Part shown: piece after piece, positions 1 to 64,000 of the stretch
Position numbering within the stretch: position 1 is the first letter of the stretch
Layout of the letters: each line of letters opens with the position of its first letter
NCBI GenBank assembly: GCA_965223415.1
Contig: OZ245002.1
Location: 2,336,001-2,400,000, forward strand
From: Myxococcota bacterium
Lineage (GTDB): Bacteria; Myxococcota_A; UBA9160; UBA6930
Length of the DNA stretch: 64,000 nt
Direction: 5' to 3'
Program-made: the position numbers and the translations under genes
The notes under the pieces: generated by a model
Database searches by the model: none
What the model was told of the DNA's origin: nothing
Seen by the model: the letters and a program-made list of their open reading frames with translations, nothing else

Positions 1-1399
1 CGGCCACGACGCGTTCGCCCAGGCGCTCGTCGGGCACGCCGAGGACGGCAGCGGCGGCGACCGCCGGGTGGGCACCGAGCACGCGCTCCACCTCGGCCGG
101 GTACACGTTGGCGCCGCCGCGGAGAATCAGCTCGTTGCGTCGCCCGCGGACGGTGAGGTTGCCCTCCGCGTCGAGGAAGCCCAGGTCGCCCGTGTGGTAG
201 CGTCCGCCGCGTAGCGCCTCGGCCGTGGCCTCGGGCTTGCCCCAGTAGCCGAGCATCGGCGTGTACACCCCGGCCAGCCGACCGTCGTCGGCGGCACGCA
301 CGCAGATCTCGCCCACCTCGTCGGCCGGGAGCAGGCGGTCGTCCTCGTCCACGATCTCGAGCGTCACCTGGGGGATCGCCTTGCCGCACAGGCCGGGCTC
401 CGGCGTTCCCTCGCACACGTGCCAGGAGACCGCGGTGGGCGCCTCGGTCATGCCGTAGCCGATCGTGACCGGCCGCTGGAAGCGCTCGCGGTAGAGCTTC
501 ACCAGGGTGGGCGGGACGTCCGCGCCGCCGACCCCCGGATGGGTGAGGCTGGCGAGGTCGTCCTCGCCGACCTCCGGGTGGGTCATCAGATCGTGCACGA
601 TCGTCGGCACGGCGTCGAAGGAGTTGACGCGCTCCTCGCGGATCCACTCGGCGAGCCCGAGAGGATCGATGCGGTCGATGCACACGCAGCAGGCGCCGGC
701 CAGGAACGACTTCACGGGGCCGAGGATCATCAGGTTCAGGATCGTGAGGGGTAGCACCACGCCGCCCCGCACCGCCGCCTTCCGTCCGCCGACGAGCTGC
801 GTCGCCGCCCCGGGCAGCAGGATGTTGTGCTGGCTGTGGACAGCGCCCTTCGGGAAGCCGGTCGTGCCGCTGGTGTAGGCGATGGCGGCGGGGCCAAAGG
901 GATCGACCTCCACGTCCTCGAGGGGCCCGGACGCCTGCTTCGACACCTCGGCCCGCCAGGCGTCGAGTGGCACCAGGGGAACGCCGCTCCCCTCCGAGAC
1001 CAGGTGGCCCTCCCGCTCCTCCGGTGCCAGGTAGATCCGCGCGCCGCTGTCGTCGAGGATGTAGGCCTTCTCCGGCGGGGCGAGGGGCCGGTTCACACCC
1101 ACCCAGATCGCGCCGAGGCGCTGGCTCGCCAGGAACGCGACCACGATGTCGACGTCGTTGGGCAGGCAGGCGGCGACGCGATCGCCGCGCTCGACGCCCG
1201 CCGCGCGCAGCACCCGGGCCGCACGGTTCACCTCCGCGTCCAGCTCCCCGTAGCTGTAGCGGCCGCTGCGCCCGACCAAGGCGTCGCGATCCGGGCCCGT
1301 CGCGCAGGGGGGCGCCAGCAGCCCGGCGACGCTCTGGGGGCCGCCACCGGGGATCTCGGGTCGGCGTTCGGAGACCCGCAGGCCGCGATCGCCGTCCAC
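1..1399 (-). CDS. acyl-CoA synthetase / AMP-binding enzyme (3' end runs off window)
   Basis: Manual translation of the minus strand from GTG 1399 gives YTSGTTGFPKG, YGMTE, YHTGDLG and GGANVYPAEVE; absent from the ORF track because there is no stop in the window. Confidence 0.9.
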   Translation of the reverse strand, partial: MDGDRGLRVSERRPEIPGGGPQSVAGLLAPPCATGPDRDALVGRSGRYSYGELDAEVNRAARVLRAAGVERGDRVAACLPNDVDIVVAFLASQRLGAIWVGVNRPLAPPEKAYILDDSGARIYLAPEEREGHLVSEGSGVPLVPLDAWRAEVSKQASGPLEDVEVDPFGPAAIAYTSGTTGFPKGAVHSQHNILLPGAATQLVGGRKAAVRGGVVLPLTILNLMILGPVKSFLAGACCVCIDRIDPLGLAEWIREERVNSFDAVPTIVHDLMTHPEVGEDDLASLTHPGVGGADVPPTLVKLYRERFQRPVTIGYGMTEAPTAVSWHVCEGTPEPGLCGKAIPQVTLEIVDEDDRLLPADEVGEICVRAADDGRLAGVYTPMLGYWGKPEATAEALRGGRYHTGDLGFLDAEGNLTVRGRRNELILRGGANVYPAEVERVLGAHPAVAAAAVLGVPDERLGERVVA

Positions 1400-1402
1400 G
1401 GG

Positions 1403-2413
1403 TCAGCTCTCCTTGGCGGCGGCGATCACCTCGCGCACGGCGTCCGGATCGGTCTCGTTGTAGAGCATCAGGGTCGTGCGGTCGGCGAAGCCGGCGTTGC
1501 GCTCGCGCAGCTTGCGTCCGGCCTCCGCCGGGGTGCCGCTCACGGCCAGCGTGTCGAAGAGCTCGTCGTCGATGCGCGTGATCATCTCCAGCCACTTGCC
1601 TTCCTTGGACATGCGGTTCAGCTCGGGCTGGAGCTCCTCGTAGCCGTGATGCTCGAGGACGCCCTTGTAGGCGGGCGTGGAGCCGTAGAAGGAGATCTGT
1701 CCCTTCGCCTTCTGGCGGGCGGTGGCGATCTCCTCGTCGTTGGCACCGATCGCGACGACGGTCTGGCAGGAGATCTCGAAGTCCTTGCGGGCGCGACCGC
1801 CCGTGGCGAGGCCGCGCTCGAGGGCGGGAAGGGTCTCGGCCCCCAGGAAGGCCGGCGAGTGGAAGGGGTGCACGAAGAACCCGTCCGCCACCTCGCCGAC
1901 CACCTCGACCATCTTCGGGCCGACGCCGGCGACGAAGATGCGGGGCGTGCCGTAGGGGTTCTTGCCCGGCACGAAGGCGGGGATCATCAGGGTGTGGGTG
2001 TAGAACTCGCCCCGGAAGTCCAGGCGCTCGCCTTCGGACCAGCAGCGCCAGATCGCGCGGATCGCCTGGACGAACTCGCGCATGCGCGCAGCGGGCTTCG
2101 ACCAGGGCTGGCTGAAGCGCCGCTCGATGTGCGGGCGGATCTGGGTCCCGAGGCCCAGGATGAAGCGGCCGCGCGTGAGCTCCTGCAGGTCGTGGCCAAT
2201 GTTGGCGCACACCATGGGGTTGCGTGCGAAGGCGACGGCGATGGCGGTGCCCAGCTCGAGCCGCTCCGTGGCCTGGGAGGCCAGCACCAGAGGGAAGAAG
2301 GGATCGTGGGGCCCCTCGAAGCTCCACCCCCCGTCGAAGCCCTGGGCTTCGAGGCGCTTCGCCGCTTCCGCGGCCTCCAGTGCGGGGACCATCAATCCGG
2401 CGTCGATCTTCAT
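1403..2413 (-). CDS. LLM-class, probably F420-dependent oxidoreductase (TIGR03617-like)
   Basis: MKIDAGL...EGPHDPFFPL...LGTAIAVAFARNPM...GRFILGLGTQIRPHIERRFS...FYGSTPAY; ATG overlaps the upstream TGA. Confidence 0.85.
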   Translation of the reverse strand: MKIDAGLMVPALEAAEAAKRLEAQGFDGGWSFEGPHDPFFPLVLASQATERLELGTAIAVAFARNPMVCANIGHDLQELTRGRFILGLGTQIRPHIERRFSQPWSKPAARMREFVQAIRAIWRCWSEGERLDFRGEFYTHTLMIPAFVPGKNPYGTPRIFVAGVGPKMVEVVGEVADGFFVHPFHSPAFLGAETLPALERGLATGGRARKDFEISCQTVVAIGANDEEIATARQKAKGQISFYGSTPAYKGVLEHHGYEELQPELNRMSKEGKWLEMITRIDDELFDTLAVSGTPAEAGRKLRERNAGFADRTTLMLYNETDPDAVREVIAAAKES

Positions 2414-3053
2414 GGCATTGGAGGGTACACGAGGCCCCTCCAGAGCTCCTCCCAGAGTGCGGCGGAGCGGGCCTCGACCGTGGCGGATGTCTCGATCGCC
2501 CACGCACGGACGGCTTCTCCTTCGTCGATGGAGAGCGCGAGGCGCGGCCTTCGGCCGAGCACGCGGGCGACGCGCTCCCCGACGAACACCGGATCCCGGT
2601 AGCCCTCGGCGAGGCCGAGCTCCTCGATCCGCGCACAGGTGCGGGAGAGCAGGCGCGCCTGCGTCGGGCGCCGGTAGCTGCACGAGGGCTCGACCCGCGG
2701 CGCCTCGGCGAGGGCCTCGCCGTAGGCGCGAGGGACGCCGTGGCGGCGTACCCAGGCGCCGTCGAGGAGCAGCTCGGTGCCGATGTGGGCGACCGCTCGG
2801 GCCGGCCCGCGGCGCACGCCCGCCTCTGCGAGTCGCGCACAGGCCTCGAGCACCAGGGCACCGAAGGTCGGCGCAGCGTGGAAGGCCGCATCCGTGGCGT
2901 GATGGAGCGCGATCCCGGCCGCTACCTGCGCGTCGTCCACCGAGGCCAGACGAGCGCCCGCCATGGCGGCGAGATCCGGAGCATGGCTCCGAGCACGAAG
3001 GCGGGACCTCTTCGCTCCCGGCTGGCGACGACGGCATGGCCGAGGAAGTTCAC
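2410..3053 (-). pseudogene. ACP-phosphodiesterase (AcpH)-like protein with a 1-nt frameshift near 2978 (possibly a sequencing error)
   Basis: MNFLGHAVVA...LGAML in one frame continues as PDLAAMAG...GIALHHATDAAFH...AHIGTELLLDG in another; adding one C to CTCCGGAT restores LPDL. Confidence 0.6.
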
Positions 3054-3081
3054 GGCGGGATTCTGGCATAGCTTCTCTCCG

Positions 3082-3549
3082 ATGGTTCGTGTCACGATCG
3101 TCGGCCCGGAACGCTTCGCCGAGTGCCTGGCCCTGCGCATGGAGGTCTTCGTCGAGGAGCAGAAGGTCCCCCGGGACGAGGAGGAGGACGGGCTCGATCC
3201 CGAGTGCACGCACTTCCTCGCGACGGCCGGTGGCGAGGCGATCGGCACGGCGCGGCTCCGGCTCCTGCGCGGCGACGGCAAGGCCGAGCGCGTCGCCGTG
3301 CGCGCGGCCGCCCGCGGCCGCGGCATCGGCCGCGCCCTGATGGAAGCGCTGGAGGCCGAGGCGCTGCGCCTCGGCGCCGAGGCGGTCCACCTGAACGCCC
3401 AGCTCGCCGCCATCCCGTTCTACGAGGCCCTCGGCTACACCGCCCGCGGCCCCGAATTCCTCGACGCCGGCATCCCCCACCGCGCCATGACGAAGCAACG
3501 CAACAAACGGAACCGGCCCCAAGACCAACACGGCGATAACGTCGAGGTC
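3082..3549 (+). CDS. GNAT N-acetyltransferase (ElaA/YjcF-like); no stop, reads in-frame into the downstream phosphotransferase
   Basis: LRMEVFVEEQKVP...ERVAV...RGRGIG...LNAQ...FYEALGY...FLDAGIPHRAM. Confidence 0.85.
3495..3530. repeat. 36-bp dispersed repeat, degenerate copy A
   Basis: GCAACGCAACAAACGGAACCGGCCCCAAGACCAACA; 28/36 identical to the copy at 63573, with an exact 19-nt core AACAAACGGAACCGGCCCC. Confidence 0.8.
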
Positions 3550-4599
3550 ATGGGGCTCATCGACACCGAGGCGCTCGCCCGCTGGATGGACGCGCAGCGG
3601 CTTCCCGGCGCCGGCGAGCCGCTCGAGGCGCGTCCCGTCGGTGGCGGGGCTTCGAACGAGCTCTTCGAGATCCGACGGGGCAACGTGCGCATGGCCCTGC
3701 GGCGACCGCCGCGGATCGTTCCCAAGGGCCGCAACGAGACCATGCAGCGCGAGTACCGGGTGATCGCCGCGCTCGCCGACAGCGGTGTCCCCCATACCCG
3801 GGCCATCGCGAGCTGCGACGACACCTCGGTGCTCGGCGCCTGCTTCTACCTGATGGACTTCGTCGACGGCTGGTCGCCGATGGCGCACCTGAACCGCTGG
3901 CCCGAGCCCTTTCACTCGGATCTCTCGCTGCGTCCGGGGCTGGCCTTCGAGCTGGTCGACGCGATCGCGAAGCTCGGGAACGTCGACTGGCGCGCTCGCG
4001 GCCTCGAGGGCTTCGGCCGGCCCGAGGGCTTCCACGAGCGCCAGGTCGACCGTTGGCTGGCCCACCTCGAGGCGTTTCGCTTCCGGGAGATCCCGGGCCT
4101 CGACGTCGCCGCGGAGTGGCTGCGTCGCCACAAGCCGCGGACCTACGAGCCCGGCATCCTGCACGGGGACTACCAGTTCGCGAACGTCATGTTCCAGCAC
4201 GGCGCGCCGGCCCGCATGGCGGCCGTCGTCGACTGGGAGATGGCGACGGTGGGCGATCCGCTGCTCGATCTCGCCTGGGTCGTCATGGGCTGGCCGGACG
4301 AGGGCGAGGATCGGGCCGGCAGCGGCTACGTCGACTACACCGGCATGCCGAACCGCGCCGGGCTCCTCGAGCGCTACGCGTCGGTGAGCGGGAGGCCGGT
4401 GGAGGACATCGACTACTACGTCGTGCTCGCCCGCTTCAAGATGGCCGTCGTCCTCGAGGGGGGCTACGCGCGCTACGTCACCGGCGGCGCCGAGAACCCG
4501 AAGATGGAGGCCTTCGGCCCGATCGTGCTCCAGATGGCGGAGCGCGCCGCCGAGCTCGCCCGCCAGTCGACCCTGCCGCCCCGATCCACGGTCGGATGA
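3550..4599 (+). CDS. APH/ACAD10-like phosphotransferase family protein
   Basis: GGASNELF, LRRPP, REYRVI, LHGDYQFANVMF, VVDWEMATVGDPLLDL. Confidence 0.9.
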   Translation: MGLIDTEALARWMDAQRLPGAGEPLEARPVGGGASNELFEIRRGNVRMALRRPPRIVPKGRNETMQREYRVIAALADSGVPHTRAIASCDDTSVLGACFYLMDFVDGWSPMAHLNRWPEPFHSDLSLRPGLAFELVDAIAKLGNVDWRARGLEGFGRPEGFHERQVDRWLAHLEAFRFREIPGLDVAAEWLRRHKPRTYEPGILHGDYQFANVMFQHGAPARMAAVVDWEMATVGDPLLDLAWVVMGWPDEGEDRAGSGYVDYTGMPNRAGLLERYASVSGRPVEDIDYYVVLARFKMAVVLEGGYARYVTGGAENPKMEAFGPIVLQMAERAAELARQSTLPPRSTVG

Positions 4600-5408
4600 C
4601 CAGCCAAGGCCACAAGCGGGGCGACTACTCGGCGAGGGGACGTCCCTTCGAAGAGGAGCGCCAGCGTCTGCGCCAGCTGGCGGCGTCGATGAACGAAGAG
4701 AGCCAGGATGTCATCCGTCGCCTCGGCATCGCCCCGGGCTGGCGCTGCCTGGAGGTCGGCGCCGCCGAGGGCTCGATGTCCCGCTGGATGGCCGAGCAGA
4801 TCGGCCTCTCGGGCCGCGTGCTCGCCTGCGACATCGATACGCGCTTTCTCGCCGACCTGGCCCTGCGCCAGGTCGAGGTGCGGGAGCTCGACGTCCGCAG
4901 CGACGAGCTCGGCGAAGAGGGCTTCGACCTCGCCTACTGCCGCACCGTCCTCCTGCACCTGCCGGACCCGACGGCGGCGCTCGCGAAGATGCGAGACGCC
5001 CTGGTGTCCGGTGGCTGGCTGTTCGCCCAGGAGCCCGACGTCTGCATCAACCAGCCCGCCGATCCGGACCATCCGGACGCCGCGCTCTTCGAAGGGCTCC
5101 ACCGGCGGGTCTATGACACCATGCGGGAGAAGAAGCTCTACGACACCAGGCTCGGGCGCACGCTTCCCGACACCTTCGCCCGGCTCGGCCTCCGCGAGAT
5201 CGGCGTCGAGGCCCGCGCCGCCTTCGAGCACGGCGGGAGTCCCGCCTCGGAGGCCCAGCGGCTCACCCTGGAGGCGATGGCGTCCCGGCTGGTCCGCAAG
5301 GGCGTGGTGACCGGGGCGGAGCTCGCTCGGGTGGGAGAGCTGCTCGCGGATCCCAGCTTTGCCTACCTGACCGGGCTGCGGGTCTTCATCTGGGGGCGGC
5401 GGGCCTAG
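4596..5408 (+). CDS. class I SAM-dependent methyltransferase
   Basis: CLEVGAAEG motif I, FDLAYCRTVLLHL, LVSGGWL; ATGA overlap with the upstream gene. Confidence 0.85.
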   Translation: MTSQGHKRGDYSARGRPFEEERQRLRQLAASMNEESQDVIRRLGIAPGWRCLEVGAAEGSMSRWMAEQIGLSGRVLACDIDTRFLADLALRQVEVRELDVRSDELGEEGFDLAYCRTVLLHLPDPTAALAKMRDALVSGGWLFAQEPDVCINQPADPDHPDAALFEGLHRRVYDTMREKKLYDTRLGRTLPDTFARLGLREIGVEARAAFEHGGSPASEAQRLTLEAMASRLVRKGVVTGAELARVGELLADPSFAYLTGLRVFIWGRRA

Positions 5409-5550
5409 CCTGCAGTCCCCTCTCTGCATGCCGCATCGCGACTGCGGCGGGAGGTGTCAAACCTGTGTGAAAGCCCGCCGGGGATGTCGCTGGCGCGGTA
5501 CGGTCCTTGCTAATGGAAGAGCGGGACCCGCGCGCCCCCGGGAGCCTTCC

Positions 5551-6843
5551 ATGAGCCTCCTCCACCGCATCGAGAACCGCATGCTCGGCCTCCGCCTCGC
5601 GGCGCCGTCCCTGGTCGGCTTCGCCCGGGAGCGCCTCGAGAGCGGCATCGTCTTCAATCCGCTTCGCCGGGACCTCCGCGTCGATCCCTATCCTTTCTAC
5701 CGCGAGCTGCGCGAGCGCTCGCCGCGCCACCGGGCGCGCGGGGCCCAGGGATGGGCGTTCACCCGCTACGACGACATCCTGGGCGTGCTCAGCGATCGCA
5801 GCTTCTCCTCCGACGAGCGACACATGCGTCGCTACCCGCTCCTCGCCCGCCGGCGGGAGCTGGCGGGATTGCCGGACATGTACGCCGCCGGCATCGCCTC
5901 GATGCTGCGGCTCGATCCTCCCGATCACACGCGGCTGCGCGGGCTCGTGAGCAAGGCGTTCACGCCGCGCAATGTGGAGGCGATGCGGCCTCGCATCCAC
6001 GAGCTGGCCGACGAGCTGCTCGCCGGCCATCGGCCCGGCGGGCGCCTCCAGCTGGTGCGCGATTTCGCAGCGCCTCTGCCCGTGATCGTCATCGCCGAGA
6101 TGCTAGGCGTGCCGAGCGCCGATCGGGACCGCTTCCATCGCTGGTCCGACGAGGCGGTGCGCACCCTCGGCGGCGCCACCATCGAAGACCAACGCCGTTC
6201 CTGGCTGGCCATGCAGGCGATGGGCGACTACTTCGAGGAGAAGATCGAGGAGCGCCGTGCCGAGCCCCGCGACGACCTGCTCTCCCATCTGGTCGCCGCC
6301 GAGGACGGAGGCGAGCGTCTCTCGAACGACGAGCTCTTCGCCACCCTCGTGCTGCTCCTCGTCGCGGGCAACGAGACCACGACGAAGCTCATCGCCAACG
6401 CCACCCTCGCCCTCCTCCGCCATCCCGAGCAGCTCGAGATCCTGCGCAAGGAGCCGGCGCGGGTTGCCGCCGCCGTCGAGGAGCTGCTCCGCTACGACAG
6501 CCCGGTGCAGCTCACCTCCCGGATGGTGACCGAGGATCGGCTCTATCGCGGCTGCACCATGCGCCGCGGTGAGCAGGTGGTGCTCCTGCTCGGCGCCGGC
6601 AATCGGGATCCCGAGCGCTTCGCGAATCCCGATCGGCTCGACGTCGAGCGGGAGGACGTGCGGCACCTGTCCTTCAGCCACGGCCTCCATTTCTGTCTCG
6701 GCGCCCAGCTCGCCCGTCTCGAGGGGGCCCTGGCCCTCGAGGCCCTGGTCACGCGTTTCACGGGCCTGGCCCTCGCCGGCGAAGTGCACTGGGGCGACAA
6801 CCCGGTCCTCCGCGGTCCCCTCGAGGTGCCCCTCGAGCTGTAG
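5551..6843 (+). CDS. cytochrome P450
   Basis: LDPPDHTRLR, AGNETT (I helix), EELLR (ExxR), FSHGLHFCLG heme motif. Confidence 0.95.
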   Translation: MSLLHRIENRMLGLRLAAPSLVGFARERLESGIVFNPLRRDLRVDPYPFYRELRERSPRHRARGAQGWAFTRYDDILGVLSDRSFSSDERHMRRYPLLARRRELAGLPDMYAAGIASMLRLDPPDHTRLRGLVSKAFTPRNVEAMRPRIHELADELLAGHRPGGRLQLVRDFAAPLPVIVIAEMLGVPSADRDRFHRWSDEAVRTLGGATIEDQRRSWLAMQAMGDYFEEKIEERRAEPRDDLLSHLVAAEDGGERLSNDELFATLVLLLVAGNETTTKLIANATLALLRHPEQLEILRKEPARVAAAVEELLRYDSPVQLTSRMVTEDRLYRGCTMRRGEQVVLLLGAGNRDPERFANPDRLDVEREDVRHLSFSHGLHFCLGAQLARLEGALALEALVTRFTGLALAGEVHWGDNPVLRGPLEVPLEL

Positions 6844-6881
6844 CGGAGATATCATCCGCTCCTCACGGTGAGGAGAGCGGA

Positions 6882-7619
6882 TTGGACCTGACGGATCGCA
6901 GGGTGCTCGTGGTCGGCGCGTCCTCCGGCATCGGGCGGGCCACGGCGATCCGCCTGGCACGGCACGGAGCCCGCGTGGCGCTCGCGGCCCGAAGGCTCGC
7001 GGCGCTGGAGAGCGCCGCGAAGGAGGCGGGCGAGGGGGCGCTCGCCGTGGCCTGCGACGTGCGCGACGAGGCGAGCTGCGAGGCCGCCGTGGCGAGTACG
7101 GCCGAGACCTTCGGCGGCCTCGACGCGTTGATCTACGCCACCGGCTGGGCGCGGCCCCGCCTGCTCGCCGAGACCGACGCGGCCAACTGGGCCATGTCCC
7201 TCGAGACCAACCTGGTCGGTGCCTCCCTGGTGACGAAGGCCGCGATTTCGCACCTGTCGGCGAGCGGCGGCCGGGCCGTCTACTTCTCCTCGATCTCCGC
7301 GGACGACGCCATGCCGCGGAGCGGCATGGCGCTCTACGTGGTGACGAAGGCGGCGCTCAATCGGCTGGTCGAGGCCTGGCAGGGCGAGCATCCCGAGGTG
7401 TCCTTCGTCCGCCTGCAGATCGGCGACACCCACGGGACCGAGTTCGGGAAGGGCTGGGCCCCCGAAGAGACCGCCCACATCCAGGACTGGGTCCTGAAGG
7501 GCTACCTCTTCGGGCGCTCCATGGAGCCCGAGGCCGTCGCGGAGCAGGCCGTCTGGGCGCTCGCGACCCGGGAAGCCCTTCCGGTGATGATCATCCAGCC
7601 CCGCCGCGCGTTGGAGTAA
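6882..7619 (+). CDS. short-chain dehydrogenase/reductase
   Basis: GASSGIG, YVVTK; TTG start after AGGAG. Confidence 0.9.
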   Translation: MDLTDRRVLVVGASSGIGRATAIRLARHGARVALAARRLAALESAAKEAGEGALAVACDVRDEASCEAAVASTAETFGGLDALIYATGWARPRLLAETDAANWAMSLETNLVGASLVTKAAISHLSASGGRAVYFSSISADDAMPRSGMALYVVTKAALNRLVEAWQGEHPEVSFVRLQIGDTHGTEFGKGWAPEETAHIQDWVLKGYLFGRSMEPEAVAEQAVWALATREALPVMIIQPRRALE

Positions 7620-7643
7620 CCTGTCGGTCGAAGGAGTCCCCCC

Positions 7644-9032
7644 ATGCAGATGAACGACATGATCCTCGTCAGCGTCGACGACCACGTCTGCGAGCCCGCG
7701 AACATGTGGGACCAGCACCTGACCGGTGCCTGGAAGGAGCGCGCGCCGAAGCTCGTGCACAAGAGCGACGGCACCGACGTCTGGGTCTTCGAAGGCCAGC
7801 AGATCCCGAACGTCGGCCTGAACGCGGTGGCGGGCCGATCGCCCGACGAGTACGGGATGGAGCCGACGGCCATCGAGCAGCTTCGCGCCGGCTGCTACGA
7901 CCTCTCCGCCCGCATCGATGACATGAACGCGAACGGGATGCTCGGCTCGCTCTGCTTCCCCTCGGTGCCCGGCTTCACGGGTGAGCTCTTCGCAAAGCAG
8001 AAGGACAAGGAGCTGGCCCGTGTCATGGGCCAGGCCTACAACGATTGGCACATCGACGAGTGGTGCGGCGGCGCGCCGGGCCGCTTCATCCCCCTGGCGC
8101 TCCCGATGCTCTGGGATCCGAAGGTCACGGCCGACGAGATCCGGCGGGTCGCGGAGAAGGGCTGCTTCGCCATCACCTTCCCCGACAACCCGAAGGGCCT
8201 GGGCTATCCGAGCCTCCACGACGAGTACTGGGAGCCCATCTGGCAGGCCGCCTCCGAGACCGGCACGGTGCTGTGCATCCACATCGGCTCCGGCACCGGC
8301 ATGGCCCTGCAGGATCCCCGGGCGGCCGTGGAGATCATGATCACGAGCACGCCGATCACGCTCTTCAACTGCGCCACCGAGCTCGTCTTCTCCCAGTTCC
8401 TGCGCAGGTACCCGGATCTCCGCATTGCTCTCTCCGAGGGAGGCACCGGCTGGATTCCCTACTTCCTGGAGCGCGCCGACTACGTCTACGAGCACCACCA
8501 CCGCTGGACGCTCAACGACTTCGGGGACAAGCTGCCCTCGGACGTCTTCCGCGAGCACATCATCACCTGCTTCATCGACGACGAAGTGGGCGTGCGCAAC
8601 CGGGACCTGATCGGCATCGACAACATCACTTGGGAGTGCGACTACCCGCATTCGGACTCGACCTGGCCCAACTCGCCGGAGGTGTTGTGGCGGAGCGTCG
8701 AGGGCCTGCCCGACGCCGACATCGACAAGATCACCTACCAGAACACGATGGCGCACTTCCGCTACGACCCCTTCCAGCACGTCCCGAAGGAGGAGGCGAC
8801 GGTGGGTGCGCTCCGGGCGAAGGCCGGCCACGTGGACGTCGCGCCGCGCTCCGGCGGCGGCGGCAAGAAGCCCTCGGACTACGAGGCCGGCTTCTGCACC
8901 ATCGGCGACATCATGAAACAGATGGCGACGGCCTTCGCCGTGCCCTTCGACAACCAGGGCGGCGGCGCGGTGGACGAGGGCGACGCGATCGAGGAGATCA
9001 AGAAGCGTTGGGACCGCAGCGACCAAGCCTAG
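7644..9032 (+). CDS. amidohydrolase family 2 protein
   Basis: SVDDHV, IHIGS, LSEGGTGW, WECDYPHSDSTWP. Confidence 0.9.
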   Translation: MQMNDMILVSVDDHVCEPANMWDQHLTGAWKERAPKLVHKSDGTDVWVFEGQQIPNVGLNAVAGRSPDEYGMEPTAIEQLRAGCYDLSARIDDMNANGMLGSLCFPSVPGFTGELFAKQKDKELARVMGQAYNDWHIDEWCGGAPGRFIPLALPMLWDPKVTADEIRRVAEKGCFAITFPDNPKGLGYPSLHDEYWEPIWQAASETGTVLCIHIGSGTGMALQDPRAAVEIMITSTPITLFNCATELVFSQFLRRYPDLRIALSEGGTGWIPYFLERADYVYEHHHRWTLNDFGDKLPSDVFREHIITCFIDDEVGVRNRDLIGIDNITWECDYPHSDSTWPNSPEVLWRSVEGLPDADIDKITYQNTMAHFRYDPFQHVPKEEATVGALRAKAGHVDVAPRSGGGGKKPSDYEAGFCTIGDIMKQMATAFAVPFDNQGGGAVDEGDAIEEIKKRWDRSDQA

Positions 9033-9053
9033 GTCTTTTCGGCGAGGAGTAGG

Positions 9054-10640
9054 ATGCGCATCGCGCTGCTCGCGGTGCCGATCCTGGCGGCGCTGATCGC
9101 ATGGCTCGGGAGTGCGGCCCTCGCACCGATCGAGCATGGCATCGATCGCGGCGGCTTCCGGGATCCGGCCAGGGCGGCGGAGCCGGTCGAGAGGCACGTG
9201 CGGCCCGGCTCGGGCGAGGCACCGCGCCCGAACCTCGTCGTGATCCTGGCGGACGACCTCGGCTACGGGGACCTCGGTGTGCAGGGAAGCGATGCCCTCG
9301 AGACGCCCCACGTCGACCGGCTCGCCTCCGAAGGCCTCCGGCTCCGGGAGTTCTACGCCAGCGCTCCGGTCTGCTCGCCCTCCCGCGCCGGGCTGTTGAC
9401 CGGGCGCTACCCGCTGCGCAGCGGCATCGTGGCGGCACTCCAAGCGGCGGACGACACGCTGATGCGTCGCCTCACCTACCGGGCCGGTATCGCCTTCGCG
9501 AAGCTGGGCGCGGTCGATCTGGCCGGGGGCGACAACGCGGTGCCGGGCCTTCCCCCTTCCGAGATCACGCTGGCGGAGGCTCTCCGCGTCGGCGGCTATC
9601 GGACGATGGCCGTCGGCAAGTGGCACCTGGGCGATTTCACGCAGCTCCCCGAGTACCACCCCCGTGAGCACGGCTTCGACCGCTTCGTCGGCTTCAACAT
9701 GTCCAACGACGACTGGCCCGTGGCCTTCTGGCGGGACGACGAAGAGGTGGTCGCGGACATCGGCCTCGACCAGGCGCACTACACCCACGTGTTCACCGAG
9801 GCGGCGGTCAGGTTCATCGAGGCATCGGCCGGCGAGCCCTTCTTCCTCTACCTGGCTCACAAGGACCCGCACCAGCCCTTCTTCCCCTCGGAGGCCTTCG
9901 CCGGGCACTCTGCCGGAGGGCCCTACGGCGACGCCGTCGCTGAGCTCGACTGGAGCGTGGGGCAGGTCGTCCAGGCACTGCAGCGCGTGGGGATTGCCCA
10001 AGACACCCTCGTGGTCGTGACCAGCGACAACGGTCCGTGGTTCGAGGGCAGTCCGGGCGGGCTGCGGGGACGCAAGGGGCAGAGCTACGAGGGGGGGTTC
10101 CGCGTTCCGTTCGTGGCGTGGTGGCCAGGCCGGATTCCGGCGGGAAGCGTGAGTGACGCGCCTGGGATGAACATCGACCTGTTTCCCACCTTCTTGGGCC
10201 TTGCGGGTCTGGAGGGGCCCGACGATCGCGTCATCGACGGGGAGGACCAGTGGGCGGTGTGGTCCGGTGCGGCGCAGGAGCCGGTCGAACGGGAGCTCTA
10301 CTTCTTCCACGACTACGACGTGGAGGCGATGCGCGCCGGCGACTTCAAGCTGATCGGCCGGAACAGTCACTACGTGTGGCCCGTGCCCCTCGACAAGAAG
10401 GACACGCCCGGTGGTCAGCTCCTGGCCGGGCGGGACTACCGGCCGACCGGCGGGGTCGAGGCGGTACCGACGCTGGGGACGTGGCCGCTCCTCTACCACC
10501 TCGGGCGCGACCGCGAGGAGGCCTACAACGTGGCCGCCTCCCACCCGGGACGGACGCGGGCGCTCGCCGAGCGCCTTGCCGCCTGGCGGGCCGCGTTCCG
10601 TGAGAACCCGCGTGGCTGGCTCCCGGACGACGCGCGCTAG
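9054..10640 (+). CDS. secreted or membrane-anchored arylsulfatase (formylglycine-dependent)
   Basis: N-terminal hydrophobic segment, ILADDLGYGD, CSPSRAGLLTGRYP, GKWHLG, TSDNG. Confidence 0.95.
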   Translation: MRIALLAVPILAALIAWLGSAALAPIEHGIDRGGFRDPARAAEPVERHVRPGSGEAPRPNLVVILADDLGYGDLGVQGSDALETPHVDRLASEGLRLREFYASAPVCSPSRAGLLTGRYPLRSGIVAALQAADDTLMRRLTYRAGIAFAKLGAVDLAGGDNAVPGLPPSEITLAEALRVGGYRTMAVGKWHLGDFTQLPEYHPREHGFDRFVGFNMSNDDWPVAFWRDDEEVVADIGLDQAHYTHVFTEAAVRFIEASAGEPFFLYLAHKDPHQPFFPSEAFAGHSAGGPYGDAVAELDWSVGQVVQALQRVGIAQDTLVVVTSDNGPWFEGSPGGLRGRKGQSYEGGFRVPFVAWWPGRIPAGSVSDAPGMNIDLFPTFLGLAGLEGPDDRVIDGEDQWAVWSGAAQEPVERELYFFHDYDVEAMRAGDFKLIGRNSHYVWPVPLDKKDTPGGQLLAGRDYRPTGGVEAVPTLGTWPLLYHLGRDREEAYNVAASHPGRTRALAERLAAWRAAFRENPRGWLPDDAR

Positions 10641-11200
10641 CAGCCGCAGTCGCCGCCTGCCTCTCGGTGCTCACGGGCCCGTCGCGAGAGCACGTGCCAC
10701 GCCACGGCACCCGCGACTAGCGTGCCCGCACCGATCCAACGAGGATCGTCGAGGCCGGCGGCCCATCCCGCCAGGGCGGATCCGCCTGCCGCGACGATCG
10801 CGAGGGGGAGGACGCAGAGCGCCAAGAAGGAGCCGGCGAAGCCGAGGGCGCCGGCGCGGACGAAGCGGCGCAGGCGTCCTGAGCCCTGGGACGGGCTCGT
10901 GCCGGCGTTCGCGAAGGGGTCGATGCCCTCGACCTCCAATCGGAGGGCTTCGCCTCCGGGGAGGGCCCGCAGCTCCCACCCGAGGCCCGGGCAACACACC
11001 CGCTCGAAGCGCACGAGCGCCTCGAGCTCGGCGCGCAGCCCGGGATCGGCCGGGAACTCCCATGCGCGGCCGTTCGCGAGGGCCTCGGAGCGGAGGGCGA
11101 GGGGCAGGAGCTCGCGCCGGATCGCGTCGACGCGGGCTTCGCGCTCCTCGTCGGGCAGGCGGCAGATCTCTTCCAGGCTGGCGGGGTCTTCCCTGGTCAT
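10637..11200 (-). CDS. Cys-rich putative metal-binding protein: soluble ERxCCP domain, two TM helices, C-terminal CGC
   Basis: ICRLP...FERVCCPGL...LALCVLPL...GGDCGC; downstream of a MerR promoter. Confidence 0.6.
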   Translation of the reverse strand: MTREDPASLEEICRLPDEEREARVDAIRRELLPLALRSEALANGRAWEFPADPGLRAELEALVRFERVCCPGLGWELRALPGGEALRLEVEGIDPFANAGTSPSQGSGRLRRFVRAGALGFAGSFLALCVLPLAIVAAGGSALAGWAAGLDDPRWIGAGTLVAGAVAWHVLSRRAREHREAGGDCGC

Positions 11201-11409
11201 GCGCGAATCCTCGGTGCGGTGCGCCGGGCGGCGAGCCCGGCCCACAGGGTCTCCATGACGGCGAACGGCCACGAGCCGATCAGGACGGCGTAGCCCGCGG
11301 ACGCCAGGCATGCGGCGCCGAACGCCCAGCCGAAGGCCGGTCGGCGTTCCTCGAGGGCGTAGGTGAGCGCCATGGCGCCCACCGCGACAGTCCCGAACAG
11401 CTCGATCAC
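11197..11409 (-). CDS. small membrane protein (70 aa, ~3 TM)
   Basis: Hydrophobic ORF; GTG start 7 nt after the -10 box; stop overlaps the next ATG. Confidence 0.7.
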   Translation of the reverse strand: MIELFGTVAVGAMALTYALEERRPAFGWAFGAACLASAGYAVLIGSWPFAVMETLWAGLAARRTAPRIRA

Positions 11410-11416
11410 GGAGGGG

Positions 11417-11447
11417 AGTCTACGACTTGAAGCTCACTTCAAGTCAA
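11417..11447 (-). promoter_or_regulatory. MerR-type promoter and operator
   Basis: Minus strand TTGACT-19 bp-TAGACT with perfect IR GACTTGAAG-CTCA-CTTCAAGTC (11424-11445); the -35 overlaps the merR stop codon. Confidence 0.85.
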
Positions 11448-11833
11448 GGGCGATCGCGCATGGCCCGAGAGCAGTCTTCGAGGGTCGGGCAGTCGCAGCG
11501 GGTCACCGCCTCGAGCACCCGCTTCATGGCCTCGATCTCCTCCGCCCGGCGTTCCAGCTCCTCGAGCTTGCGGTCGGCGAGGGATCGCCAGCGCTCCCCG
11601 GGCGGCGTCCTCCGGCCGAAGCCGCGGAGCAGGCCCTTGATCTCCGCGATGCGGAAGCCAGCGGCCTTGGCCACCTCGATCAGGGCGAGACGGTCGAGGA
11701 TCGACTCCTCGTAGACGCGGGCGCCACCGCGGCGGTCGGCGCGTGGGATCAGGCCCTCGCGCTCGTAGTAGCGCAGGGCCGAGGCAGCGACGCCGCTTCG
11801 CTTCGCCACCTCGCCGATGCGGAGTGCGGTCAT
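11444..11833 (-). CDS. MerR-family regulator, SoxR-like
   Basis: LRIGEVAKRSGVAASALRYYEREGLI HTH; C-terminal CDCPTLEDC. Confidence 0.9.
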   Translation of the reverse strand: MTALRIGEVAKRSGVAASALRYYEREGLIPRADRRGGARVYEESILDRLALIEVAKAAGFRIAEIKGLLRGFGRRTPPGERWRSLADRKLEELERRAEEIEAMKRVLEAVTRCDCPTLEDCSRAMRDRP

Positions 11834-12651
11834 CCGAGCGCGTCGTCGGCCGCGTCCCAGACGTTGCGCGGCGTGTCCGCGCCGAACAGGCGGGCTGCCG
11901 CGCTCTGCTTGTCGATGTGGCCGATGAGTCCGTGGTAGATGCCGAAGCCGCACAGCTCCTGGAGCCGCGGCTCGAAGCTCGCGACCCGGTCGGCGGGAAG
12001 GCCGAGCTGCTGGTTCTCCTGCTGGCGGATCCAGCCGGCGCAGTAGTTCATGGCGATGCCGACGCGGCGCTGGTCCGTGGTGTTGGCGCCGCCGCCGTGC
12101 CAGAGACTGCCGTGCCACACGAGGACGCTGCCCTTGCGCATCTCCGCGGGGATCGACTCGAACTCGGCTCCGTAGGTGGGAGAGTGATCCGCGCGGTGGG
12201 AGCCAGGGACGATCCGGGTCGCACCGTTGGCCTCGGTGAAATCGGTAAGGGCCCACATCGAGTTGCACACCGTCGGCGGATGGGGTCTCGGGATCGGGTG
12301 CAGCTGGTCGTCGGCGTGGATCGGCTGGGCGCGCTCGCCCCGGCCGATCGCCACCGACGAGACGGACGAGATCAGACAGCCCGCGTCGAGAACGCCCTCG
12401 ACGATCGGGAGCACCGACGGATGGACTGGGACCTTCTGCCAGACCGGGCCGTGGGCCAGGAGGTTGTACACCCGAAGGGTCCGATGGCCCTCGAAGCGGT
12501 TCGTCGCGGGCTGGGTGCCGAGCTCGGCCTCGATCCGTTCGAGATCCCCCAGCAGCTCGTCGACCAGCGTCGGCTCGATCGCATCCTCGACGAGGCTGTA
12601 GCCGTCCTCCTCGATGCGCCGAAGGTGAGCCCTCGTCTCGTCCGGTTGCAC
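11830..12651 (-). CDS. phytanoyl-CoA dioxygenase (PhyH) family Fe/2OG dioxygenase
   Basis: QPIHADD, WALTDFTEANGATRIVPGSH, LWHGGG. Confidence 0.9.
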   Translation of the reverse strand: MQPDETRAHLRRIEEDGYSLVEDAIEPTLVDELLGDLERIEAELGTQPATNRFEGHRTLRVYNLLAHGPVWQKVPVHPSVLPIVEGVLDAGCLISSVSSVAIGRGERAQPIHADDQLHPIPRPHPPTVCNSMWALTDFTEANGATRIVPGSHRADHSPTYGAEFESIPAEMRKGSVLVWHGSLWHGGGANTTDQRRVGIAMNYCAGWIRQQENQQLGLPADRVASFEPRLQELCGFGIYHGLIGHIDKQSAAARLFGADTPRNVWDAADDALG

Positions 12652-12655
12652 CCCG

Positions 12656-12691
12656 ACAACTTAACAGACGGAACCGGCCCCTTGCTTAACA
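12656..12691. repeat. 36-bp dispersed repeat, copy B
   Basis: ACAACTTAACAGACGGAACCGGCCCCTTGCTTAACA; 33/36 identical to 63573-63608; contains the Rieske gene TAA. Confidence 0.9.
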
Positions 12692-13663
12692 CAGGTCGGG
12701 GTGGGTGCCGCGGGGGTCGCCTTCGACGTAGAACTGGGCGGCCCATCGGCGGAACTGGAGGATGGGGCCGTCGGCTCGGGAGAGGGCCGGGCGTTCCAGG
12801 TGGATCTTGTGATCGAAGATGACGATGTCCTGGTCTTCCTGGCGGCGGAGCTCGGCGACGAGGGCCTCGCCGACGCGTCGTGAGGCGCCGTCCCGGCGGA
12901 ACCGGTAGTGGAAGCTCACCTCGGTCTCTTCGAAGTCGATCGGCGTGTTGCAGGCGACGAAGCACGCGTCGAGGATGCCGCTGAAGCGGGCGAGGCTCAC
13001 GCCGGGGCCCCAGCTGTCGGTGTCGATGCGGCCGGGCTGGGGGCCGCGGGGGGTCACGAACTCCACCTTCGCCCGCAGGCGGCTCTCGTAGCCGTCGAGC
13101 TCGTAGGCCTCGAGCTCGGGTATCTCGGCGCTGCCGTGCAGCGTCCGCAGGTGGATGAAGTCCGCGCCGTTCTCCGCCATCTCCTGCCACGGCGCGCGCA
13201 CCACCCAGCTCGCACGGACGGGCTCACTCCAGCCGTCGTCGGCCACCTGCGCGATCTCGGGGATCTCCCACAGGGGTGGCTCGTCGCGCGGGTGGTACCA
13301 AGCGAGCACGAGACCGTTGCGGTCGATCGTCGGGTAGGCGTGGATCTTCGCAGCGGCGTTCCGGGTGCCGTCGTAGGGCACGAGGGTGTTCCGGCCTTGG
13401 CCGTCGAAGTGCCACCCGTGGAAGGGGCAGACGATCTCGCAGCCTTCGACTCGTCCGCCGTGGCCCAGGTGGGCTCCCAGGTGCGGGCAGTAGGCGTCCA
13501 TCACGTGGGCCGTGCCGTCCTCGCCGCGCCAGGCGACCAGCTCGCGGTTCAACAGGCGGAAGGGCTTCACCTCGCCCGGCTTCAGCTCTTCCGCGTCGCA
13601 CACCCGGTACCAGCCGAAGGGTAGGCAGCGGTAGAAGGGGAACCGCTCGAGGGAGCTGGGCAT
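12686..13663 (-). CDS. Rieske non-heme iron oxygenase (KshA / sterol desaturase-like)
   Basis: CPHLG...CPFHGW Rieske motif, ENGADFIHLRTLH Fe ligands, QDIVIFDHK. Confidence 0.85.
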   Translation of the reverse strand: MPSSLERFPFYRCLPFGWYRVCDAEELKPGEVKPFRLLNRELVAWRGEDGTAHVMDAYCPHLGAHLGHGGRVEGCEIVCPFHGWHFDGQGRNTLVPYDGTRNAAAKIHAYPTIDRNGLVLAWYHPRDEPPLWEIPEIAQVADDGWSEPVRASWVVRAPWQEMAENGADFIHLRTLHGSAEIPELEAYELDGYESRLRAKVEFVTPRGPQPGRIDTDSWGPGVSLARFSGILDACFVACNTPIDFEETEVSFHYRFRRDGASRRVGEALVAELRRQEDQDIVIFDHKIHLERPALSRADGPILQFRRWAAQFYVEGDPRGTHPDLC

Positions 13664-13726
13664 GGCGATCCACTCTAGAATCGCCACCCATTCGCGGGCA
13701 AGGGAGACCGCGGGCAAGGGAGATTC

Positions 13727-14819
13727 ATGGCCTTCGCGCTCTCACCGGAGCAGCACGAGCTCCGGGATACATTGCGCCGCTTCTTCTCCGACGTCTCTCC
13801 GCCGTCGGAGGTGCGGCGCTGGATGGAGACCGAGGCCGGCTTCGACCCGGTCCTGTGGCGGCGCATGGGGGACGAGCTGGGCCTTCATGACGCGGCCTCC
13901 CTGGGCTTCGAGGAGCTCGCCCTCGTCGCGCAGGAGCTGGGCCGCGCCCTCGTTCCCGGCCCCTACTTCGGGTGCGTGGTGCTCGCAGGACGTTGCCTGG
14001 CCCAGGCGGCGCAGAGCGACGAGCGGGACGCGCTGCTCGCGGCGATCGCCCGGGGCGAGATCGCGAGCGCCGCCTGGGCGGCGCCGGGGCGGAGCTGGGA
14101 TCCCGCCGAGATCGAGCTGCGACACTCGGCCGGGCGCCTGGACGGGACCGCGGGGTACGTGCTCGACGGCCACGTGGCTTCGCACCTCCTCTTCGTCGCC
14201 CGGGTCGCCGGCACCGACCGGCTCGGCCTCTACGCCGTTGACGAAGGGGCCCCGGGGGCTCGAGCGGCGGCGTCTCCGCACCCTCGATCGCACCCGGAGG
14301 CTGGCGCAGCTCTACCTCGCGTCCGTCCCGGCGCGGTGTCTCGACGACGACTTCGCCGCCGGCTTCGACCGGGCCCTGGTCGAGGCCAACGTGGCGCTCT
14401 GCGCCGAGAGCGTCGGCGGCTTCGAGGCGACGCTCGAGATGGCCCTGGCCCACGCCCGCGAGCGCGTGCAGTTCAGCCGGGTGATCGGCTCCTTCCAGGC
14501 GGTGAAGCACAAGCTCGCCGACCTCTGGATCCTCTTCGAAGGAGCGCGCACGGCGACCCGGGAGGCGGTGCTCGCCGTCACCGGCGGCGACCCGGAGGCG
14601 CCGCTCCTCGCCAGCGTCGCGCGCGCCTACGTCGGCGACGCGGCCCTCCGCGCCGCCTTCGACAACATCCAGGTCCACGGCGGCATCGGCTTCACCTGGG
14701 AGTACGACGCGCACCTCTACCTGCGCCGCGCCCAGCTCGCGGCCCGGCTGCTCGGTGATCCGGTCTTCCATCGCGAGCGGGTGGCGCGCCTGCTGGGCGA
14801 GATGGAAGGAGGCAGGTAG
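13727..14819 (+). pseudogene. acyl-CoA dehydrogenase (FadE-type partner subunit) with a +1 frameshift in a G5 run at 14254-14258 (probably a sequencing error)
   Basis: MAFALSPEQ...ELGRALVPGP in one frame; ERVQFSRVIGSFQAVKH...QVHGGIGFTWEYDAHLY in the other. Confidence 0.85.
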
Positions 14820-14821
14820 AC

Positions 14822-16042
14822 GTGCGGCGCGAGGACACCCCCGAGGAGGCGGCCTTCCGGGCCGAGGCGCGGGCCTGGCTGGAGGCGAACGCGCCGGCGG
14901 AGGGCTTCGCCCGCGCGGGCCACGCCCACACGCCCGAGGCGGAAGCCGCCTGGTTCGAGCGCTGTCGCGCCTGGCAGCGAACGCTCTTCGACGGGGGCTG
15001 GGCGGCCATCACGCTGCCGGAGAACGTGGGCGGCCGCGGCGGCACGCCCGCCCAGCAGCTGATCTTCGACGAGGAGCAGGCGGCCTTCGACGTCACCACC
15101 GGCTTCCTCCACTCGAGCCTCGCGCTGATCGTCCCCGCTCTCCTCACCTATGGAAGTGACGAGCAGAAGGAGCGCTTCCTCCGGCCGACCCTGCGCGGCG
15201 ACGTCACCTGGTGTCAGCTCTTCAGCGAGCCCGAGGCCGGCTCCGACCTGGCGGCGCTGCGTTGCCGCGCCGAGAGGGACGGCGACGAGCTGGTCGTGAA
15301 CGGCCAGAAGCTCTGGACCACCAGCGCCCAGTTCTGCGAGTGGGGCTTCCTGCTGGTGCGCAGCGATCCGGAGGTCCCCAAGCACCAGGGGATCAGCTTC
15401 GTCCTCGTCGACATGAAGAGCCCGGGCATCGAGGTGCGACCGCTGCCGACCATCACCGGCGGGCGCCACTTCAACGAGGTCTTCTTCAGCGACGTTCGCG
15501 TTCCCCTGGAGAACGTGGTGGGCGGGCTCGGCGGCGGCTGGGCGGTGGCGCGCCTGGTGCTCGCCCACGAATCGGTGTCGATCGGGACCAGCGCCGCGCG
15601 GAACGACGCCACCCTGGACCTGGTGCGTGTGGCCAAGGCGCGGGGCTCGTTCGAGGACCCGGTCGTTCGTCAAGGCCTGGCCGCGAGCTACATCGAGGAG
15701 CGGGTGCTCGGCTGGCTCGGCGATCGCATTCGCAACGCCGTCCTCGACGGCGAGCATCCGGACGTGGACGGCTCGGTGGTGAAGGTGCTCTGGGCCGAGA
15801 GCCGGGCTCGGAAGGGCGAGCTGGCCATGCAGGTGCTCGGCCCGGACGCGATGCTCGACGGCGATGACACCGAGGCCCGTGGCTTCTGGCAGAACCTCCT
15901 GCTCGACCGCTACATGGGCACGATCGGCGGCGGTACCGTCGAGGTGCACCGCAACGGCATCGGGGAGCGGGTCCTCGGCTTGCCCCGGGAGCCCCGGCCG
16001 GATCGCGAGGTGCCCTTCCGCGAGCTCAAGACTTCGCGGTAG
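14822..16042 (+). CDS. acyl-CoA dehydrogenase (FadE-type)
   Basis: WCQLFSEPEAGSDLA, NGQKLWT, FNEVFFSDVRVP, TIGGGTVEV. Confidence 0.95.
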   Translation: MRREDTPEEAAFRAEARAWLEANAPAEGFARAGHAHTPEAEAAWFERCRAWQRTLFDGGWAAITLPENVGGRGGTPAQQLIFDEEQAAFDVTTGFLHSSLALIVPALLTYGSDEQKERFLRPTLRGDVTWCQLFSEPEAGSDLAALRCRAERDGDELVVNGQKLWTTSAQFCEWGFLLVRSDPEVPKHQGISFVLVDMKSPGIEVRPLPTITGGRHFNEVFFSDVRVPLENVVGGLGGGWAVARLVLAHESVSIGTSAARNDATLDLVRVAKARGSFEDPVVRQGLAASYIEERVLGWLGDRIRNAVLDGEHPDVDGSVVKVLWAESRARKGELAMQVLGPDAMLDGDDTEARGFWQNLLLDRYMGTIGGGTVEVHRNGIGERVLGLPREPRPDREVPFRELKTSR

Positions 16043-16070
16043 CATCGCGCCCCCCGACGGAGGAGACACC

Positions 16071-16871
16071 GTGCCCGACGCCATCGTCGAACGCGAAGAC
16101 CACCTGATGACCCTCACCATGAACCGTCCGGAGCGCTACAACGCGCTCTCTGGCGACATGCTGATCCGCATGTACGATGCCTACCAGGAGGCGTCTCGCG
16201 ATCCGGAGATCCGCTGCATCATCGTCACCGGCGCCGGCGGGAACTTCTGCTCCGGCGCCGACCTGAAGGCGATGTCCGGCGACGCGGGAGAGGGCGACGA
16301 TGTCATCGACGTCCAGGCGCGCATGGCCGAGGACCCGGACATCGTCTACAAGGCGCTCTTCCGTCATTACCGCCCGACCAAGCCGATCATCGCCGCGGTG
16401 GAAGGCGTCGCCATCGCGGGGGGCACCGAGATCCTGCAGGCGATGGAGATCCGGGTCGCCGGGGAGAGCGCGCGCTTCGGCGTGTCCGAGGCGAAGTGGT
16501 CCCTCTACCCGATGGCCGGCTCCGCCGTGCGCCTGCCCCGCCAGATCCCCTACACCCAGGCCGCCGAGATCCTGCTGACCGCGAAGCACATCAAGGCGCC
16601 GGAAGCCAAGCAGATCGGCCTCATCGGCCACGTCGTCCCCGACGGCCAGGCCCTCGCCAAGGCGCGCGAGATCGCCGACGTGATCTGCAGCAACGGCCCC
16701 CTCGCCGTCGAGGCCATCACCCGCACCCTCCACGAGTGCGACGGCATGGAGCTCGACCAGGCCCTGCGCCACGAGTGGGCGTACGGCCAGGCCGTCTTCG
16801 CCAGCCAGGACGCCAAGGAAGGCCCCCTCGCCTTCGCCCAGAAGCGCAAGCCCAACTTCCAACGCAAGTAA
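16071..16871 (+). CDS. echA19: enoyl-CoA hydratase, closely resembling mycobacterial EchA19
   Basis: AIAGGTEILQ...RVAGESARFGVSEAKWSLYPMAGSAVRLPRQIPYT...GLIGHVVPDGQAL; symbol assigned from recalled sequence similarity. Confidence 0.8.
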   Translation: MPDAIVEREDHLMTLTMNRPERYNALSGDMLIRMYDAYQEASRDPEIRCIIVTGAGGNFCSGADLKAMSGDAGEGDDVIDVQARMAEDPDIVYKALFRHYRPTKPIIAAVEGVAIAGGTEILQAMEIRVAGESARFGVSEAKWSLYPMAGSAVRLPRQIPYTQAAEILLTAKHIKAPEAKQIGLIGHVVPDGQALAKAREIADVICSNGPLAVEAITRTLHECDGMELDQALRHEWAYGQAVFASQDAKEGPLAFAQKRKPNFQRK

Positions 16872-16942
16872 GAAGCGGGGCCAGAGTTAAGAATTCAGTT
16901 CCCTTCGGGGAACTGAATTCTTAACTCTGGCCCCGCTTCTTA
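16869..16942. repeat. perfect palindrome (35-bp arms, TTCG loop), REP/REPIN-like
   Basis: TAAGAAGCGGGGCCAGAGTTAAGAATTCAGTTCCC-TTCG-exact reverse complement; both ends are the TAA stops of the convergent genes. Confidence 0.95.
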
Positions 16943-18409
16943 AGCCGGGTAGCCGATGGCCTTGGTCTGGAGGTACTCCTGGAAGCCCTCGACACCGTGC
17001 TCGCGGCCGAGGCCGCTCTCCTTGACGCCGCCGAAGGGGGTGTCGGGGCCGAACCACATGCCGCCGTTCACGCCGAGGGTGCCGGTGCGGATGCGGCGGG
17101 CGACGGCCATGGCGCGCTCCAGGGAGCCGGACTGGACGGAGCCGGAGAGCCCGTAGCGGCTGTTGTTGGCGATGCGCACGGCGTCGTCGTCGTCGTCGAA
17201 GGGAATCACTGCCAGCACCGGGCCGAAGATCTCCTCCTGCGCGATGGTCGCGTCCGGGTCCACGTCCACGAACAGGGTCGGCTCGACGAACCAGCCCTTC
17301 TCGAGGTGGGCCGGGCGGCCGCCGCCGACCAGGCAGCGCGCGCCCTCCTGCTTGCCCTTCTCGATGTAGGCGAGGATCCGGTCCCGCTGCCTGGCGCTGA
17401 TCTGAGGGCCCTGGGAGTTGGCGATGTCGGAGGGATCGCCGTAGGCGATGGCCTCGAAGCCTGCCTTCAGCCGCTCCACGCCCTCGTCGTAGCGCGAGCG
17501 CGGCAGCAGCATGCGGGTCGTGATGGCGCAGCCCTGTCCGCCGTGCATGCAGATCCCCGCGCCGCTCGGCCCCACCAGGTCGAAGTTCGCGTCGTCGAGG
17601 AAGATCTGGGCGGACTTCCCGCCGAGCTCCAGGAACACGCGCCTCAGGCTCGGCGCGCAGCGCGCCATGATGTGCTTCCCGATCGCGGTCGAGCCGGTGA
17701 AGCTGACCAGGTCCACCCGCGGGTCGCCGGTGAGCAGGTCGCCTACCTCCGCTGGGTCGCTCGCGGTGACGATGTTCAGCACGCCGGGCGGCAGGTCCGT
17801 CTCCTCCGCGATCAGCTTGCCGATCCAGGTGGCGCTCCAGGGCGTGTCCGGTGCCGCCTTCAGCACGGCCGTGCAGCCGGCCATCAGCGCCGGCACCAGC
17901 TTCGACAGGTTCAGCATGAAGGGGAAGTTCCAGGGCGTGATCAGCCCCGCGACACCCACCGGCTCGTGGATCACCCGCCGGTGGCTCTTGATCCCGAAGA
18001 ATTCATGGACGCCGAGCTCCCGCTCCCACGCGAACTTCTCCGCGCACTCGACGTCCCACAGCATGTCCTGGATGCAGGAGTCCTGCTGGACGGCGTAGGT
18101 GAGCGGGAGCGGCGCGCCCACCTCGGCCACGATCTGCGGCCGCAGCTCCTCCTTGCGCCGCTCGAGGGCCGCCTGGAGCTGACGCAGGCACCGGGAGCGG
18201 AGATCGAGATTCGCGGACCACTTCGTCTCGTCGAAGGCGCGACGGGCCGCGGCGATCGCCCGGTCCATGTCGGCGGCGCTCGCGTCGGCGACCCGGCCGA
18301 TCTCTTCTTCGGTCGCCGGGTTCACGTTGCCGTAGGTGCGGCCGCCCGCTGCCTCCACAAGGGCTCCGTCGATCAGCAGGCGGCTCTCGGCCTGGGGGAA
18401 GTCGGTCAT
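16940..18409 (-). CDS. aldehyde dehydrogenase
   Basis: ITPWNFP, SFTGST, LELGGKS, GQGCA, EEIFGPV, PFGGVKESG. Confidence 0.95.
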   Translation of the reverse strand: MTDFPQAESRLLIDGALVEAAGGRTYGNVNPATEEEIGRVADASAADMDRAIAAARRAFDETKWSANLDLRSRCLRQLQAALERRKEELRPQIVAEVGAPLPLTYAVQQDSCIQDMLWDVECAEKFAWERELGVHEFFGIKSHRRVIHEPVGVAGLITPWNFPFMLNLSKLVPALMAGCTAVLKAAPDTPWSATWIGKLIAEETDLPPGVLNIVTASDPAEVGDLLTGDPRVDLVSFTGSTAIGKHIMARCAPSLRRVFLELGGKSAQIFLDDANFDLVGPSGAGICMHGGQGCAITTRMLLPRSRYDEGVERLKAGFEAIAYGDPSDIANSQGPQISARQRDRILAYIEKGKQEGARCLVGGGRPAHLEKGWFVEPTLFVDVDPDATIAQEEIFGPVLAVIPFDDDDDAVRIANNSRYGLSGSVQSGSLERAMAVARRIRTGTLGVNGGMWFGPDTPFGGVKESGLGREHGVEGFQEYLQTKAIGYPA

Positions 18410-18426
18410 GTCCGGCTCTCCTCTTG

Positions 18427-20091
18427 CTATTCCTCGACGAAGACGTGCTCCGCTTCGCCGGTCAGCACGTTCTTCAGCACCTTGCCCACCGCGTTGCGCG
18501 GCAGCGGGTTGCTCCGCACCTCCCACACCGTGGGCACCTTGTAGGCCGACAGCACCTCGGCGCACCAGGTCTCGAGGACGCTCGTGTCGATCACGGCGCT
18601 CGGCGTCGGCACGATGATCGCCTTCACCTCCTGCCCCAGCTCCCGGTGGTCGACGCCCACCACGGCGACCTCCGCCACGTCCGGGTGGCCGTCGAGGCGG
18701 TTCTCGATCTCCACCGGGTAGACGTTCTCGCCGCCGCGCAGGATCATGTCCCGCGCCCGGGAGTTGATGTAGAGGCGGCCGTCCTCGAAGCGCCCCACGT
18801 CGCCGGTCGCCAGCCAGCGGCCCGGCAGCAGCGTCTTCGCCGTCGCCTCCGGGTTCCGCCAGTACTCGAGGATGCTGTAGGCGCTGCGCACGAAGATCTC
18901 GCCCTCCCGCCCCTCCGGCAGCGGGTTGCCCACCTCGTCGCGGATCTCGGCCTGCATCGTCAGCGTCGGCCGGCCCACCGAGGTGGGATGCGCCTCGAAC
19001 TCGGTGCCGGTGATCTGGGCGACCACCGCCACGGTCTCGCTCGAGCCGTAGCCGATGCCCAGGTTCCTCGACGCGCTGGGGAAGGCGTTCCGGGCCTTGG
19101 CCTGCACGTCCTCGCTGGCCGGCGCGCCGCCGAAGCCCGTGTTCTGCATCGAGCTGAGATCGCGCCGGGCGAGATCCGGATGCTCGACCACGCGGTGGAG
19201 CATCGACCCGAAGGGCGTCCACTGGGTGATCTTCTCCTCCTCGATGATGCGCAGCACGTCGCCGGCGTCGAAGCGTCCCTCCCGGAAGACGAGCTTGCCG
19301 CCCGTGGCCATGTTCATCGCCACCAGCGCGTAGAGCCCCGAGAGATGGAAGAGCGGCGCCGTCGCGAGGGCGGCCTGGGGCGGCGCGTCCGGCTTCGGGA
19401 TGATGCCGGAGGCGACCGCCACGACCGCGCCGCGCGCGATCTGCTGGCTGGTGAAGCCCACGACGCCGCGATGGGAGGCCACCGCCCCCTTCGGCCGGCC
19501 CGTCGTTCCGCTGGTGAAGAGGATCACCGCCGCTTCGTCCTCGCCGATCGCCACGTCGGGCAGCGGGGCATCCGGAGCGAAGCGAAGCAGCTCGTCGAAG
19601 CCGGACTCGATCTCGAGCACCTGGGTGCCGAGATCGTCCCCCGCCACGCGCTCGAGCCGCCGCCGATCCCCGACCAGGAGCTTCGGCTCCGAGAGCTCGA
19701 CGCCGTAGTGGATCTCGTCCCGGGTCCACCAGCCGTTGAGCGCCGAGACGATGCCGCCGAGGCTCACCGTGGCCCAGAAGGCGATCACCCACTCCGGCCG
19801 GTTGGCGGCCAGGATCGCGACCCGGTCGCCCTTGTCGATGCCGAAGCGTTCCTGGAAGGCGCGGGCCGTGCTGGCGACCAGCCGCCGGTGCTCCTCGAAG
19901 GAGATCCGGCGGTCGCCCATCACCAGGTACTCCTTGCCGTCGTGGCGCTCGGAGGCCTGGAGCAGCTCGCGCAGCGAGTGCGCCCGGTTCTTGAAGACCG
20001 GGAGCTTCTCCCCGAGCACCTCTTCGTCGGTGATCTCGAAGAACCCGCCGGGTCCGGTCAGCTGGGCCTGGACTTCGTCGATGGAAGGCAT
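18427..20091 (-). CDS. long-chain acyl-CoA synthetase
   Basis: FTSGTTGRPKG, YGSSE, TGDVG, GGENVYPVEIE, GKVLK. Confidence 0.95.
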   Translation of the reverse strand: MPSIDEVQAQLTGPGGFFEITDEEVLGEKLPVFKNRAHSLRELLQASERHDGKEYLVMGDRRISFEEHRRLVASTARAFQERFGIDKGDRVAILAANRPEWVIAFWATVSLGGIVSALNGWWTRDEIHYGVELSEPKLLVGDRRRLERVAGDDLGTQVLEIESGFDELLRFAPDAPLPDVAIGEDEAAVILFTSGTTGRPKGAVASHRGVVGFTSQQIARGAVVAVASGIIPKPDAPPQAALATAPLFHLSGLYALVAMNMATGGKLVFREGRFDAGDVLRIIEEEKITQWTPFGSMLHRVVEHPDLARRDLSSMQNTGFGGAPASEDVQAKARNAFPSASRNLGIGYGSSETVAVVAQITGTEFEAHPTSVGRPTLTMQAEIRDEVGNPLPEGREGEIFVRSAYSILEYWRNPEATAKTLLPGRWLATGDVGRFEDGRLYINSRARDMILRGGENVYPVEIENRLDGHPDVAEVAVVGVDHRELGQEVKAIIVPTPSAVIDTSVLETWCAEVLSAYKVPTVWEVRSNPLPRNAVGKVLKNVLTGEAEHVFVEE

Positions 20092-20122
20092 GGGCGGCGA
20101 TTCTATCTCAAGGTCGGGAGCC

Positions 20123-20506
20123 TCAGTCGCCCCCGGCCTGCTCCTTCGCCACCGCCGCGATCTGCTGCTCGACCACGCCCACCAGGCCGGCGGCTCGCGG
20201 ATAGCCGGCGTACTGGGCGATCATCAGCAGGGTCTCGCGGAGCTGGTCGGGGGTGAGCTCGCCCCGCTTCAGGGCGGCCTTCGCCTGGATGCCGAAGGTC
20301 ATGGGCTCGCCCTTCTCGGCGATGATGCCCATGATGATCAGCCGGCGGTCCCGGATCGGGAGCTCCTCACGGCTCCAGACCTCGGCGAAGACCTGCTCGA
20401 GCATCGTGTCCACGAAGGCCATGCCGGGCGGCGGCACCGCCACGTCTCCGGCGTAGACCTCCTTCATCATCTCCGCGCCCCGCTTCCGGCGCTCTGACTC
20501 GCTCAT
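20123..20506 (-). CDS. carboxymuconolactone decarboxylase (CMD/AhpD-like) family protein
   Basis: FAEVWSREELPIRDRRL...YAGYP. Confidence 0.85.
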   Translation of the reverse strand: MSESERRKRGAEMMKEVYAGDVAVPPPGMAFVDTMLEQVFAEVWSREELPIRDRRLIIMGIIAEKGEPMTFGIQAKAALKRGELTPDQLRETLLMIAQYAGYPRAAGLVGVVEQQIAAVAKEQAGGD

Positions 20507-20560
20507 GTCGTGCTCCTGATTTACATTGTGCTTGCAATGGAAATAGTCTACGATCGTCCC

Positions 20561-21742
20561 GTGGTCGACTTCAACCCCTTCGATTACGCCTTCCACGAAG
20601 ACCCGTACCCCGTGTACGCGGCCCTGCGCCGGGAGGCTCCGGTCTACCACAATCCGGAGCTCGGGTTCTGGGCCTTCACCCGCCACGCCGACGTGCTGGC
20701 CGGCTTCAAGGACTGGCAGACCTACTCCAACAAGGAAGGCGTGGCCCTCGAGCAGGGCTCGAGCGCCGGCGGCGATACCACGCCCTTCCTCTCGATGCTC
20801 GGCCTGGATCCGCCGCGCCACGACGGGCTGCGCAACTTGGTATCGCGCGGCTTCACCCCGCGCCGCGTGGCCGCCCTCGAGCCGCGCATCCGGGAGCTGG
20901 CCGTCCACTACGTCGAGCGCTTCCGCGAGCGCGGCGAGTGCGACTTCGTGGCCGAGTTCGCCGGCAAGCTTCCGATGGACGTGGTGAGCGAGATGCTAGG
21001 CGTCCCCGAGAGCGATCGGGACATGCTGCGCGGCTGGGCCGATCAGGTGCTCCACCGCGAGGAGGGCGTGATGGGCCTGCCGGAGGCCTCGGCCCAGGCC
21101 GCGGCCAAGCTCTACGCCTACTACGTCGAGCTGCTGAAGGAGCGCAAGCAGAAGCCCGGCGACGACCTGGTCTCCGCGCTGATCGCCGCCGAGCTGGAGG
21201 GCGAGCGCCTCAGCGACCAGGAGGTGATCGGCTTCCTCTTCCTGATGGTCATCGCGGGCAACGAGACCACGACCAAGCTCCTGGCCAACGCCCTCTACTG
21301 GGCCGACCGCAACCCGGACGAGCGTGCGAAGGTGCGCGCCGACGAGGGCGCCATCCCCGGCTGGGTCGAAGAGACGCTCCGCTACGACAACTCCACCCAG
21401 CTCTTGGCGCGCACCGTCACCCGCGATCACGAGGTCGGCGGGCACACCCTGCGCGAAGGCGAGAAGGTGCTGCTGCTCGTGGGCTCGGCGAACCGGGACG
21501 AAGAGGTCTGGGAGCGGGCCGACGTCTACGACATCGGGCGCGACTGCAGCTCGAGCCTCTCCTTCGGCCGCGGCACCCACTTTTGCCTGGGCGCCTCCCT
21601 GGCCCGGCTCGAAGCGCGTGTCTCCCTCGAGGAGCTGCTGCGCCGGGTGAGCGACATCGAGGTCCAGCACGACGGCCTGGCTCGCGTCCACTCGACGAAC
21701 GTGCGAGGCTTCGCCGCGCTGCCCATCACGTTCACGAGCTAG
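20561..21742 (+). CDS. cytochrome P450
   Basis: LDPPRH, AGNETT, EETLR, FGRGTHFCLG. Confidence 0.95.
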   Translation: MVDFNPFDYAFHEDPYPVYAALRREAPVYHNPELGFWAFTRHADVLAGFKDWQTYSNKEGVALEQGSSAGGDTTPFLSMLGLDPPRHDGLRNLVSRGFTPRRVAALEPRIRELAVHYVERFRERGECDFVAEFAGKLPMDVVSEMLGVPESDRDMLRGWADQVLHREEGVMGLPEASAQAAAKLYAYYVELLKERKQKPGDDLVSALIAAELEGERLSDQEVIGFLFLMVIAGNETTTKLLANALYWADRNPDERAKVRADEGAIPGWVEETLRYDNSTQLLARTVTRDHEVGGHTLREGEKVLLLVGSANRDEEVWERADVYDIGRDCSSSLSFGRGTHFCLGASLARLEARVSLEELLRRVSDIEVQHDGLARVHSTNVRGFAALPITFTS

Positions 21743-21753
21743 GAGCCCTCGTC

Positions 21754-22521
21754 ATGGAGATCGCCGGAAACGTCGCCGTCGTCGTGGGAGGTGCTTCGGG
21801 CATGGCCCGCGCCACCGCGGAGGATCTCGTCGCCAAGGGCGGCAAGGTCGCGATCCTCGATCTCCCGGGCTCCGCCGGCGACGCGGTGGCGAAGGAGCTC
21901 GGCAAGGGCACGACCTTCCACCCCTGCGACGTCACCGACTTCGCAGGAACCGAAGAGGCGCTGGCGGCGGCGGTGGAGGCCCACGGCGCCCTGCACTTCG
22001 CCGTGAACACGGCCGGCGGCGGCATCGCCAAGCGCACGCTCACGAAGGACGGCCCCCACCCGCTCGAGGATTTCCAGCGGGTGATCGACCTGAACCTGGT
22101 CGGCACCTTCAACCTGAACCGGCTCGAGGCCGATCACATGAGCCGCAACGAGCCCGACGAGTCCGGCGAGCGCGGCGTGATCATCAACACCGCGTCGATC
22201 GCGGCCTTCGAGGGGCAGATCGGCCAGGTGGCCTACACCGCGGCCAAGGCTGGCATCGCCGGTATGAGCCTCACCATGGCTCGCGAGCTCGGGAGCCTCG
22301 GCATCCGCGTGAACGCCGTCGCCCCGAGCCTGTTCGCCACGGGCATCACCCAGGGCATCCCCGAGGAGTTCGAGGCCAAGCTCACGAAGGACGCCGCGTT
22401 TCCGAAGCGCATGGGCCGGCCCCACGAGTACGCGCGCCTCGCCGTCGCGATCATCGAGAACCCGATGCTGAACGGCGGCACCATTCGCCTGGACGGCGGC
22501 CAGCGCTTCGCGCCGAAGTAG
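21754..22521 (+). CDS. SDR, type II 3-hydroxyacyl-CoA dehydrogenase / HSD17B10-like
   Basis: [43 protein letters not shown]. Confidence 0.9.
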
Positions 22522-22570
22522 GGCGCGTGGTGTCGATGCAGGGCCGCCCAGCTCTGGCCCCCGCTGGCTG

Positions 22571-23187
22571 TCAGCCAGGAGCTCGCCCGAAGGGGAGATC
22601 CTCTGGGAGAATGGCTCTTGTCTGGCATCCGGACCTCCCAGCCGTGGCCGACGCCCTCGGTGCGTCCGAACCGCTGGGCGTCGACGGGGAACAGGCTCCC
22701 GGCGGGGGCGTGCTCGTGGCGCTGGGGCGGATGCTCCGCCTCCTCGATCCGCCAGAGGCGACCCAGGCCCTCGGCCTTGAGGTGGCGGGAGACCGTGGAG
22801 CCGAATCCCCGGTCTCGGCGGCGATCTCCCAGCTCGCCTTCTTGCGCCGTCGGAGCTGCAGCATCCGCTGCACCACCCGCCGAGGCGTCTGGCGCCGGAG
22901 GCGATGGGCGCGGCAGGAGCGATCCTCGAGCCCGCTCTTTCCCTCCGCGTCGTAGCGGGCCAGCCACTTGCAGACCGTATGCCGAGCCACCCCCGCGGCC
23001 TCGGCCGCCTCCGTCACCGGCCAGCCGCGCTCCTGGACCCATGAACCAGCAGCCGACGCATCGCCCGCGTCAGCTTCGCGTTGGCATGAAGTTACTGCCC
23101 CGTGAACTCTCCCCTGATTGTGAGGTCGTTGGACAACGCCATTCTCAGGGCACCCGCAGGTATCAGCAATCTACTAGAAGCCCTACA
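22571..23187 (-). mobile_element. degenerate IS481-family remnant (frameshifted, truncated transposase)
   Basis: LHANAKLT / WPVTEAAEAAGVARHTVCKWLARY..EGKSGLEDRS / STVSRHLK..GLGRL in three frames; minus-strand TGTAG end at 23187; no complete DDE domain. Confidence 0.8.
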
Positions 23188-23562
23188 CCTGTCCCGCTCG
23201 CCGCCACTCGCAATCAACGCTGGCTAACCGCCAGGCCGGCCTCAACGGTCGCGGTTGCGGCACTGCCTTCCGCGCCCCGTCCCAGAAAAGCCGTGACCAG
23301 CCGGCGCGCCGCACCATGCTTCGTTTCGCGTTTCATTCGCATGCTTCTCGCGAGCGCGCGCAGTACACGGCTCGTACGCCACCGAACGCTCCCGGACACT
23401 AGGCGCACCTTCGAACGTTGACTGAATCCACCCCAATTGGGTTGGGTAGAAGCACCTACCGCTAGTTCCGCAATCCCCAACCCTCGTCTTCAGGGTTGCG
23501 CCGTAGCGCTCGTTCAGCATACAAATCAGTCGTCGATTGTTAGTTGCCGGAGGCCGCTCGCG

Positions 23563-24132
23563 ATGAAGATTCCCCCGTATCTCCTCTTCTCGGTCTTGCT
23601 GGCGTCAAATGCCGCTAGTGCGCAGACGCTCACGCTCGACAATCTTTCATTCGTCCACTTCGATGGATCGTCCCAGGACTTCCAGATCCCCTCGGGAACG
23701 GTGGATCTGTCGATTCAGTCTGCCGGCCCGAACCAATGGACGATTCAGGTCAGTCCGGGGAACGTTGATATCCCTGCCTTCGCTTATCCAAGCGGGAAAC
23801 AGGCCACCTGGGGGCTCGCTTCCCTCGCCACCGGCACAGCGAAGCGCAAGGGGAAGAGCGTCGACATTGACGTGGACGTGGTCGCAAGTATCACCGTCAG
23901 CGGGGAAGGGACCCCAGCCCAGTTCCCACTCCAGTTCACCACCGGTACCACCACGGCCAGCCGCGGAAGCGTAACGGTCAGCCGTACAGGCGTACCCCTC
24001 GATACAGGCTCGGGGTACGTCCAGCTGGTCGCCTCGGGCGTGAATAGCGATCGCGCTCCGACAGCGCCTGGGAAGCCCTTCTACATCGTGCTGAGCGGAA
24101 CCATGTCGGGACTCCCTGCAAGTTTCCCCTAG
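23563..24132 (+). CDS. secreted beta-rich hypothetical protein
   Basis: Signal peptide MKIPPYLLFSVLLASNAASA-QT; GGAGG SD. Confidence 0.7.
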   Translation: MKIPPYLLFSVLLASNAASAQTLTLDNLSFVHFDGSSQDFQIPSGTVDLSIQSAGPNQWTIQVSPGNVDIPAFAYPSGKQATWGLASLATGTAKRKGKSVDIDVDVVASITVSGEGTPAQFPLQFTTGTTTASRGSVTVSRTGVPLDTGSGYVQLVASGVNSDRAPTAPGKPFYIVLSGTMSGLPASFP

Positions 24133-24186
24133 CGCGGCCATTCCGACTACGCGAACGATTACGGCCCTCATACCCGGAGCAATCTG

Positions 24187-25310
24187 ATGCGGTTCTGGCG
24201 TTCTCTTCACGCGCTGCTTGTCACCCAGCTCGTTCTACAGCCCGTCCTCTTCCCTGCGGGTGCTTACGCGACGATCGATGACTCTTCCCAGTTCTCGAGT
24301 CGATTGGGCCGGCCGACCCCTGCCAAGAACGCACCCGCCGCCGTCAGCCCTTCGCTTTTCAATGGCGACGCCCGCTACGAGGTCCCGATTGAGGTGCCGG
24401 CGGATCCGGGCGGGATGACGCCGCGGCTAGCACTTCGATACAGCAGTGGCGCCTCGCGCGATTCGTGGGTCGGGTACGGTTGGGACCTCTCGACCTCCCA
24501 GATCCGCCGGTCGCTTCGAGATGGAACTCCCCGCTACTCAGACGCCGGGTTCTGCGCGGCAAACCCAGCGCAGGCTTGCGATCCCACGACGCCTTGCCCG
24601 ACTCAGGTCTACACCCTCGTCATCCAGGGCGAGCCGAACAAGAACTTCAACTACGAGACGTACTGCAAATTCCGCGACCGTTACGAACTCGATGGTGAGC
24701 TGCTTTTGCTCGAATCCTCCGCAGGCGGAATCGATTCCTACCGAACGCGCCGCGAGATGTACGCCATCATCGAACACGACACCGTGAACAACCGGTGGAC
24801 GGTAGCTCGCAAGAACGGTGTAGAGATCCGATATGGATGGAGCCCTGCGACTCGTGTCGACAGCACGGCCGGCCCCACCTACGCGTGGCTCATTGAGGAC
24901 GAATCGGACCCCCGCGGAAACACCGTCAATTACACGTACCACCACGACGGCGGCCGGCCTTATCTTCTCACGGTTACGTACGGGCAGTCCGCGGGTCAGG
25001 GCTGGACAGTCACCTTTGCGACGGAACCCCGGCTTGCCGGCACGACTCGCGTCGCCTACCGGGCAGGCTTCGAGCAGCGCCTCGACCTCCAGCTTCGGGA
25101 TGTTGTTGTTGCGGGCGGCGACGGCGCCAGGATCAGGCGCTATGAGCCGTCGTACATCGTCAGCCCCGACTCTGGTCGACTCTTGCTCGAGCGCATCGTC
25201 GCTCACGGAACGGCCGACGGCTCACAAGGCGGATCCGTTCCGGCGATGGAAACCTCGTTCTCCTACAGCACGAACTCGGGCCCTTCCGATCCCAAGGGAT
25301 TCGTCGTGGA
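24187..25310 (+). pseudogene. SpvB/TcdB-like N-terminal domain of an RHS/YD-type secreted protein, interrupted by IS21
   Basis: GDARYEVPIEVP..GGMTPRLALRYSSG..SWVGYGWDLS..DRYELDGELL..DPRGNTVNYTY..YRAGFE; reading frame runs into the IS21 left end at 25311. Confidence 0.85.
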
Positions 25311-25474
25311 TGTCATTTCTCACGGGCATGACTCACCTTTTCTCACGGGCATGACCCAGGCCTGACCGCGGTTTTCTCACGAGCATGACCCACCCCAGAT
25401 GGGGGGGGCTCAGGAGGAGGCCGGTCCCGTGGCCGACCCAGGCCATTCTGCGGCGCCAGAGGAGGCGCAGGCAG

Positions 25475-27187
25475 ATGGCGTATCGCGAGGTCGGCATGTG
25501 GGAGATTCTGGAGGTGCTCCGCCGGGCGCACCGAGGCGAGAGCCAGGTGGCGATGGCGCGGGCCACGGGGCACACGCGCAAGACGATCCGGCGCTACGTG
25601 CAAGTCGCCGGGGAGCTGGGCTGGGTCGCCAGGGGGCCGAGGGAGCCGGATGAGGCCCTGGCCCAAGGGGTGGCGGCTCGGGTGCGGCCTGTGCCCACGC
25701 AGCGCGACGCGGGAGAGAGCGAGGCGCAGCTGGCGCCGCATGCCGACCGGATCCGAGCGTGGCTCCAGCCCGAGGCGGGTGGCCGAGGACTGCGGCTGAC
25801 GAAGGTCTACGACCTGCTCGGGCGCGAGGGCGTGCGCGTCCCCTACAGCTCGCTCCACCGCTTCGCGGTCCGCCACTGCGGGTTCCAAGACCGGCGCCGG
25901 GTGACGGTGCGCATGGCGGCGGTGGCCCCCGGCGAGCTCGCCGAGGTCGACTTCGGCCGCCTCGGCATGGTCTGGGATCCGGAGACCGGGCGCCGCCGCA
26001 CCGTTCATGCCCTGATCGTCACCCTCGTCCATAGCCGCCACCAGTACGTCCACGTGACCTACGGCCAGAAGCTCCCCGATCTGCTCGAGGGGCTCGAGGA
26101 CGCCTGGGCGTTCTTCGGCGGGGTCCCGGTGCGCGTGGTGCTGGACAATCTGAAGGCGGCCGTCACGAAGGCCGACCGCTACGAGCCGATCTTCCAGCGC
26201 ACCTTCGCCGAGTACGCCCACTACCGCGGCTTCGTCATCGATGCCGCCGTGCCTCGGCATCCCAAGGGCAAGCCCCACGTCGAGCGCCAGGTGCAGTACG
26301 TGCGCGAGCGCTTCTTCCGTGGCGAGCAGTGGCTGGGACGCGACCACGTGCAGCGCGAGGCCGCGCGCTGGTGCCTGGAGGTCGCCGGCCAGCGCACTCA
26401 CGGGACGACGCGCAAGAGGCCCCTGGCCGTCTTCGAGAACACGGAGAAGCCGGCTCTGCAGCCCCTCGTGCGCCCGCGCTTCGATCCGCCCACCTGGGCC
26501 GAGGCGAAGGTCCACCCCGACCACCACGTCCAGTTCCAAAAGGCCTTCTACACCGTGCCCACCCGCCACGTGGGCAAGCGCGTCTGGGTTCGCGGCGACT
26601 CGAAGCTCATCCGCATGTACGTCGACGGCGAGTGCATCAAGACCCACGAGCGCGTGGACCCTGGCTGCCGCTCCACCGACTACCACGACTATCCGCCCGA
26701 GCGTGCCCCCTACGCCATGCGGGACCCGGAAGCGGCGATCCGCCAGGCGCGCGACCAGGGGCCTCACATTGGGCGCTTCGCCGAGAAGCTCCTGGCCGGC
26801 CCCTTCCCCTGGTCCAAGCTCCGCCAGGCCCAGAAGCTGCTTCGCCTCGGCCACAAGTACGGCCTGCCGCGCGTCGACGCCGGCTGCCGCAGGGCCCTCG
26901 CCTTCGACCTCATCAACACGAAGCGCCTCGAACGCATCGTGGCCGAAGGCATCCAGCCGCTCGGCGACCCCAGCACCCCCGGACAGCTCCTGCTCCTGCC
27001 GCCCCGTTTCCTGCGCCCGCAAGGGCACTTCACCCACCCCAACGACAACCCCGACAAGGAGACCACCCCCCATGACGACCGAGATCAACCCGTCCCTCAA
27101 GACCCTGCTCAAACGCCTGAAGCTCTCGGGCATGCTGGCCACGCTCCCCGATCGCGTGGCCTACACCCGGAAGACGAAGCTCCCTGA
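25475..27187 (+). CDS. istA: IS21 transposase IstA
   Basis: N-terminal HTH, PGELAEVDFG, VVLDNLKAAV, KGKPHVER (DDE). Confidence 0.95.
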   Translation: MAYREVGMWEILEVLRRAHRGESQVAMARATGHTRKTIRRYVQVAGELGWVARGPREPDEALAQGVAARVRPVPTQRDAGESEAQLAPHADRIRAWLQPEAGGRGLRLTKVYDLLGREGVRVPYSSLHRFAVRHCGFQDRRRVTVRMAAVAPGELAEVDFGRLGMVWDPETGRRRTVHALIVTLVHSRHQYVHVTYGQKLPDLLEGLEDAWAFFGGVPVRVVLDNLKAAVTKADRYEPIFQRTFAEYAHYRGFVIDAAVPRHPKGKPHVERQVQYVRERFFRGEQWLGRDHVQREAARWCLEVAGQRTHGTTRKRPLAVFENTEKPALQPLVRPRFDPPTWAEAKVHPDHHVQFQKAFYTVPTRHVGKRVWVRGDSKLIRMYVDGECIKTHERVDPGCRSTDYHDYPPERAPYAMRDPEAAIRQARDQGPHIGRFAEKLLAGPFPWSKLRQAQKLLRLGHKYGLPRVDAGCRRALAFDLINTKRLERIVAEGIQPLGDPSTPGQLLLLPPRFLRPQGHFTHPNDNPDKETTPHDDRDQPVPQDPAQTPEALGHAGHAPRSRGLHPEDEAP

Positions 27188-27878
27188 GCTCGACCTCCTG
27201 GAGCTCGTCCTTCAGGACGAAGTCGATCGCCGCGACCACAAGAACCTCGAGACGCGCCTTTCCCGCGCCGGCTTCGAGGAAGAGCAGACCCTCGAGGCCT
27301 TCGACTGGGATGCCCCCGTCACCTTCGATCGCGATCGCGTGAAGGACCTCTTCTCCCTCGGCTTCCTCGAGCGCCACGAGGACGTCATCCTGCTCGGCCC
27401 CGTGGGCGTGGGCAAGACCTTCCTGGCCTCCGCCCTGGGACACGCCGCCTGCCGGGCCGGGCACCACGTCCTCTTCCTCCGCGTCGACCGCATGTTCCAC
27501 TGGCTCCACCAGTCGCGAGCCGACCTCTCGACCGAGAAGGTCTTCCGACGCCTCCTCGCCCCGGACCTCCTCGTCCTCGACGACTTCGGCCTCCGGCGCC
27601 TCTCCGCCGAGCAGTCGAGCGATCTCTACGAGGTCGTCCTCGAACGCCACCGCCGCGCTTCGACGATCGTCACCAGCAACCGCGCCATCGAGGAATGGAT
27701 CCCCCTCTTCGACGACCCCATCCTGGCCCAGAGCGCCCTCGACCGCCTCGCCCACAACGCCTACCAGCTCGTCATCGAGGGCGAGAGCTACCGCAAGCAA
27801 CAGCGCCCCGGCGAAATGCCGACCCACACCCCCGCCAATCCCCAGCGCCGAAGCCGCCGCCGAACCCGCGTCCGCTGA
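27072..27878 (+). CDS. istB: IS21 helper ATPase IstB
   Basis: GPVGVGKT Walker A, LLVLDDFG Walker B, TSNR, LDRLAH. Confidence 0.95.
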   Translation: MTTEINPSLKTLLKRLKLSGMLATLPDRVAYTRKTKLPELDLLELVLQDEVDRRDHKNLETRLSRAGFEEEQTLEAFDWDAPVTFDRDRVKDLFSLGFLERHEDVILLGPVGVGKTFLASALGHAACRAGHHVLFLRVDRMFHWLHQSRADLSTEKVFRRLLAPDLLVLDDFGLRRLSAEQSSDLYEVVLERHRRASTIVTSNRAIEEWIPLFDDPILAQSALDRLAHNAYQLVIEGESYRKQQRPGEMPTHTPANPQRRSRRRTRVR

Positions 27879-28030
27879 CGCCAAACAAGGAGCGTGCTAC
27901 CTCATCCACCGGCCCGGGACCCATGGGTCAACCCCGTGAGAATACCTGGGTCATGCCCGCGGGAATCGACAATTGCTGCTGGTGGGTGACCCGCGGTGGC
28001 GCCTAGACTTGGGCTAGGTCTGAATCATCA

Positions 28031-28372
28031 GTGAGGTTGTTCAACCGGGTCTCTATGCGCACCAAGAGTATGTCGAGATCTCATGGCCAGAGGGAGGTCC
28101 CGGATGAAGATCGGCTCGAAGGTGATAGTCTTGGAACCGCTTCATCGATACTCGAGCCTGATTCAGAACCCGTTCCTCGCGACCGACGCGATCATGGAGA
28201 GCCGGCCGTGGGCTTCGACCTGATCAACTGCCCGCCCATCTTCTTCACGAGTCTGACTCCTGACGATATCGCCGGGCGGGACGCGCTCTATCCGGTCGTG
28301 CCTGAGCCTGGTGTCGCCGTTCTGTTTGCAGCGGCCTTGGCTCTTGGAGCACGCCAGCGGTGGTGGCACTGA
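28031..28372 (+). pseudogene. C-terminal remnant of a PEP-CTERM protein, possibly matrixin-like
   Basis: LTPDDIAGRDALYP-VVPEPG-VAVLFAAALALGA-RQR; no signal peptide; 5' part appears frameshifted. Confidence 0.6.
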
Positions 28373-29265
28373 TCGTTGTTGGCACGCGGGCGCAGGGTCT
28401 TCATGCGATTGCCCTTGTTCTCGCGTTGTTTCATCCGACAGCCGCTTGGACGGACTCGCTGACACCGGCGAGCCTGTCGGACCGGCGTGATCTGACCTGG
28501 AGCTGGTCGAGCGAGTGGTACTGGCGACTCCTCCCCTCTCCTGACGCAGAGCCTGGCTATACGCTGCTCGAGGGCTCGGACTTCCGCGTGCGGGCGATCC
28601 ACGTCGGTCACGGAGACGCGGTGATCATCTGGCTACCTCACCTGGAAGGCACCAGCCGGGCTTCTGAGCTTGCGGCACGGTTTCTTGGAGCCACGGGACT
28701 CGGGGTGGTGGCAGTGCTTCCCCCCTCCAGAGCGCTGCGACTCGAGGCTGGTCCGGGCGCTTGGATCGACCTCCTGGAGCATCGCGTGCGATCGGGCCGA
28801 GCGGCCGTTCGGGAGTTCGGCTCTGACGGGCAGTGCGTGGTCCTGGCCGGGATCAGCCTGGGTGCCCTCGTGGCTGGCGCTGTCGCGGCGCGGGAGCCCG
28901 TAGCGGGATTGGCCCTCCTCTTGGCGGGGGGCGAGCTCACCGAACTGGCCGGCCAGCTGCCGGAGGTCGATGAGCGCTATCCGGGCTTGTCCGTGGAGCA
29001 GCTCACTCCGCGCGATCGTGAGCGGATCGATGCCTTGGAGCCGCTTCGGGTGGCCCCAGCCCTTCGCCCCGAGGAGATCCTGTTCCTCGATGCCTGGTTC
29101 GACGGCGTCGTGCCTCGCGAGTCGAGTGAGCTCCTGTGGCAGCACCTCGGTCGGCCGCAGCGGGTCACGTATCCCGTCGGCCACTTCTCCTTTGCCCTCG
29201 CACTGCCCTGGGCCCTCGAGGCAGTTGCTGACCACGCGGAGAAGGTCTGTGCCGCGCGTGAGTGA
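28360..29265 (+). CDS. alpha/beta hydrolase (start uncertain)
   Basis: GISLG nucleophile elbow, FDGVVP, VGHF. Confidence 0.7.
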   Translation: MVALIVVGTRAQGLHAIALVLALFHPTAAWTDSLTPASLSDRRDLTWSWSSEWYWRLLPSPDAEPGYTLLEGSDFRVRAIHVGHGDAVIIWLPHLEGTSRASELAARFLGATGLGVVAVLPPSRALRLEAGPGAWIDLLEHRVRSGRAAVREFGSDGQCVVLAGISLGALVAGAVAAREPVAGLALLLAGGELTELAGQLPEVDERYPGLSVEQLTPRDRERIDALEPLRVAPALRPEEILFLDAWFDGVVPRESSELLWQHLGRPQRVTYPVGHFSFALALPWALEAVADHAEKVCAARE

Positions 29266-29875
29266 TCTCCGAAACCTCCTTCCGACCCGTCGCGAGTCGA
29301 GGCTTGCCGCCTTCCTTCTGGTCATGGCGTTGTCGCTCGTTGCCAGTGAGGCGACAGGCTGGCCGCGCCTTGGGCCGTGGCTCGACGGGCGGATGGTCTT
29401 TGGTCTCTGGCTCCCACTGCTTGCCGGCGGTCTTCTCACCGAGCGGGAGCATCGACTCGGCCTCGGATTCGGCGATCGGCGGAGAGGACTCGCCGTCCTG
29501 GGCGTCGGCGTGCCTCTTGCCGGGATCTCCGCCGTCGTGCTCGGATTCGATGCCGAGATCGATCGCTACTACCGGCCCTCTGGCTCCCCGGCTCCCGAGC
29601 TCGTCCTACGGTTCTTGCCGGCGGTGCTGCAGGTCGAGGTCTGCTTCCGCGGAGTCCTGCTCTTCGGCCTGCTGCCCCGTCTCGGTCCCTGGCCCGCCGC
29701 GGCGGTGGCCGCCATTCCGTACGGTCTGGTCCACTTGGACAAGCCTCTCGTCGAAGCTCTCGGCTCGGTGCCGGTGGGGTTCGCTCTCGGGCTCGCGGCG
29801 TTGTGGGCGGGCTCGCTGTGGTACGGGTTCGCGGTCCACCTGCTCGGCTCGGTGCTCCTCGTGCGCTTGGGATAG
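29258..29875 (+). CDS. CPBP (Abi / type II CAAX) intramembrane metalloprotease
   Basis: VEVCFRG, YGLVHLDKP..EA, GFAVH; multiple TM segments. Confidence 0.8.
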   Translation: MSDLRNLLPTRRESRLAAFLLVMALSLVASEATGWPRLGPWLDGRMVFGLWLPLLAGGLLTEREHRLGLGFGDRRRGLAVLGVGVPLAGISAVVLGFDAEIDRYYRPSGSPAPELVLRFLPAVLQVEVCFRGVLLFGLLPRLGPWPAAAVAAIPYGLVHLDKPLVEALGSVPVGFALGLAALWAGSLWYGFAVHLLGSVLLVRLG

Positions 29876-29918
29876 GTGGGTGGCGCGGGAACGCGGATTG
29901 GCCCATCGAGCGCGCCCT

Positions 29919-31079
29919 CTACGTCATCGGCGGTAGCTCCAGCCCCAGCAGCGCCTTCCCCGTGTTCTCGAGGGCCATCTCCAGGTCGAAGATGACGTGG
30001 CAGGCGATCACGTCGAGGTCGCGGCGGGCGCGCTGGAGGGGATCCGCGAGCTGGTGGGCGCCGGCGCCGCTGGCTTCGCACGCGTCGCCGACGATGTGCT
30101 TGCTCTGGTCGACCACGGTCGCGAGCTGGGCCTGCAGGCGCGCGCGATCCGCCGGCTGGGCGCCGTCGCGCAGGGCGCACAGCTCGCGGACCGTGTCGCG
30201 CAGCAGGAGCTCCGCCTGGTGGGCGGCGATGGAGAGCCGCGCCAGCCGGATCTGGACGGGCGTGCGCTCCGCCTGGCTGGGGCCCATGCCCATGCGCTTG
30301 CGGCCGGGTAGCCGCGCGCCGAACTCGCGCACCACCGCCCGCGCGCGGCCCAGGGCCGGCATCGACGCGGCGGTGGCGAGGAGCGGGATCATGGGCGTGC
30401 GGTAGAGCGGGCCCGCATGGATCTCCGAGCCCGGGGCGCGGCCCCGGCTCATCGCCAGGATCGACACCGAGCGCTCCTCGGGGACGAAACACTCCTCGAT
30501 CACGACGTCGTGGCTTCCCGTTGCGCACATGCCGTCCACGTGCCAGGTGTCCTCGACGCTCACCTCCTCCCTCGGCACCGCGAAGAACCGCGGATCCGGA
30601 AGCCCGTCCTCGCCCTGGAGCAGGCCGCCGGCGATGACCCAGCTCGAATGCCAGACGCCGGTGGCGAAGGGCCAGCGGCCGCTCAGCACCGCGCCACCGC
30701 GGACGGGCCGGGCCCGGCCCGACGGCGCGATCATGCCGGGCGCCAGCACGTAGCTGCGCTCCGCGAAGAGCTCCTTCTGGAAGCGCTCCGGGAACTGGCA
30801 GAACATCCAGTTGTGCTCGATCAGGAAGGACGTCACCCAGCCGAGGGAGGCGTCGCCCTCCGAGAGGGCCAGGACCACTTCGACGAAGGTGTCCATGTCG
30901 AGCTCGAGGCCGCCGTAGCAGCGCGGGACCATCAGCTCGAAGATCTGGGCGCTCTCGATGGCGGCCATCACCTCGTCGGTGGGATGGCGCAGCTCCTCCG
31001 AGGGGCGGGCGTGCTCGGCCAGCAGCGGGGCGAGGGACCGGGCGCGGTCGATCAGCTCATCGCGGGTCGGGGACGGCAT
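29919..31079 (-). CDS. flavin-dependent monooxygenase oxygenase subunit (HsaA-like, ACAD fold)
   Basis: VPRCYGGLE, DASLGWV, LSGRWPFATG, DTWHVDGMCATGSHDV, LQRARRD. Confidence 0.85.
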   Translation of the reverse strand: MPSPTRDELIDRARSLAPLLAEHARPSEELRHPTDEVMAAIESAQIFELMVPRCYGGLELDMDTFVEVVLALSEGDASLGWVTSFLIEHNWMFCQFPERFQKELFAERSYVLAPGMIAPSGRARPVRGGAVLSGRWPFATGVWHSSWVIAGGLLQGEDGLPDPRFFAVPREEVSVEDTWHVDGMCATGSHDVVIEECFVPEERSVSILAMSRGRAPGSEIHAGPLYRTPMIPLLATAASMPALGRARAVVREFGARLPGRKRMGMGPSQAERTPVQIRLARLSIAAHQAELLLRDTVRELCALRDGAQPADRARLQAQLATVVDQSKHIVGDACEASGAGAHQLADPLQRARRDLDVIACHVIFDLEMALENTGKALLGLELPPMT

Positions 31080-31151
31080 GGGGGCGGATGATATATCGTC
31101 GCCGTTCCGGGCCGAAGGCCCAGCCTGCCCCATCCCGGGACTGGAGGTGTC

Positions 31152-31976
31152 ATGAGTGGTGCGGTTCTCATCACCGGCGGCGCCGGCGGCATGGGCCGCG
31201 CCTGCGCCCGCGCCCTGGCCGGCCGCGGCAGCGAGCTCGTGCTGTGCGACGTCTCGGCCGGCGCCCTCGAGGAGGCGGCTCGCGCGCTGAAGGACGAGGG
31301 CATCGCGGCCACGCCCGTCGTCGCCGACCTGACCGAGCCCGCGGCGGTCGCCGACCTGGTGGAGCGCGCGCGCGCCGCCGGCGGCCTCGCGGCCCTGGCC
31401 CACACCGCTGGCCTCTCGCCGGCCTGCGGCGACGCCCGGCTCATCTTCGAGGTGAACCTGGTGTCGAGCGCGCGGCTCGCCTCCGCGCTGCTCCCGGCGG
31501 TCAGCGCGGGCAGCGTCGCGGTGATGATCTCCTCCCAGGCGGGTCACATGGGCGCGGCCTCGATCACGCCGGAGATCGCTGCGATCCTCGACGATCCGAC
31601 CGCCGACGGCGCGTGGGAGCGGCTCGTCGCCTGCGCCGGCCCACTGGCCGGCCCGGGAGGCGCCTATGCGCTCACCAAGCGCGCGGTGCAGCGACTGGTC
31701 GTCGCGTCGGCGCCGGCCTGGGGTGCGCGCGGCGGGCGGATCGTCTCGCTCTCGCCCGGCGTCGTCGAGACCCAGATGGGCCACGCAGAGCACGCGTCGA
31801 ACCCGGGCGCCGTCGACACCATCCTCGAGAAGACGCCGGTGGGCGGGCGCATGGGCCGCCCGGAGGAGATCGCCTCCGTCGTCGCCTTCCTGTGCTCCGA
31901 GGGCGCCTCCTATGTGAGCGGGGTCGACTGGCTGGTGGACGGCGGCAGCACCCACCAGGTGATGGGCGGCACCTGA
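31152..31976 (+). CDS. SDR (3-alpha-HSD / carbonyl reductase-like)
   Basis: TGGAGGMG, HTAGLSP, YALTK, SLSPG. Confidence 0.9.
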   Translation: MSGAVLITGGAGGMGRACARALAGRGSELVLCDVSAGALEEAARALKDEGIAATPVVADLTEPAAVADLVERARAAGGLAALAHTAGLSPACGDARLIFEVNLVSSARLASALLPAVSAGSVAVMISSQAGHMGAASITPEIAAILDDPTADGAWERLVACAGPLAGPGGAYALTKRAVQRLVVASAPAWGARGGRIVSLSPGVVETQMGHAEHASNPGAVDTILEKTPVGGRMGRPEEIASVVAFLCSEGASYVSGVDWLVDGGSTHQVMGGT

Positions 31977-31977
31977 G

Positions 31978-32769
31978 ATGGGTGAGCCCGCCTGCATCCA
32001 GGTCGACGAGGCGGCGCCCTTCGTCCGCCGCATCACCCTCGACCGGCCCGAGAAGCGCAACGCCATCAGCAACGCACTGCGCGCCGAGCTGCTCACGGCC
32101 CTGCAGGAGGCCGATCGCGACGACGCGGTGCGCGTGACGATCCTGCGCGGCGCGGGCAAGTGCTTCTCCAGCGGCTACGACCTGAAGAGCGATCTCGGCG
32201 CGGACCAGCCCTACTTCACCGCCGATACCGGTCTCCAGTGGGCGAAGCACGTGGGCCAGGGTTGGATGTCGATCTGGGACCTGGCGAAGCCGGTGATCGC
32301 GCAGATCCATGGCTATGCCATGGCCGGCGGGCTCGAGCTGGCCGGTGCGTGCGACCTCGCCTACGCGGCTGCGGATGCCCGGCTCTCCCACCCGGTGCTC
32401 CAGTTCGCCGGCCTGCCGGACTTCGCCTACTTCCCGGTGATGCTCCAGCCCCGCCACGCCATGGAGCTGCACATCGCCGGGCGGGTCTACAGCGGGGAGG
32501 AGGCCGAGCGTGTCGGCTTGGTGAACCAAGCGTTCCCCGCCGAGGAGCTGGAGGCGCAGGTGCTCGAGATCGCCGAGCGCATCGCGCAGACCCCGCCGGC
32601 GGTGGTGGCCGTCAACAAGCGCTTCGTCCACGCCGCCCTCGAGGCCCAGGGGGCTCGCGGCGTCGTCCGGATCGGCGCCGACCTCCAGGCCGGCCCCCAC
32701 CTCCAGGCCCTCGCGGCCGGTGGCGCCGAGCTCTCCGCCATGGTGAAAGACGCCCAGAAGAAGGGGTGA
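31978..32769 (+). CDS. enoyl-CoA hydratase/isomerase family protein
   Basis: LDRPEKRNAI, FSSGYDL, KPVIAQIHGYAMAGG. Confidence 0.9.
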   Translation: MGEPACIQVDEAAPFVRRITLDRPEKRNAISNALRAELLTALQEADRDDAVRVTILRGAGKCFSSGYDLKSDLGADQPYFTADTGLQWAKHVGQGWMSIWDLAKPVIAQIHGYAMAGGLELAGACDLAYAAADARLSHPVLQFAGLPDFAYFPVMLQPRHAMELHIAGRVYSGEEAERVGLVNQAFPAEELEAQVLEIAERIAQTPPAVVAVNKRFVHAALEAQGARGVVRIGADLQAGPHLQALAAGGAELSAMVKDAQKKG

Positions 32770-32831
32770 GCTTCCCGCTCCGGTCGTTATCCTCCCGCCG
32801 CCTGGATCCTGGACCCGATCGGAGACCTTCC

Positions 32832-33422
32832 ATGCCCGCCCGCAAGACCGGCCTGCTCGTCCCTCACCTCGTCCTCGCCGCTGCCCTCGCCCTGGGCCTC
32901 GGCTGCGACCTGCCCGGTGAGGGCTGGCCCGGCACCGAGGCCATCGACGCGGACGTCGTGCGCATCCAGGAGCTGGCCGCCGAGCGGGTGGCTGCCGGTG
33001 AGCCGGCGCCGAAGGGCCCCGCCGAGCTGGCCGTCGCGGCGCCCGCCGCTCCCGCGGAGGCGCCCGCCGAAGAGCCGGAACCGGAGCCCGAGGCGGAGGC
33101 CGAGCCGTTCGTGCCCGACGCCGCCCGCGGCGCCGAGGTCTACGCCCTCAACTGCGCGAGCTGTCACGGCGCCGAGGGGCGAGGCGACGGCCCGGCCGGC
33201 GCCGCGCTGGAGCCGCCGCCCACGAATCACGTCGACGGCGCCTACATGAACGGGCTCAGCAACGACCATCTCTACAAGGCCGTGTACGACGGCGGCGTCG
33301 CGGTCGGCAAGAGCGTGTCGATGGCGCCCTGGGGCGCCGTGCTCGGCGAGGAGAAGGTCTGGGACGTGGTGGCCTACATGCGCCAGCTCGCGGACCCGGC
33401 CTACGAGGGCAGCGTTCCCTAA
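32832..33422 (+). CDS. lipoprotein monoheme c-type cytochrome
   Basis: Lipobox-like LGLGC, Pro/Ala/Glu linker, CASCH, SMAPW axial Met. Confidence 0.9.
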   Translation: MPARKTGLLVPHLVLAAALALGLGCDLPGEGWPGTEAIDADVVRIQELAAERVAAGEPAPKGPAELAVAAPAAPAEAPAEEPEPEPEAEAEPFVPDAARGAEVYALNCASCHGAEGRGDGPAGAALEPPPTNHVDGAYMNGLSNDHLYKAVYDGGVAVGKSVSMAPWGAVLGEEKVWDVVAYMRQLADPAYEGSVP

Positions 33423-36238
33423 GGGACGAAGCGCTCCCGGCTCGCGACCGTCTTCGGGTGGGCCATCTCCACCGCGTGGGCGTCGACGACGAGCCACTTC
33501 CCGAGCTGGGTCGCGTACTCGGGGCTCGCCGGGTCGCCGGACGGGCCGCCGGGCATGACGTTGGTTCCGCGCACGTTCCCCGGACCGGAGCGGATGCCGG
33601 CCGTGCCGACATAACGACGCACGGGCCCGCCGCCGAAGCGGAAGCCGTTCACGCTGTCGGCCCGGGCCGAGAAGCCGGAGGCGTTCACCACCTCGTAGCC
33701 TCCGTCCCGCGGGAGCCCGGGCAGGCCCGGGGCCAGGTCGCTGAAGCCCGCCGCCGGCGGCAGGGAGAATGCGCCGCCCAGCGGGTGGTCGAAGGTGATG
33801 CGGTGAAGCTTGCCCCAGCGGTAGTCGTCCTGGCTCGTCGATCCCGCGAAGGCCGGCGCGAAGGCGGGCGAGGCCAGCAGGTCGAGGGCGGAGCGCACGG
33901 CCTGGAGGAGCGCCAGGTCCCGCCGATCCGTCGGCGCCAGCTGCGGCGGATCCGGCAGCAGGTCGACGCCGGAGCCCTCGCCCAGGCCGGTGAAGGGCTC
34001 GGTGGAGAAGAGGTGGTGGACGAGCTTCAGGGCGTCGCCGGATCCGATGCCCGGCACGCCGAGCTGGGAGAGGCGTGCGTCGATCGTTCCGCGGATCAGC
34101 TGGCCCCGCCAGACGTTGTAGAGGGTGGCGGCGACGCTCGAGCGGGCTTCGGCGGCGCCCACCTGGGCGCGCAGGCCATAGCGGAACTGGGAGTCGAAGC
34201 CTTCCGGGATGCCGGTGGGCGTCCGGAGGTCCCAGCGCCGGATCCGGCGAACCGCTTCGGCCACCTCCGGGTCGGCGGCCAGGGCCTGGAGCTCGGGCAC
34301 CGAGGAGATCTCGGCGTTCTGCCACGCCCGGCGCAGGAGCGGTCGCATCAGCTCCGCATCGAGCTGCTGGGTGTTGCCCTGGAATCGGCGCATGTCGGTC
34401 TCGGAGATCTTGCGACCCCGCTGGATCTTGCGCTGGAGGAGGCGGGTGATGCGCCCGGCCCGCAGGCCCGTGCCGTAGCCGCCGTTCAGGTAGTAGATGG
34501 AGGCCGGGCTTCCGGGGCGCCCCTGGTTCAGGGCGTCGTTGTCGAGCACCGTGCCCGCCGGGTCGTTGTTGGCGTTGACGAAGAAGCCCGCCTCCGGGTC
34601 GAGGGCCTGGGGCATCTCGTTCGGCGGCAGGATCGCGAAGGGAATGGCCTGGCCCTGGGAGCGCGCCGGGTCGGGCACCCAGTTGGCGGGGCCGGAGCCG
34701 TCGCGCACGAAGAAGGGCGGGAGCCCGTGCACCGTGCCCTGCTCCAGGTCCTTGCGCAGGGGCAGCTCGGCGCTGGCGAAGTAGCCCAGGTGTCCGTCCT
34801 TGTCCGCGTAGGCCCAGTTCTGGGAGCCGACGTCGAAATCCGCCAGGCCGACGAGGAACTCGTTCAGGTCCTTCGCCCGGTTCCAGCTGAGGAAGGTCTG
34901 CACCTCGCGGGTAGCGTGGAAGCCCGTGTACTGGAGCACGAGCACGGTCGTCACGCCGCCGGCGAGGAGCACGTTCGCGTCCTCGATGTCGATGACCGGA
35001 CCGTGGCTCCGGAAGGGGACGGTGATGACCAGGGACGAGGCCGGGGGCAGCTGCTGCAGAGCGAGGTTGTCGGGCACCCCGTCGCCGATCTGGTTGGCGA
35101 GATAGGCCGCCAGATCGATGTTCACCGGATGGAAGGCCCCCTCGGTCTTGATGCAGACGGACGGGCACTGGGGCGTTCGCACGTGGAGCTCGTCCATAAA
35201 GGTGTCGGTCACGTCCATCGGGTTGGTCGTCGCGCCCCAGGTGATGTGCTCGTTCTGGCCGAGGATCACGCCGGGCGTGCCCGGGAAGCCCACACCGTTC
35301 ACGTTGAAGGGGCCGTTCGTCGGATCGTTCGTCCTGAGGTGCCACTCGTAGAACGTGGACGGCATGTCGAGGGAGAGATGGGGATCGTTGGCGATCATCG
35401 GGCGGCCCGTCTTGCTGTGCTGGGCCGCCACGCCCCACTCGTTGCTGCCCAGCGGTAGCTGGGTGCGCTCGAGGGCCCGCGCGAGCCAGGGAACCTGGCG
35501 CATGCGCTCTTCCGCCCGGCCCGCCGCGGCCGCCGCTCGCGCGAGGAGCACCGCGTCCGGCTTCACGGTCTTGCGAGCCACGAAGGGGAAGGTGCCGGTG
35601 GCGTCCGGGACGGTGCTCGCCGGATCCATGGGCGCGGCGCACACCACGTCGGCGTAGAGGGCGGCGCCGTCGTAGCCGCCGGCGCTCCCGGCGGCGACGT
35701 AGGCCTCGTAGTCGAAGGTGCGTCCCACGTCGATGTCGAGGGAGAGGCTCGCCGCGATCGCCTTGCCGATGGCGAGGGTGTCCACCGGCGCCCAGGGCCG
35801 GGCCTGGGTCAGCTCCAGCTGAGCGTACTCGGGCGGCAGCGGGTTGGCGGCGAGCCACGCGTTCACGCCGTCGGCGTAGGCCTGGAGCAGCGCCACCTCC
35901 GAGGGGCCCAACGCGTCGAGGCTGCGCTGGGCGGCGCGATGCAGACCGAAGACCCGCGACTGCACGTCGCTGCCGATCCGTCCCGCGCCCTCCAGCTCGG
36001 CGAGGGTTCCGTCCACCTGGCGCCGGGTGCGGTCCATCTGGAAGAAGCGATCGTCGGCGTGGATCCAGCCCTGGAGGCGGGCCAGGTCCAGGTCGTCCTG
36101 GGCCCAGAGGTGGCGGACGCCGTGCTCATCGGTCGTCACCTCGGCCACACCGGCCAGGCCGGGGAGCGTCGTGTCGGCTCGGACGGCGCCGACCGGGACC
36201 AGGAGGAGGACGAGAGCGAGGAGGGCAAACCGCGGCAT
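33419..36238 (-). CDS. penicillin/AHL acylase family Ntn hydrolase, secreted
   Basis: Signal peptide, DRFFQMD, GSNEWGV nucleophile, ANDPHL, NANND, WGKLH. Confidence 0.95.
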   Translation of the reverse strand: MPRFALLALVLLLVPVGAVRADTTLPGLAGVAEVTTDEHGVRHLWAQDDLDLARLQGWIHADDRFFQMDRTRRQVDGTLAELEGAGRIGSDVQSRVFGLHRAAQRSLDALGPSEVALLQAYADGVNAWLAANPLPPEYAQLELTQARPWAPVDTLAIGKAIAASLSLDIDVGRTFDYEAYVAAGSAGGYDGAALYADVVCAAPMDPASTVPDATGTFPFVARKTVKPDAVLLARAAAAAGRAEERMRQVPWLARALERTQLPLGSNEWGVAAQHSKTGRPMIANDPHLSLDMPSTFYEWHLRTNDPTNGPFNVNGVGFPGTPGVILGQNEHITWGATTNPMDVTDTFMDELHVRTPQCPSVCIKTEGAFHPVNIDLAAYLANQIGDGVPDNLALQQLPPASSLVITVPFRSHGPVIDIEDANVLLAGGVTTVLVLQYTGFHATREVQTFLSWNRAKDLNEFLVGLADFDVGSQNWAYADKDGHLGYFASAELPLRKDLEQGTVHGLPPFFVRDGSGPANWVPDPARSQGQAIPFAILPPNEMPQALDPEAGFFVNANNDPAGTVLDNDALNQGRPGSPASIYYLNGGYGTGLRAGRITRLLQRKIQRGRKISETDMRRFQGNTQQLDAELMRPLLRRAWQNAEISSVPELQALAADPEVAEAVRRIRRWDLRTPTGIPEGFDSQFRYGLRAQVGAAEARSSVAATLYNVWRGQLIRGTIDARLSQLGVPGIGSGDALKLVHHLFSTEPFTGLGEGSGVDLLPDPPQLAPTDRRDLALLQAVRSALDLLASPAFAPAFAGSTSQDDYRWGKLHRITFDHPLGGAFSLPPAAGFSDLAPGLPGLPRDGGYEVVNASGFSARADSVNGFRFGGGPVRRYVGTAGIRSGPGNVRGTNVMPGGPSGDPASPEYATQLGKWLVVDAHAVEMAHPKTVASRERFVP

Positions 36239-36288
36239 GAAGGCACCTCGTTGGGGGCTGGTGCCCCCAATGCTGCGCCAACCTCGGC

Positions 36289-37032
36289 TCAGCTGCCAGA
36301 CGGCGCGAGGCGGTGCAGGAACACCGGCCCGCCCAAGCGCCGCGCCGCCGCGCGGATGCTCCCGGCGCGCTTCCGCACGTAGGGGCTGGGCGAGGATGCG
36401 GAGAGCCGCTTCGGGCTGGGGAGCACCGCCGCCAGCAGGGCGGCCTGGCGCCGGTCGAGGGCCCGAGCCGACACGCCGAAGTGTCGCCGGGCCGCCGCCT
36501 CGACGCCGAACACGCCGGGACCGAACTCGACCACGTTCAGGTAGACCTCGAGGATGCGCCGCTTTGGCCAGGCCGCTTCCAGGCAGACGGTGAGGCCGGC
36601 CTCGAGCCCCTTGCGCAGCCAGCTCCGCTCGGGCCAGAGGTAGAGGTTCTTCGCCAGCTGCTGGCTCACGGTGCTGGCGCCCCGCAACCTGCCCGAGTCG
36701 TCCTGGATCGCGTCGCCGATCGCCTCCCAGTCGAAGCCGCCATGCTCGGGAAAGCGCTGGTCCTCGCCGGCCAGCACCGCCACGGCCATGTGGGGCGAGA
36801 TGCGCTGCCAAGGCACCCAGCGCTGGTCGACGCGGCCGCCGGGTGCGTCGGCGCGGGCCTGGAGCATGAAGGCGGTGGTGGGCGGGGGGATCCAGCGCCA
36901 GGGAACGACGAGCAGGAAGAGGCCGAGCGCCGCGGCGGCCGCCGCGCGGAGGCCGAGCCCGAGCAGACGGCGCGGCCAGCGCCTGCCCCTCGTTCGTCTC
37001 CTTCGCCGTTGCCCGCGGGCTCGTCTCGCCAC
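36289..37032 (-). CDS. mtgA: monofunctional peptidoglycan transglycosylase
   Basis: EDQRFPEHGGFDW, RGASTVSQQLAKNL, RKGLE, KRRILEVYLNVVEFG. Confidence 0.95.
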   Translation of the reverse strand: MARRARGQRRRRRTRGRRWPRRLLGLGLRAAAAAALGLFLLVVPWRWIPPPTTAFMLQARADAPGGRVDQRWVPWQRISPHMAVAVLAGEDQRFPEHGGFDWEAIGDAIQDDSGRLRGASTVSQQLAKNLYLWPERSWLRKGLEAGLTVCLEAAWPKRRILEVYLNVVEFGPGVFGVEAAARRHFGVSARALDRRQAALLAAVLPSPKRLSASSPSPYVRKRAGSIRAAARRLGGPVFLHRLAPSGS

Positions 37033-37054
37033 CGTCGGGGTGTAGCATGAGCCC

Positions 37055-37171
37055 ATGACCACTCCCGAGAGCGTCTCCGGCTCCTGCCTGTGCGGCGCCG
37101 TCCGGTTCACGGTGCGCATGCCCACGACCTTCTGCGGCCACTGCCACTGCACCATGTGCCGCCGCCTATGA
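37055..37171 (+). pseudogene. GFA (CENP-V) family N-terminal fragment ending at the palindrome
   Basis: MTTPESVSGSCLCGAVRFTVRMPTTFCGHCHCTMCRRL*; the C-terminal CxxC half is absent. Confidence 0.8.
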
Positions 37172-37242
37172 AGAAACGGGGCCAGAGTTAAGAATTCAGT
37201 TGCCCAAAGGCAACTGAATTCTTAACTCTGGCCCCGTTTCTT
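37171..37242. repeat. perfect palindrome (34-bp arms, 4-nt loop), second copy
   Basis: AAGAAACGGGGCCAGAGTTAAGAATTCAGTTGCC-CAAA-exact reverse complement. Confidence 0.95.
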
Positions 37243-38398
37243 AACTCATGCCGAGGATGGCGATGCCGCAGGTCTGGGGGGCGCCGCCGATGTTGTGGCT
37301 GAGGGCGAGGGTGGCGTTCTCGACCTGGCGGCCGGTGGCGCGGCCCTGGAGCTGGAGGACGTTCTCGTAGATCATGCGCACACCGGTGGCGCCGGTGGGG
37401 TGGCCGAAGGTCTTGAGGCCGCCGTCGGTGTTGACCGGGAGCTCGCCGCCCAGCTCGAAGGTGCCGCTTGCGACGTGGTCCTTGGCTTCGCCCTTCTTGC
37501 ACAGGCCCAAGTCCTCGTAGCTGAGCAGCTCGGTCAGGGTGAAGCAATCGTGGAGCTGCACCACGTCGAGCTCGCGGAAGGGCTCGCGGATGCCGGCCTG
37601 CTCGTAGGCGTCCTTGGCGGCGTAGAGGGTGGGCTTCCAGGCGAGGAAGTCGAAATCCGGGTCGCGCTGGGGATGCTCGGCGGTGGCGACGGTCACCGCC
37701 TTCACCAGCGGCGCGTCGTCCCGGAAGCTCTTTGCCAGGTCCGTCCGGGTGATGATCGCCGCCGCGGCACCGTCGCTCTGGGCGGCGCAATCGTAGAGGC
37801 CGAACGGCCAGCTGATGATGCGCGCCTTCAGCACGTCGTCCACGGTGATCTCGCGCTTCAGCATCGACTTCGGCGCCAGCGTGCCGTTGTGGTGGTTCTT
37901 CACGGCGATCTTCGCCAGGTCCTCGCGGCCGGTGTCGTAGGTTTCGAAGTAGCGCGCCGCGCACAGGGAGAACCAGCCGGCGGGGGTGGCGGGGAGCCCG
38001 CGCACCTTGTCGAAGTTCACGCTCGGGCCGGAGACGCCCCGGTCCTTGGGCTTGTCGAAGCCCACCACCAGCACCGTGTCGTAGAGGCCCGCCGCCACCG
38101 AGAACACGCCGCAGCGGAAGGCGTCGGTGCCGGTCTGGCAGTAGTCCATCAGCATGGTGATGGGCTTGCCGAAGAGCTTCAGCGCCTCGGCCACCTCGCC
38201 GCTGCCTTCGCGGGGATAGACGGCGCCGGCGAAGACGGCCTCGATCTGCCGGTCCGGGTCCTCGATGCCCGCGTCCTCGTAGGCCTCGTAGACCGCGTCG
38301 ACGATCATGTCCTCGCGGCTGCTGGTCCAGTTCTCGCCGAACTGGCAGCAGCCGACGCCCACCACGGAGACCTTGTCGCGAATGGCTTCGGGGTTCAA
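37241..38398 (-). CDS. thiolase (SCP2/archaeal-type acetyl-CoA acetyltransferase)
   Basis: DYCQTG, DGAAAAI, LHDCFT, NTDGGL..GHPTGATG, HNIGG. Confidence 0.9.
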   Translation of the reverse strand: MNPEAIRDKVSVVGVGCCQFGENWTSSREDMIVDAVYEAYEDAGIEDPDRQIEAVFAGAVYPREGSGEVAEALKLFGKPITMLMDYCQTGTDAFRCGVFSVAAGLYDTVLVVGFDKPKDRGVSGPSVNFDKVRGLPATPAGWFSLCAARYFETYDTGREDLAKIAVKNHHNGTLAPKSMLKREITVDDVLKARIISWPFGLYDCAAQSDGAAAAIITRTDLAKSFRDDAPLVKAVTVATAEHPQRDPDFDFLAWKPTLYAAKDAYEQAGIREPFRELDVVQLHDCFTLTELLSYEDLGLCKKGEAKDHVASGTFELGGELPVNTDGGLKTFGHPTGATGVRMIYENVLQLQGRATGRQVENATLALSHNIGGAPQTCGIAILGMS

Positions 38399-39825
38399 TG
38401 GGCTCTCTCCTCTGACGCAGCGAGGATCGGGCTCGCCTTCCAGAAATAGTTGGCCTTGCCGCCGGCGTCGTGGATCTTGCGGAACACATACTCCACCGGC
38501 AGGTCGAGGCGCACCTGGTCAGGCTGGGTGTTCGCCATCTGCACCTGCACCCGGCAGCCCTCCACCTCCGTCATCACCATGATGGTGGGCGGCTCGGCGG
38601 CGGGGAAGAAATGGTCGAAGGTGAAGGCGAGCACGCGCCCGACCTTGTCCGAGAGCCGGTAGGGCTCCCACTGGTCCTTGGCCTTGCACCCGTAGCAGAC
38701 GCGGGGCTGGGGCAGGTGGAGCTGGCCGCAGCTCGTGCAGCGGCCGGCAAGGAAGCCGATGTCGGCATCGCGCTCCCGGTAGCGCACGGTCGCCGAGAGC
38801 CCGAGATCGGCGCCGCCGTCCCACTCCTTCGGATCGAGCTTGCGCGAGCGCAGGTAGGCGTCGTAGCTCCCGAGGGCGCGACGCCGCGCCAGGTGCCCGC
38901 GCATCCCCCGCCGCGGCGGCAGCTTTCCGAGGTGCTCGGTGGCTTCGAAGGCCAGGGCGTGGGCACCGTCGCCGTAGCTCGCGCACAGGAGCTTCTCACC
39001 GGGTCGGGCGCCCTCGAGCGCGGCCACGAGCAGCATCGGCGCGTAGGCCGTGCCCGTGTTGCCGAGCTTGCCGATCAGCGGATCCTGGAGCGCGTCCTTC
39101 CCGATGCCGGCGCCCTTGGCGACGCCGCCGAGGGTTCGCGCGTCGTGGGCGTAGATCGCAGCCGAAGCGAAGTCGGCGCCGCTGGTTCCGGTCTTGGCGT
39201 AGAGACCGTTCAGCGCCTCGGCGAGGTTCGGGACGACTCCCTCGGTCGTGACGAAGCGATCCTCCCAGCTGTGGGTGAACGCCTCGCCGTCCACGCGCCA
39301 CGTGTCCTGGAACTCGTCGGCCACGGCGGAGCTGGCGGTGAAGGTCGCGACCACCTCTTCGTCACCGATCAGGAAGGCCGCTGCGCCGTCGCCCAGCTTC
39401 GCCTCGAGGGCGCCTCTCGGCGCGCCCATCCGGCAGTCACTCGCCACCACCAGGGCGAGCTTCGCGGCGCCCGCCTGGACGGCATGGATCGCCGCCTCCA
39501 GCGCCGCCGTGCCGGCGCGAAGCGAGCCCGCGTGGTCCGAGGTGAGCACGTCGCGCCTCAGGTCGAGGGCCTTCGCGACCACGGCGGCACCCTGCTTCTC
39601 GCGCAGCTCGTAGGAGGTGGAAGCGAAGTACACCGCGTCCACGCCGCTGCGTTCGAAGCCAGCCAGACAATCGATGGCTGCGGCGACGGCCATCGTCACC
39701 GCATCCTCGTCGTAGTAGGCCACGGCCTTCTCGGGCCCGCCTTGCTTGGCGGGGCGGCCCTGGGCGAGGGCGAAGGGAAGGCGCGTCATCGGCACGTAGG
39801 CGCCGTAGGATCGGATGCCGGTCAT
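38395..39825 (-). CDS. HMG-CoA-synthase-like domain fused to a DUF35 (Zn ribbon + OB-fold) domain
   Basis: [35 protein letters not shown]-terminal CTSC..CYGC and YFWKA. Confidence 0.85.
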
Positions 39826-39883
39826 GCTGCAAGACCCCGGATTGGCAGGGGAAATCCCAGGATAGGGGAGATGGGTGCCGCAG

Positions 39884-39895
39884 ATTGTATACAAT
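39884..39895. promoter_or_regulatory. GntR/FadR-type operator overlapping the -10 box
   Basis: Perfect palindrome ATTGTATACAAT containing TACAAT 8 nt before ATG 39904; a GntR gene is in the operon. Confidence 0.75.
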
Positions 39896-39903
39896 ATACG
39901 ACC

Positions 39904-40299
39904 ATGTCCGCCCGCGACGAGATGCTGCTCCGCAAGGCCCGCGAGAAGGCGGTAGAGCTCGGCGTCGACCGCATCCGCCACCACATCCTCCTGTGCTGCG
40001 ACCAGACCAAGCCCAAGTGCTCCGGCAAGGAGGAGAGCCTCGCCTCCTGGGAGTACCTGAAGGGTCGCCTGAAGGAGCTCGACCTGGTCGGCGAGGGCGG
40101 CATCTACCGCACGAAGGCGAACTGCCTTCAGGTCTGCGTGAAGGGCCCGGTCGCGGTCGTGTATCCCGAGGGCACCTGGTACCACGGCTGCACGCCGGAG
40201 GTGCTCGAGCGGATCATCCAGGAGCACCTGATCGCCGGGCGCCCCGTCGAGGAGCACGTGCTGCTCACGCACCCGCTCGAGGCCGCCGATGGCCACTGA
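39904..40299 (+). CDS. thioredoxin-like [2Fe-2S] ferredoxin
   Basis: [11 protein letters not shown]...[23 protein letters not shown]. Confidence 0.9.
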
Positions 40300-40960
40300 G
40301 CCCGCCCCGCGGCTCGTACGCCAGAACGCCAGCCAGGCGGTGATCGAGCACGTCCGCCGTCTCGTGTTCGATGGTGCGCTGCGGCAGGGCGACAAGGTGC
40401 CGCAGCAGGAGATCGCCGACGCACTGGGGGTGAGCCGCATCCCGGTGCGCGAAGCACTGGTCGCCCTCGAGCGGGACGGGGTCGTCACCATCGAGCCCCA
40501 CCGCGGCGCCTTCGTGAACGCCTTCGACCCGGCGGCGATCGAGGACCACTACGCCCTCTACGGCCTGGTCTACGGCTTCGCCACCCGCCGGACCGCGGAG
40601 CGCGCCGACGCGGCGACGATCCGGGAGCTCTCGGGCCTGGCCGACGAGATCGGCGGGGCGGACGATCCCGAGGCGCTCTTCGAACGGGTCGGGCGCTTCC
40701 ACGCGATCATCCACCAGGTGGGCGGCTCTCCGCGGCTGCGGGCGCTGGTGCGCTCGCTCTCCGCCATCGTGCCCGGGAACTTCTTCGCCGTGATCCCCGG
40801 CGCGAGCGACGTCGCCCGCCAGGGCTTCCGGGAGATCGCCCGGGCCCTGCGCGCCGGTGACGCCGACGAGGCGGAGGCCCGCTGCCGGGCGATGCACCGG
40901 GCCCACGGCGCGAGCGTCACCCGCTTCCTGCAGGAGCGCGGGCTCTTCCGCGGCTCCTGA
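40289..40960 (+). CDS. GntR-family (FCD) transcriptional regulator
   Basis: [30 protein letters not shown]-terminal His. Confidence 0.9.
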
Positions 40961-41017
40961 GCACCACGCCCGCCGGATGTGGCACTCTGCCAGCCCGGAC
41001 CACGATGGGAGCGCCCC

Positions 41018-43381
41018 GTGCACGGCCTGACCGACCTCCGCGTGATCGACTTCTCCACCGGCATCGCCGGCGGCTATGCGACCAAGCTGCTGGCCGACGC
41101 CGGGGCCGACGTCGTCAAGGTGGAGCCGCCCGGCGGCGACCCCCTGCGGCGGCACTCGGCGACGCGAGGCAGCCTGCCCGAGGGCGAGGACGGCGCCCTC
41201 TTCCGGTTCCTGCACGCGTCGAAGCGCTCGGTCGTCGGTACGCCCGGGGACCCGCAGGTGGAGGAACTGATCGCCGGCGCCGATCTGATCGTCGAGTCGT
41301 TCGACACGGATCGGCCCGACCCGCAGGCCTGGATCGCCCGGGATCCGCGCCTCGTCGTCCTCACCGTCACGCCCTTCGGGACCGAGGGCCCCTACGCCGG
41401 CCGGCCCTGGAGCGACCTCACCCTCCAGGCCGAGAGCGGCTCGATCTCCGGGCGCGGCCTGCCCGAGCAGCCTCCGGTCATGGTCGGCGGGAAGACCACG
41501 TTCTGGGTGGGCGGCACCTTCGCGGGCGTGGCGGCCCTGGCCGCCGTGCAGCGCGCGCGCCGCACCGGGCGCGGCGAGTGGATCGACTTCTCCCTGCTCG
41601 AGGTGATGAACATCGCCGGCGGCGTCTTCGGCGACCTCATCTCGAGCCTGTCCGGCCGGCCGCCGCTCAGCCAGCCCGCGCGCATGGTCGAGATCCCGTC
41701 GATCGAGCCGACCCGGGACGGCTGGGTCGGCTTCAACACGAACTCGCGCCAGCAGTTCGACGACTTCCTGCTGCTGATCGAGCGGCCGGACCTGCGCGGC
41801 GACGAGGAGCTGGCGAGCATCGCCCACCGCTGGGCCCGCCGCGACGAGTGGAACGCCGCCGTGCGGGCCTTCACGACCCAGCACACCACCGCCGAGATCG
41901 TCGAGCGGGCGGCGCTCCTGCGCATCCCGGTCGCGCCGGTCAACGACGGGGCGGGCGCCCTGGCCCACGAGCACTTCGCCGAGCGCGGCGTGTTCCTGAA
42001 GAACCCCAGCGGTGGCTTCCTCCAGCCGCGGGCCCCCTACCTGATCGACGGCGAAGGGCCGCGCCCACCGGGGCCGACCCCGGCGCTGGGCGAGCACCAG
42101 GGGCGCATCGAGGCTCGGGAGCGGAGCGCGTCTCCCGCGCCGGACGGGGCCGGCCTCCCCCTCGAAGGCATCCGGGTCCTCGACGCCACCGCCTGGTGGG
42201 CGGGGCCTTCGGCAACGGGCATGCTCGCGACCCTCGGCGCCGACGTCATCCACCTCGAGGCGGCCCAGCGCCCCGACGGGATGCGCATGATCGGCGGGAT
42301 GTTCGCCGGCGTCCACGAGGAGTGGTGGGAGTACTCGGCACTCTTCCTCGGCGCCAACGTCAACAAGCGCGGCTTGACGCTGAACCTACAGGAGGAGCGC
42401 GGCCGCGAGCTGTGCCTGCAGCTAGCGAGCGAGTGCGACGTCTTCGTCGAGAACTTCTCGCCGCGCGTGGTGGAGCAGTTCGGTCTCGGCTGGGAAGCCG
42501 TCCACGCGCGCAGCCCCGAGACGATCCTCGTGCGTATGCCGGCCTTTGGCCTCTCGGGCCCGTGGCGCGACCACGTGGGCTTCGCCCAGACGATGGAGCA
42601 GATGACCGGCCTCGCCTGGCTCACCGGCCACGCCGACGACCAGCCCCGCATCCAGCGGGGGCCCTGCGACCCGATCGCCGGGATGCACGCGGCCTTCGCC
42701 ACGCTCGTGGCCTTGCAGGAGCGCGAGGCCACCGGCTCGGGATCCCTCGTCGAGTGCACGATGGTGGAGGGCGCGCTCAACGCCGCCGCCGAGCAGATCG
42801 TGGAGTACAGCGCCTACGCGGGGCGCATGCAGCGCGAGGGCAACCGCTGCCCCGACGCCGCCCCCCAGAACCTGTACGCCTGCAGCGGGCACGAGCGTTG
42901 GCTCGCGCTCTCGGTCGAGAGCGAGGCCCAGTGGCGCGCACTGCGCCAGGTGCTGGGCGACCCGGCCTGGACCCGGGCCGACGATCTCCAGACCCATGAA
43001 GGCCGCCGCGCCGGCCACGACCGGATCGACGCCGAGCTCGGCGCCTGGGCCGCGGAGCAGGAGCTCGAGGAGGCGGTGGCGGTCCTGCTCGCCGCGGGCG
43101 TGCCGGCGGCGCCGGTCTTCGACGGCCGCGAGGCGTACCGCCATCCCCAGATGGTCGCGCGCGGGTTCTTCGAAGAGCTCGACCACCCGATCGTGGGAAG
43201 GCACCCCATTCCCGGCGCGCCCTTCCGATACGCCTCCGTCCCCCACTGGCTGCGCTGCGGGGCGCCGACCCTCGGCGAGCACAACCGCGAGATCCTGACG
43301 GAGCTGCTCGGTGTCGGCGAAGACGAGATCGCAGGCCTCGAGGAGCAGGGCGTGATCGGCCAGACGCCGAAGCTGGGCTGA
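41018..43381 (+). CDS. class III CoA-transferase with two tandem CaiB/BaiF domains
   Basis: LADAGADVVKVEPPGGD and LGADVIHLE..RPD, NVNKRGL, VENFSP, PTLGEHN. Confidence 0.95.
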   Translation: MHGLTDLRVIDFSTGIAGGYATKLLADAGADVVKVEPPGGDPLRRHSATRGSLPEGEDGALFRFLHASKRSVVGTPGDPQVEELIAGADLIVESFDTDRPDPQAWIARDPRLVVLTVTPFGTEGPYAGRPWSDLTLQAESGSISGRGLPEQPPVMVGGKTTFWVGGTFAGVAALAAVQRARRTGRGEWIDFSLLEVMNIAGGVFGDLISSLSGRPPLSQPARMVEIPSIEPTRDGWVGFNTNSRQQFDDFLLLIERPDLRGDEELASIAHRWARRDEWNAAVRAFTTQHTTAEIVERAALLRIPVAPVNDGAGALAHEHFAERGVFLKNPSGGFLQPRAPYLIDGEGPRPPGPTPALGEHQGRIEARERSASPAPDGAGLPLEGIRVLDATAWWAGPSATGMLATLGADVIHLEAAQRPDGMRMIGGMFAGVHEEWWEYSALFLGANVNKRGLTLNLQEERGRELCLQLASECDVFVENFSPRVVEQFGLGWEAVHARSPETILVRMPAFGLSGPWRDHVGFAQTMEQMTGLAWLTGHADDQPRIQRGPCDPIAGMHAAFATLVALQEREATGSGSLVECTMVEGALNAAAEQIVEYSAYAGRMQREGNRCPDAAPQNLYACSGHERWLALSVESEAQWRALRQVLGDPAWTRADDLQTHEGRRAGHDRIDAELGAWAAEQELEEAVAVLLAAGVPAAPVFDGREAYRHPQMVARGFFEELDHPIVGRHPIPGAPFRYASVPHWLRCGAPTLGEHNREILTELLGVGEDEIAGLEEQGVIGQTPKLG

Positions 43382-44337
43382 TGCGCCGCGCCGCCGTCGC
43401 TCTGCTCCTCCTGGCCGCCTCGGCCGTGCTGGCCGCCGGCTGCACGCTGCCGCGCATGACCGCGGTGCGCCTGCTGGTCTGGCTGGAGGGCGGCGAATCG
43501 CCGCCCCTCGCGCCGCCCGCCGACGAGGGCGACGCCGTCCGCTGGCTCGACGACTACTACACCGTCGAGTGGATCGACGCGTCGACGGTCGCCATCGGCG
43601 AGCCACGCTATCACCAGCAGAACTACAGCTACCTGATCCTCGGCGAGGAGCGCGCCGTGCTCTTCGACTCCGGCCCCGGCGTACGGGACATCCGGCCCGT
43701 CGTCGAAGCGCTCACGGAGCTGCCGGTGATCGCCGCCCCGTCCCATCTCCACTTCGACCACCTCGGCAACCAGCATCGCTTCGAGCGGGTGGCGATGATC
43801 GACCTCTCCTACCTGCGCGAGCGCGCCGAGGGCGGCGTGCTGGTTCCCACCGAGGAGGAGCACCTGGGCTTCTCCGAGGGCCGGGAGATCCGCCCTCTGC
43901 GCGTCACCGACTGGTGGGCGCCGGAGCAGGAGGTGGACCTCGGCGGTCGCGTGCTGCGGGTGGTGGCGACCCCGGGCCACACCACCGACTCCTGGTCGCT
44001 CCTCGACGAGGCGCGGGGCCAGCTCTTCACTGGCGACTACCTGTACCCGGGGCCGCTGATCGCGATCTGCCCCAACTCCTCCCTGGGAGACTACCTGACG
44101 ACCGCCGACGACCTCCTCGCGAGGCTCGGCCCGGACGCCCTGCTTCTCACCGCTCACCGGATGGCGCCCCCGGGCGCGCCTCGCCTGGCGTTCCGCGACC
44201 TCTCGGACCTACAGGCTGCGCTCGAAGCGATCCGCGAGGGCGAGCTCGAAGGCGAGGGCTTCTACCCGGTCATCTACACGGTGAACGAGCGCATCAGCTT
44301 GTGGGCGGATCGCCCGGCCGGACGGCGCTGGGACTGA
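43381..44337 (+). CDS. metallo-beta-lactamase-fold hydrolase, putative lipoprotein
   Basis: LAAGC lipobox, SHLHFDHLG, TPGH, FTGD. Confidence 0.9.
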   Translation: MRRAAVALLLLAASAVLAAGCTLPRMTAVRLLVWLEGGESPPLAPPADEGDAVRWLDDYYTVEWIDASTVAIGEPRYHQQNYSYLILGEERAVLFDSGPGVRDIRPVVEALTELPVIAAPSHLHFDHLGNQHRFERVAMIDLSYLRERAEGGVLVPTEEEHLGFSEGREIRPLRVTDWWAPEQEVDLGGRVLRVVATPGHTTDSWSLLDEARGQLFTGDYLYPGPLIAICPNSSLGDYLTTADDLLARLGPDALLLTAHRMAPPGAPRLAFRDLSDLQAALEAIREGELEGEGFYPVIYTVNERISLWADRPAGRRWD

Positions 44338-44343
44338 TCGCGC

Positions 44344-45027
44344 TCAGTACTCGATCACCCAGAGCTTCTCGAGCAGCCACGCGGCGCCACGCACCACGAC
44401 CTGGACCGGTCCCCAGATCACGCGCTCGTGCTCGCGCTCGGTGAGGTGGACCTCGAGGGTGCTCATGGCCACGTCCTTGCGCAGGCGCTCGAGGCGCCCG
44501 GTGATGGAGTCGACCCGGGCCTGCACCCGCGCCAGCTCGCGCTCCACCTGGAGCACCTCCTCGACCTTCTGGGCCCGGGCCGCCAGCTCGCGGAGGCGAT
44601 CCCGGAGCGCGACCTGGTTGGCGAGCTCTGCGTCGAGGTCGGCGACCGCTTCGGTCACGTCCTCCGCCGTTACCTGGCGGCTCTTCTCCTCGCCGAGCGC
44701 GGCGACCGCCTCGAGGAGGCCGTCGAGCTCCGCCGTAGGCACCCGCACGCGCTGGGTGGCCGTGCGCTCCTCGATCCGGCTGGACTCGATGCGTCCTCCA
44801 CGCTCGGCGACGAGTCGCTCCAGCAGGGTGACCGCGCTCGCGAGCTCGTCGACCTCCACGCTCTGGTGGCCGCGGCGGATCAGCAGCCGCTCCGCCGGAG
44901 CCGATGCTTCCGAGGCGACCCGCGCTCGGGCCCCGTCCATGGCAAGAGCCGGGGGGCTCGCGGCGGGCTCGGAGAGGCTCGCGCAGCCGGTCAGGAGCAG
45001 GGTCACGAGGGCGAGGGCACGCAGCAC
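44344..45027 (-). CDS. DUF4349-type coiled-coil lipoprotein
   Basis: LLTGC lipobox, VRVPT, EDVTE..D, EEVLQVERELARVQ. Confidence 0.75.
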   Translation of the reverse strand: MLRALALVTLLLTGCASLSEPAASPPALAMDGARARVASEASAPAERLLIRRGHQSVEVDELASAVTLLERLVAERGGRIESSRIEERTATQRVRVPTAELDGLLEAVAALGEEKSRQVTAEDVTEAVADLDAELANQVALRDRLRELAARAQKVEEVLQVERELARVQARVDSITGRLERLRKDVAMSTLEVHLTEREHERVIWGPVQVVVRGAAWLLEKLWVIEY

Positions 45028-45065
45028 GGAAGGCCTCCTTCGAGGGGACGGAGCATCGAAACCGA

Positions 45066-45560
45066 TCAGCGCCGGCGGGTTCCCCGGGCGAGGCGGGAAC
45101 AGAGCGCGAAGCCCGCCACGCCGACCACCGGCGATGTGACCAGCCCTGGGAAGTAGCCGCCGGCCCGGAGCGACAGCATCGGGTGGGCGACTGCGTTTCC
45201 GACCATCGCCAGCCCGAGGAACCAGAGGGGGACGAGCAGCCCGCGGGCGCCTTCCCGGAGTGCCGCCGCCGAGACCACCCAGATGCCGATCCACAGCACG
45301 TTGAAGGGAACGAAGATCCAGCCGGGCCAGGGCGCGAGCCCCAGCAGCTCGGGCAGGCGCCGGTCGAAGCCGGTCAGGAACTCCTCGGTGAAGTGGACGC
45401 ACTGGAGGGCAATGACGACGGCCGCGAGCCTGCGCAGGGCATCGAGCTCGGCGGGCTCGCCTCGCAGCGGCGAACGCATCCCCGTCAGCGCGATCCCCAC
45501 GCCGAGGGCCACGCCCAGCAGGGCCGTGCTGGGGAGGAAGCTCTGCAGCAGCTCGCTCAT
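45066..45560 (-). CDS. HXXEE-domain membrane protein
   Basis: HFTEE, NAVAH, YFPGL. Confidence 0.8.
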   Translation of the reverse strand: MSELLQSFLPSTALLGVALGVGIALTGMRSPLRGEPAELDALRRLAAVVIALQCVHFTEEFLTGFDRRLPELLGLAPWPGWIFVPFNVLWIGIWVVSAAALREGARGLLVPLWFLGLAMVGNAVAHPMLSLRAGGYFPGLVTSPVVGVAGFALCSRLARGTRRR

Positions 45561-45816
45561 GCCAGGCTGCGGGCCCAGTAGACCTCGCGTCCTCCGTTCC
45601 AGCGAGTCTCGGTCTGGGGAGCGAAGCCCGCTCGGCGGTAGAACGCCTGGGCCGGCTCGTTGTGCTCGTTGGTGTGCAGGCCGACGGCGACGGCACCGCG
45701 GGTGCGGGCGCGCTCCAGGACGAAGTCCATCAGCTGGCGCCCCATCCCTTGGCCCCGGCGAGGATCAGCTCCACGAGGTCCGGGACGTCGCCGGCCGTCG
45801 CGAGCCGGATCGTCAC
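45557..45816 (-). pseudogene. GNAT acetyltransferase with an internal deletion
   Basis: MTIRLATAGDVPDLVELI joined out of frame to RRGQGMGRQLM...NEPAQAFYRRAGF. Confidence 0.7.
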
Positions 45817-46208
45817 GCGGCGGCCGGTCGGAAGAGCGGCAGGGTGATCTCGTCGGTCATCTCCCGGAAGCACACCTCGAGGGGCATGCCGATCCGGATC
45901 GCGTCGGGCTCCACGTCGACCAGGTTCGAGAGCATGTGCCAGCCCTCCTCGAGCTCGACGATCACCACCGTGTAGGGCACCTCAAACTCCGGGCGCTGGG
46001 GTCGGTGCACGGTCGTGTAGCTGTAGAGCGTGCCGCGGCCCGAGCTCTCGACCCAATCGAGTTCCGTGCCGAGACAACGGGTGCAGACCGGCCGCGGGAT
46101 GAAGACGTGGGTTCCGCAGCCGGTGCAGCGCTGCACGCGCAGGCGGCCCTCGCGGCAGCCCTCCCAGTGCGGGCGGGAGAGGGTCGTCGGGGTGGGCAGC
46201 GGGATCAC
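45813..46208 (-). CDS. DUF35 Zn-ribbon/OB-fold protein
   Basis: QRCTGC..PRPVCTRC, GRGTLYSYT, PYTVVIVELEEG. Confidence 0.9.
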   Translation of the reverse strand: MIPLPTPTTLSRPHWEGCREGRLRVQRCTGCGTHVFIPRPVCTRCLGTELDWVESSGRGTLYSYTTVHRPQRPEFEVPYTVVIVELEEGWHMLSNLVDVEPDAIRIGMPLEVCFREMTDEITLPLFRPAAA

Positions 46209-47359
46209 AGGGGCTCCTTTCCGACCAGCATCACGTCGCAGAACAGGGCGCCGGAGCCGCCGTTGCTCGCCATGGCCACCTCGGCCTCAGGAAGGGTCAG
46301 CTCCGCCGGGAGCTTCCCCTGCAGCTGGAGTGCGGCGTTCACCGCCTTCTGCAGCATCTGGGCGAGGCCGGCGTGGCTGAAGGAGAGGAGCCCGCCGTTG
46401 GTGGCGACGGGTAGCTCCCCGTCGATGCGGATGCGGCCATCCATCACGAAGCCGCCTCCCTCGCCCTCCTTGCAGAAGCCGAAGGCCTCGAGCTGGCGGA
46501 TGATCTCGAACGAGAACGGGTCGTAGAGCTCGGCCACGTCGACGTCGCGGGGCATGAGGCCGCACTGGGAGAAGGCGAGCTCCGCTGCGCGGCGGCCCAC
46601 CCAGCCGTAGCGGTCCCAGACCGGTGCCGTGGTGTAGGCCATGCCCTGACGGTCCATGCCGCCGCCCAGGACGTAGATGGGGGTCACCCCCAGATCCCGC
46701 GCCCGTTCCTCGGTGGTCATCACCAGCCCGGCGCCGCCTTCGGAGTTGATGCAGCAATCGAGGAGGTGGAAGGGGTGGGCCACCAGCCGCGAGGCCTCCA
46801 CGTCCCTCGGGCCCACCTCCTTGCCGTACATCACGGCCTCCGGGTTGCGGGCGCCGTTCATGCGGATGGCGGCGGCGACCTCGGAGAGGGCCTCGCGCTT
46901 CGTGCCGTACACGTGCATGTGTCGCTGGGCCATGAGCGCGAACTCGGCAGCGGTGTAGAGGCCGAAGCACTCGACGAACTCGTTGCTCGGCCGGGTCCAG
47001 GAGACGGTGGCCGCGTGGTCCGTGTACTCGCCGCACTGGGCGGCGGCCACCACCGCCGTGTGGCACTGGCCCGTGGCAATGGCCGCCGCGGCCTCGAGCA
47101 CTGCCTCGATGCCCGCCGGCCCCGTGCCGTTCCACATCGGGCGGCCGCCCATCCACTGGGCCACGTCCCGGGAGTTGACGCGCCCGACCCAGGTGGAGGC
47201 GTTCAGGCCGTCGACGTCGTCCGGCGTCAGGTTCGCTTCGCGGAGGCAGCCGAGAATCGCGTCGAGCAGCAGCTCCGGCTCGCTCAGGTGGGTGATCTTC
47301 TTCGCCTGGACGGTGTTGTAGGCGCCGACGATCGCCACGCCCTGGTACGGACTCTTCAT
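46205..47359 (-). CDS. thiolase-fold lipid-transfer protein (Ltp/SCP2-like, possible aldolase)
   Basis: HLLDCC..SEG, ELYDPFS, LEAFGFC..GEG, TNGGLLS; no N-terminal catalytic Cys. Confidence 0.85.
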   Translation of the reverse strand: MKSPYQGVAIVGAYNTVQAKKITHLSEPELLLDAILGCLREANLTPDDVDGLNASTWVGRVNSRDVAQWMGGRPMWNGTGPAGIEAVLEAAAAIATGQCHTAVVAAAQCGEYTDHAATVSWTRPSNEFVECFGLYTAAEFALMAQRHMHVYGTKREALSEVAAAIRMNGARNPEAVMYGKEVGPRDVEASRLVAHPFHLLDCCINSEGGAGLVMTTEERARDLGVTPIYVLGGGMDRQGMAYTTAPVWDRYGWVGRRAAELAFSQCGLMPRDVDVAELYDPFSFEIIRQLEAFGFCKEGEGGGFVMDGRIRIDGELPVATNGGLLSFSHAGLAQMLQKAVNAALQLQGKLPAELTLPEAEVAMASNGGSGALFCDVMLVGKEPL

Positions 47360-47393
47360 GGGCGGGAGTGTGCCACAGCGGTAGAGTCCGTTC

Positions 47394-47954
47394 GTGCCGG
47401 GCCCGCAGGTCGACCGAGGTGCCGATCGCCTGGCGATGCTGCTGCTCGGAGTGTGCGTCGCCGTCGCCGCGCTGCTGCTCTGGGCGGCGGCGGGCGAGCC
47501 GCACCCCGACGCCGCGGGCACGGCGCACCCGGAGCGGGCGAGCCTGCTCTCCGGCGGCGACGGTGCGGCGCGAGGGCGCCCCCTCCTTGATCTCGCCTGG
47601 GCCTACGGAGCCGCCGCGATCGCGTTCTTCGCCATCGCCTTCGCCCTGGCGCTGCGCCGACGCGGCCAGGGCCTGGGCCCCGTACGCGTCCCCTTCTGGA
47701 TCTCGGTGGGGCTCTACCAGCTCGCCTGGCTGGGCCTCCTGCTGGCCTATGCAGCGTTCCTGCGTGCCCCCGCCGAAGCCCCCTTCGTGTTCGGCTTCCC
47801 GCTGCCCACCGCCATCATGCTGTTCGTGCTGTGGCCGCTGCCCGTGCTCTTCATGCTGATCTACCTGCGCTTCTTCTCGCGCTGGGTGTGGACCGCCGAG
47901 GACGAGGAGCGGGCGGCGCGGCTCGTCGCCGCCGCCCGGGCCGACGCCGAGTGA
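47394..47954 (+). CDS. membrane protein, probable SSS transporter accessory subunit
   Basis: ~4 TM segments, PFVFGFPLP; GTGA overlap with the transporter. Confidence 0.65.
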   Translation: MPGPQVDRGADRLAMLLLGVCVAVAALLLWAAAGEPHPDAAGTAHPERASLLSGGDGAARGRPLLDLAWAYGAAAIAFFAIAFALALRRRGQGLGPVRVPFWISVGLYQLAWLGLLLAYAAFLRAPAEAPFVFGFPLPTAIMLFVLWPLPVLFMLIYLRFFSRWVWTAEDEERAARLVAAARADAE

Positions 47955-49444
47955 CGGACGTGGACCGCTCGCTCGTCACGCTGGTCTGCGTCGGCGGCTA
48001 CCTCGCGCTCTGCATCGCCGTGGGCCTGTGGGCCATGACGCGCACGCGCACCAGCCGCGATTTCTTCGTCGCCGGCCGCAACCTGGGCGTCCTCGTGACC
48101 GGCGTGGCGATTTTCTCGAGCACCCTCTCCGGCTTCGGCTTCGTGGGCGGGCCGGGCCTCACCTACCGCATGGGCATGAGCTCGGTGTGGATGATCCTCA
48201 CCTCCGTCACCGGCTACGTGCTGGCCTTCGCGCTGCTGGCCAAGCGCATCCGGGTGATCGCCGAGCTGCGCGACTCGGTCTCGCTCCCCGATCTGGTCGC
48301 CGCCCGCTACGGCAGCGAGCTGACGCGCTTCCTGATGGCGCTGGCCATCCTGCTCGGCGTGCTCGGCTACCTGGCCACCCAGGTGCTGGCGATGGCGACC
48401 GTGCTCCAGGACATCCTGCGAGGGATGGACTGGGAGGTGGGGCTCGTCGCCTGCGCGGTGTTCTCCTCGGCGATCCTGATCTTCTACTGCGTGACCGGCG
48501 GCGTCATCGCCTCCGTCTACACGGATCTGCTCCAGGGCGTGATGATGTTCGTGGCCGCCTTCCTGGTCGTGCTCACCGCCCAGGGCGCGGTGGAGGGCGG
48601 CTTCGAGGGGATGTCGCGCACGATCCTGGCCGACGATCCGGAGGCGATCGGGCCGTGGGGCACCTTCGGCATGCTCGCCACCCTCTCGTGGTTCTTCCTC
48701 TTCCTGCTCGGCACCTGCGGCCAGCCCCACGTGGTGACGAAGTTCATGATGTTCCGCCGGGTCTCCGACGCGCGGCACATCCTCCCGCTCTCGCTGGCGG
48801 GCTACACGGTCTCCGCGTTGCTCTGGATCTTCGTCGGCCTCGCGATGCGGGCGCTCGTGCTGCAGGGTGCGCACCCGGAGCTCGAGTCCGCGGACGCGGC
48901 CTCCGCCGCCTTCCTCCAGGCCTTCGCCCATCCCGTGCTGGCCGGCGTCGTCTTCGCCGGCCTGCTGGCGGCGATCATGTCGACCGCCGACGCCTTCCTC
49001 GGGATCGGCGCCGCCGTGATCGTGCACGACATCCCCGTCGCCCTGCGCGGACGGCCCCTCGAGGGAGAGCTGCGCTGGGCGCGCATCGCGACGGCGGGGC
49101 TCGGCGCCGCGGCCACCGCCTTCGCCCTCTACTCCCACTACGTGAACCAGCGCCTGGTGCTCTTCCTCGGCGTCTTCGGCGCGGCCACCTTCGCGGCGGC
49201 GATGGTCCCGACCCTGGCCATCGGCTTCAACTGGAAGCGGGCCACGGCCCGCGCCGCCAACGCGGCGATCGCCGCGAGCCTGCTGATCAACGTGGGCCTG
49301 GAGCTGGCGGACGTGAAGCTGCCCTACGGCATCCACGGCGGGATTCCGGCGCTCCTGGCGGCGCTGATCCTCTTCCTGGGGATCTCGCTGCTCTCGAAGC
49401 CGGAGCCGTTGCCGCCGGACATCGATGCGGCGATGGAGCTCTAG
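47951..49444 (+). CDS. sodium:solute symporter (PutP/PanF-like)
   Basis: DFFVAGR, SGFGFVGGPG, YTDLLQG, GQPHV, AAIMSTAD. Confidence 0.95.
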   Translation: MTDVDRSLVTLVCVGGYLALCIAVGLWAMTRTRTSRDFFVAGRNLGVLVTGVAIFSSTLSGFGFVGGPGLTYRMGMSSVWMILTSVTGYVLAFALLAKRIRVIAELRDSVSLPDLVAARYGSELTRFLMALAILLGVLGYLATQVLAMATVLQDILRGMDWEVGLVACAVFSSAILIFYCVTGGVIASVYTDLLQGVMMFVAAFLVVLTAQGAVEGGFEGMSRTILADDPEAIGPWGTFGMLATLSWFFLFLLGTCGQPHVVTKFMMFRRVSDARHILPLSLAGYTVSALLWIFVGLAMRALVLQGAHPELESADAASAAFLQAFAHPVLAGVVFAGLLAAIMSTADAFLGIGAAVIVHDIPVALRGRPLEGELRWARIATAGLGAAATAFALYSHYVNQRLVLFLGVFGAATFAAAMVPTLAIGFNWKRATARAANAAIAASLLINVGLELADVKLPYGIHGGIPALLAALILFLGISLLSKPEPLPPDIDAAMEL

Positions 49445-49544
49445 ATCTATAGCGATGCGACGACGGCGACGACCCACCCGGTGATGGCTGCATCGAGACG
49501 CCGCCGAGCCTTGCCCCTCAAGCGGAGTCCAGTATCATCCGAAG

Positions 49545-49561
49545 ATACCCCCTAGGGGTAT
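49545..49561. promoter_or_regulatory. CsoR/RcnR-type operator
   Basis: ATACCCC-CTA-GGGGTAT immediately upstream of the cus cluster, abutting a TATGGT -10 box. Confidence 0.8.
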
Positions 49562-49572
49562 ATGGTGCCTCC

Positions 49573-49986
49573 ATGAAGCGACACGGCTGGCTCATCCTTT
49601 CGCTCGTCGCCCTATTCGGGCTCCGGGCTCCGCTCTGCGTGTACGCCTGTGTCGCGGTCGGGGCGCAGCCCGCAACGGCTTCGACCCCGCCGCTCTCCGA
49701 AGCCTACGCCTCCTGCCACGGGGACGGCAGGGATGGAGACGCAGGCGCGGGGCCCGACGCGCCGGCACCGACGCACCACGAGTGCGATTGCGGCCGGGTC
49801 CAGATGCTCGTTGCCAAGAGCCAGGCGAAGCAAGCCGCGGGCCTCTCGAAGATGCACGCTCCTTCCGTTGCAGCCGCGGCCGTCGTCCTGCCCGCCGCCC
49901 ACCGCCGCCCGATCCGCGCCTGGAAGCGCTTCGAACGCCTTCCGCCCCCCGACCTCCTCGCCCTGAACTCGACGCTCCGGCTCTGA
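49573..49986 (+). CDS. small Cys/His-containing leader-type protein upstream of cusCBA
   Basis: Hydrophobic N-terminus, CVYAC, SCH, HHECDC, C-terminal PPP..L..LRL. Confidence 0.65.
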   Translation: MKRHGWLILSLVALFGLRAPLCVYACVAVGAQPATASTPPLSEAYASCHGDGRDGDAGAGPDAPAPTHHECDCGRVQMLVAKSQAKQAAGLSKMHAPSVAAAAVVLPAAHRRPIRAWKRFERLPPPDLLALNSTLRL

Positions 49987-50112
49987 CGCCTCCGGTCTCG
50001 GGACCCGGCCGTTCGCCGTCGGTCCCGCACCCTGGTGGAGCGCGCGCGCTCCGCCAGCCTCGCCCGCGCTTCGACGCGAGCGGGTGTGTCACCGAGATCC
50101 AGGAGAATCTGC

Positions 50113-51396
50113 ATGAGGAGCTTCCCGCCTCTGCCGGGCTGCGCCGCGCTGCTGGCGTGCTTCGGCTTCGCCACGTCTCTCGCCGCCGAGTCGCTCCCGT
50201 CCCCGCTTCCGCTCGTCTGGTGTCTGGAGCGCGCCGCGGTCGCGAACCCGTCGATTGCACACGGCGCGGCGCGCCGGGACGCCGCTCGGGCGCGCGTTCG
50301 GCCCGCGGGGGCCCTGGACGATCCCCGCATCCGCTACGAGGCGAGCAACGTTCCGGTCGGTGATCTGGACTTCCGCTCGACGCCGCTGTCCGGCCATCAG
50401 CTCGGTCTGAGCCAACGCTTGCCGTTTCCCGGGCTGCTCGCGAACCGCGAGGCCGCGGCCGAGGCCGGCGCCGAGGCCGCCGCGTTCGCGCTCGAGGACC
50501 GGGAGCTCGCCATCGCTGCGGCGGTAGAGACCGCCTGGGCCGAGCTTGGCTTCGCTCAGCGCGCGTTCGACATCACGGACCGCAACATCGACCTGCTCAA
50601 GCGGCTCGTGCAGGCCGCTGAGGCGCGGTACCGGGTCGGCTCGGGCCTCCAGCAGGACGTCCTCCGCGCCCAGGTCGAGCTGACGGCCCTCCTTGCCGAG
50701 AAGCTGACCCGTCAGGCGTGGATCGAACGCGCCTCCGGAGCCCTCGAGTCCCTCCTCGACCTTCCGGCAAAGACGTCCTTCCCGCGCACGGAGGGCCTCT
50801 CGGATGCCGCGACCGTTCCACAGCTCCCGCACCTCGCCGAGGAACTCGAGACCCGGAACGCGCGGCTCCTCTCGCTCGCTTCCGACGTGCGGGAGGCGGA
50901 GCGACTCGTCCGGGTGGCGGAGCTGGAGGGCTATCCGGACTTCGATCTCGGGCTCGGCTACCGCGTTCGTCACGCCGTAGGCGGCGACGCGGTCCGGGGC
51001 GACGACTTCCTGGGGGCCTTCGTAAGCGTTCGCCTTCCGGTGAACCGTGCCAAGTGGCACGACCGGGCGGCCGAGCGCCGAGCTCTCCTCCGACGTTCAC
51101 AGGCCGCCTACCGCGGTGCGCGTGCCGAGCTGCACGGCGCGTTGCGGACGGCGTACGCCGAGCTGGTGCGCGCCGATGCCGAGCGTACTCTGCTTCGCAC
51201 CGGCCTCGTGCCCCAGGCCCGCCAGTCCCTCGATTCGAGCCGCTCGGCCTACGCGGTCGGGCGCATCGATTTCCCGGCCTTGCTCGACAGCCAGGTGCGC
51301 TTCCATTCGGCGGAGCTCCGCCTGGTCCGCGCCGAGGCGGATCGCCGACAGGCCTACGCGGCCCTCGAGGTCGCAGCCGGGGAGAACCTCCGATGA
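50113..51396 (+). CDS. cusC: TolC-family outer membrane efflux protein
   Basis: ANPSI, SQRLPFPG, RYRVG..QQDVLRAQVE, YAVGRIDF..LLD. Confidence 0.85.
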   Translation: MRSFPPLPGCAALLACFGFATSLAAESLPSPLPLVWCLERAAVANPSIAHGAARRDAARARVRPAGALDDPRIRYEASNVPVGDLDFRSTPLSGHQLGLSQRLPFPGLLANREAAAEAGAEAAAFALEDRELAIAAAVETAWAELGFAQRAFDITDRNIDLLKRLVQAAEARYRVGSGLQQDVLRAQVELTALLAEKLTRQAWIERASGALESLLDLPAKTSFPRTEGLSDAATVPQLPHLAEELETRNARLLSLASDVREAERLVRVAELEGYPDFDLGLGYRVRHAVGGDAVRGDDFLGAFVSVRLPVNRAKWHDRAAERRALLRRSQAAYRGARAELHGALRTAYAELVRADAERTLLRTGLVPQARQSLDSSRSAYAVGRIDFPALLDSQVRFHSAELRLVRAEADRRQAYAALEVAAGENLR

Positions 51397-52844
51397 GTCG
51401 CAACACCCTCTTCTCGGTCTTCGCCGTCTTCCTGGGGCTCGCCGCTGGCTGGTGGGGTCGCAGCGTCCTGGGCGGCGAGCAGGCCCACGACGCCTCGCCC
51501 GCCGCGTCCGAGGGCGGGCCCTGTCGAGGCGGCACTGCTCCCCTGTACTGGAAGGCTCCGATGGACCCCACCTACATCCGGCAGCAGCCGGGCATGTCTC
51601 CGATGGGCATGGACCTGGTGCCCGTGTGTCCCGGCGAGGCCGGGGCGCCCTCGGAAGGCGCCGTCGAGATCGATCCCCACACCGTCCAGAACATCGGCGT
51701 CCGCACGCAGACCGTGACCCGCCGTGATCTCGCCCGCTCGATCCGCGCGGTGGGCCGCGTCGTCTACGACGAGCGGCGAGTGGAGCACGTCCACACCAAG
51801 GTGCAGGGCTGGGTCGAGCGGCTCCACGTGGACTTCGTGGGCCAGGAGGTGCGGCGCGGGCAGCCCCTCCTCGAGGTCTACTCCCCGGAGCTGGTCGCGA
51901 CCCAGGAGGAGCTGCTCGTCGCTGCACGCTATCGGGAGGCCACGAGCACGAGCCCCTTCGAAGACGTGCGGGGAGGGGGCGCCTCCCTCTACGAGGCCAC
52001 GCGGCGCCGTCTCGAGCTGTGGGACATCCCGGATCGGGACATCGACCGGCTCCTCGAGACGGGCGAGATCCAGAAGACGCTCACCATGTATGCGCCCACC
52101 CGCGGCGTCGTCACCTCGCTCGGAGTGCGCGCCGGCATGGAGGTCGGGCCGAACCAGAACCTCTACACCATCGCCGACCTGTCGCAGGTCTGGGTGGTCG
52201 CCGACGTCTACGAGTACGAGCTCCCGTGGCTCGCCCTCGGCCAGACCGGCACCGTCGAGCTCGCGTACCTTCCCGGCAAGACGTTCTCCGGCCCGCTCAC
52301 CTACGTATCGCCGTTCCTCGACTCGAAGACCCGCACCGCCGAGGTGCGACTCGAGCTCCCCAACCCGGACGGAGCGCTCCGGCCGGAGATGTTCGGGAAC
52401 ATGATCATCCGCGGTGCGCCGCGCGAAGCGGTCGTCGCAGTCCCTTCCGAGGCCGTGATCCGATCCGGGCGGCGGAGCCTCGTCGTCGTCGCGCTCGGCG
52501 AGGGGCGCTTCGCCCCGCGTCCCGTCTCCATGGGCCTCGACTCGGGTGACGGCTGGCTCGAGGTGCAAGGCGGGTTGTCGGCCGGCGAGGAGATCGTCGT
52601 ATCGAGCCACTTCCTGATCGACAGCGAGAGCAACCTCCAGGAGGCCGTCCGCAAGCTTCTCGCCGCCGGCGCTCCGGAGGGCGAGGGGCACGCGGGTCAC
52701 GAGATGCCGTCGGCCGCGGATCCGCACGCGGGTCACGAGATGCCGTCGGCCGCGGATCCGCACGCGGGTCACGAGATGCCGGGGGCATCGGACGCGCCTC
52801 CAGCCGGTGACCAAGGCGGTGCCCACGACGGCGGCCAGGAGTAG
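51393..52844 (+). CDS. cusB: RND membrane-fusion protein, CusB-like
   Basis: YWKAPMDP..PGMSPMGMDLVP, YSPELVATQEE, LRPEMF, FLIDSES; His/Met-rich tail. Confidence 0.9.
   Translation: MSRNTLFSVFAVFLGLAAGWWGRSVLGGEQAHDASPAASEGGPCRGGTAPLYWKAPMDPTYIRQQPGMSPMGMDLVPVCPGEAGAPSEGAVEIDPHTVQNIGVRTQTVTRRDLARSIRAVGRVVYDERRVEHVHTKVQGWVERLHVDFVGQEVRRGQPLLEVYSPELVATQEELLVAARYREATSTSPFEDVRGGGASLYEATRRRLELWDIPDRDIDRLLETGEIQKTLTMYAPTRGVVTSLGVRAGMEVGPNQNLYTIADLSQVWVVADVYEYELPWLALGQTGTVELAYLPGKTFSGPLTYVSPFLDSKTRTAEVRLELPNPDGALRPEMFGNMIIRGAPREAVVAVPSEAVIRSGRRSLVVVALGEGRFAPRPVSMGLDSGDGWLEVQGGLSAGEEIVVSSHFLIDSESNLQEAVRKLLAAGAPEGEGHAGHEMPSAADPHAGHEMPSAADPHAGHEMPGASDAPPAGDQGGAHDGGQE
52689..52781 (+). repeat. 36-bp coding tandem repeat (HAGHEMPSAADP x2.6)
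   Basis: CACGCGGGTCACGAGATGCCGTCGGCCGCGGATCCG exact at 52689 and 52725, partial at 52761. Confidence 0.95.
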
Positions 52845-52847
52845 GCC

Positions 52848-55800
52848 ATGCTGAAGCGCGTCGTCGAGGCCTCCGCCCGCAACCCCTTCTTCGTCGCCCT
52901 CGGGGTGGCCGTGCTGGTCGCTTGGGGGGGCTACGCCGTCTGGAATACGGCGCTCGATGCGATCCCGGACCTCTCCGACGTCCAGGTCATCGTCTTCACG
53001 GAGTACCCGGGGCAGGCGCCCCAGGTCGTCGAGGACCAGGTCACCTATCCGCTCTCGACGGCGATGCTCGGCGTCCCCCAGGCCGAGGTGGTCCGCGGCT
53101 ACTCCTTCTTCGGTCTCTCTTTCGTCTACGTCATCTTCGACGAGGGGACCGATCTCTACTGGGCGAGGAGCCGGGTCCTCGAGTCCCTGAACTTCGTCTC
53201 CGCTCGCCTTCCCCAGGGCGTCGCGCCCATCCTCGGCCCCGACGCGACCGGCGTCGGCTGGGTGTACGAGTACGCGCTCGTGGACCGGAGCGGGAACCAC
53301 GATCTCTCCGAGCTCCGCTCGATCCAGGACTGGCACCTGCGCTACGAGCTCCAGACGGTGCCCGGCGTGGCAGAGGTGGCCAGCGTCGGAGGCTATGTCC
53401 GCCAATACCAGGTGGAGCTCGACCCGACCAGGCTCGCGGCCCACGCCGTCTCCTTGGGCCAGGTGCGGCGCGCCATCCAGCGGAGCAACAGCGACGTCGG
53501 TGGGCGACTCCTCGAGATGGCCGAGTCGGAGTTCATGATCCGCGGGCGCGGCTACGTCCAATCGGTGCGGGACCTCGAGGAGGTGGCCGTCGGCGTCGAT
53601 CAGCACGGGACGCCGATCCTGCTCCGGAACGTGGGGACCGTCGCGTTGGGTCCGGAGCTCCGCCGGGGCGTCACTGATCTGGACGGGGAAGGCGAGGTCG
53701 CCGCGGGGGTGGTCGTCATGCGCTTCGGTGAGAACGCCCTCGAGACGATCCGGGGCGTCCGGAACCGTCTGGCGGAGCTGGCTGATACGCTTCCGGAGGG
53801 CGTCGAGATCGTCCCCGTCTACGACCGCGCTCCGCTCATCGAGCGCGCTGTCGACAACCTCCGGGGGAAGCTCCTCCAGCAGGGGCTCATCGTCGCGCTG
53901 ATCTGCTTCCTGTTCCTCGTCCACCTGCGGAGTGCACTCGTCGCGATCCTGATCCTTCCGCTGGGCATCCTCTTCTCCTTCATCGTCATGTACCACCAGG
54001 GCATCAACGCGAACATCATGTCCCTGGGTGGCATCGCGATCGCCATCGGGACGATGATCGACGCCGGGATCGTGATGGTCGAGAACGCCCACAAGCACCT
54101 GGAGCGCGACGCGGGCCGCTCCCGGCTCGACGTCCTCGTCGCCGCGGCGTCGGAGGTCGGCCCCTCGCTCTTCTTCTCGCTCCTGATCATCACCGTCTCT
54201 TTCCTGCCCATCTTCGCCCTCGAGGCCCAGGAGGGTCGGCTCTTCAAGCCCCTCGCCTTCACCAAGACCTACGCGATGGCGGGCGCGGCGATTCTCTCCA
54301 TCACCGTGGTGCCCGCGCTCATGGTCTGGCTCGTCCGGGGCCGGATCCTCCCGGAGGCGCGCAACCCCCTGAATCGGCTCGTGCTCCGGCTCTACCGGCC
54401 CGCCCTGCACGGCGCGCTCCGCTTCCGATGGGGAATCCTGGCCGCCGCCTCGGTCGCTGTGGTTGCGACTCTCTACCCACTTCGCCAGCTGGGCGGCGAG
54501 TTCATGCCGCCCCTCGACGAGGGCGACCTGCTCTACATGCCGACCACGCTTCCCGGCGTCTCGGTCACCAAGGCCAAGGAGCTGCTCCAGCAGACGGACC
54601 GCATCATCGCGAGCTTTCCCGAGGTCGAGCGGGTCTTCGGCAAGGTCGGGCGCGCGGAGACCGCCACCGATCCGGCGCCGCTCTCGATGATCGAGACGAC
54701 GATCACGCTCAAGCCGGCGTCCGAGTGGCGGGAGGGCATGACCACTCGGAAGCTCATCGCCGAGCTCGATCGCGCCATCCCCTTCCCCGGCGTCACGAAC
54801 GCCTGGACCATGCCGATCAAGACCCGCATCGACATGCTCTCGACCGGCATCAAGACGCCCGTCGGCATCAAGATCGGGGGGGCCGACCTGACCGAGCTGC
54901 AGCGCATCGGTGCGGACGTGGAAGCTGCGCTCCGCGGCGTCCCCGGGACGCTTAGCGTCTACGCCGAGCGAGTGGTCGGTGGCAACTACCTCGACTTCGA
55001 GATCGACCGGCGTCGCATCGCGCGCTACGGGCTCACGGTGGGGGACGTCCAGGACGTCATCCAGACCGCGATCGGCGGCCAGAACGTGAGCCAGGCGATC
55101 GTGGGCCTCGAGCGCTACCCGGTGAACCTTCGCTACAGCCGGGAGCTTCGCCACGACGTGGCCTCCCTCGAGCGGGTCCTGGTGCCGACCCCCGGCGGTG
55201 CCCAGGTCCCCCTCGCGCAGCTGGCCGACTTCGAGCTGCGCAAGGGCCCTTCCTCCATCAAGACCGAGAACGGCCGGCCCAACGCCTGGGTGTACGTCGA
55301 CCTGGACGGGATCGATGTCGGGAGCTACGTGGCCGCCGCGACGCGAGCGATCGAGGAGCGCGTCGAGCTGCCGCCCGGGTACACGCTCACATGGAGCGGG
55401 CAGTACGAGTACCTGGAGCGTGTGACGGCGCGTCTCTCTCTCATCGTCCCCGTGACGCTCGGGATCATCTTCCTTCTGCTCTACGTGAGCTTCCGTCGCG
55501 TAGGCGACACGCTGATCGTGATCGCCTGCATTCCCTTCGCCCTCGTCGGCGGCGTGGTCCTCCTCTGGCTCCTCGACTACGACTTCAGCGCCGCCGTGGC
55601 CGCCGGCTTCCTGGCCCTTGCCGGACTGACGGCCGAGACGGGCGTCATCATGCTGCTCTTCCTGAACCAGGCGAGGGCCCGCCTCCTCGAGGAAGGCCGG
55701 CTGCGGAACCGGGCGGACCTGTGGAACGCGATCGTCCAGGGTGCCACCGATCGCGCCAGGCCCCTGCTCATGACCGTTGCCTCCGACGTGATCGGCCTGC

Positions 55801-56006
55801 TGCCCATCATGTGGGGTGCGGGCACGGGCTCGGAGACCATGCGCCGGATCGCCGCGCCCATGGTCGGCGGCGTGCTCTCCGCCACCTTCGCCGCGCTCAT
55901 CGTCGTGCCGATCCTCTTCGCGCTCGTCCACGGTCGGGGCCTCGCGGCCGGAGAAGGGGCGCCTAGGCGACCGAGCCCCCGTCGACCACGAGCTCGGTGC
56001 CGGTGA
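52848..56006 (+). CDS. cusA: CusA/SilA heavy-metal RND efflux pump
   Basis: DAIPDLSDVQVI, GPDATGVGW, EFMPPLDEGDLLYMP, AWTMPIKTRIDML, MRRIAAPMVGG. Confidence 0.95.
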   Translation: MLKRVVEASARNPFFVALGVAVLVAWGGYAVWNTALDAIPDLSDVQVIVFTEYPGQAPQVVEDQVTYPLSTAMLGVPQAEVVRGYSFFGLSFVYVIFDEGTDLYWARSRVLESLNFVSARLPQGVAPILGPDATGVGWVYEYALVDRSGNHDLSELRSIQDWHLRYELQTVPGVAEVASVGGYVRQYQVELDPTRLAAHAVSLGQVRRAIQRSNSDVGGRLLEMAESEFMIRGRGYVQSVRDLEEVAVGVDQHGTPILLRNVGTVALGPELRRGVTDLDGEGEVAAGVVVMRFGENALETIRGVRNRLAELADTLPEGVEIVPVYDRAPLIERAVDNLRGKLLQQGLIVALICFLFLVHLRSALVAILILPLGILFSFIVMYHQGINANIMSLGGIAIAIGTMIDAGIVMVENAHKHLERDAGRSRLDVLVAAASEVGPSLFFSLLIITVSFLPIFALEAQEGRLFKPLAFTKTYAMAGAAILSITVVPALMVWLVRGRILPEARNPLNRLVLRLYRPALHGALRFRWGILAAASVAVVATLYPLRQLGGEFMPPLDEGDLLYMPTTLPGVSVTKAKELLQQTDRIIASFPEVERVFGKVGRAETATDPAPLSMIETTITLKPASEWREGMTTRKLIAELDRAIPFPGVTNAWTMPIKTRIDMLSTGIKTPVGIKIGGADLTELQRIGADVEAALRGVPGTLSVYAERVVGGNYLDFEIDRRRIARYGLTVGDVQDVIQTAIGGQNVSQAIVGLERYPVNLRYSRELRHDVASLERVLVPTPGGAQVPLAQLADFELRKGPSSIKTENGRPNAWVYVDLDGIDVGSYVAAATRAIEERVELPPGYTLTWSGQYEYLERVTARLSLIVPVTLGIIFLLLYVSFRRVGDTLIVIACIPFALVGGVVLLWLLDYDFSAAVAAGFLALAGLTAETGVIMLLFLNQARARLLEEGRLRNRADLWNAIVQGATDRARPLLMTVASDVIGLLPIMWGAGTGSETMRRIAAPMVGGVLSATFAALIVVPILFALVHGRGLAAGEGAPRRPSPRRPRARCR

Positions 56007-56709
56007 CGTAGGCCGACGCGTCCGAGAGCAGGAACAGCACCGCGTCGGAGATGTCGTCCTTCGTCCCGTAGCGCTGGATCGGGAACGCCTTCGCGGCCTC
56101 GGCGATGGTCTCGCGGTCCCGGGTCGAGCCGAACATCCCCGTCTCCTCGATGCCGCCCGGGTGGATCGAGTTCACCCGGATCCCGTCGGGGCCCAGCTCC
56201 ACGGCCGCGGCCTTCGTGAGCCCGCGCACCGCCCACTTGGAGGTCATGTAGGAGCTGAGGCCCGGGAAGGCCTTCAGCCCCGCGGTCGACGAGATGTTCA
56301 CGATCGAGCCGCCCTCCCCCGCGCGCAGCAGCGGTGCCGCTTTGCGGATTCCCCACCAGGTGCCGACGACGTTCACGCGCAGCAGCCGCTCGAAGCCTTC
56401 CGGGTCCTCCTCTTCGAGGAGCGCCTGGCGCAGCAAGGCGGCGTTGTTCACCAGGCCATCGAGGCCTCCGAAGCGGTCGCGGGCCAGGGACACGGCGCGG
56501 TCCCAGTCCTCCTCGCGGGAGACGTCCTGGGCCACGAAGGCGGCGGCGTCGCCGAGCTCCTTGGCGACGGCACGCCCCGCCTCCTCGGCCACGTCGGTGA
56601 GCACGACGCGGGCGCCGGCCGCCACGAGCCGCCGCGCGTGGTTCTCGCCCATTCCCCGGGCGGCACCGGTCACGAGCACGACCTTGCCGTCGAGCTGCTG
56701 CATCGCCAT
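55963..56709 (-). CDS. SDR, 3-alpha,20-beta-HSD-like
   Basis: TGAARGMG, LVNNA, SIVNISS, YMTSKWAVRG, NSIHPG. Confidence 0.9.
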   Translation of the reverse strand: MAMQQLDGKVVLVTGAARGMGENHARRLVAAGARVVLTDVAEEAGRAVAKELGDAAAFVAQDVSREEDWDRAVSLARDRFGGLDGLVNNAALLRQALLEEEDPEGFERLLRVNVVGTWWGIRKAAPLLRAGEGGSIVNISSTAGLKAFPGLSSYMTSKWAVRGLTKAAAVELGPDGIRVNSIHPGGIEETGMFGSTRDRETIAEAAKAFPIQRYGTKDDISDAVLFLLSDASAYVTGTELVVDGGSVA

Positions 56710-56716
56710 GGGACGG

Positions 56717-58285
56717 CTAGACGATCGCCCGATCGTGGCCTTCCCAGTACGGGTCGCGGAGCTTCCGCTTGTAGAGCTTGCCGTTCGGGTCGCGGGGCAT
56801 CTCGGTGGTGAAGTCGATCGAGCGCGGCCACTTCTGCTTGGCCATGCGGTCCTGGTAGTAGGCGACGATGTCGTCCTTCACCGCGTCCGAGGGCTCGGTT
56901 CCGGGCATCAGCTCGATCACCGCCTTGATCTCCTCGCCGGTGTCCTCGTTGGGCACGCCGAAGACCGCCACGTCCTGCACCTTCTCGTGCTGCTGGATCA
57001 CGCCCTCGATCTCGGCCGGGTAGATGTTCACCCCGCCGGCGATGATCATGTCGTTCGCCCGGTCGTTCAGGAAGAGGTAGCCGTCCTCGTTGAAGTAGCC
57101 GATGTCGCCGACGGTGAAGAAGCCCTTCATGCGGGCCTTGTCTGTCTTCGCGTCGTCCTTGTAGTACTTGAACTCGTTACCGCCCATGCGCATGTAGATC
57201 GTGCCGCTCGCGCCGGTGGGCATCTCGTTGCCGTCGTCGTCGAAGATCACGACCTCGGAGTTGGGCCAGGCCTTGCCGACGGTGCCCGGGTACTTGCGCC
57301 ACTCCTCGGGCGAGACGATCGTGCCGCCGCCCTCGGTGGCCGCGTAGTACTCCCAGATCACGTCGCCCCACCAGTCGAACATCTTCCACTTGGTTTCGAC
57401 CGGGCACGGCGCCGCGGCGTGGATCATCGTGCGCAGGGACGAGACGTCGTACTTCGCGCGGACCTCGTCCGGCAGCTTCAGCAGCCGGTTGAACATGGTC
57501 GGGACCATGTGCGAGTAGGTGACCTCGTACTTCTCGATGCGCTCGAGCGCGCCCTCCGGCGTCCACCTGCCCATCAGGACCACCGGGTGGCCCCAGTGCA
57601 GCGCCGTGATCGTCCAGTTGTTCACCGCCGTGTGGTAGAGCGGCGCCTGGGTGATCTCGACGTGGCCGTCGTGGGGCTGGATGCCGAACAGCAGGAACAG
57701 CATCCCGGCCATCTTGGCCATGTCGTCGGGGTGGGCTTCGGGCAGGTCGCGGCGCACGCCCTTGGGCCGGCCGGTGGTGCCCGAGGTGTAGAACATGAAG
57801 GAGCCGGCCTGGAGATCGTCGGGGCGGGTGCTCGGCTGGCTGGCGGTCAGCTCCGCGAGGGGCCGGAAGCCCGGCACGTCGCCGATCGCGAAGAGGCGCT
57901 GCGGGTCCAGGGTGCCCGCCTCGTCGACGGCGCGACGGGACTCGGCGGCGAATTGTTCGTGGGTGACGTAGATCTTCGTCTCGGCGTCCTGGAGGATGTA
58001 GGCGATCTCGGGCCCGACCAGGTGCCAGTTGATGGTCGTGATGTAGAGGCCGGTCTGGAAGGCCGCGAGGCCGAGGGCGACCTGCTCGATCGAGTTGGGC
58101 AGGGTGGTGGCGACGTGATCGCCGCGCTCGAGGCCCAGGGCGCGGAAGCCGTGGGAGATCCGGTTCACCAGCTCGAAGAGCTCGCCGAAGGTGATCTCCT
58201 TGTAGTCCGGATCGGCGATGGCGAGACGGTCCGGCTCTTCCTGGGCAATGGCCCAGAAGCCGGTGGTGGGGGAGGCGTCGCTCAC
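56717..58285 (-). CDS. acyl-CoA synthetase
   Basis: YTSGTTGRPKG, APLYHTA, YYAATEGG, GGVNIYPAEIE, GKLYKR. Confidence 0.95.
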   Translation of the reverse strand: MSDASPTTGFWAIAQEEPDRLAIADPDYKEITFGELFELVNRISHGFRALGLERGDHVATTLPNSIEQVALGLAAFQTGLYITTINWHLVGPEIAYILQDAETKIYVTHEQFAAESRRAVDEAGTLDPQRLFAIGDVPGFRPLAELTASQPSTRPDDLQAGSFMFYTSGTTGRPKGVRRDLPEAHPDDMAKMAGMLFLLFGIQPHDGHVEITQAPLYHTAVNNWTITALHWGHPVVLMGRWTPEGALERIEKYEVTYSHMVPTMFNRLLKLPDEVRAKYDVSSLRTMIHAAAPCPVETKWKMFDWWGDVIWEYYAATEGGGTIVSPEEWRKYPGTVGKAWPNSEVVIFDDDGNEMPTGASGTIYMRMGGNEFKYYKDDAKTDKARMKGFFTVGDIGYFNEDGYLFLNDRANDMIIAGGVNIYPAEIEGVIQQHEKVQDVAVFGVPNEDTGEEIKAVIELMPGTEPSDAVKDDIVAYYQDRMAKQKWPRSIDFTTEMPRDPNGKLYKRKLRDPYWEGHDRAIV

Positions 58286-58326
58286 GGGGTTCTCCTTGCG
58301 CTCGGTCGTCGCAGCGGCGGACGATG

Positions 58327-58749
58327 TTAGCGGGGCTCGAACGCCCGGTCCTCCTCCCAGTCCACGACCAGGAGACGCTCGGAGAACCGCCACGAGTCCT
58401 CCTTCTTCGTGAAGCGATCGCGGTAGCGGATCGCCATCGTGAAGATCCGCGGCGTTCCGTCCTTCTCGTAGCGATGCCGAGCCAGGCACGGCGTGACGCC
58501 GTGGGCCTCCTCGGAGCCGCCCTCGAGGCTCGGCAAGCCGACCAGGTGGTGGGTGGCGTCGTAGCGTTCGATCGTGCGGAATCCCCGCACGATCGCCTCG
58601 CGGCCCTGGAGGCGGGCGTTGCCGTACACGAGCACCGCATCCTCGTGGAAGAGGGTGCCGAGGCGGTCGTAGTCCCGGGCGTCCACGCCCCGGGCGTAGG
58701 CGGCGACGTGCTCCTGGATCGCCAGCCGGTCGTCGGGAGAGAGAGCCAT
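58327..58749 (-). CDS. SnoaL/NTF2-like protein
   Basis: DRLAIQE..YARGVD, THHL, YRDRF..WRF. Confidence 0.85.
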   Translation of the reverse strand: MALSPDDRLAIQEHVAAYARGVDARDYDRLGTLFHEDAVLVYGNARLQGREAIVRGFRTIERYDATHHLVGLPSLEGGSEEAHGVTPCLARHRYEKDGTPRIFTMAIRYRDRFTKKEDSWRFSERLLVVDWEEDRAFEPR

Positions 58750-58871
58750 CCGGCCGGGAAGGGTAGGGCATCCTCCGGGCGAGCCGGCCCCTCACCCTGC
58801 GGCGCTTCCCCGACATGGGCGCCTTCGTCGGCTGAGCTGGCCTACGTTCGGTGGGATCCGGAGGTATCGAC

Positions 58872-60095
58872 ATGACCGACATCATGCGCGGCATCCGCGT
58901 TCTCGAGGTGGCCCAGTGGTGGTTCGTTCCCGCCGCGGGCGCGCTCCTCGCCGATTGGGGCGCGGACGTCATCAAGGTGGAGCATCCCGAGGGCGGCGAT
59001 GGGCAGCGCGGGCTGATCGCTTCCGGCCTCGTCTCCGCCACCGGTGGCGTGAACTTCATGATGGAGCAGTCGAACCGGGGCAAGCGCAGCGTCGGCATCG
59101 ACATCGGGCATCCGGACGGACGCGAGCTGATCTACCGCCTCGCCGAGACCAGCGACGTGTTCCTGACGAACTTCCTGCCGCCGGCGCGCAAGAAGCTTGA
59201 GATCGACGTGGAGCACATCCGGGCGCGGAACCCGGAGATCATCTACGTGCGCGGCAGCGGGCAGGGCGTGCGCGGGCCCCACGCGGAGAAGGCCGGCTAC
59301 GACGCGGTCTCCTTCTGGGCCCGCGGCGGCATCGGCGACGCCCTCACCCGGCCCTTCGACGACGTGCCCGTCGGGCCCCGGGCCGCCTTCGGCGATTCGA
59401 TCGGCGCCATGACCATCGCCGGCGGCATCTCCGCGGCGCTCTTCCGTCGCGCCCAGCACGGAGAGACATCGGTGGTGGACGTCTCGCTGCTCTCGACGGC
59501 CATGTGGACCCTCGGCCCGGACCTCGTCGCCAGCAAGCTGATGGGCTTCGACAAGATGGGCGTGGGCATGGGCTCGAAGGACGCGGCTCCCCCGAACCCG
59601 GTCGTCAACTCCTATCAGACGAAGGACGATCGCTGGATCATGCTGAACCTGCTCCAGGCGGATCGCTGGTGGCCGGACTTCTGTCGGCACATCGACCGCC
59701 CGGAGCTCGTCTCCGACGATCGCTTCGCGGACATGAAGGCGCGCTTCGAGAACCGGGAGGCCTGCGTGCAGATCCTCCGCGAGGCGTTCCGCGAGCGGAC
59801 CTACGAGGAGTGGAAGCAGAAGCTCGATACGATGGAGGGCGCCTGGGCCCCGTGGCAGACCCCGAAGGAGGCCACGGAGGATCCCCAGACCCTCGCCAAC
59901 GGCTACATGCCCGAGGTGACCTCCGCCGACGGCAAGACCTTCCACCTCGTCGCCAACCCGATCCAGTTCGACGAGAACGCCCCCGCGCTCAGCCCCGCGC
60001 CCGAGCACGGCCAGCACACCGAAGAGGTGCTGATGGAGCTCGGGCTCGCCTGGGACGACATCGCCCGCCACAAGGAGACCGGCGCCGTTCTCTAG
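58872..60095 (+). CDS. class III CoA-transferase (CaiB/BaiF)
   Basis: LADWGADVIKVEHP, NRGKRS, TNFLP, AGYD, APEHGQHT. Confidence 0.95.
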   Translation: MTDIMRGIRVLEVAQWWFVPAAGALLADWGADVIKVEHPEGGDGQRGLIASGLVSATGGVNFMMEQSNRGKRSVGIDIGHPDGRELIYRLAETSDVFLTNFLPPARKKLEIDVEHIRARNPEIIYVRGSGQGVRGPHAEKAGYDAVSFWARGGIGDALTRPFDDVPVGPRAAFGDSIGAMTIAGGISAALFRRAQHGETSVVDVSLLSTAMWTLGPDLVASKLMGFDKMGVGMGSKDAAPPNPVVNSYQTKDDRWIMLNLLQADRWWPDFCRHIDRPELVSDDRFADMKARFENREACVQILREAFRERTYEEWKQKLDTMEGAWAPWQTPKEATEDPQTLANGYMPEVTSADGKTFHLVANPIQFDENAPALSPAPEHGQHTEEVLMELGLAWDDIARHKETGAVL

Positions 60096-60116
60096 ATGCA
60101 ACGCCCCCGGTTGCGT

Positions 60117-61460
60117 TCAGCTCTCGTCGGGGACGAAGTTGCCGTGGAAGCCGAAGGGGACGCGGGTGGGGAGGAGGATGGTGGCGATGGGACCGGCGGC
60201 GATGTGGGTGGCGTCGAGGACGACGACCTCCGAGCGGTTCTCGGCGGCGTCGTAGACGTAGGAGAGGAGCCAGCCCTCGTCCTCCGCCGCGTCGTCGCTC
60301 TTCGGGACGAAGACGGGCTCCATCGGGGCGCGTCCCGGACCGGCGACCCAGCTCTCGCAGCCGTTCTTCTCGAGGTCGTACTTCAGCAGCTCCCTGAAGT
60401 CGACGGCGCCTTCGCCCGCCTCAACGAAGCTGGCCGCGTAGCCGTAGCGCAGCGCACGGCCGACCCTTCGTTCGTCGTGGCGCGGGAACTCGACCTGGCG
60501 CTCGTCGAGGCGTTCTTCCTTGACGCTGCCCCCGGCCAGGTCGAAGGTCCACCGCGCCAGCACGGGGTTGCCTTCGGTGGGGCCGTTCCGGTTGCGATCG
60601 AACACACGCTCGTGTCGGACCGCGTCGAACACCACCTGGTCCGGGCCGACGTCGAAGGCGTTCAGGGGATGGAAGACGTAGCAGGAATCGATCTCGAACC
60701 ATCGCACCTCCTCGGCGGTGCCTTCGAGAGGCAGGAGGCCGATGCGCGCGCCGTACTCCGGATGCCAGGCGTAGGGGAAGCTCCCGCCCTGCTCCATCAC
60801 CTCCGGGTCGAAGATGCAGGGCAGGTCCATCAGCACGACGTGGCTCTCGGTGATGGCGGTATCGTGCACCATCGGGCCGCCGGGAACCGGAACCCCGACC
60901 GAGCGGCGTACCCGGCCGTCGGCGCCGACGACCACATGCTTGATGTGGTCCCACTCCCAGTAGTAGGTCACGGCGTGGAGCTCGCCGGTCGCCGGGTCCT
61001 TCTTCGGGTGGGCGGTGAAGCTGCCCTGGAGCGTGCCGCCGAAATCGCTGCGCGCGACGGTCTCCAGATCTTCGGTCAGCTCCACCGGCAGGCCACCGGC
61101 CTCGACGATTGCCCAGGTCTTGCCGGCGTGACCGATCACGTTGGTGTTGGCGGTGTTGCCGCCGGTACCGTGACGCGGGCCGGGGACCTCCGGCCAGCCC
61201 TTGGCCTCGCACACGCCGTCGTCGCGCACGTAGCGGTTCCGGTACCACTCGGCACGGCCGTCGCGCAGCCGCAGCCCGTGCACCATGCCGTTGCCGGTAA
61301 ACCAGTGGTAGGGCTCGGCCGGCGCGACCGGGTTCGGGCCGATGCGCAGGAGCCGCCCGTTCAGCTCGCGGGGCAGCTCGCCTCGTACCGGAAGATCGGT
61401 GACGGTGAGCTCCTCCTCGAGGGGAGCGAAGTTGCCGGAGAGAAACGGAGAGCTGGTCAT
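60117..61460 (-). CDS. carotenoid/stilbenoid cleavage oxygenase (RPE65 family)
   Basis: RIGPNP, HWFTGNGM, FTAHPK, MVHD, YVFH, EPVFVP, RVPFGFHG. Confidence 0.95.
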   Translation of the reverse strand: MTSSPFLSGNFAPLEEELTVTDLPVRGELPRELNGRLLRIGPNPVAPAEPYHWFTGNGMVHGLRLRDGRAEWYRNRYVRDDGVCEAKGWPEVPGPRHGTGGNTANTNVIGHAGKTWAIVEAGGLPVELTEDLETVARSDFGGTLQGSFTAHPKKDPATGELHAVTYYWEWDHIKHVVVGADGRVRRSVGVPVPGGPMVHDTAITESHVVLMDLPCIFDPEVMEQGGSFPYAWHPEYGARIGLLPLEGTAEEVRWFEIDSCYVFHPLNAFDVGPDQVVFDAVRHERVFDRNRNGPTEGNPVLARWTFDLAGGSVKEERLDERQVEFPRHDERRVGRALRYGYAASFVEAGEGAVDFRELLKYDLEKNGCESWVAGPGRAPMEPVFVPKSDDAAEDEGWLLSYVYDAAENRSEVVVLDATHIAAGPIATILLPTRVPFGFHGNFVPDES

Positions 61461-62101
61461 GTCGTCGGTCCTCGAAGGGTGACGCCGAGGTCGTCGGCGG
61501 GGTGTGTTCGGGCGCCGCGGATGAGTGAGCTGAGCAGGGGCGGGAGGAGATCCCCGAGCTCGGGGCCCATCACGAGCTTGCCGGCCAGGTGGAGCGAGAC
61601 GAGGCCGTGGGTCGCGCTCCAGAGCAGGTGCGCGAGCACCTCGGGATCGCCCTCGAGCTCGCCGGCGCGGACGGCTTCCTCGACCGCGCGGGAGAGCGGA
61701 TGCCAGGCGCGCAGCTCGCCCTCGCGTACGTCCGGGTAGCCGTCGGGGCATGGCTGGGAGAGCGAGAATTGGAGTCGATAGGCGTCGGGCCGCTCGAGGG
61801 CGAAGGCTACGTACGCCCGGCCGAGGGCCGCGAGGCGTTCGAGCGGCGACTGGCCCGGGAGGATCGCCGCCTCCTGGGCCTCGGCGAACTCGCGGTAGGC
61901 AGCCGCGCGCACGGCGGCGAAGATCTCGTCCCGATCGCGGAAGTAGCGGTACGGGGTCATCGGGCTGCAGCCCATCTCGCGGGCGATGGCGCGCAGGGTG
62001 ACGCCGGCGTAGCCGTCCCGGACGAAGAGCCGGGTGGCGATCTCGACCAGCCGCTCCCGGAACGTCTGGATCTCTTCTTCGCTGAGCGCAGCTCGGCCCA
62101 T
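61457..62101 (-). CDS. TetR-family regulator (WHG-like)
   Basis: VTLRAIAREMGCSPMTPYRYF, LWSATHGLVSL. Confidence 0.9.
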   Translation of the reverse strand: MGRAALSEEEIQTFRERLVEIATRLFVRDGYAGVTLRAIAREMGCSPMTPYRYFRDRDEIFAAVRAAAYREFAEAQEAAILPGQSPLERLAALGRAYVAFALERPDAYRLQFSLSQPCPDGYPDVREGELRAWHPLSRAVEEAVRAGELEGDPEVLAHLLWSATHGLVSLHLAGKLVMGPELGDLLPPLLSSLIRGARTHPADDLGVTLRGPTT

Positions 62102-62165
62102 GGAGATGGGTTTACATCAAAAATTTTACGATGTCTACTCAAAGCTGAGATACCGTGCGCCGGCC

Positions 62166-63581
62166 ATGGCCCTGGTCTCGTACGCCGCCGCCTTCGCCGA
62201 GCTCGCCGCCGAGGCCCCGGACCGCCTGGCCCTGGTCTTCGAGGGCCGGGAGGTCCGCCGCGGCGAGCTCGATCGCCAGGCGAACCGGCTCGCCCGGTCC
62301 TTCGCCGAGCGCGGGGTCTGTGAGGGCGACCGCGTGGTGATCGCCCTCCCGAACTCGGTGGAGTTCGTGGCCGCGACCCTGGCGGTCTGGAAGCTCGGAG
62401 CCGTGCCCACGCCCGTCTCGTCCCGCCTGCCGGAGCGGGAGAGGCAGGAGATCGTCGCCCTGGCCGATCCGCGGCTGATGGTGGCGAAGGCGGAGGACGC
62501 CGTCCCTGCGGAGGGGCTCTCGGACGCGCCGCTTCCCGACCGCACGGCGCCCCATTCCCAGGCGATCGCGTCCGGCGGCAGCACCGGCCGGCCGAAGCTC
62601 ATCGTCGACGCGAACCCCGCCGCCTTCGATCCCGAGGCGGCCCACTACGGGGTCGGCGCCGGCACGGTGGTGCTCACGCCGGGCCCGCTCTTCCACACCG
62701 GGCCGTTCATCAACACCCGCGAGGCCCTGGTGCGCGGGGGCGTGGTCGTCCTCATGAGTCGCTTCGATCCCGAGGAGGCGCTCCGGCTGATCACCGAGCG
62801 CCGGGTGAACTGGGTGAATTTCGTGCCCACGATGCTTCACCGGATCTGGCGGCTGCCCGACGCGGTGAAGCAGGAGGCGGACCTCTCGTCGCTGCAGCGC
62901 GTCGTCTCGACCGGCGCCGCCTGCGCGGACTGGCTGATGCGCGCCTGGATCGAGTGGGTCGGGCCCGACCGCATGTTCGAGGCCTACGGCGGCACCGAGC
63001 GGATCGGCGGCACGTTGATCTCCGGCCGCGAGTGGCTCGAGCATCCCGGCTCCGTCGGGAAGCCCACCGGCGGCCGCCAGGTGCGGATCCTCGGCCCCGA
63101 CGGCGACGAGCTGCCTCCCGGCGAGGTCGGAGAGATCTTCATGCTGCCCCCCGGCGGGCAGGGCTCCACCTATCGCTACCTGGGCGCCCGGGCCAAGGCG
63201 ACCAGCGACGGCTGGGAGACGTTGGGCGATCTCGGCTACCTGGACGAGGACGGCTTCCTGTACCTGGTCGATCGCCGCACCGACATGATCGTGACCGGCG
63301 GCGAGAACGTGTACCCGGCCGAGGTGGAGGGCGCGATCGACGCGCACCCCGCCGTTCAGTCGAGCGCGGTGATCGGCCTGCCGGACGACGACCTGGGCGC
63401 CCGCATCCACGCCATCGTCGAGGCCGATCCGCCCGTGAGCGACGAGGCGCTGCGTGCCCACCTCGCCGAGCGCCTCGTCCGTTACAAGATCCCCCGCACC
63501 TTCGAGTTCGTGCAGGAGCCCCTCCGCGACGACGCCGGCAAGGTCCGCCGCTCCCGCCTCCGCGAAGAGCGCACAACTTAA
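62166..63581 (+). CDS. acyl-CoA ligase (bile-acid-CoA ligase-like)
   Basis: SGGSTGRPK, PGPLFH, YGGTE, TLGDLG, RDDAGKVRR. Confidence 0.9.
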   Translation: MALVSYAAAFAELAAEAPDRLALVFEGREVRRGELDRQANRLARSFAERGVCEGDRVVIALPNSVEFVAATLAVWKLGAVPTPVSSRLPERERQEIVALADPRLMVAKAEDAVPAEGLSDAPLPDRTAPHSQAIASGGSTGRPKLIVDANPAAFDPEAAHYGVGAGTVVLTPGPLFHTGPFINTREALVRGGVVVLMSRFDPEEALRLITERRVNWVNFVPTMLHRIWRLPDAVKQEADLSSLQRVVSTGAACADWLMRAWIEWVGPDRMFEAYGGTERIGGTLISGREWLEHPGSVGKPTGGRQVRILGPDGDELPPGEVGEIFMLPPGGQGSTYRYLGARAKATSDGWETLGDLGYLDEDGFLYLVDRRTDMIVTGGENVYPAEVEGAIDAHPAVQSSAVIGLPDDDLGARIHAIVEADPPVSDEALRAHLAERLVRYKIPRTFEFVQEPLRDDAGKVRRSRLREERTT

Positions 63582-63608
63582 CAAACGGAACCGGCCCCTA
63601 ACTTAACA
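63573..63608. repeat. 36-bp dispersed repeat, copy C
   Basis: ACAACTTAACAAACGGAACCGGCCCCTAACTTAACA; contains the stops of both convergent genes. Confidence 0.9.
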
Positions 63609-64000
63609 GGAAGTCGACGATGTGGGGGTTGGCTTTGGGGTCCTGGACGAGGAAGAGGTGGCCGCCTTCGAAGACGGCGAGCTCGGCGCCGGGGATCTGG
63701 GAGGCGATGGCTTCGCTGTTGGCGAGGGGGGCGATGCCGTCGTAGCGGCCGGCGCAGATGAGGGTGGGCATCGCCAGGGTGGGGAGCCGGTCGTAGACGT
63801 CGTGGTGTCGGCGCGCCTCGAGCTGGCGGGCGGCACCCTCGGCGCGGCCCGGCTCGCCGGCGCCGACGGTGGCGCGCTTCGCCATCATCGCCAGGACGTT
63901 CTCGAAGGCTTCCGGGTTCGCGGCGCGCCAGGCCGCGTCCATGCGCGTGTCGGCGAGCTCGAGGCCGTGGAGCGCGCGTTCGTCGTCGGGAAGCGACTGG
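63598..64000 (-). CDS. alpha/beta hydrolase, C-terminal part (5' end outside the window)
   Basis: PTLICAGRYDGIAP...FEGGHLF catalytic Asp/His motifs. Confidence 0.85.
   Translation of the reverse strand, partial: QSLPDDERALHGLELADTRMDAAWRAANPEAFENVLAMMAKRATVGAGEPGRAEGAARQLEARRHHDVYDRLPTLAMPTLICAGRYDGIAPLANSEAIASQIPGAELAVFEGGHLFLVQDPKANPHIVDFLLS

Follow-up and report, generated by a model that had tools for sequence, protein, structure and literature searches.

What are the five short elements that punctuate a 64-kb stretch of contig OZ245002.1 (the window), and why do their edges so often meet stop codons? A preliminary description regarded them as one mobile, non-autonomous family with a common TAAG end, which caps genes and supplies their stops. 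The comparison of the window with its own genome (G000) and with related genomes (G001-G005 and G013) indicates two families, each tied to its own transposase gene, and a strand asymmetry around the elements that extends into neighbouring coding sequence.

Repeat elements of the window

A recheck of the window recovered all five elements at their reported positions, two as perfect hairpins and three as 36-bp units (Table 1). They represent two repeat families, hairpins of 74 bp (A) and units of 36 bp (B). The hairpin arms measure 35 bp (16869-16942) and 34 bp (37171-37242), being 100% complementary around a 4-nt loop. Identities among the three 36-bp units, which make up a single family, are 75-92%. 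Only the GGGGCC core is common to A and B; since they differ beyond it and have separate transposase genes, a single family with a TAAG end is ruled out. The copy at 3495 contains neither TAAG nor TTAA. By itself, GGGGCCRG is not diagnostic, as 7 of its 24 window matches lie in elements. The restriction of TTAA to the elements did hold in the window (10 of 10, spread over four of the five elements), and the whole genome contains 254 such tetramers.

Table 1. Coordinates of the elements and associated features in the window
Feature	Position	Strand	Remarks
Family B unit, GCG-box subtype, degenerate outer box	3495..3530	-	Gives no stop
Family B unit, AAG-box subtype	12656..12691	-	Outer box contains the Rieske TAA, 12686-12688
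Halo example, family A	16620..17190	.	Fourfold sites, last 50 codons: C in 21/23 and 25/29
Family A hairpin	16869..16942	.	Two inverted arms, GGGG inward, 35-bp stem, TTCG loop
Truncated GFA-family gene, 38 aa	37055..37171	+	Pfam PF04828 positions 2-32 of 115
Family A hairpin	37170..37243	.	Thiolase TAA inside; adjoins TGA of the 38-aa GFA stub
Halo example, family B monomer	63320..63860	.	+ strand C-G skew +0.17 in the left 200 nt, -0.39 in the right 200 nt
Family B unit, AAG-box subtype	63573..63608	-	Hydrolase TAG and acyl-CoA ligase TAA supplied

Six gene ends named earlier do lie inside elements, namely those of enoyl-CoA hydratase (16871), ALDH (16940), thiolase (37241), Rieske (12686), acyl-CoA ligase (63581) and hydrolase (63598). 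The GFA fragment, listed with them, stops at a TGA (37169-37171) against the family A hairpin, and its sequence has no second copy in the genome. The hairpin at 16869-16942 contains two TAA stops, one for the enoyl-CoA hydratase gene and one for the ALDH gene convergent with it, both at ancestral positions; G001 carries a different TIR family at this site. The 3495 unit is read through in frame, inside a single open frame (3082-4599) that joins a GNAT acetyltransferase domain to a phosphotransferase domain; in four relatives, the GNAT gene has a TAG or TGA 8 codons past the aligned end. An Rfam search of the whole window gave nothing at gathering scores. Weak miRNA-type matches on the hairpin were far below the cut-off and were taken as generic hairpin matches.

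Transposase genes and architecture of the repeats

The genome-wide search for TAAG-N3/4-GGGGCCRG returned 53 matches, and the genome holds 92 A and 98 B arms, numbers that chance does not explain. Four transposase/TIR systems (A, B, C and D) were found, with 225 elements and 84-98 arms per family. The expectation of a Y1/HUH gene flanked by the motif was borne out for A and B outside the window. Family A arms flank a Y1 gene at 1,714,162-1,715,028 (encoding P0001), and family B units flank another at 3,528,067-3,528,888 (encoding P0002); the proposed tie between a non-autonomous repeat and a Y1/HUH enzyme with GGGG ends is supported in this way for each family. Inverted GGGG-core arms stand on both sides of all four transposase genes. 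In each arm, an outer box is followed after about 3 nt by a GGGG(C/A)C core, beyond which the box is repeated on the inner side; the core reads GGGGCCAG in A, GGGGCCGG in B and GGGGACGT in C and D.

The transposases are products of single-copy genes and are 271-288 aa long. All three intact proteins match PF01797 above the cut-off, with H60-x-H62 and Y119 (HGH in P0003) and 57-59 residues between the HUH motif and the tyrosine. HTH_23 is above the cut-off for P0003, and both HTH_23 and Bac_DnaA_C are below it for P0002; P0001 has no Pfam HTH match and simply aligns across the HTH region. The D-family gene is frameshifted, yet 84 D arms are present. A PDB sequence search gave no solved relative of the Y1 core and one weak match in the HTH region.

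Such genes correspond to TIRYTs, in which a Y1 HUH gene with a C-terminal HTH lies between inverted repeats starting with GGGG (PMC3733652; PMC6006769). According to the accessible portions of these accounts, the TIRtrons/TIRYTs of Di Nocera, De Gregorio and Rocco (2013, PMC3733652) are the TnpA-Y1 subclass 2.1, subgroup 2.1.2, of Quentin et al. (2018, PMC6006769), recognized by about 58-67 aa between HUH and the catalytic tyrosine and by an HTH like Bac_DnaA_C, HTH_23 or HTH_28. The present systems have the Y1 core, the C-terminal HTH, flanking TIRs rather than REPs and dispersed TIR copies, with cleavage and binding being predicted activities. Because each family matches the inverted repeats around its own Y1/HUH-HTH gene, the elements are assigned to TIRtron/TIRYT repeats. 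They are probably transposase-less copies of the TIRs that belong to two TIRYT genes, each present once, and it is likely these enzymes that make and overwrite them in place.

Arm variants are common to both arms only from about position -3 inward. At outer positions -7 to -12 the composition is biased, 87% of A arms having T at -9, and the two ends vary independently there. Box similarity follows the HTH helix (partial r of 0.23) no more closely than the Y1 domain (0.22), a point against box recognition by the HTH. Repeated boxes of at least 6 nt occur in 50 of 61 TIRtrons against 45% in shuffles, a count that leaves out the 19 of 80 loci without a TIR pair. No target-site duplication was detected in A, B, C or D, where the longest flanking direct repeat is no longer than in shuffles (p 0.09-0.99). 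B monomers show no preference for a replication strand (34 vs 30), the replichores being poorly defined here. End stutters affect 8 of 354 arms in G000 against 40 of 4550 controls when scored with our own patterns, and by eye they are more visible in G005.

Placement at gene ends and turnover among relatives

The predicted enrichment at stop codons is strong. A stop lies within -25 to +15 nt of 264 of the 354 outer ends, compared with 4.9% of random intergenic controls and 10.6% of convergent-only ones. Among the 225 elements, 131 are in convergent, 87 in tandem and 6 in divergent contexts, and 1 is intragenic. The idea that the elements supply the stops applies to part of the copies: most stops are at ancestral positions, and nearly all those of family C lie outside the element. 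As many stops stand just beyond the element edge, "abuts" is preferable to "supplies". Box letters are seen to overprint host codons that match them, as in GAVK* compared with GAIK*.

TIRYT genes occupy orthologous loci in G001, G003, G004, G005 and G013, the clades of their tree mostly corresponding to loci, and the dispersed repeats of each genome match its resident transposase gene. The B locus of G001 carries an enzyme with a different TIR, which has 106 dispersed copies. In G005, a TIR is found at 19 of 45 gene ends that have an element in G000 and at 17 of 386 other ends, and a hand count gave a different family at 7 of 17 shared loci. Fixation at orthologous sites had been named as the result that would indicate a regulatory site. 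Many sites are indeed common with a relative, but they often carry a different family or a remnant, which points to turnover at long-lived sites rather than to a conserved host regulatory sequence. TIR repeats diverge and replace one another at sites common to relatives, as in REPIN-RAYT systems. The mobility of the elements is something we infer. The relatives are too distant for base-level empty sites. No empty allele was seen among the joints listed from four public sequencing runs over window positions 11000-20000, two of these runs perhaps coming from the source sample, and no RNA run was among those listed as containing this DNA.

The strand-skew halo

Around the elements lies a halo of about 250 nt on both sides, in which the strand running into the element is A+C-rich and the strand running out is G+T-rich, regardless of gene direction. 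The median fourfold C-G skew is 0.70 in 290 element-associated genes and 0.12 in 3942 element-free genes. The halo is reversed in genes whose starts face an element, with a median of -0.11 (n=67) against 0.16 (n=4165). Twofold sites show G-to-A and T-to-C shifts, and amino-acid use also changes, with Gly, Val and Glu decreasing and Thr, His, Gln and Lys increasing. Ordinary convergent ends have a skew of 0.08-0.20 and no halo, and TIRtrons in loci below 60% GC have none either (21 of 48 arms positive).

The halo tracks element presence among orthologs, and the different family of G001 is likewise surrounded by it (39 of 41 outer flanks positive). Orthologs without an element retain part of the halo (0.23 against 0.09, and 0.23 against 0.16), so the halo could predate insertion. 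Monomers have a skew of 0.59 on the inner side and 0.81 on the outer side, and outward-facing dimers of G001 carry the halo on 8 of 8 flanks. The asymmetry is therefore not strictly tied to arm polarity, unlike what a simple nick at the outer end would predict. It resembles the strand bias found around an origin of replication.

Proposed mechanism and alternative explanations

In the mechanism proposed for the TIRYT copies, the HTH would bind the repeated boxes and the HUH domain would nick near the outer end, after which the flanks would be trimmed and re-copied for about 200-300 nt. Such trimming and re-copying could account for the disappearance of spacer DNA, for outer junctions that vary independently and for a halo with A+C on the inflowing and G+T on the outflowing strand. 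Only products with an intact protein C-terminus would survive selection, and ends may for this reason halt at, or overprint, stop codons. The halo of about 250 nt likely records DNA cutting and re-copying at the repeats. A bolder version, tentative at present, treats TIRYTs as tiny initiators: a DnaA-like HTH would bind the boxes, the HUH domain would nick, and about 250 nt would be re-made outward on both sides, repeatedly and at unchanged sites, so that the repeat would act as a local mutation centre with origin-like asymmetry.

A different origin of the pattern, which we consider unlikely, is that the repeats are transcript-end signals selected by the host, terminators or mRNA stabilisers in a lineage without Rho, with TIRYT only seeding them and the halo reflecting selection at the RNA level. 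The scarcity of elements between divergent genes (6 of 225), the persistence of sites across species and the lack of rho in G000, G001, G002, G003 and G004 fit this explanation, as does the 63573 unit, which takes the place of a short, plain GC-rich spacer in G001, where the C-termini are longer. As RNA, A hairpins have a folding energy of -67 kcal/mol; however, B monomers without appreciable folding (-0.7 and -3.8 kcal/mol) behave alike, and a terminator scan of 12000-18000 found 0 sites. The reversal of the halo in genes starting at an element, its absence at ordinary convergent ends and the shifted amino-acid use also speak against selection on transcripts.

Pre-existing C-rich gene ends or stops might instead attract the elements, with the halo preceding them. 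The bias at outer positions -7 to -12, albeit with independent ends, the partial halo of element-free orthologs and the overprinting of matching host codons agree with such target choice. It is nevertheless improbable: only 88 of 3942 element-free genes exceed a skew of 0.7, 57 of which lie within 75 nt of words resembling a box or core (by a loose, uncontrolled pattern), TTAA boxes are too rare genome-wide to serve as host targets, and target duplication is absent. In enterobacterial BIMEs, Rho utilisation tracts lie upstream of a pausing hairpin, and the C-rich, G-poor tracts could be Rho utilisation sites selected in the same arrangement. The sense strand does have more C than G ahead of the stop, and an incomplete rho lies at the edge of a G005 contig. 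This least probable of the explanations is largely refuted by the absence of rho from G000, which argues against Rho-loading sites. PF07497 and TIGR00767 are unmatched in this single-contig, 97%-complete genome, tblastn with a relative's Rho gave only a 22%-identity ATPase-like match, and the syntenic pgeF-prfA interval (names read from the proteins) contains two other genes. Furthermore, the halo is strong in both G000 and G001, neither of which has a rho match.

Relation to known systems and implications

The TIRYT assignment agrees with the accessible descriptions of TIRtrons in that repeats are scattered singly, as dimers and in groups, a genome has several genes, each with its own TIR, and the TIRs overlap the end of the transposase gene itself. 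The GGGGWSAS motif is a departure, since the three cores do not follow it; only some TIRs have it and others are unrelated (PMC3733652, in the portions available), so it is not required. TIR families are called "moderately abundant" there and TIRYTs possibly "less productive" than RAYTs (PMC3733652), unlike the 84-98 arms per family here and the 106 in G001. As far as the accessible text of these accounts goes, repeated boxes, stop abutment, fixed loci and a skew halo, all seen here, are absent from it. Di Nocera 2013 and Quentin 2018 were the only TIRYT papers found by a search covering mainly non-subscription literature, and no account of TIRs abutting stops or of a skew halo turned up in the main texts of mostly non-subscription papers.

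REPIN-RAYT systems have, in the parts of the sources available, a single-copy, vertically inherited transposase at a conserved locus and non-autonomous hairpin doublets (PMC5581495; bioRxiv 10.1101/2021.07.10.451892). Within an extragenic space, repeats of one type are reported to be "overwritten" by those of another (REPORTH, bioRxiv 10.1101/2024.10.14.618302), and GTAG REPs often supply the stop codons of neighbours (PMC3733652). Here, too, each gene is present once at a conserved locus, the repeats correspond to the gene residing there, and replacement occurs at shared sites. The present arms differ in lacking a GTAG/CGTC tag and in not being palindromic (GTAG occurs in 1 of the 92 A arms and in 3 of the 98 B arms, and single arms barely fold), and the RAYT equivalog NF047646 scores 57.8-61 bits, below its cut-off of 80. 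With IS200/IS605, the proteins have in common the Y1_Tnp (PF01797) core with HUH and tyrosine, while single copy number, TIRs that are not subterminal hairpins, the extra HTH, the length of the protein and the lack of replication-strand bias set them apart. The repeats resemble DDE MITEs (ERIC, NEMIS and RUP, as far as described in PMC3733652) as short non-coding inverted repeats next to genes, and differ in the HUH/Y1 partner and in having no target-site duplication above shuffles.

As the element class is already known, the basic finding is ordinary. Subclass 2.1 is equated with RAYT Group 1 (bioRxiv 10.1101/2020.03.09.984088), which the accessible portions of published accounts treat as repeat-poor (PMC5581495; PMC3733652); its flanking 16-mers average 12 copies, compared with 57 and 140 in REPIN-associated groups (PMC5581495). 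In the genome studied here, the TIRYT/Group 1 lineage acts as a full REPIN-RAYT system, with fixed genes, about 90-100 arms per family and site replacement. The halo is large, does not depend on gene direction and occurs where Rho is missing. Were it a mutational scar, it would show where and how TIRYT enzymes cut, with the repeat steering the evolution of neighbouring protein ends. Should the initiator reading be true, repeat-directed and strand-specific mutation would be rewriting codons and C-termini in about 6% of the genes in a Rho-less lineage, and the genome would hold a direct record of subclass 2.1 Y1 action. Four enzyme-repeat pairs in one genome, together with swapped pairs at the loci of relatives, make specificity testable in vitro.

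Elements of the window and their families

The five dispersed elements listed in the preliminary description are all present and real, the kind of repeat proposed there was correctly guessed, and the class is already known. Two are perfect hairpins with arms of 35 and 34 bp and loops of 4 nt (family A), and three are 36-bp units (family B). The claim that every TTAA of the window lies in these elements is borne out by ten of ten occurrences in the 64 kb, but these fall in four of the five elements; the copy at 3495 has neither TTAA nor a stop codon. By itself, the motif GGGGCCRG has 24 occurrences in the window, of which 7 are in elements. An Rfam search of the window returned nothing at gathering scores.

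The window corresponds to G000:C1:2,336,001-2,400,000. Its source genome (G000) is a single 5.83-Mb contig with 71% GC and 97% completeness, in which a PF01797 search detected eight Y1 genes. Four of them, one frameshifted, constitute a single group of 271–288 aa with an HUH motif, a tyrosine 57–59 residues downstream and a C-terminal HTH-like tail; the best relatives of the transposases are in records labelled Myxococcota or Deltaproteobacteria. On both sides, each grouped gene has inverted repeats of its own, whose GGGG points inward. Families A and B surround two of these genes, while families C and D, attached to the other two, have zero copies in the window. Scanning of G000 recovered 92 arms of family A, 98 of B, 88 of C and 84 of D, which assemble into 225 elements, gene-flanking arms counted. 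Inward hairpins among these number 44 in family A, 36 in C, 40 in D and 9 in B; family B also has 64 monomers, and the remaining elements are monomers or tandems. Family D reaches its 84 arms even though its own gene is the frameshifted one. Further or decayed TIR-like families (terminal inverted repeats, with TGAACGCAA-type arms and others) lie behind genes with skewed flanks and were missed by the four patterns.

Coordinates of the elements, transposase genes and neighbouring features
Feature	Location	Strand	Remark
Family B units	window 3495; 12656; 63573		
Family A hairpins	window 16869-16942; 37170-37243		
GNAT acetyltransferase and APH-family phosphotransferase in one open frame	window 3082-4599	+	bridged by the B unit at 3495
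IS21-type element	window 25311-27971		IstA-like gene 25475-27187, IstB (PF01695), terminal inverted repeats with internal repeats
Three tandem 36-nt repeats	window 52688-52795		near end of gene 51393-52844
Family A arms around Y1 gene P0001	G000 1,714,136 and 1,715,100	+ and -	right arm contains the TGA of P0001
Family B units around Y1 gene P0002	two on each side		gene-flanking
Family D transposase gene (L007)	G000:C1 3,235,830-3,236,755		frameshifted
Three related Y1 genes (other group) and one IS200-like gene	G000:C1 13,429-14,115; 4,075,206-4,076,090; 5,825,453-5,826,337; 5,490,161-5,490,679		PF01797 search
TIR-like family examples, among many sites	G000:C1 1,605,455; 1,761,128; 2,733,648; 376,751		behind halo-bearing genes
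Site where relatives have rho	G000:C1 about 1,910,260-1,913,300		757-aa gene and 128-aa gene
Empty family C gene locus of G005 (L196)	G005:C415		ortholog of G000 859,075-860,017

Stop codons at the element ends

A custom dicodon model gave 5145 gene calls, of which the 4887 with a score of at least 20 were retained. For 264 of 354 outer arms and 201 of 225 elements, a same-strand stop lies within -25 to +15 of the GGGG core, against 4.9% of random intergenic and 10.6% of convergent-gap controls. Of the elements, 131 lie between convergent genes, 87 between tandem and 6 between divergent ones, and 1 is intragenic, compared with 815 convergent, 3257 tandem and 814 divergent junctions in the genome. 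The earlier remark that TAA is otherwise a rare stop holds, with 74 of 211 TAA stops located at most 40 nt from an element. The proposal that elements supply the stops holds for part of the arms (A, 53/92 at -9, -8, -7 or +11; B, 38/90) and mostly fails for family C, in which 68 of 88 stops lie outside, at -25 to -12.

Orthologs of the hydratase (5/5) and thiolase (2/2) stop at the same position with TGA or TAG, as do 4 of the 10 ALDH homologs listed, paralogs among them. In 745 kb of the related genome G005, length is equal in 25/45 element-capped genes versus 262/386 others, and differs by at most two residues in 35/45 versus 330/386. The last codons are often overprinted by box letters, with the residues kept. 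Spacer DNA has likely been trimmed as far as selection permits. Exceptions to the stop-respecting ends are found at 37055, with a GFA stub, and at 3495, where the element is read through and the GNAT part of the shared frame ends as a separate gene in four relatives; this frame is possibly an element-made fusion or a lost stop.

Strand skew around the elements

The elements are surrounded by a halo of strand skew. The strand that enters an element has a C-G skew of about +0.2 to +0.3, which fades by 300–400 nt; a switch from + to - occurs at all five window elements. Fourfold sites have a median skew of 0.70 in 290 genes ending at elements versus 0.12 in 3942 others, and -0.11 in 67 genes starting near elements versus 0.16 in 4165 others. 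At twofold sites, element-ending genes use GAA for 27% of Glu (13% in others) and GAT for 6% of Asp (18%), a shift reversed in start-facing genes (GAA 5%, GAT 29%). Thus, the inflowing strand is A+C-rich and the outflowing strand G+T-rich, a known pattern at replication origins.

Among orthologs, the skew tracks element presence: it is 0.62 in G000 versus 0.23 in G005 for 26 genes with an element only in G000, and 0.23 versus 0.35 for 22 genes with one only in G005, over backgrounds of 0.16 and 0.09. The halo recurs at the repeat family of the related genome G001 (41 loci; positive in 39/41 outer and 38/45 inner flanks). It is also seen at TIRtrons (gene plus TIRs) in GC-rich loci (56/68 arms positive) but not in GC-poor ones (21/48); these loci may overlap with the genomes compared here.

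The obvious rival explanation is that the halo tracts are Rho loading sites. However, rho was not found in G000 by two profiles (PF07497, TIGR00767) or tblastn, and its syntenic position is occupied by other genes. The gene is patchy in the family, being matched in 15 of 33 genomes and, as a partial gene, in one of five other genus members. A simple outer-nick model is opposed by the skew of inner sides and outward dimers, while the outer sides of family B are stronger than the inner ones (0.81 vs 0.59; -0.47 vs -0.15). We infer the cause of the halo, as well as mobility of the elements and binding of their boxes.

Architecture of the arms

Each arm consists of an outer box, about 3 nt, a GGGG(C/A)C core and an inner box. 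The two boxes repeat in direct orientation in families A and B, but are inverted relative to each other in C and D. Family B has two subtypes by its inner boxes (47 GCG, 42 AAG, 9 other), which are concordant with the outer box in 32/98 (GCG/GCG) and 27/98 (AAG/AAG) arms. Single arms barely fold, and recognition of A and B as REP-type hairpins is therefore unlikely. A TIR pair was recovered at 61 of 80 related loci, and 50 of these 61 have a repeated word of at least 6 nt, versus 45% in shuffles. The HTH may read these repeated boxes; a partial Mantel test on 54 proteins did not separate it from Y1 (r 0.19–0.23 vs 0.22).

In hairpins, the two arms share private variants at about -3 and further inward (A -2, 10/11; A +6, 7/9) and do not share those between -7 and -12 (A -7, 0/16; A -9, 0/10). 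The copied unit is thus symmetric, and the outer junctions are settled one by one. Target duplication was not found at the elements.

Relation to known systems

The G000 families fit every testable feature of the TIRtron/TIR family except the GGGGWSAS motif, which the consulted parts of two reports ascribe to some TIRs only (PMC3733652; PMC6006769). The system works like REPIN-RAYT, but membership is ruled out by the missing GTAG tag and a protein below the RAYT cut-off. Repeat ends providing stop codons are reported for GTAG REPs in the consulted part of PMC3733652. In a literature search covering mainly freely accessible main texts, neither abundant, locus-fixed TIRYT systems (Y1/HUH genes with TIRs) nor comparable halos were found. 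What is new within this known class is fixed genes with repeat turnover, tight stop abutment and a Rho-independent halo.

Inheritance and turnover in related genomes

Exact-type patterns of A and B matched one of 32 other family genomes, most of them fragmented assemblies: G005, with 21 and 37 matches. Its A and B genes lie between the same neighbours as in G000, at 60% and 65% identity, and its B-locus boxes are AAG versus GCG in G000. At the B locus, G001 has a 52%-identical enzyme with a different TIR (106 copies there, 0 in the other four genus members), and the relative G013 a fourth TIR. The C locus is common to two further relatives, G003 and G004, again with a different TIR. In a 27-protein tree, genus A-locus and B-locus proteins form supported clades; C-locus proteins are not resolved.

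Of 54 G005 arms, 37 are met by an inrunning G000 ortholog (at least 60% identity), and 23 of these have an element in G000. By hand count, the 23 represent 2 gene loci plus 17 loci of repeats, and 7 of the 17 have a different family. In bulk G005 DNA, from contigs picked because they contain A or B arms and with paired genes that are not independent, a TIR lies at 19/45 gene ends that have an element in G000 versus 17/386 others (odds ratio 15.9). At window site 16869, G001 carries its own family. Overwriting of repeats at the same site is also described for REPINs in the part consulted of the REPORTH preprint (bioRxiv 10.1101/2024.10.14.618302).

The empty C locus of G005 retains only a short GGGGGAC...GTTCCCC remnant between two stops. 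The G001 family occurs as dimers that face outward and as tandem arrays of as many as six units (L265-L268, L271, L278, L302-L304), whereas G000 has mostly inward dimers. G005 arms (e.g., loci L136, L151, L162 and L167) show stuttered partial outer-box copies stacked outside their ends, and G005 stops lie farther from the core than those of G000.
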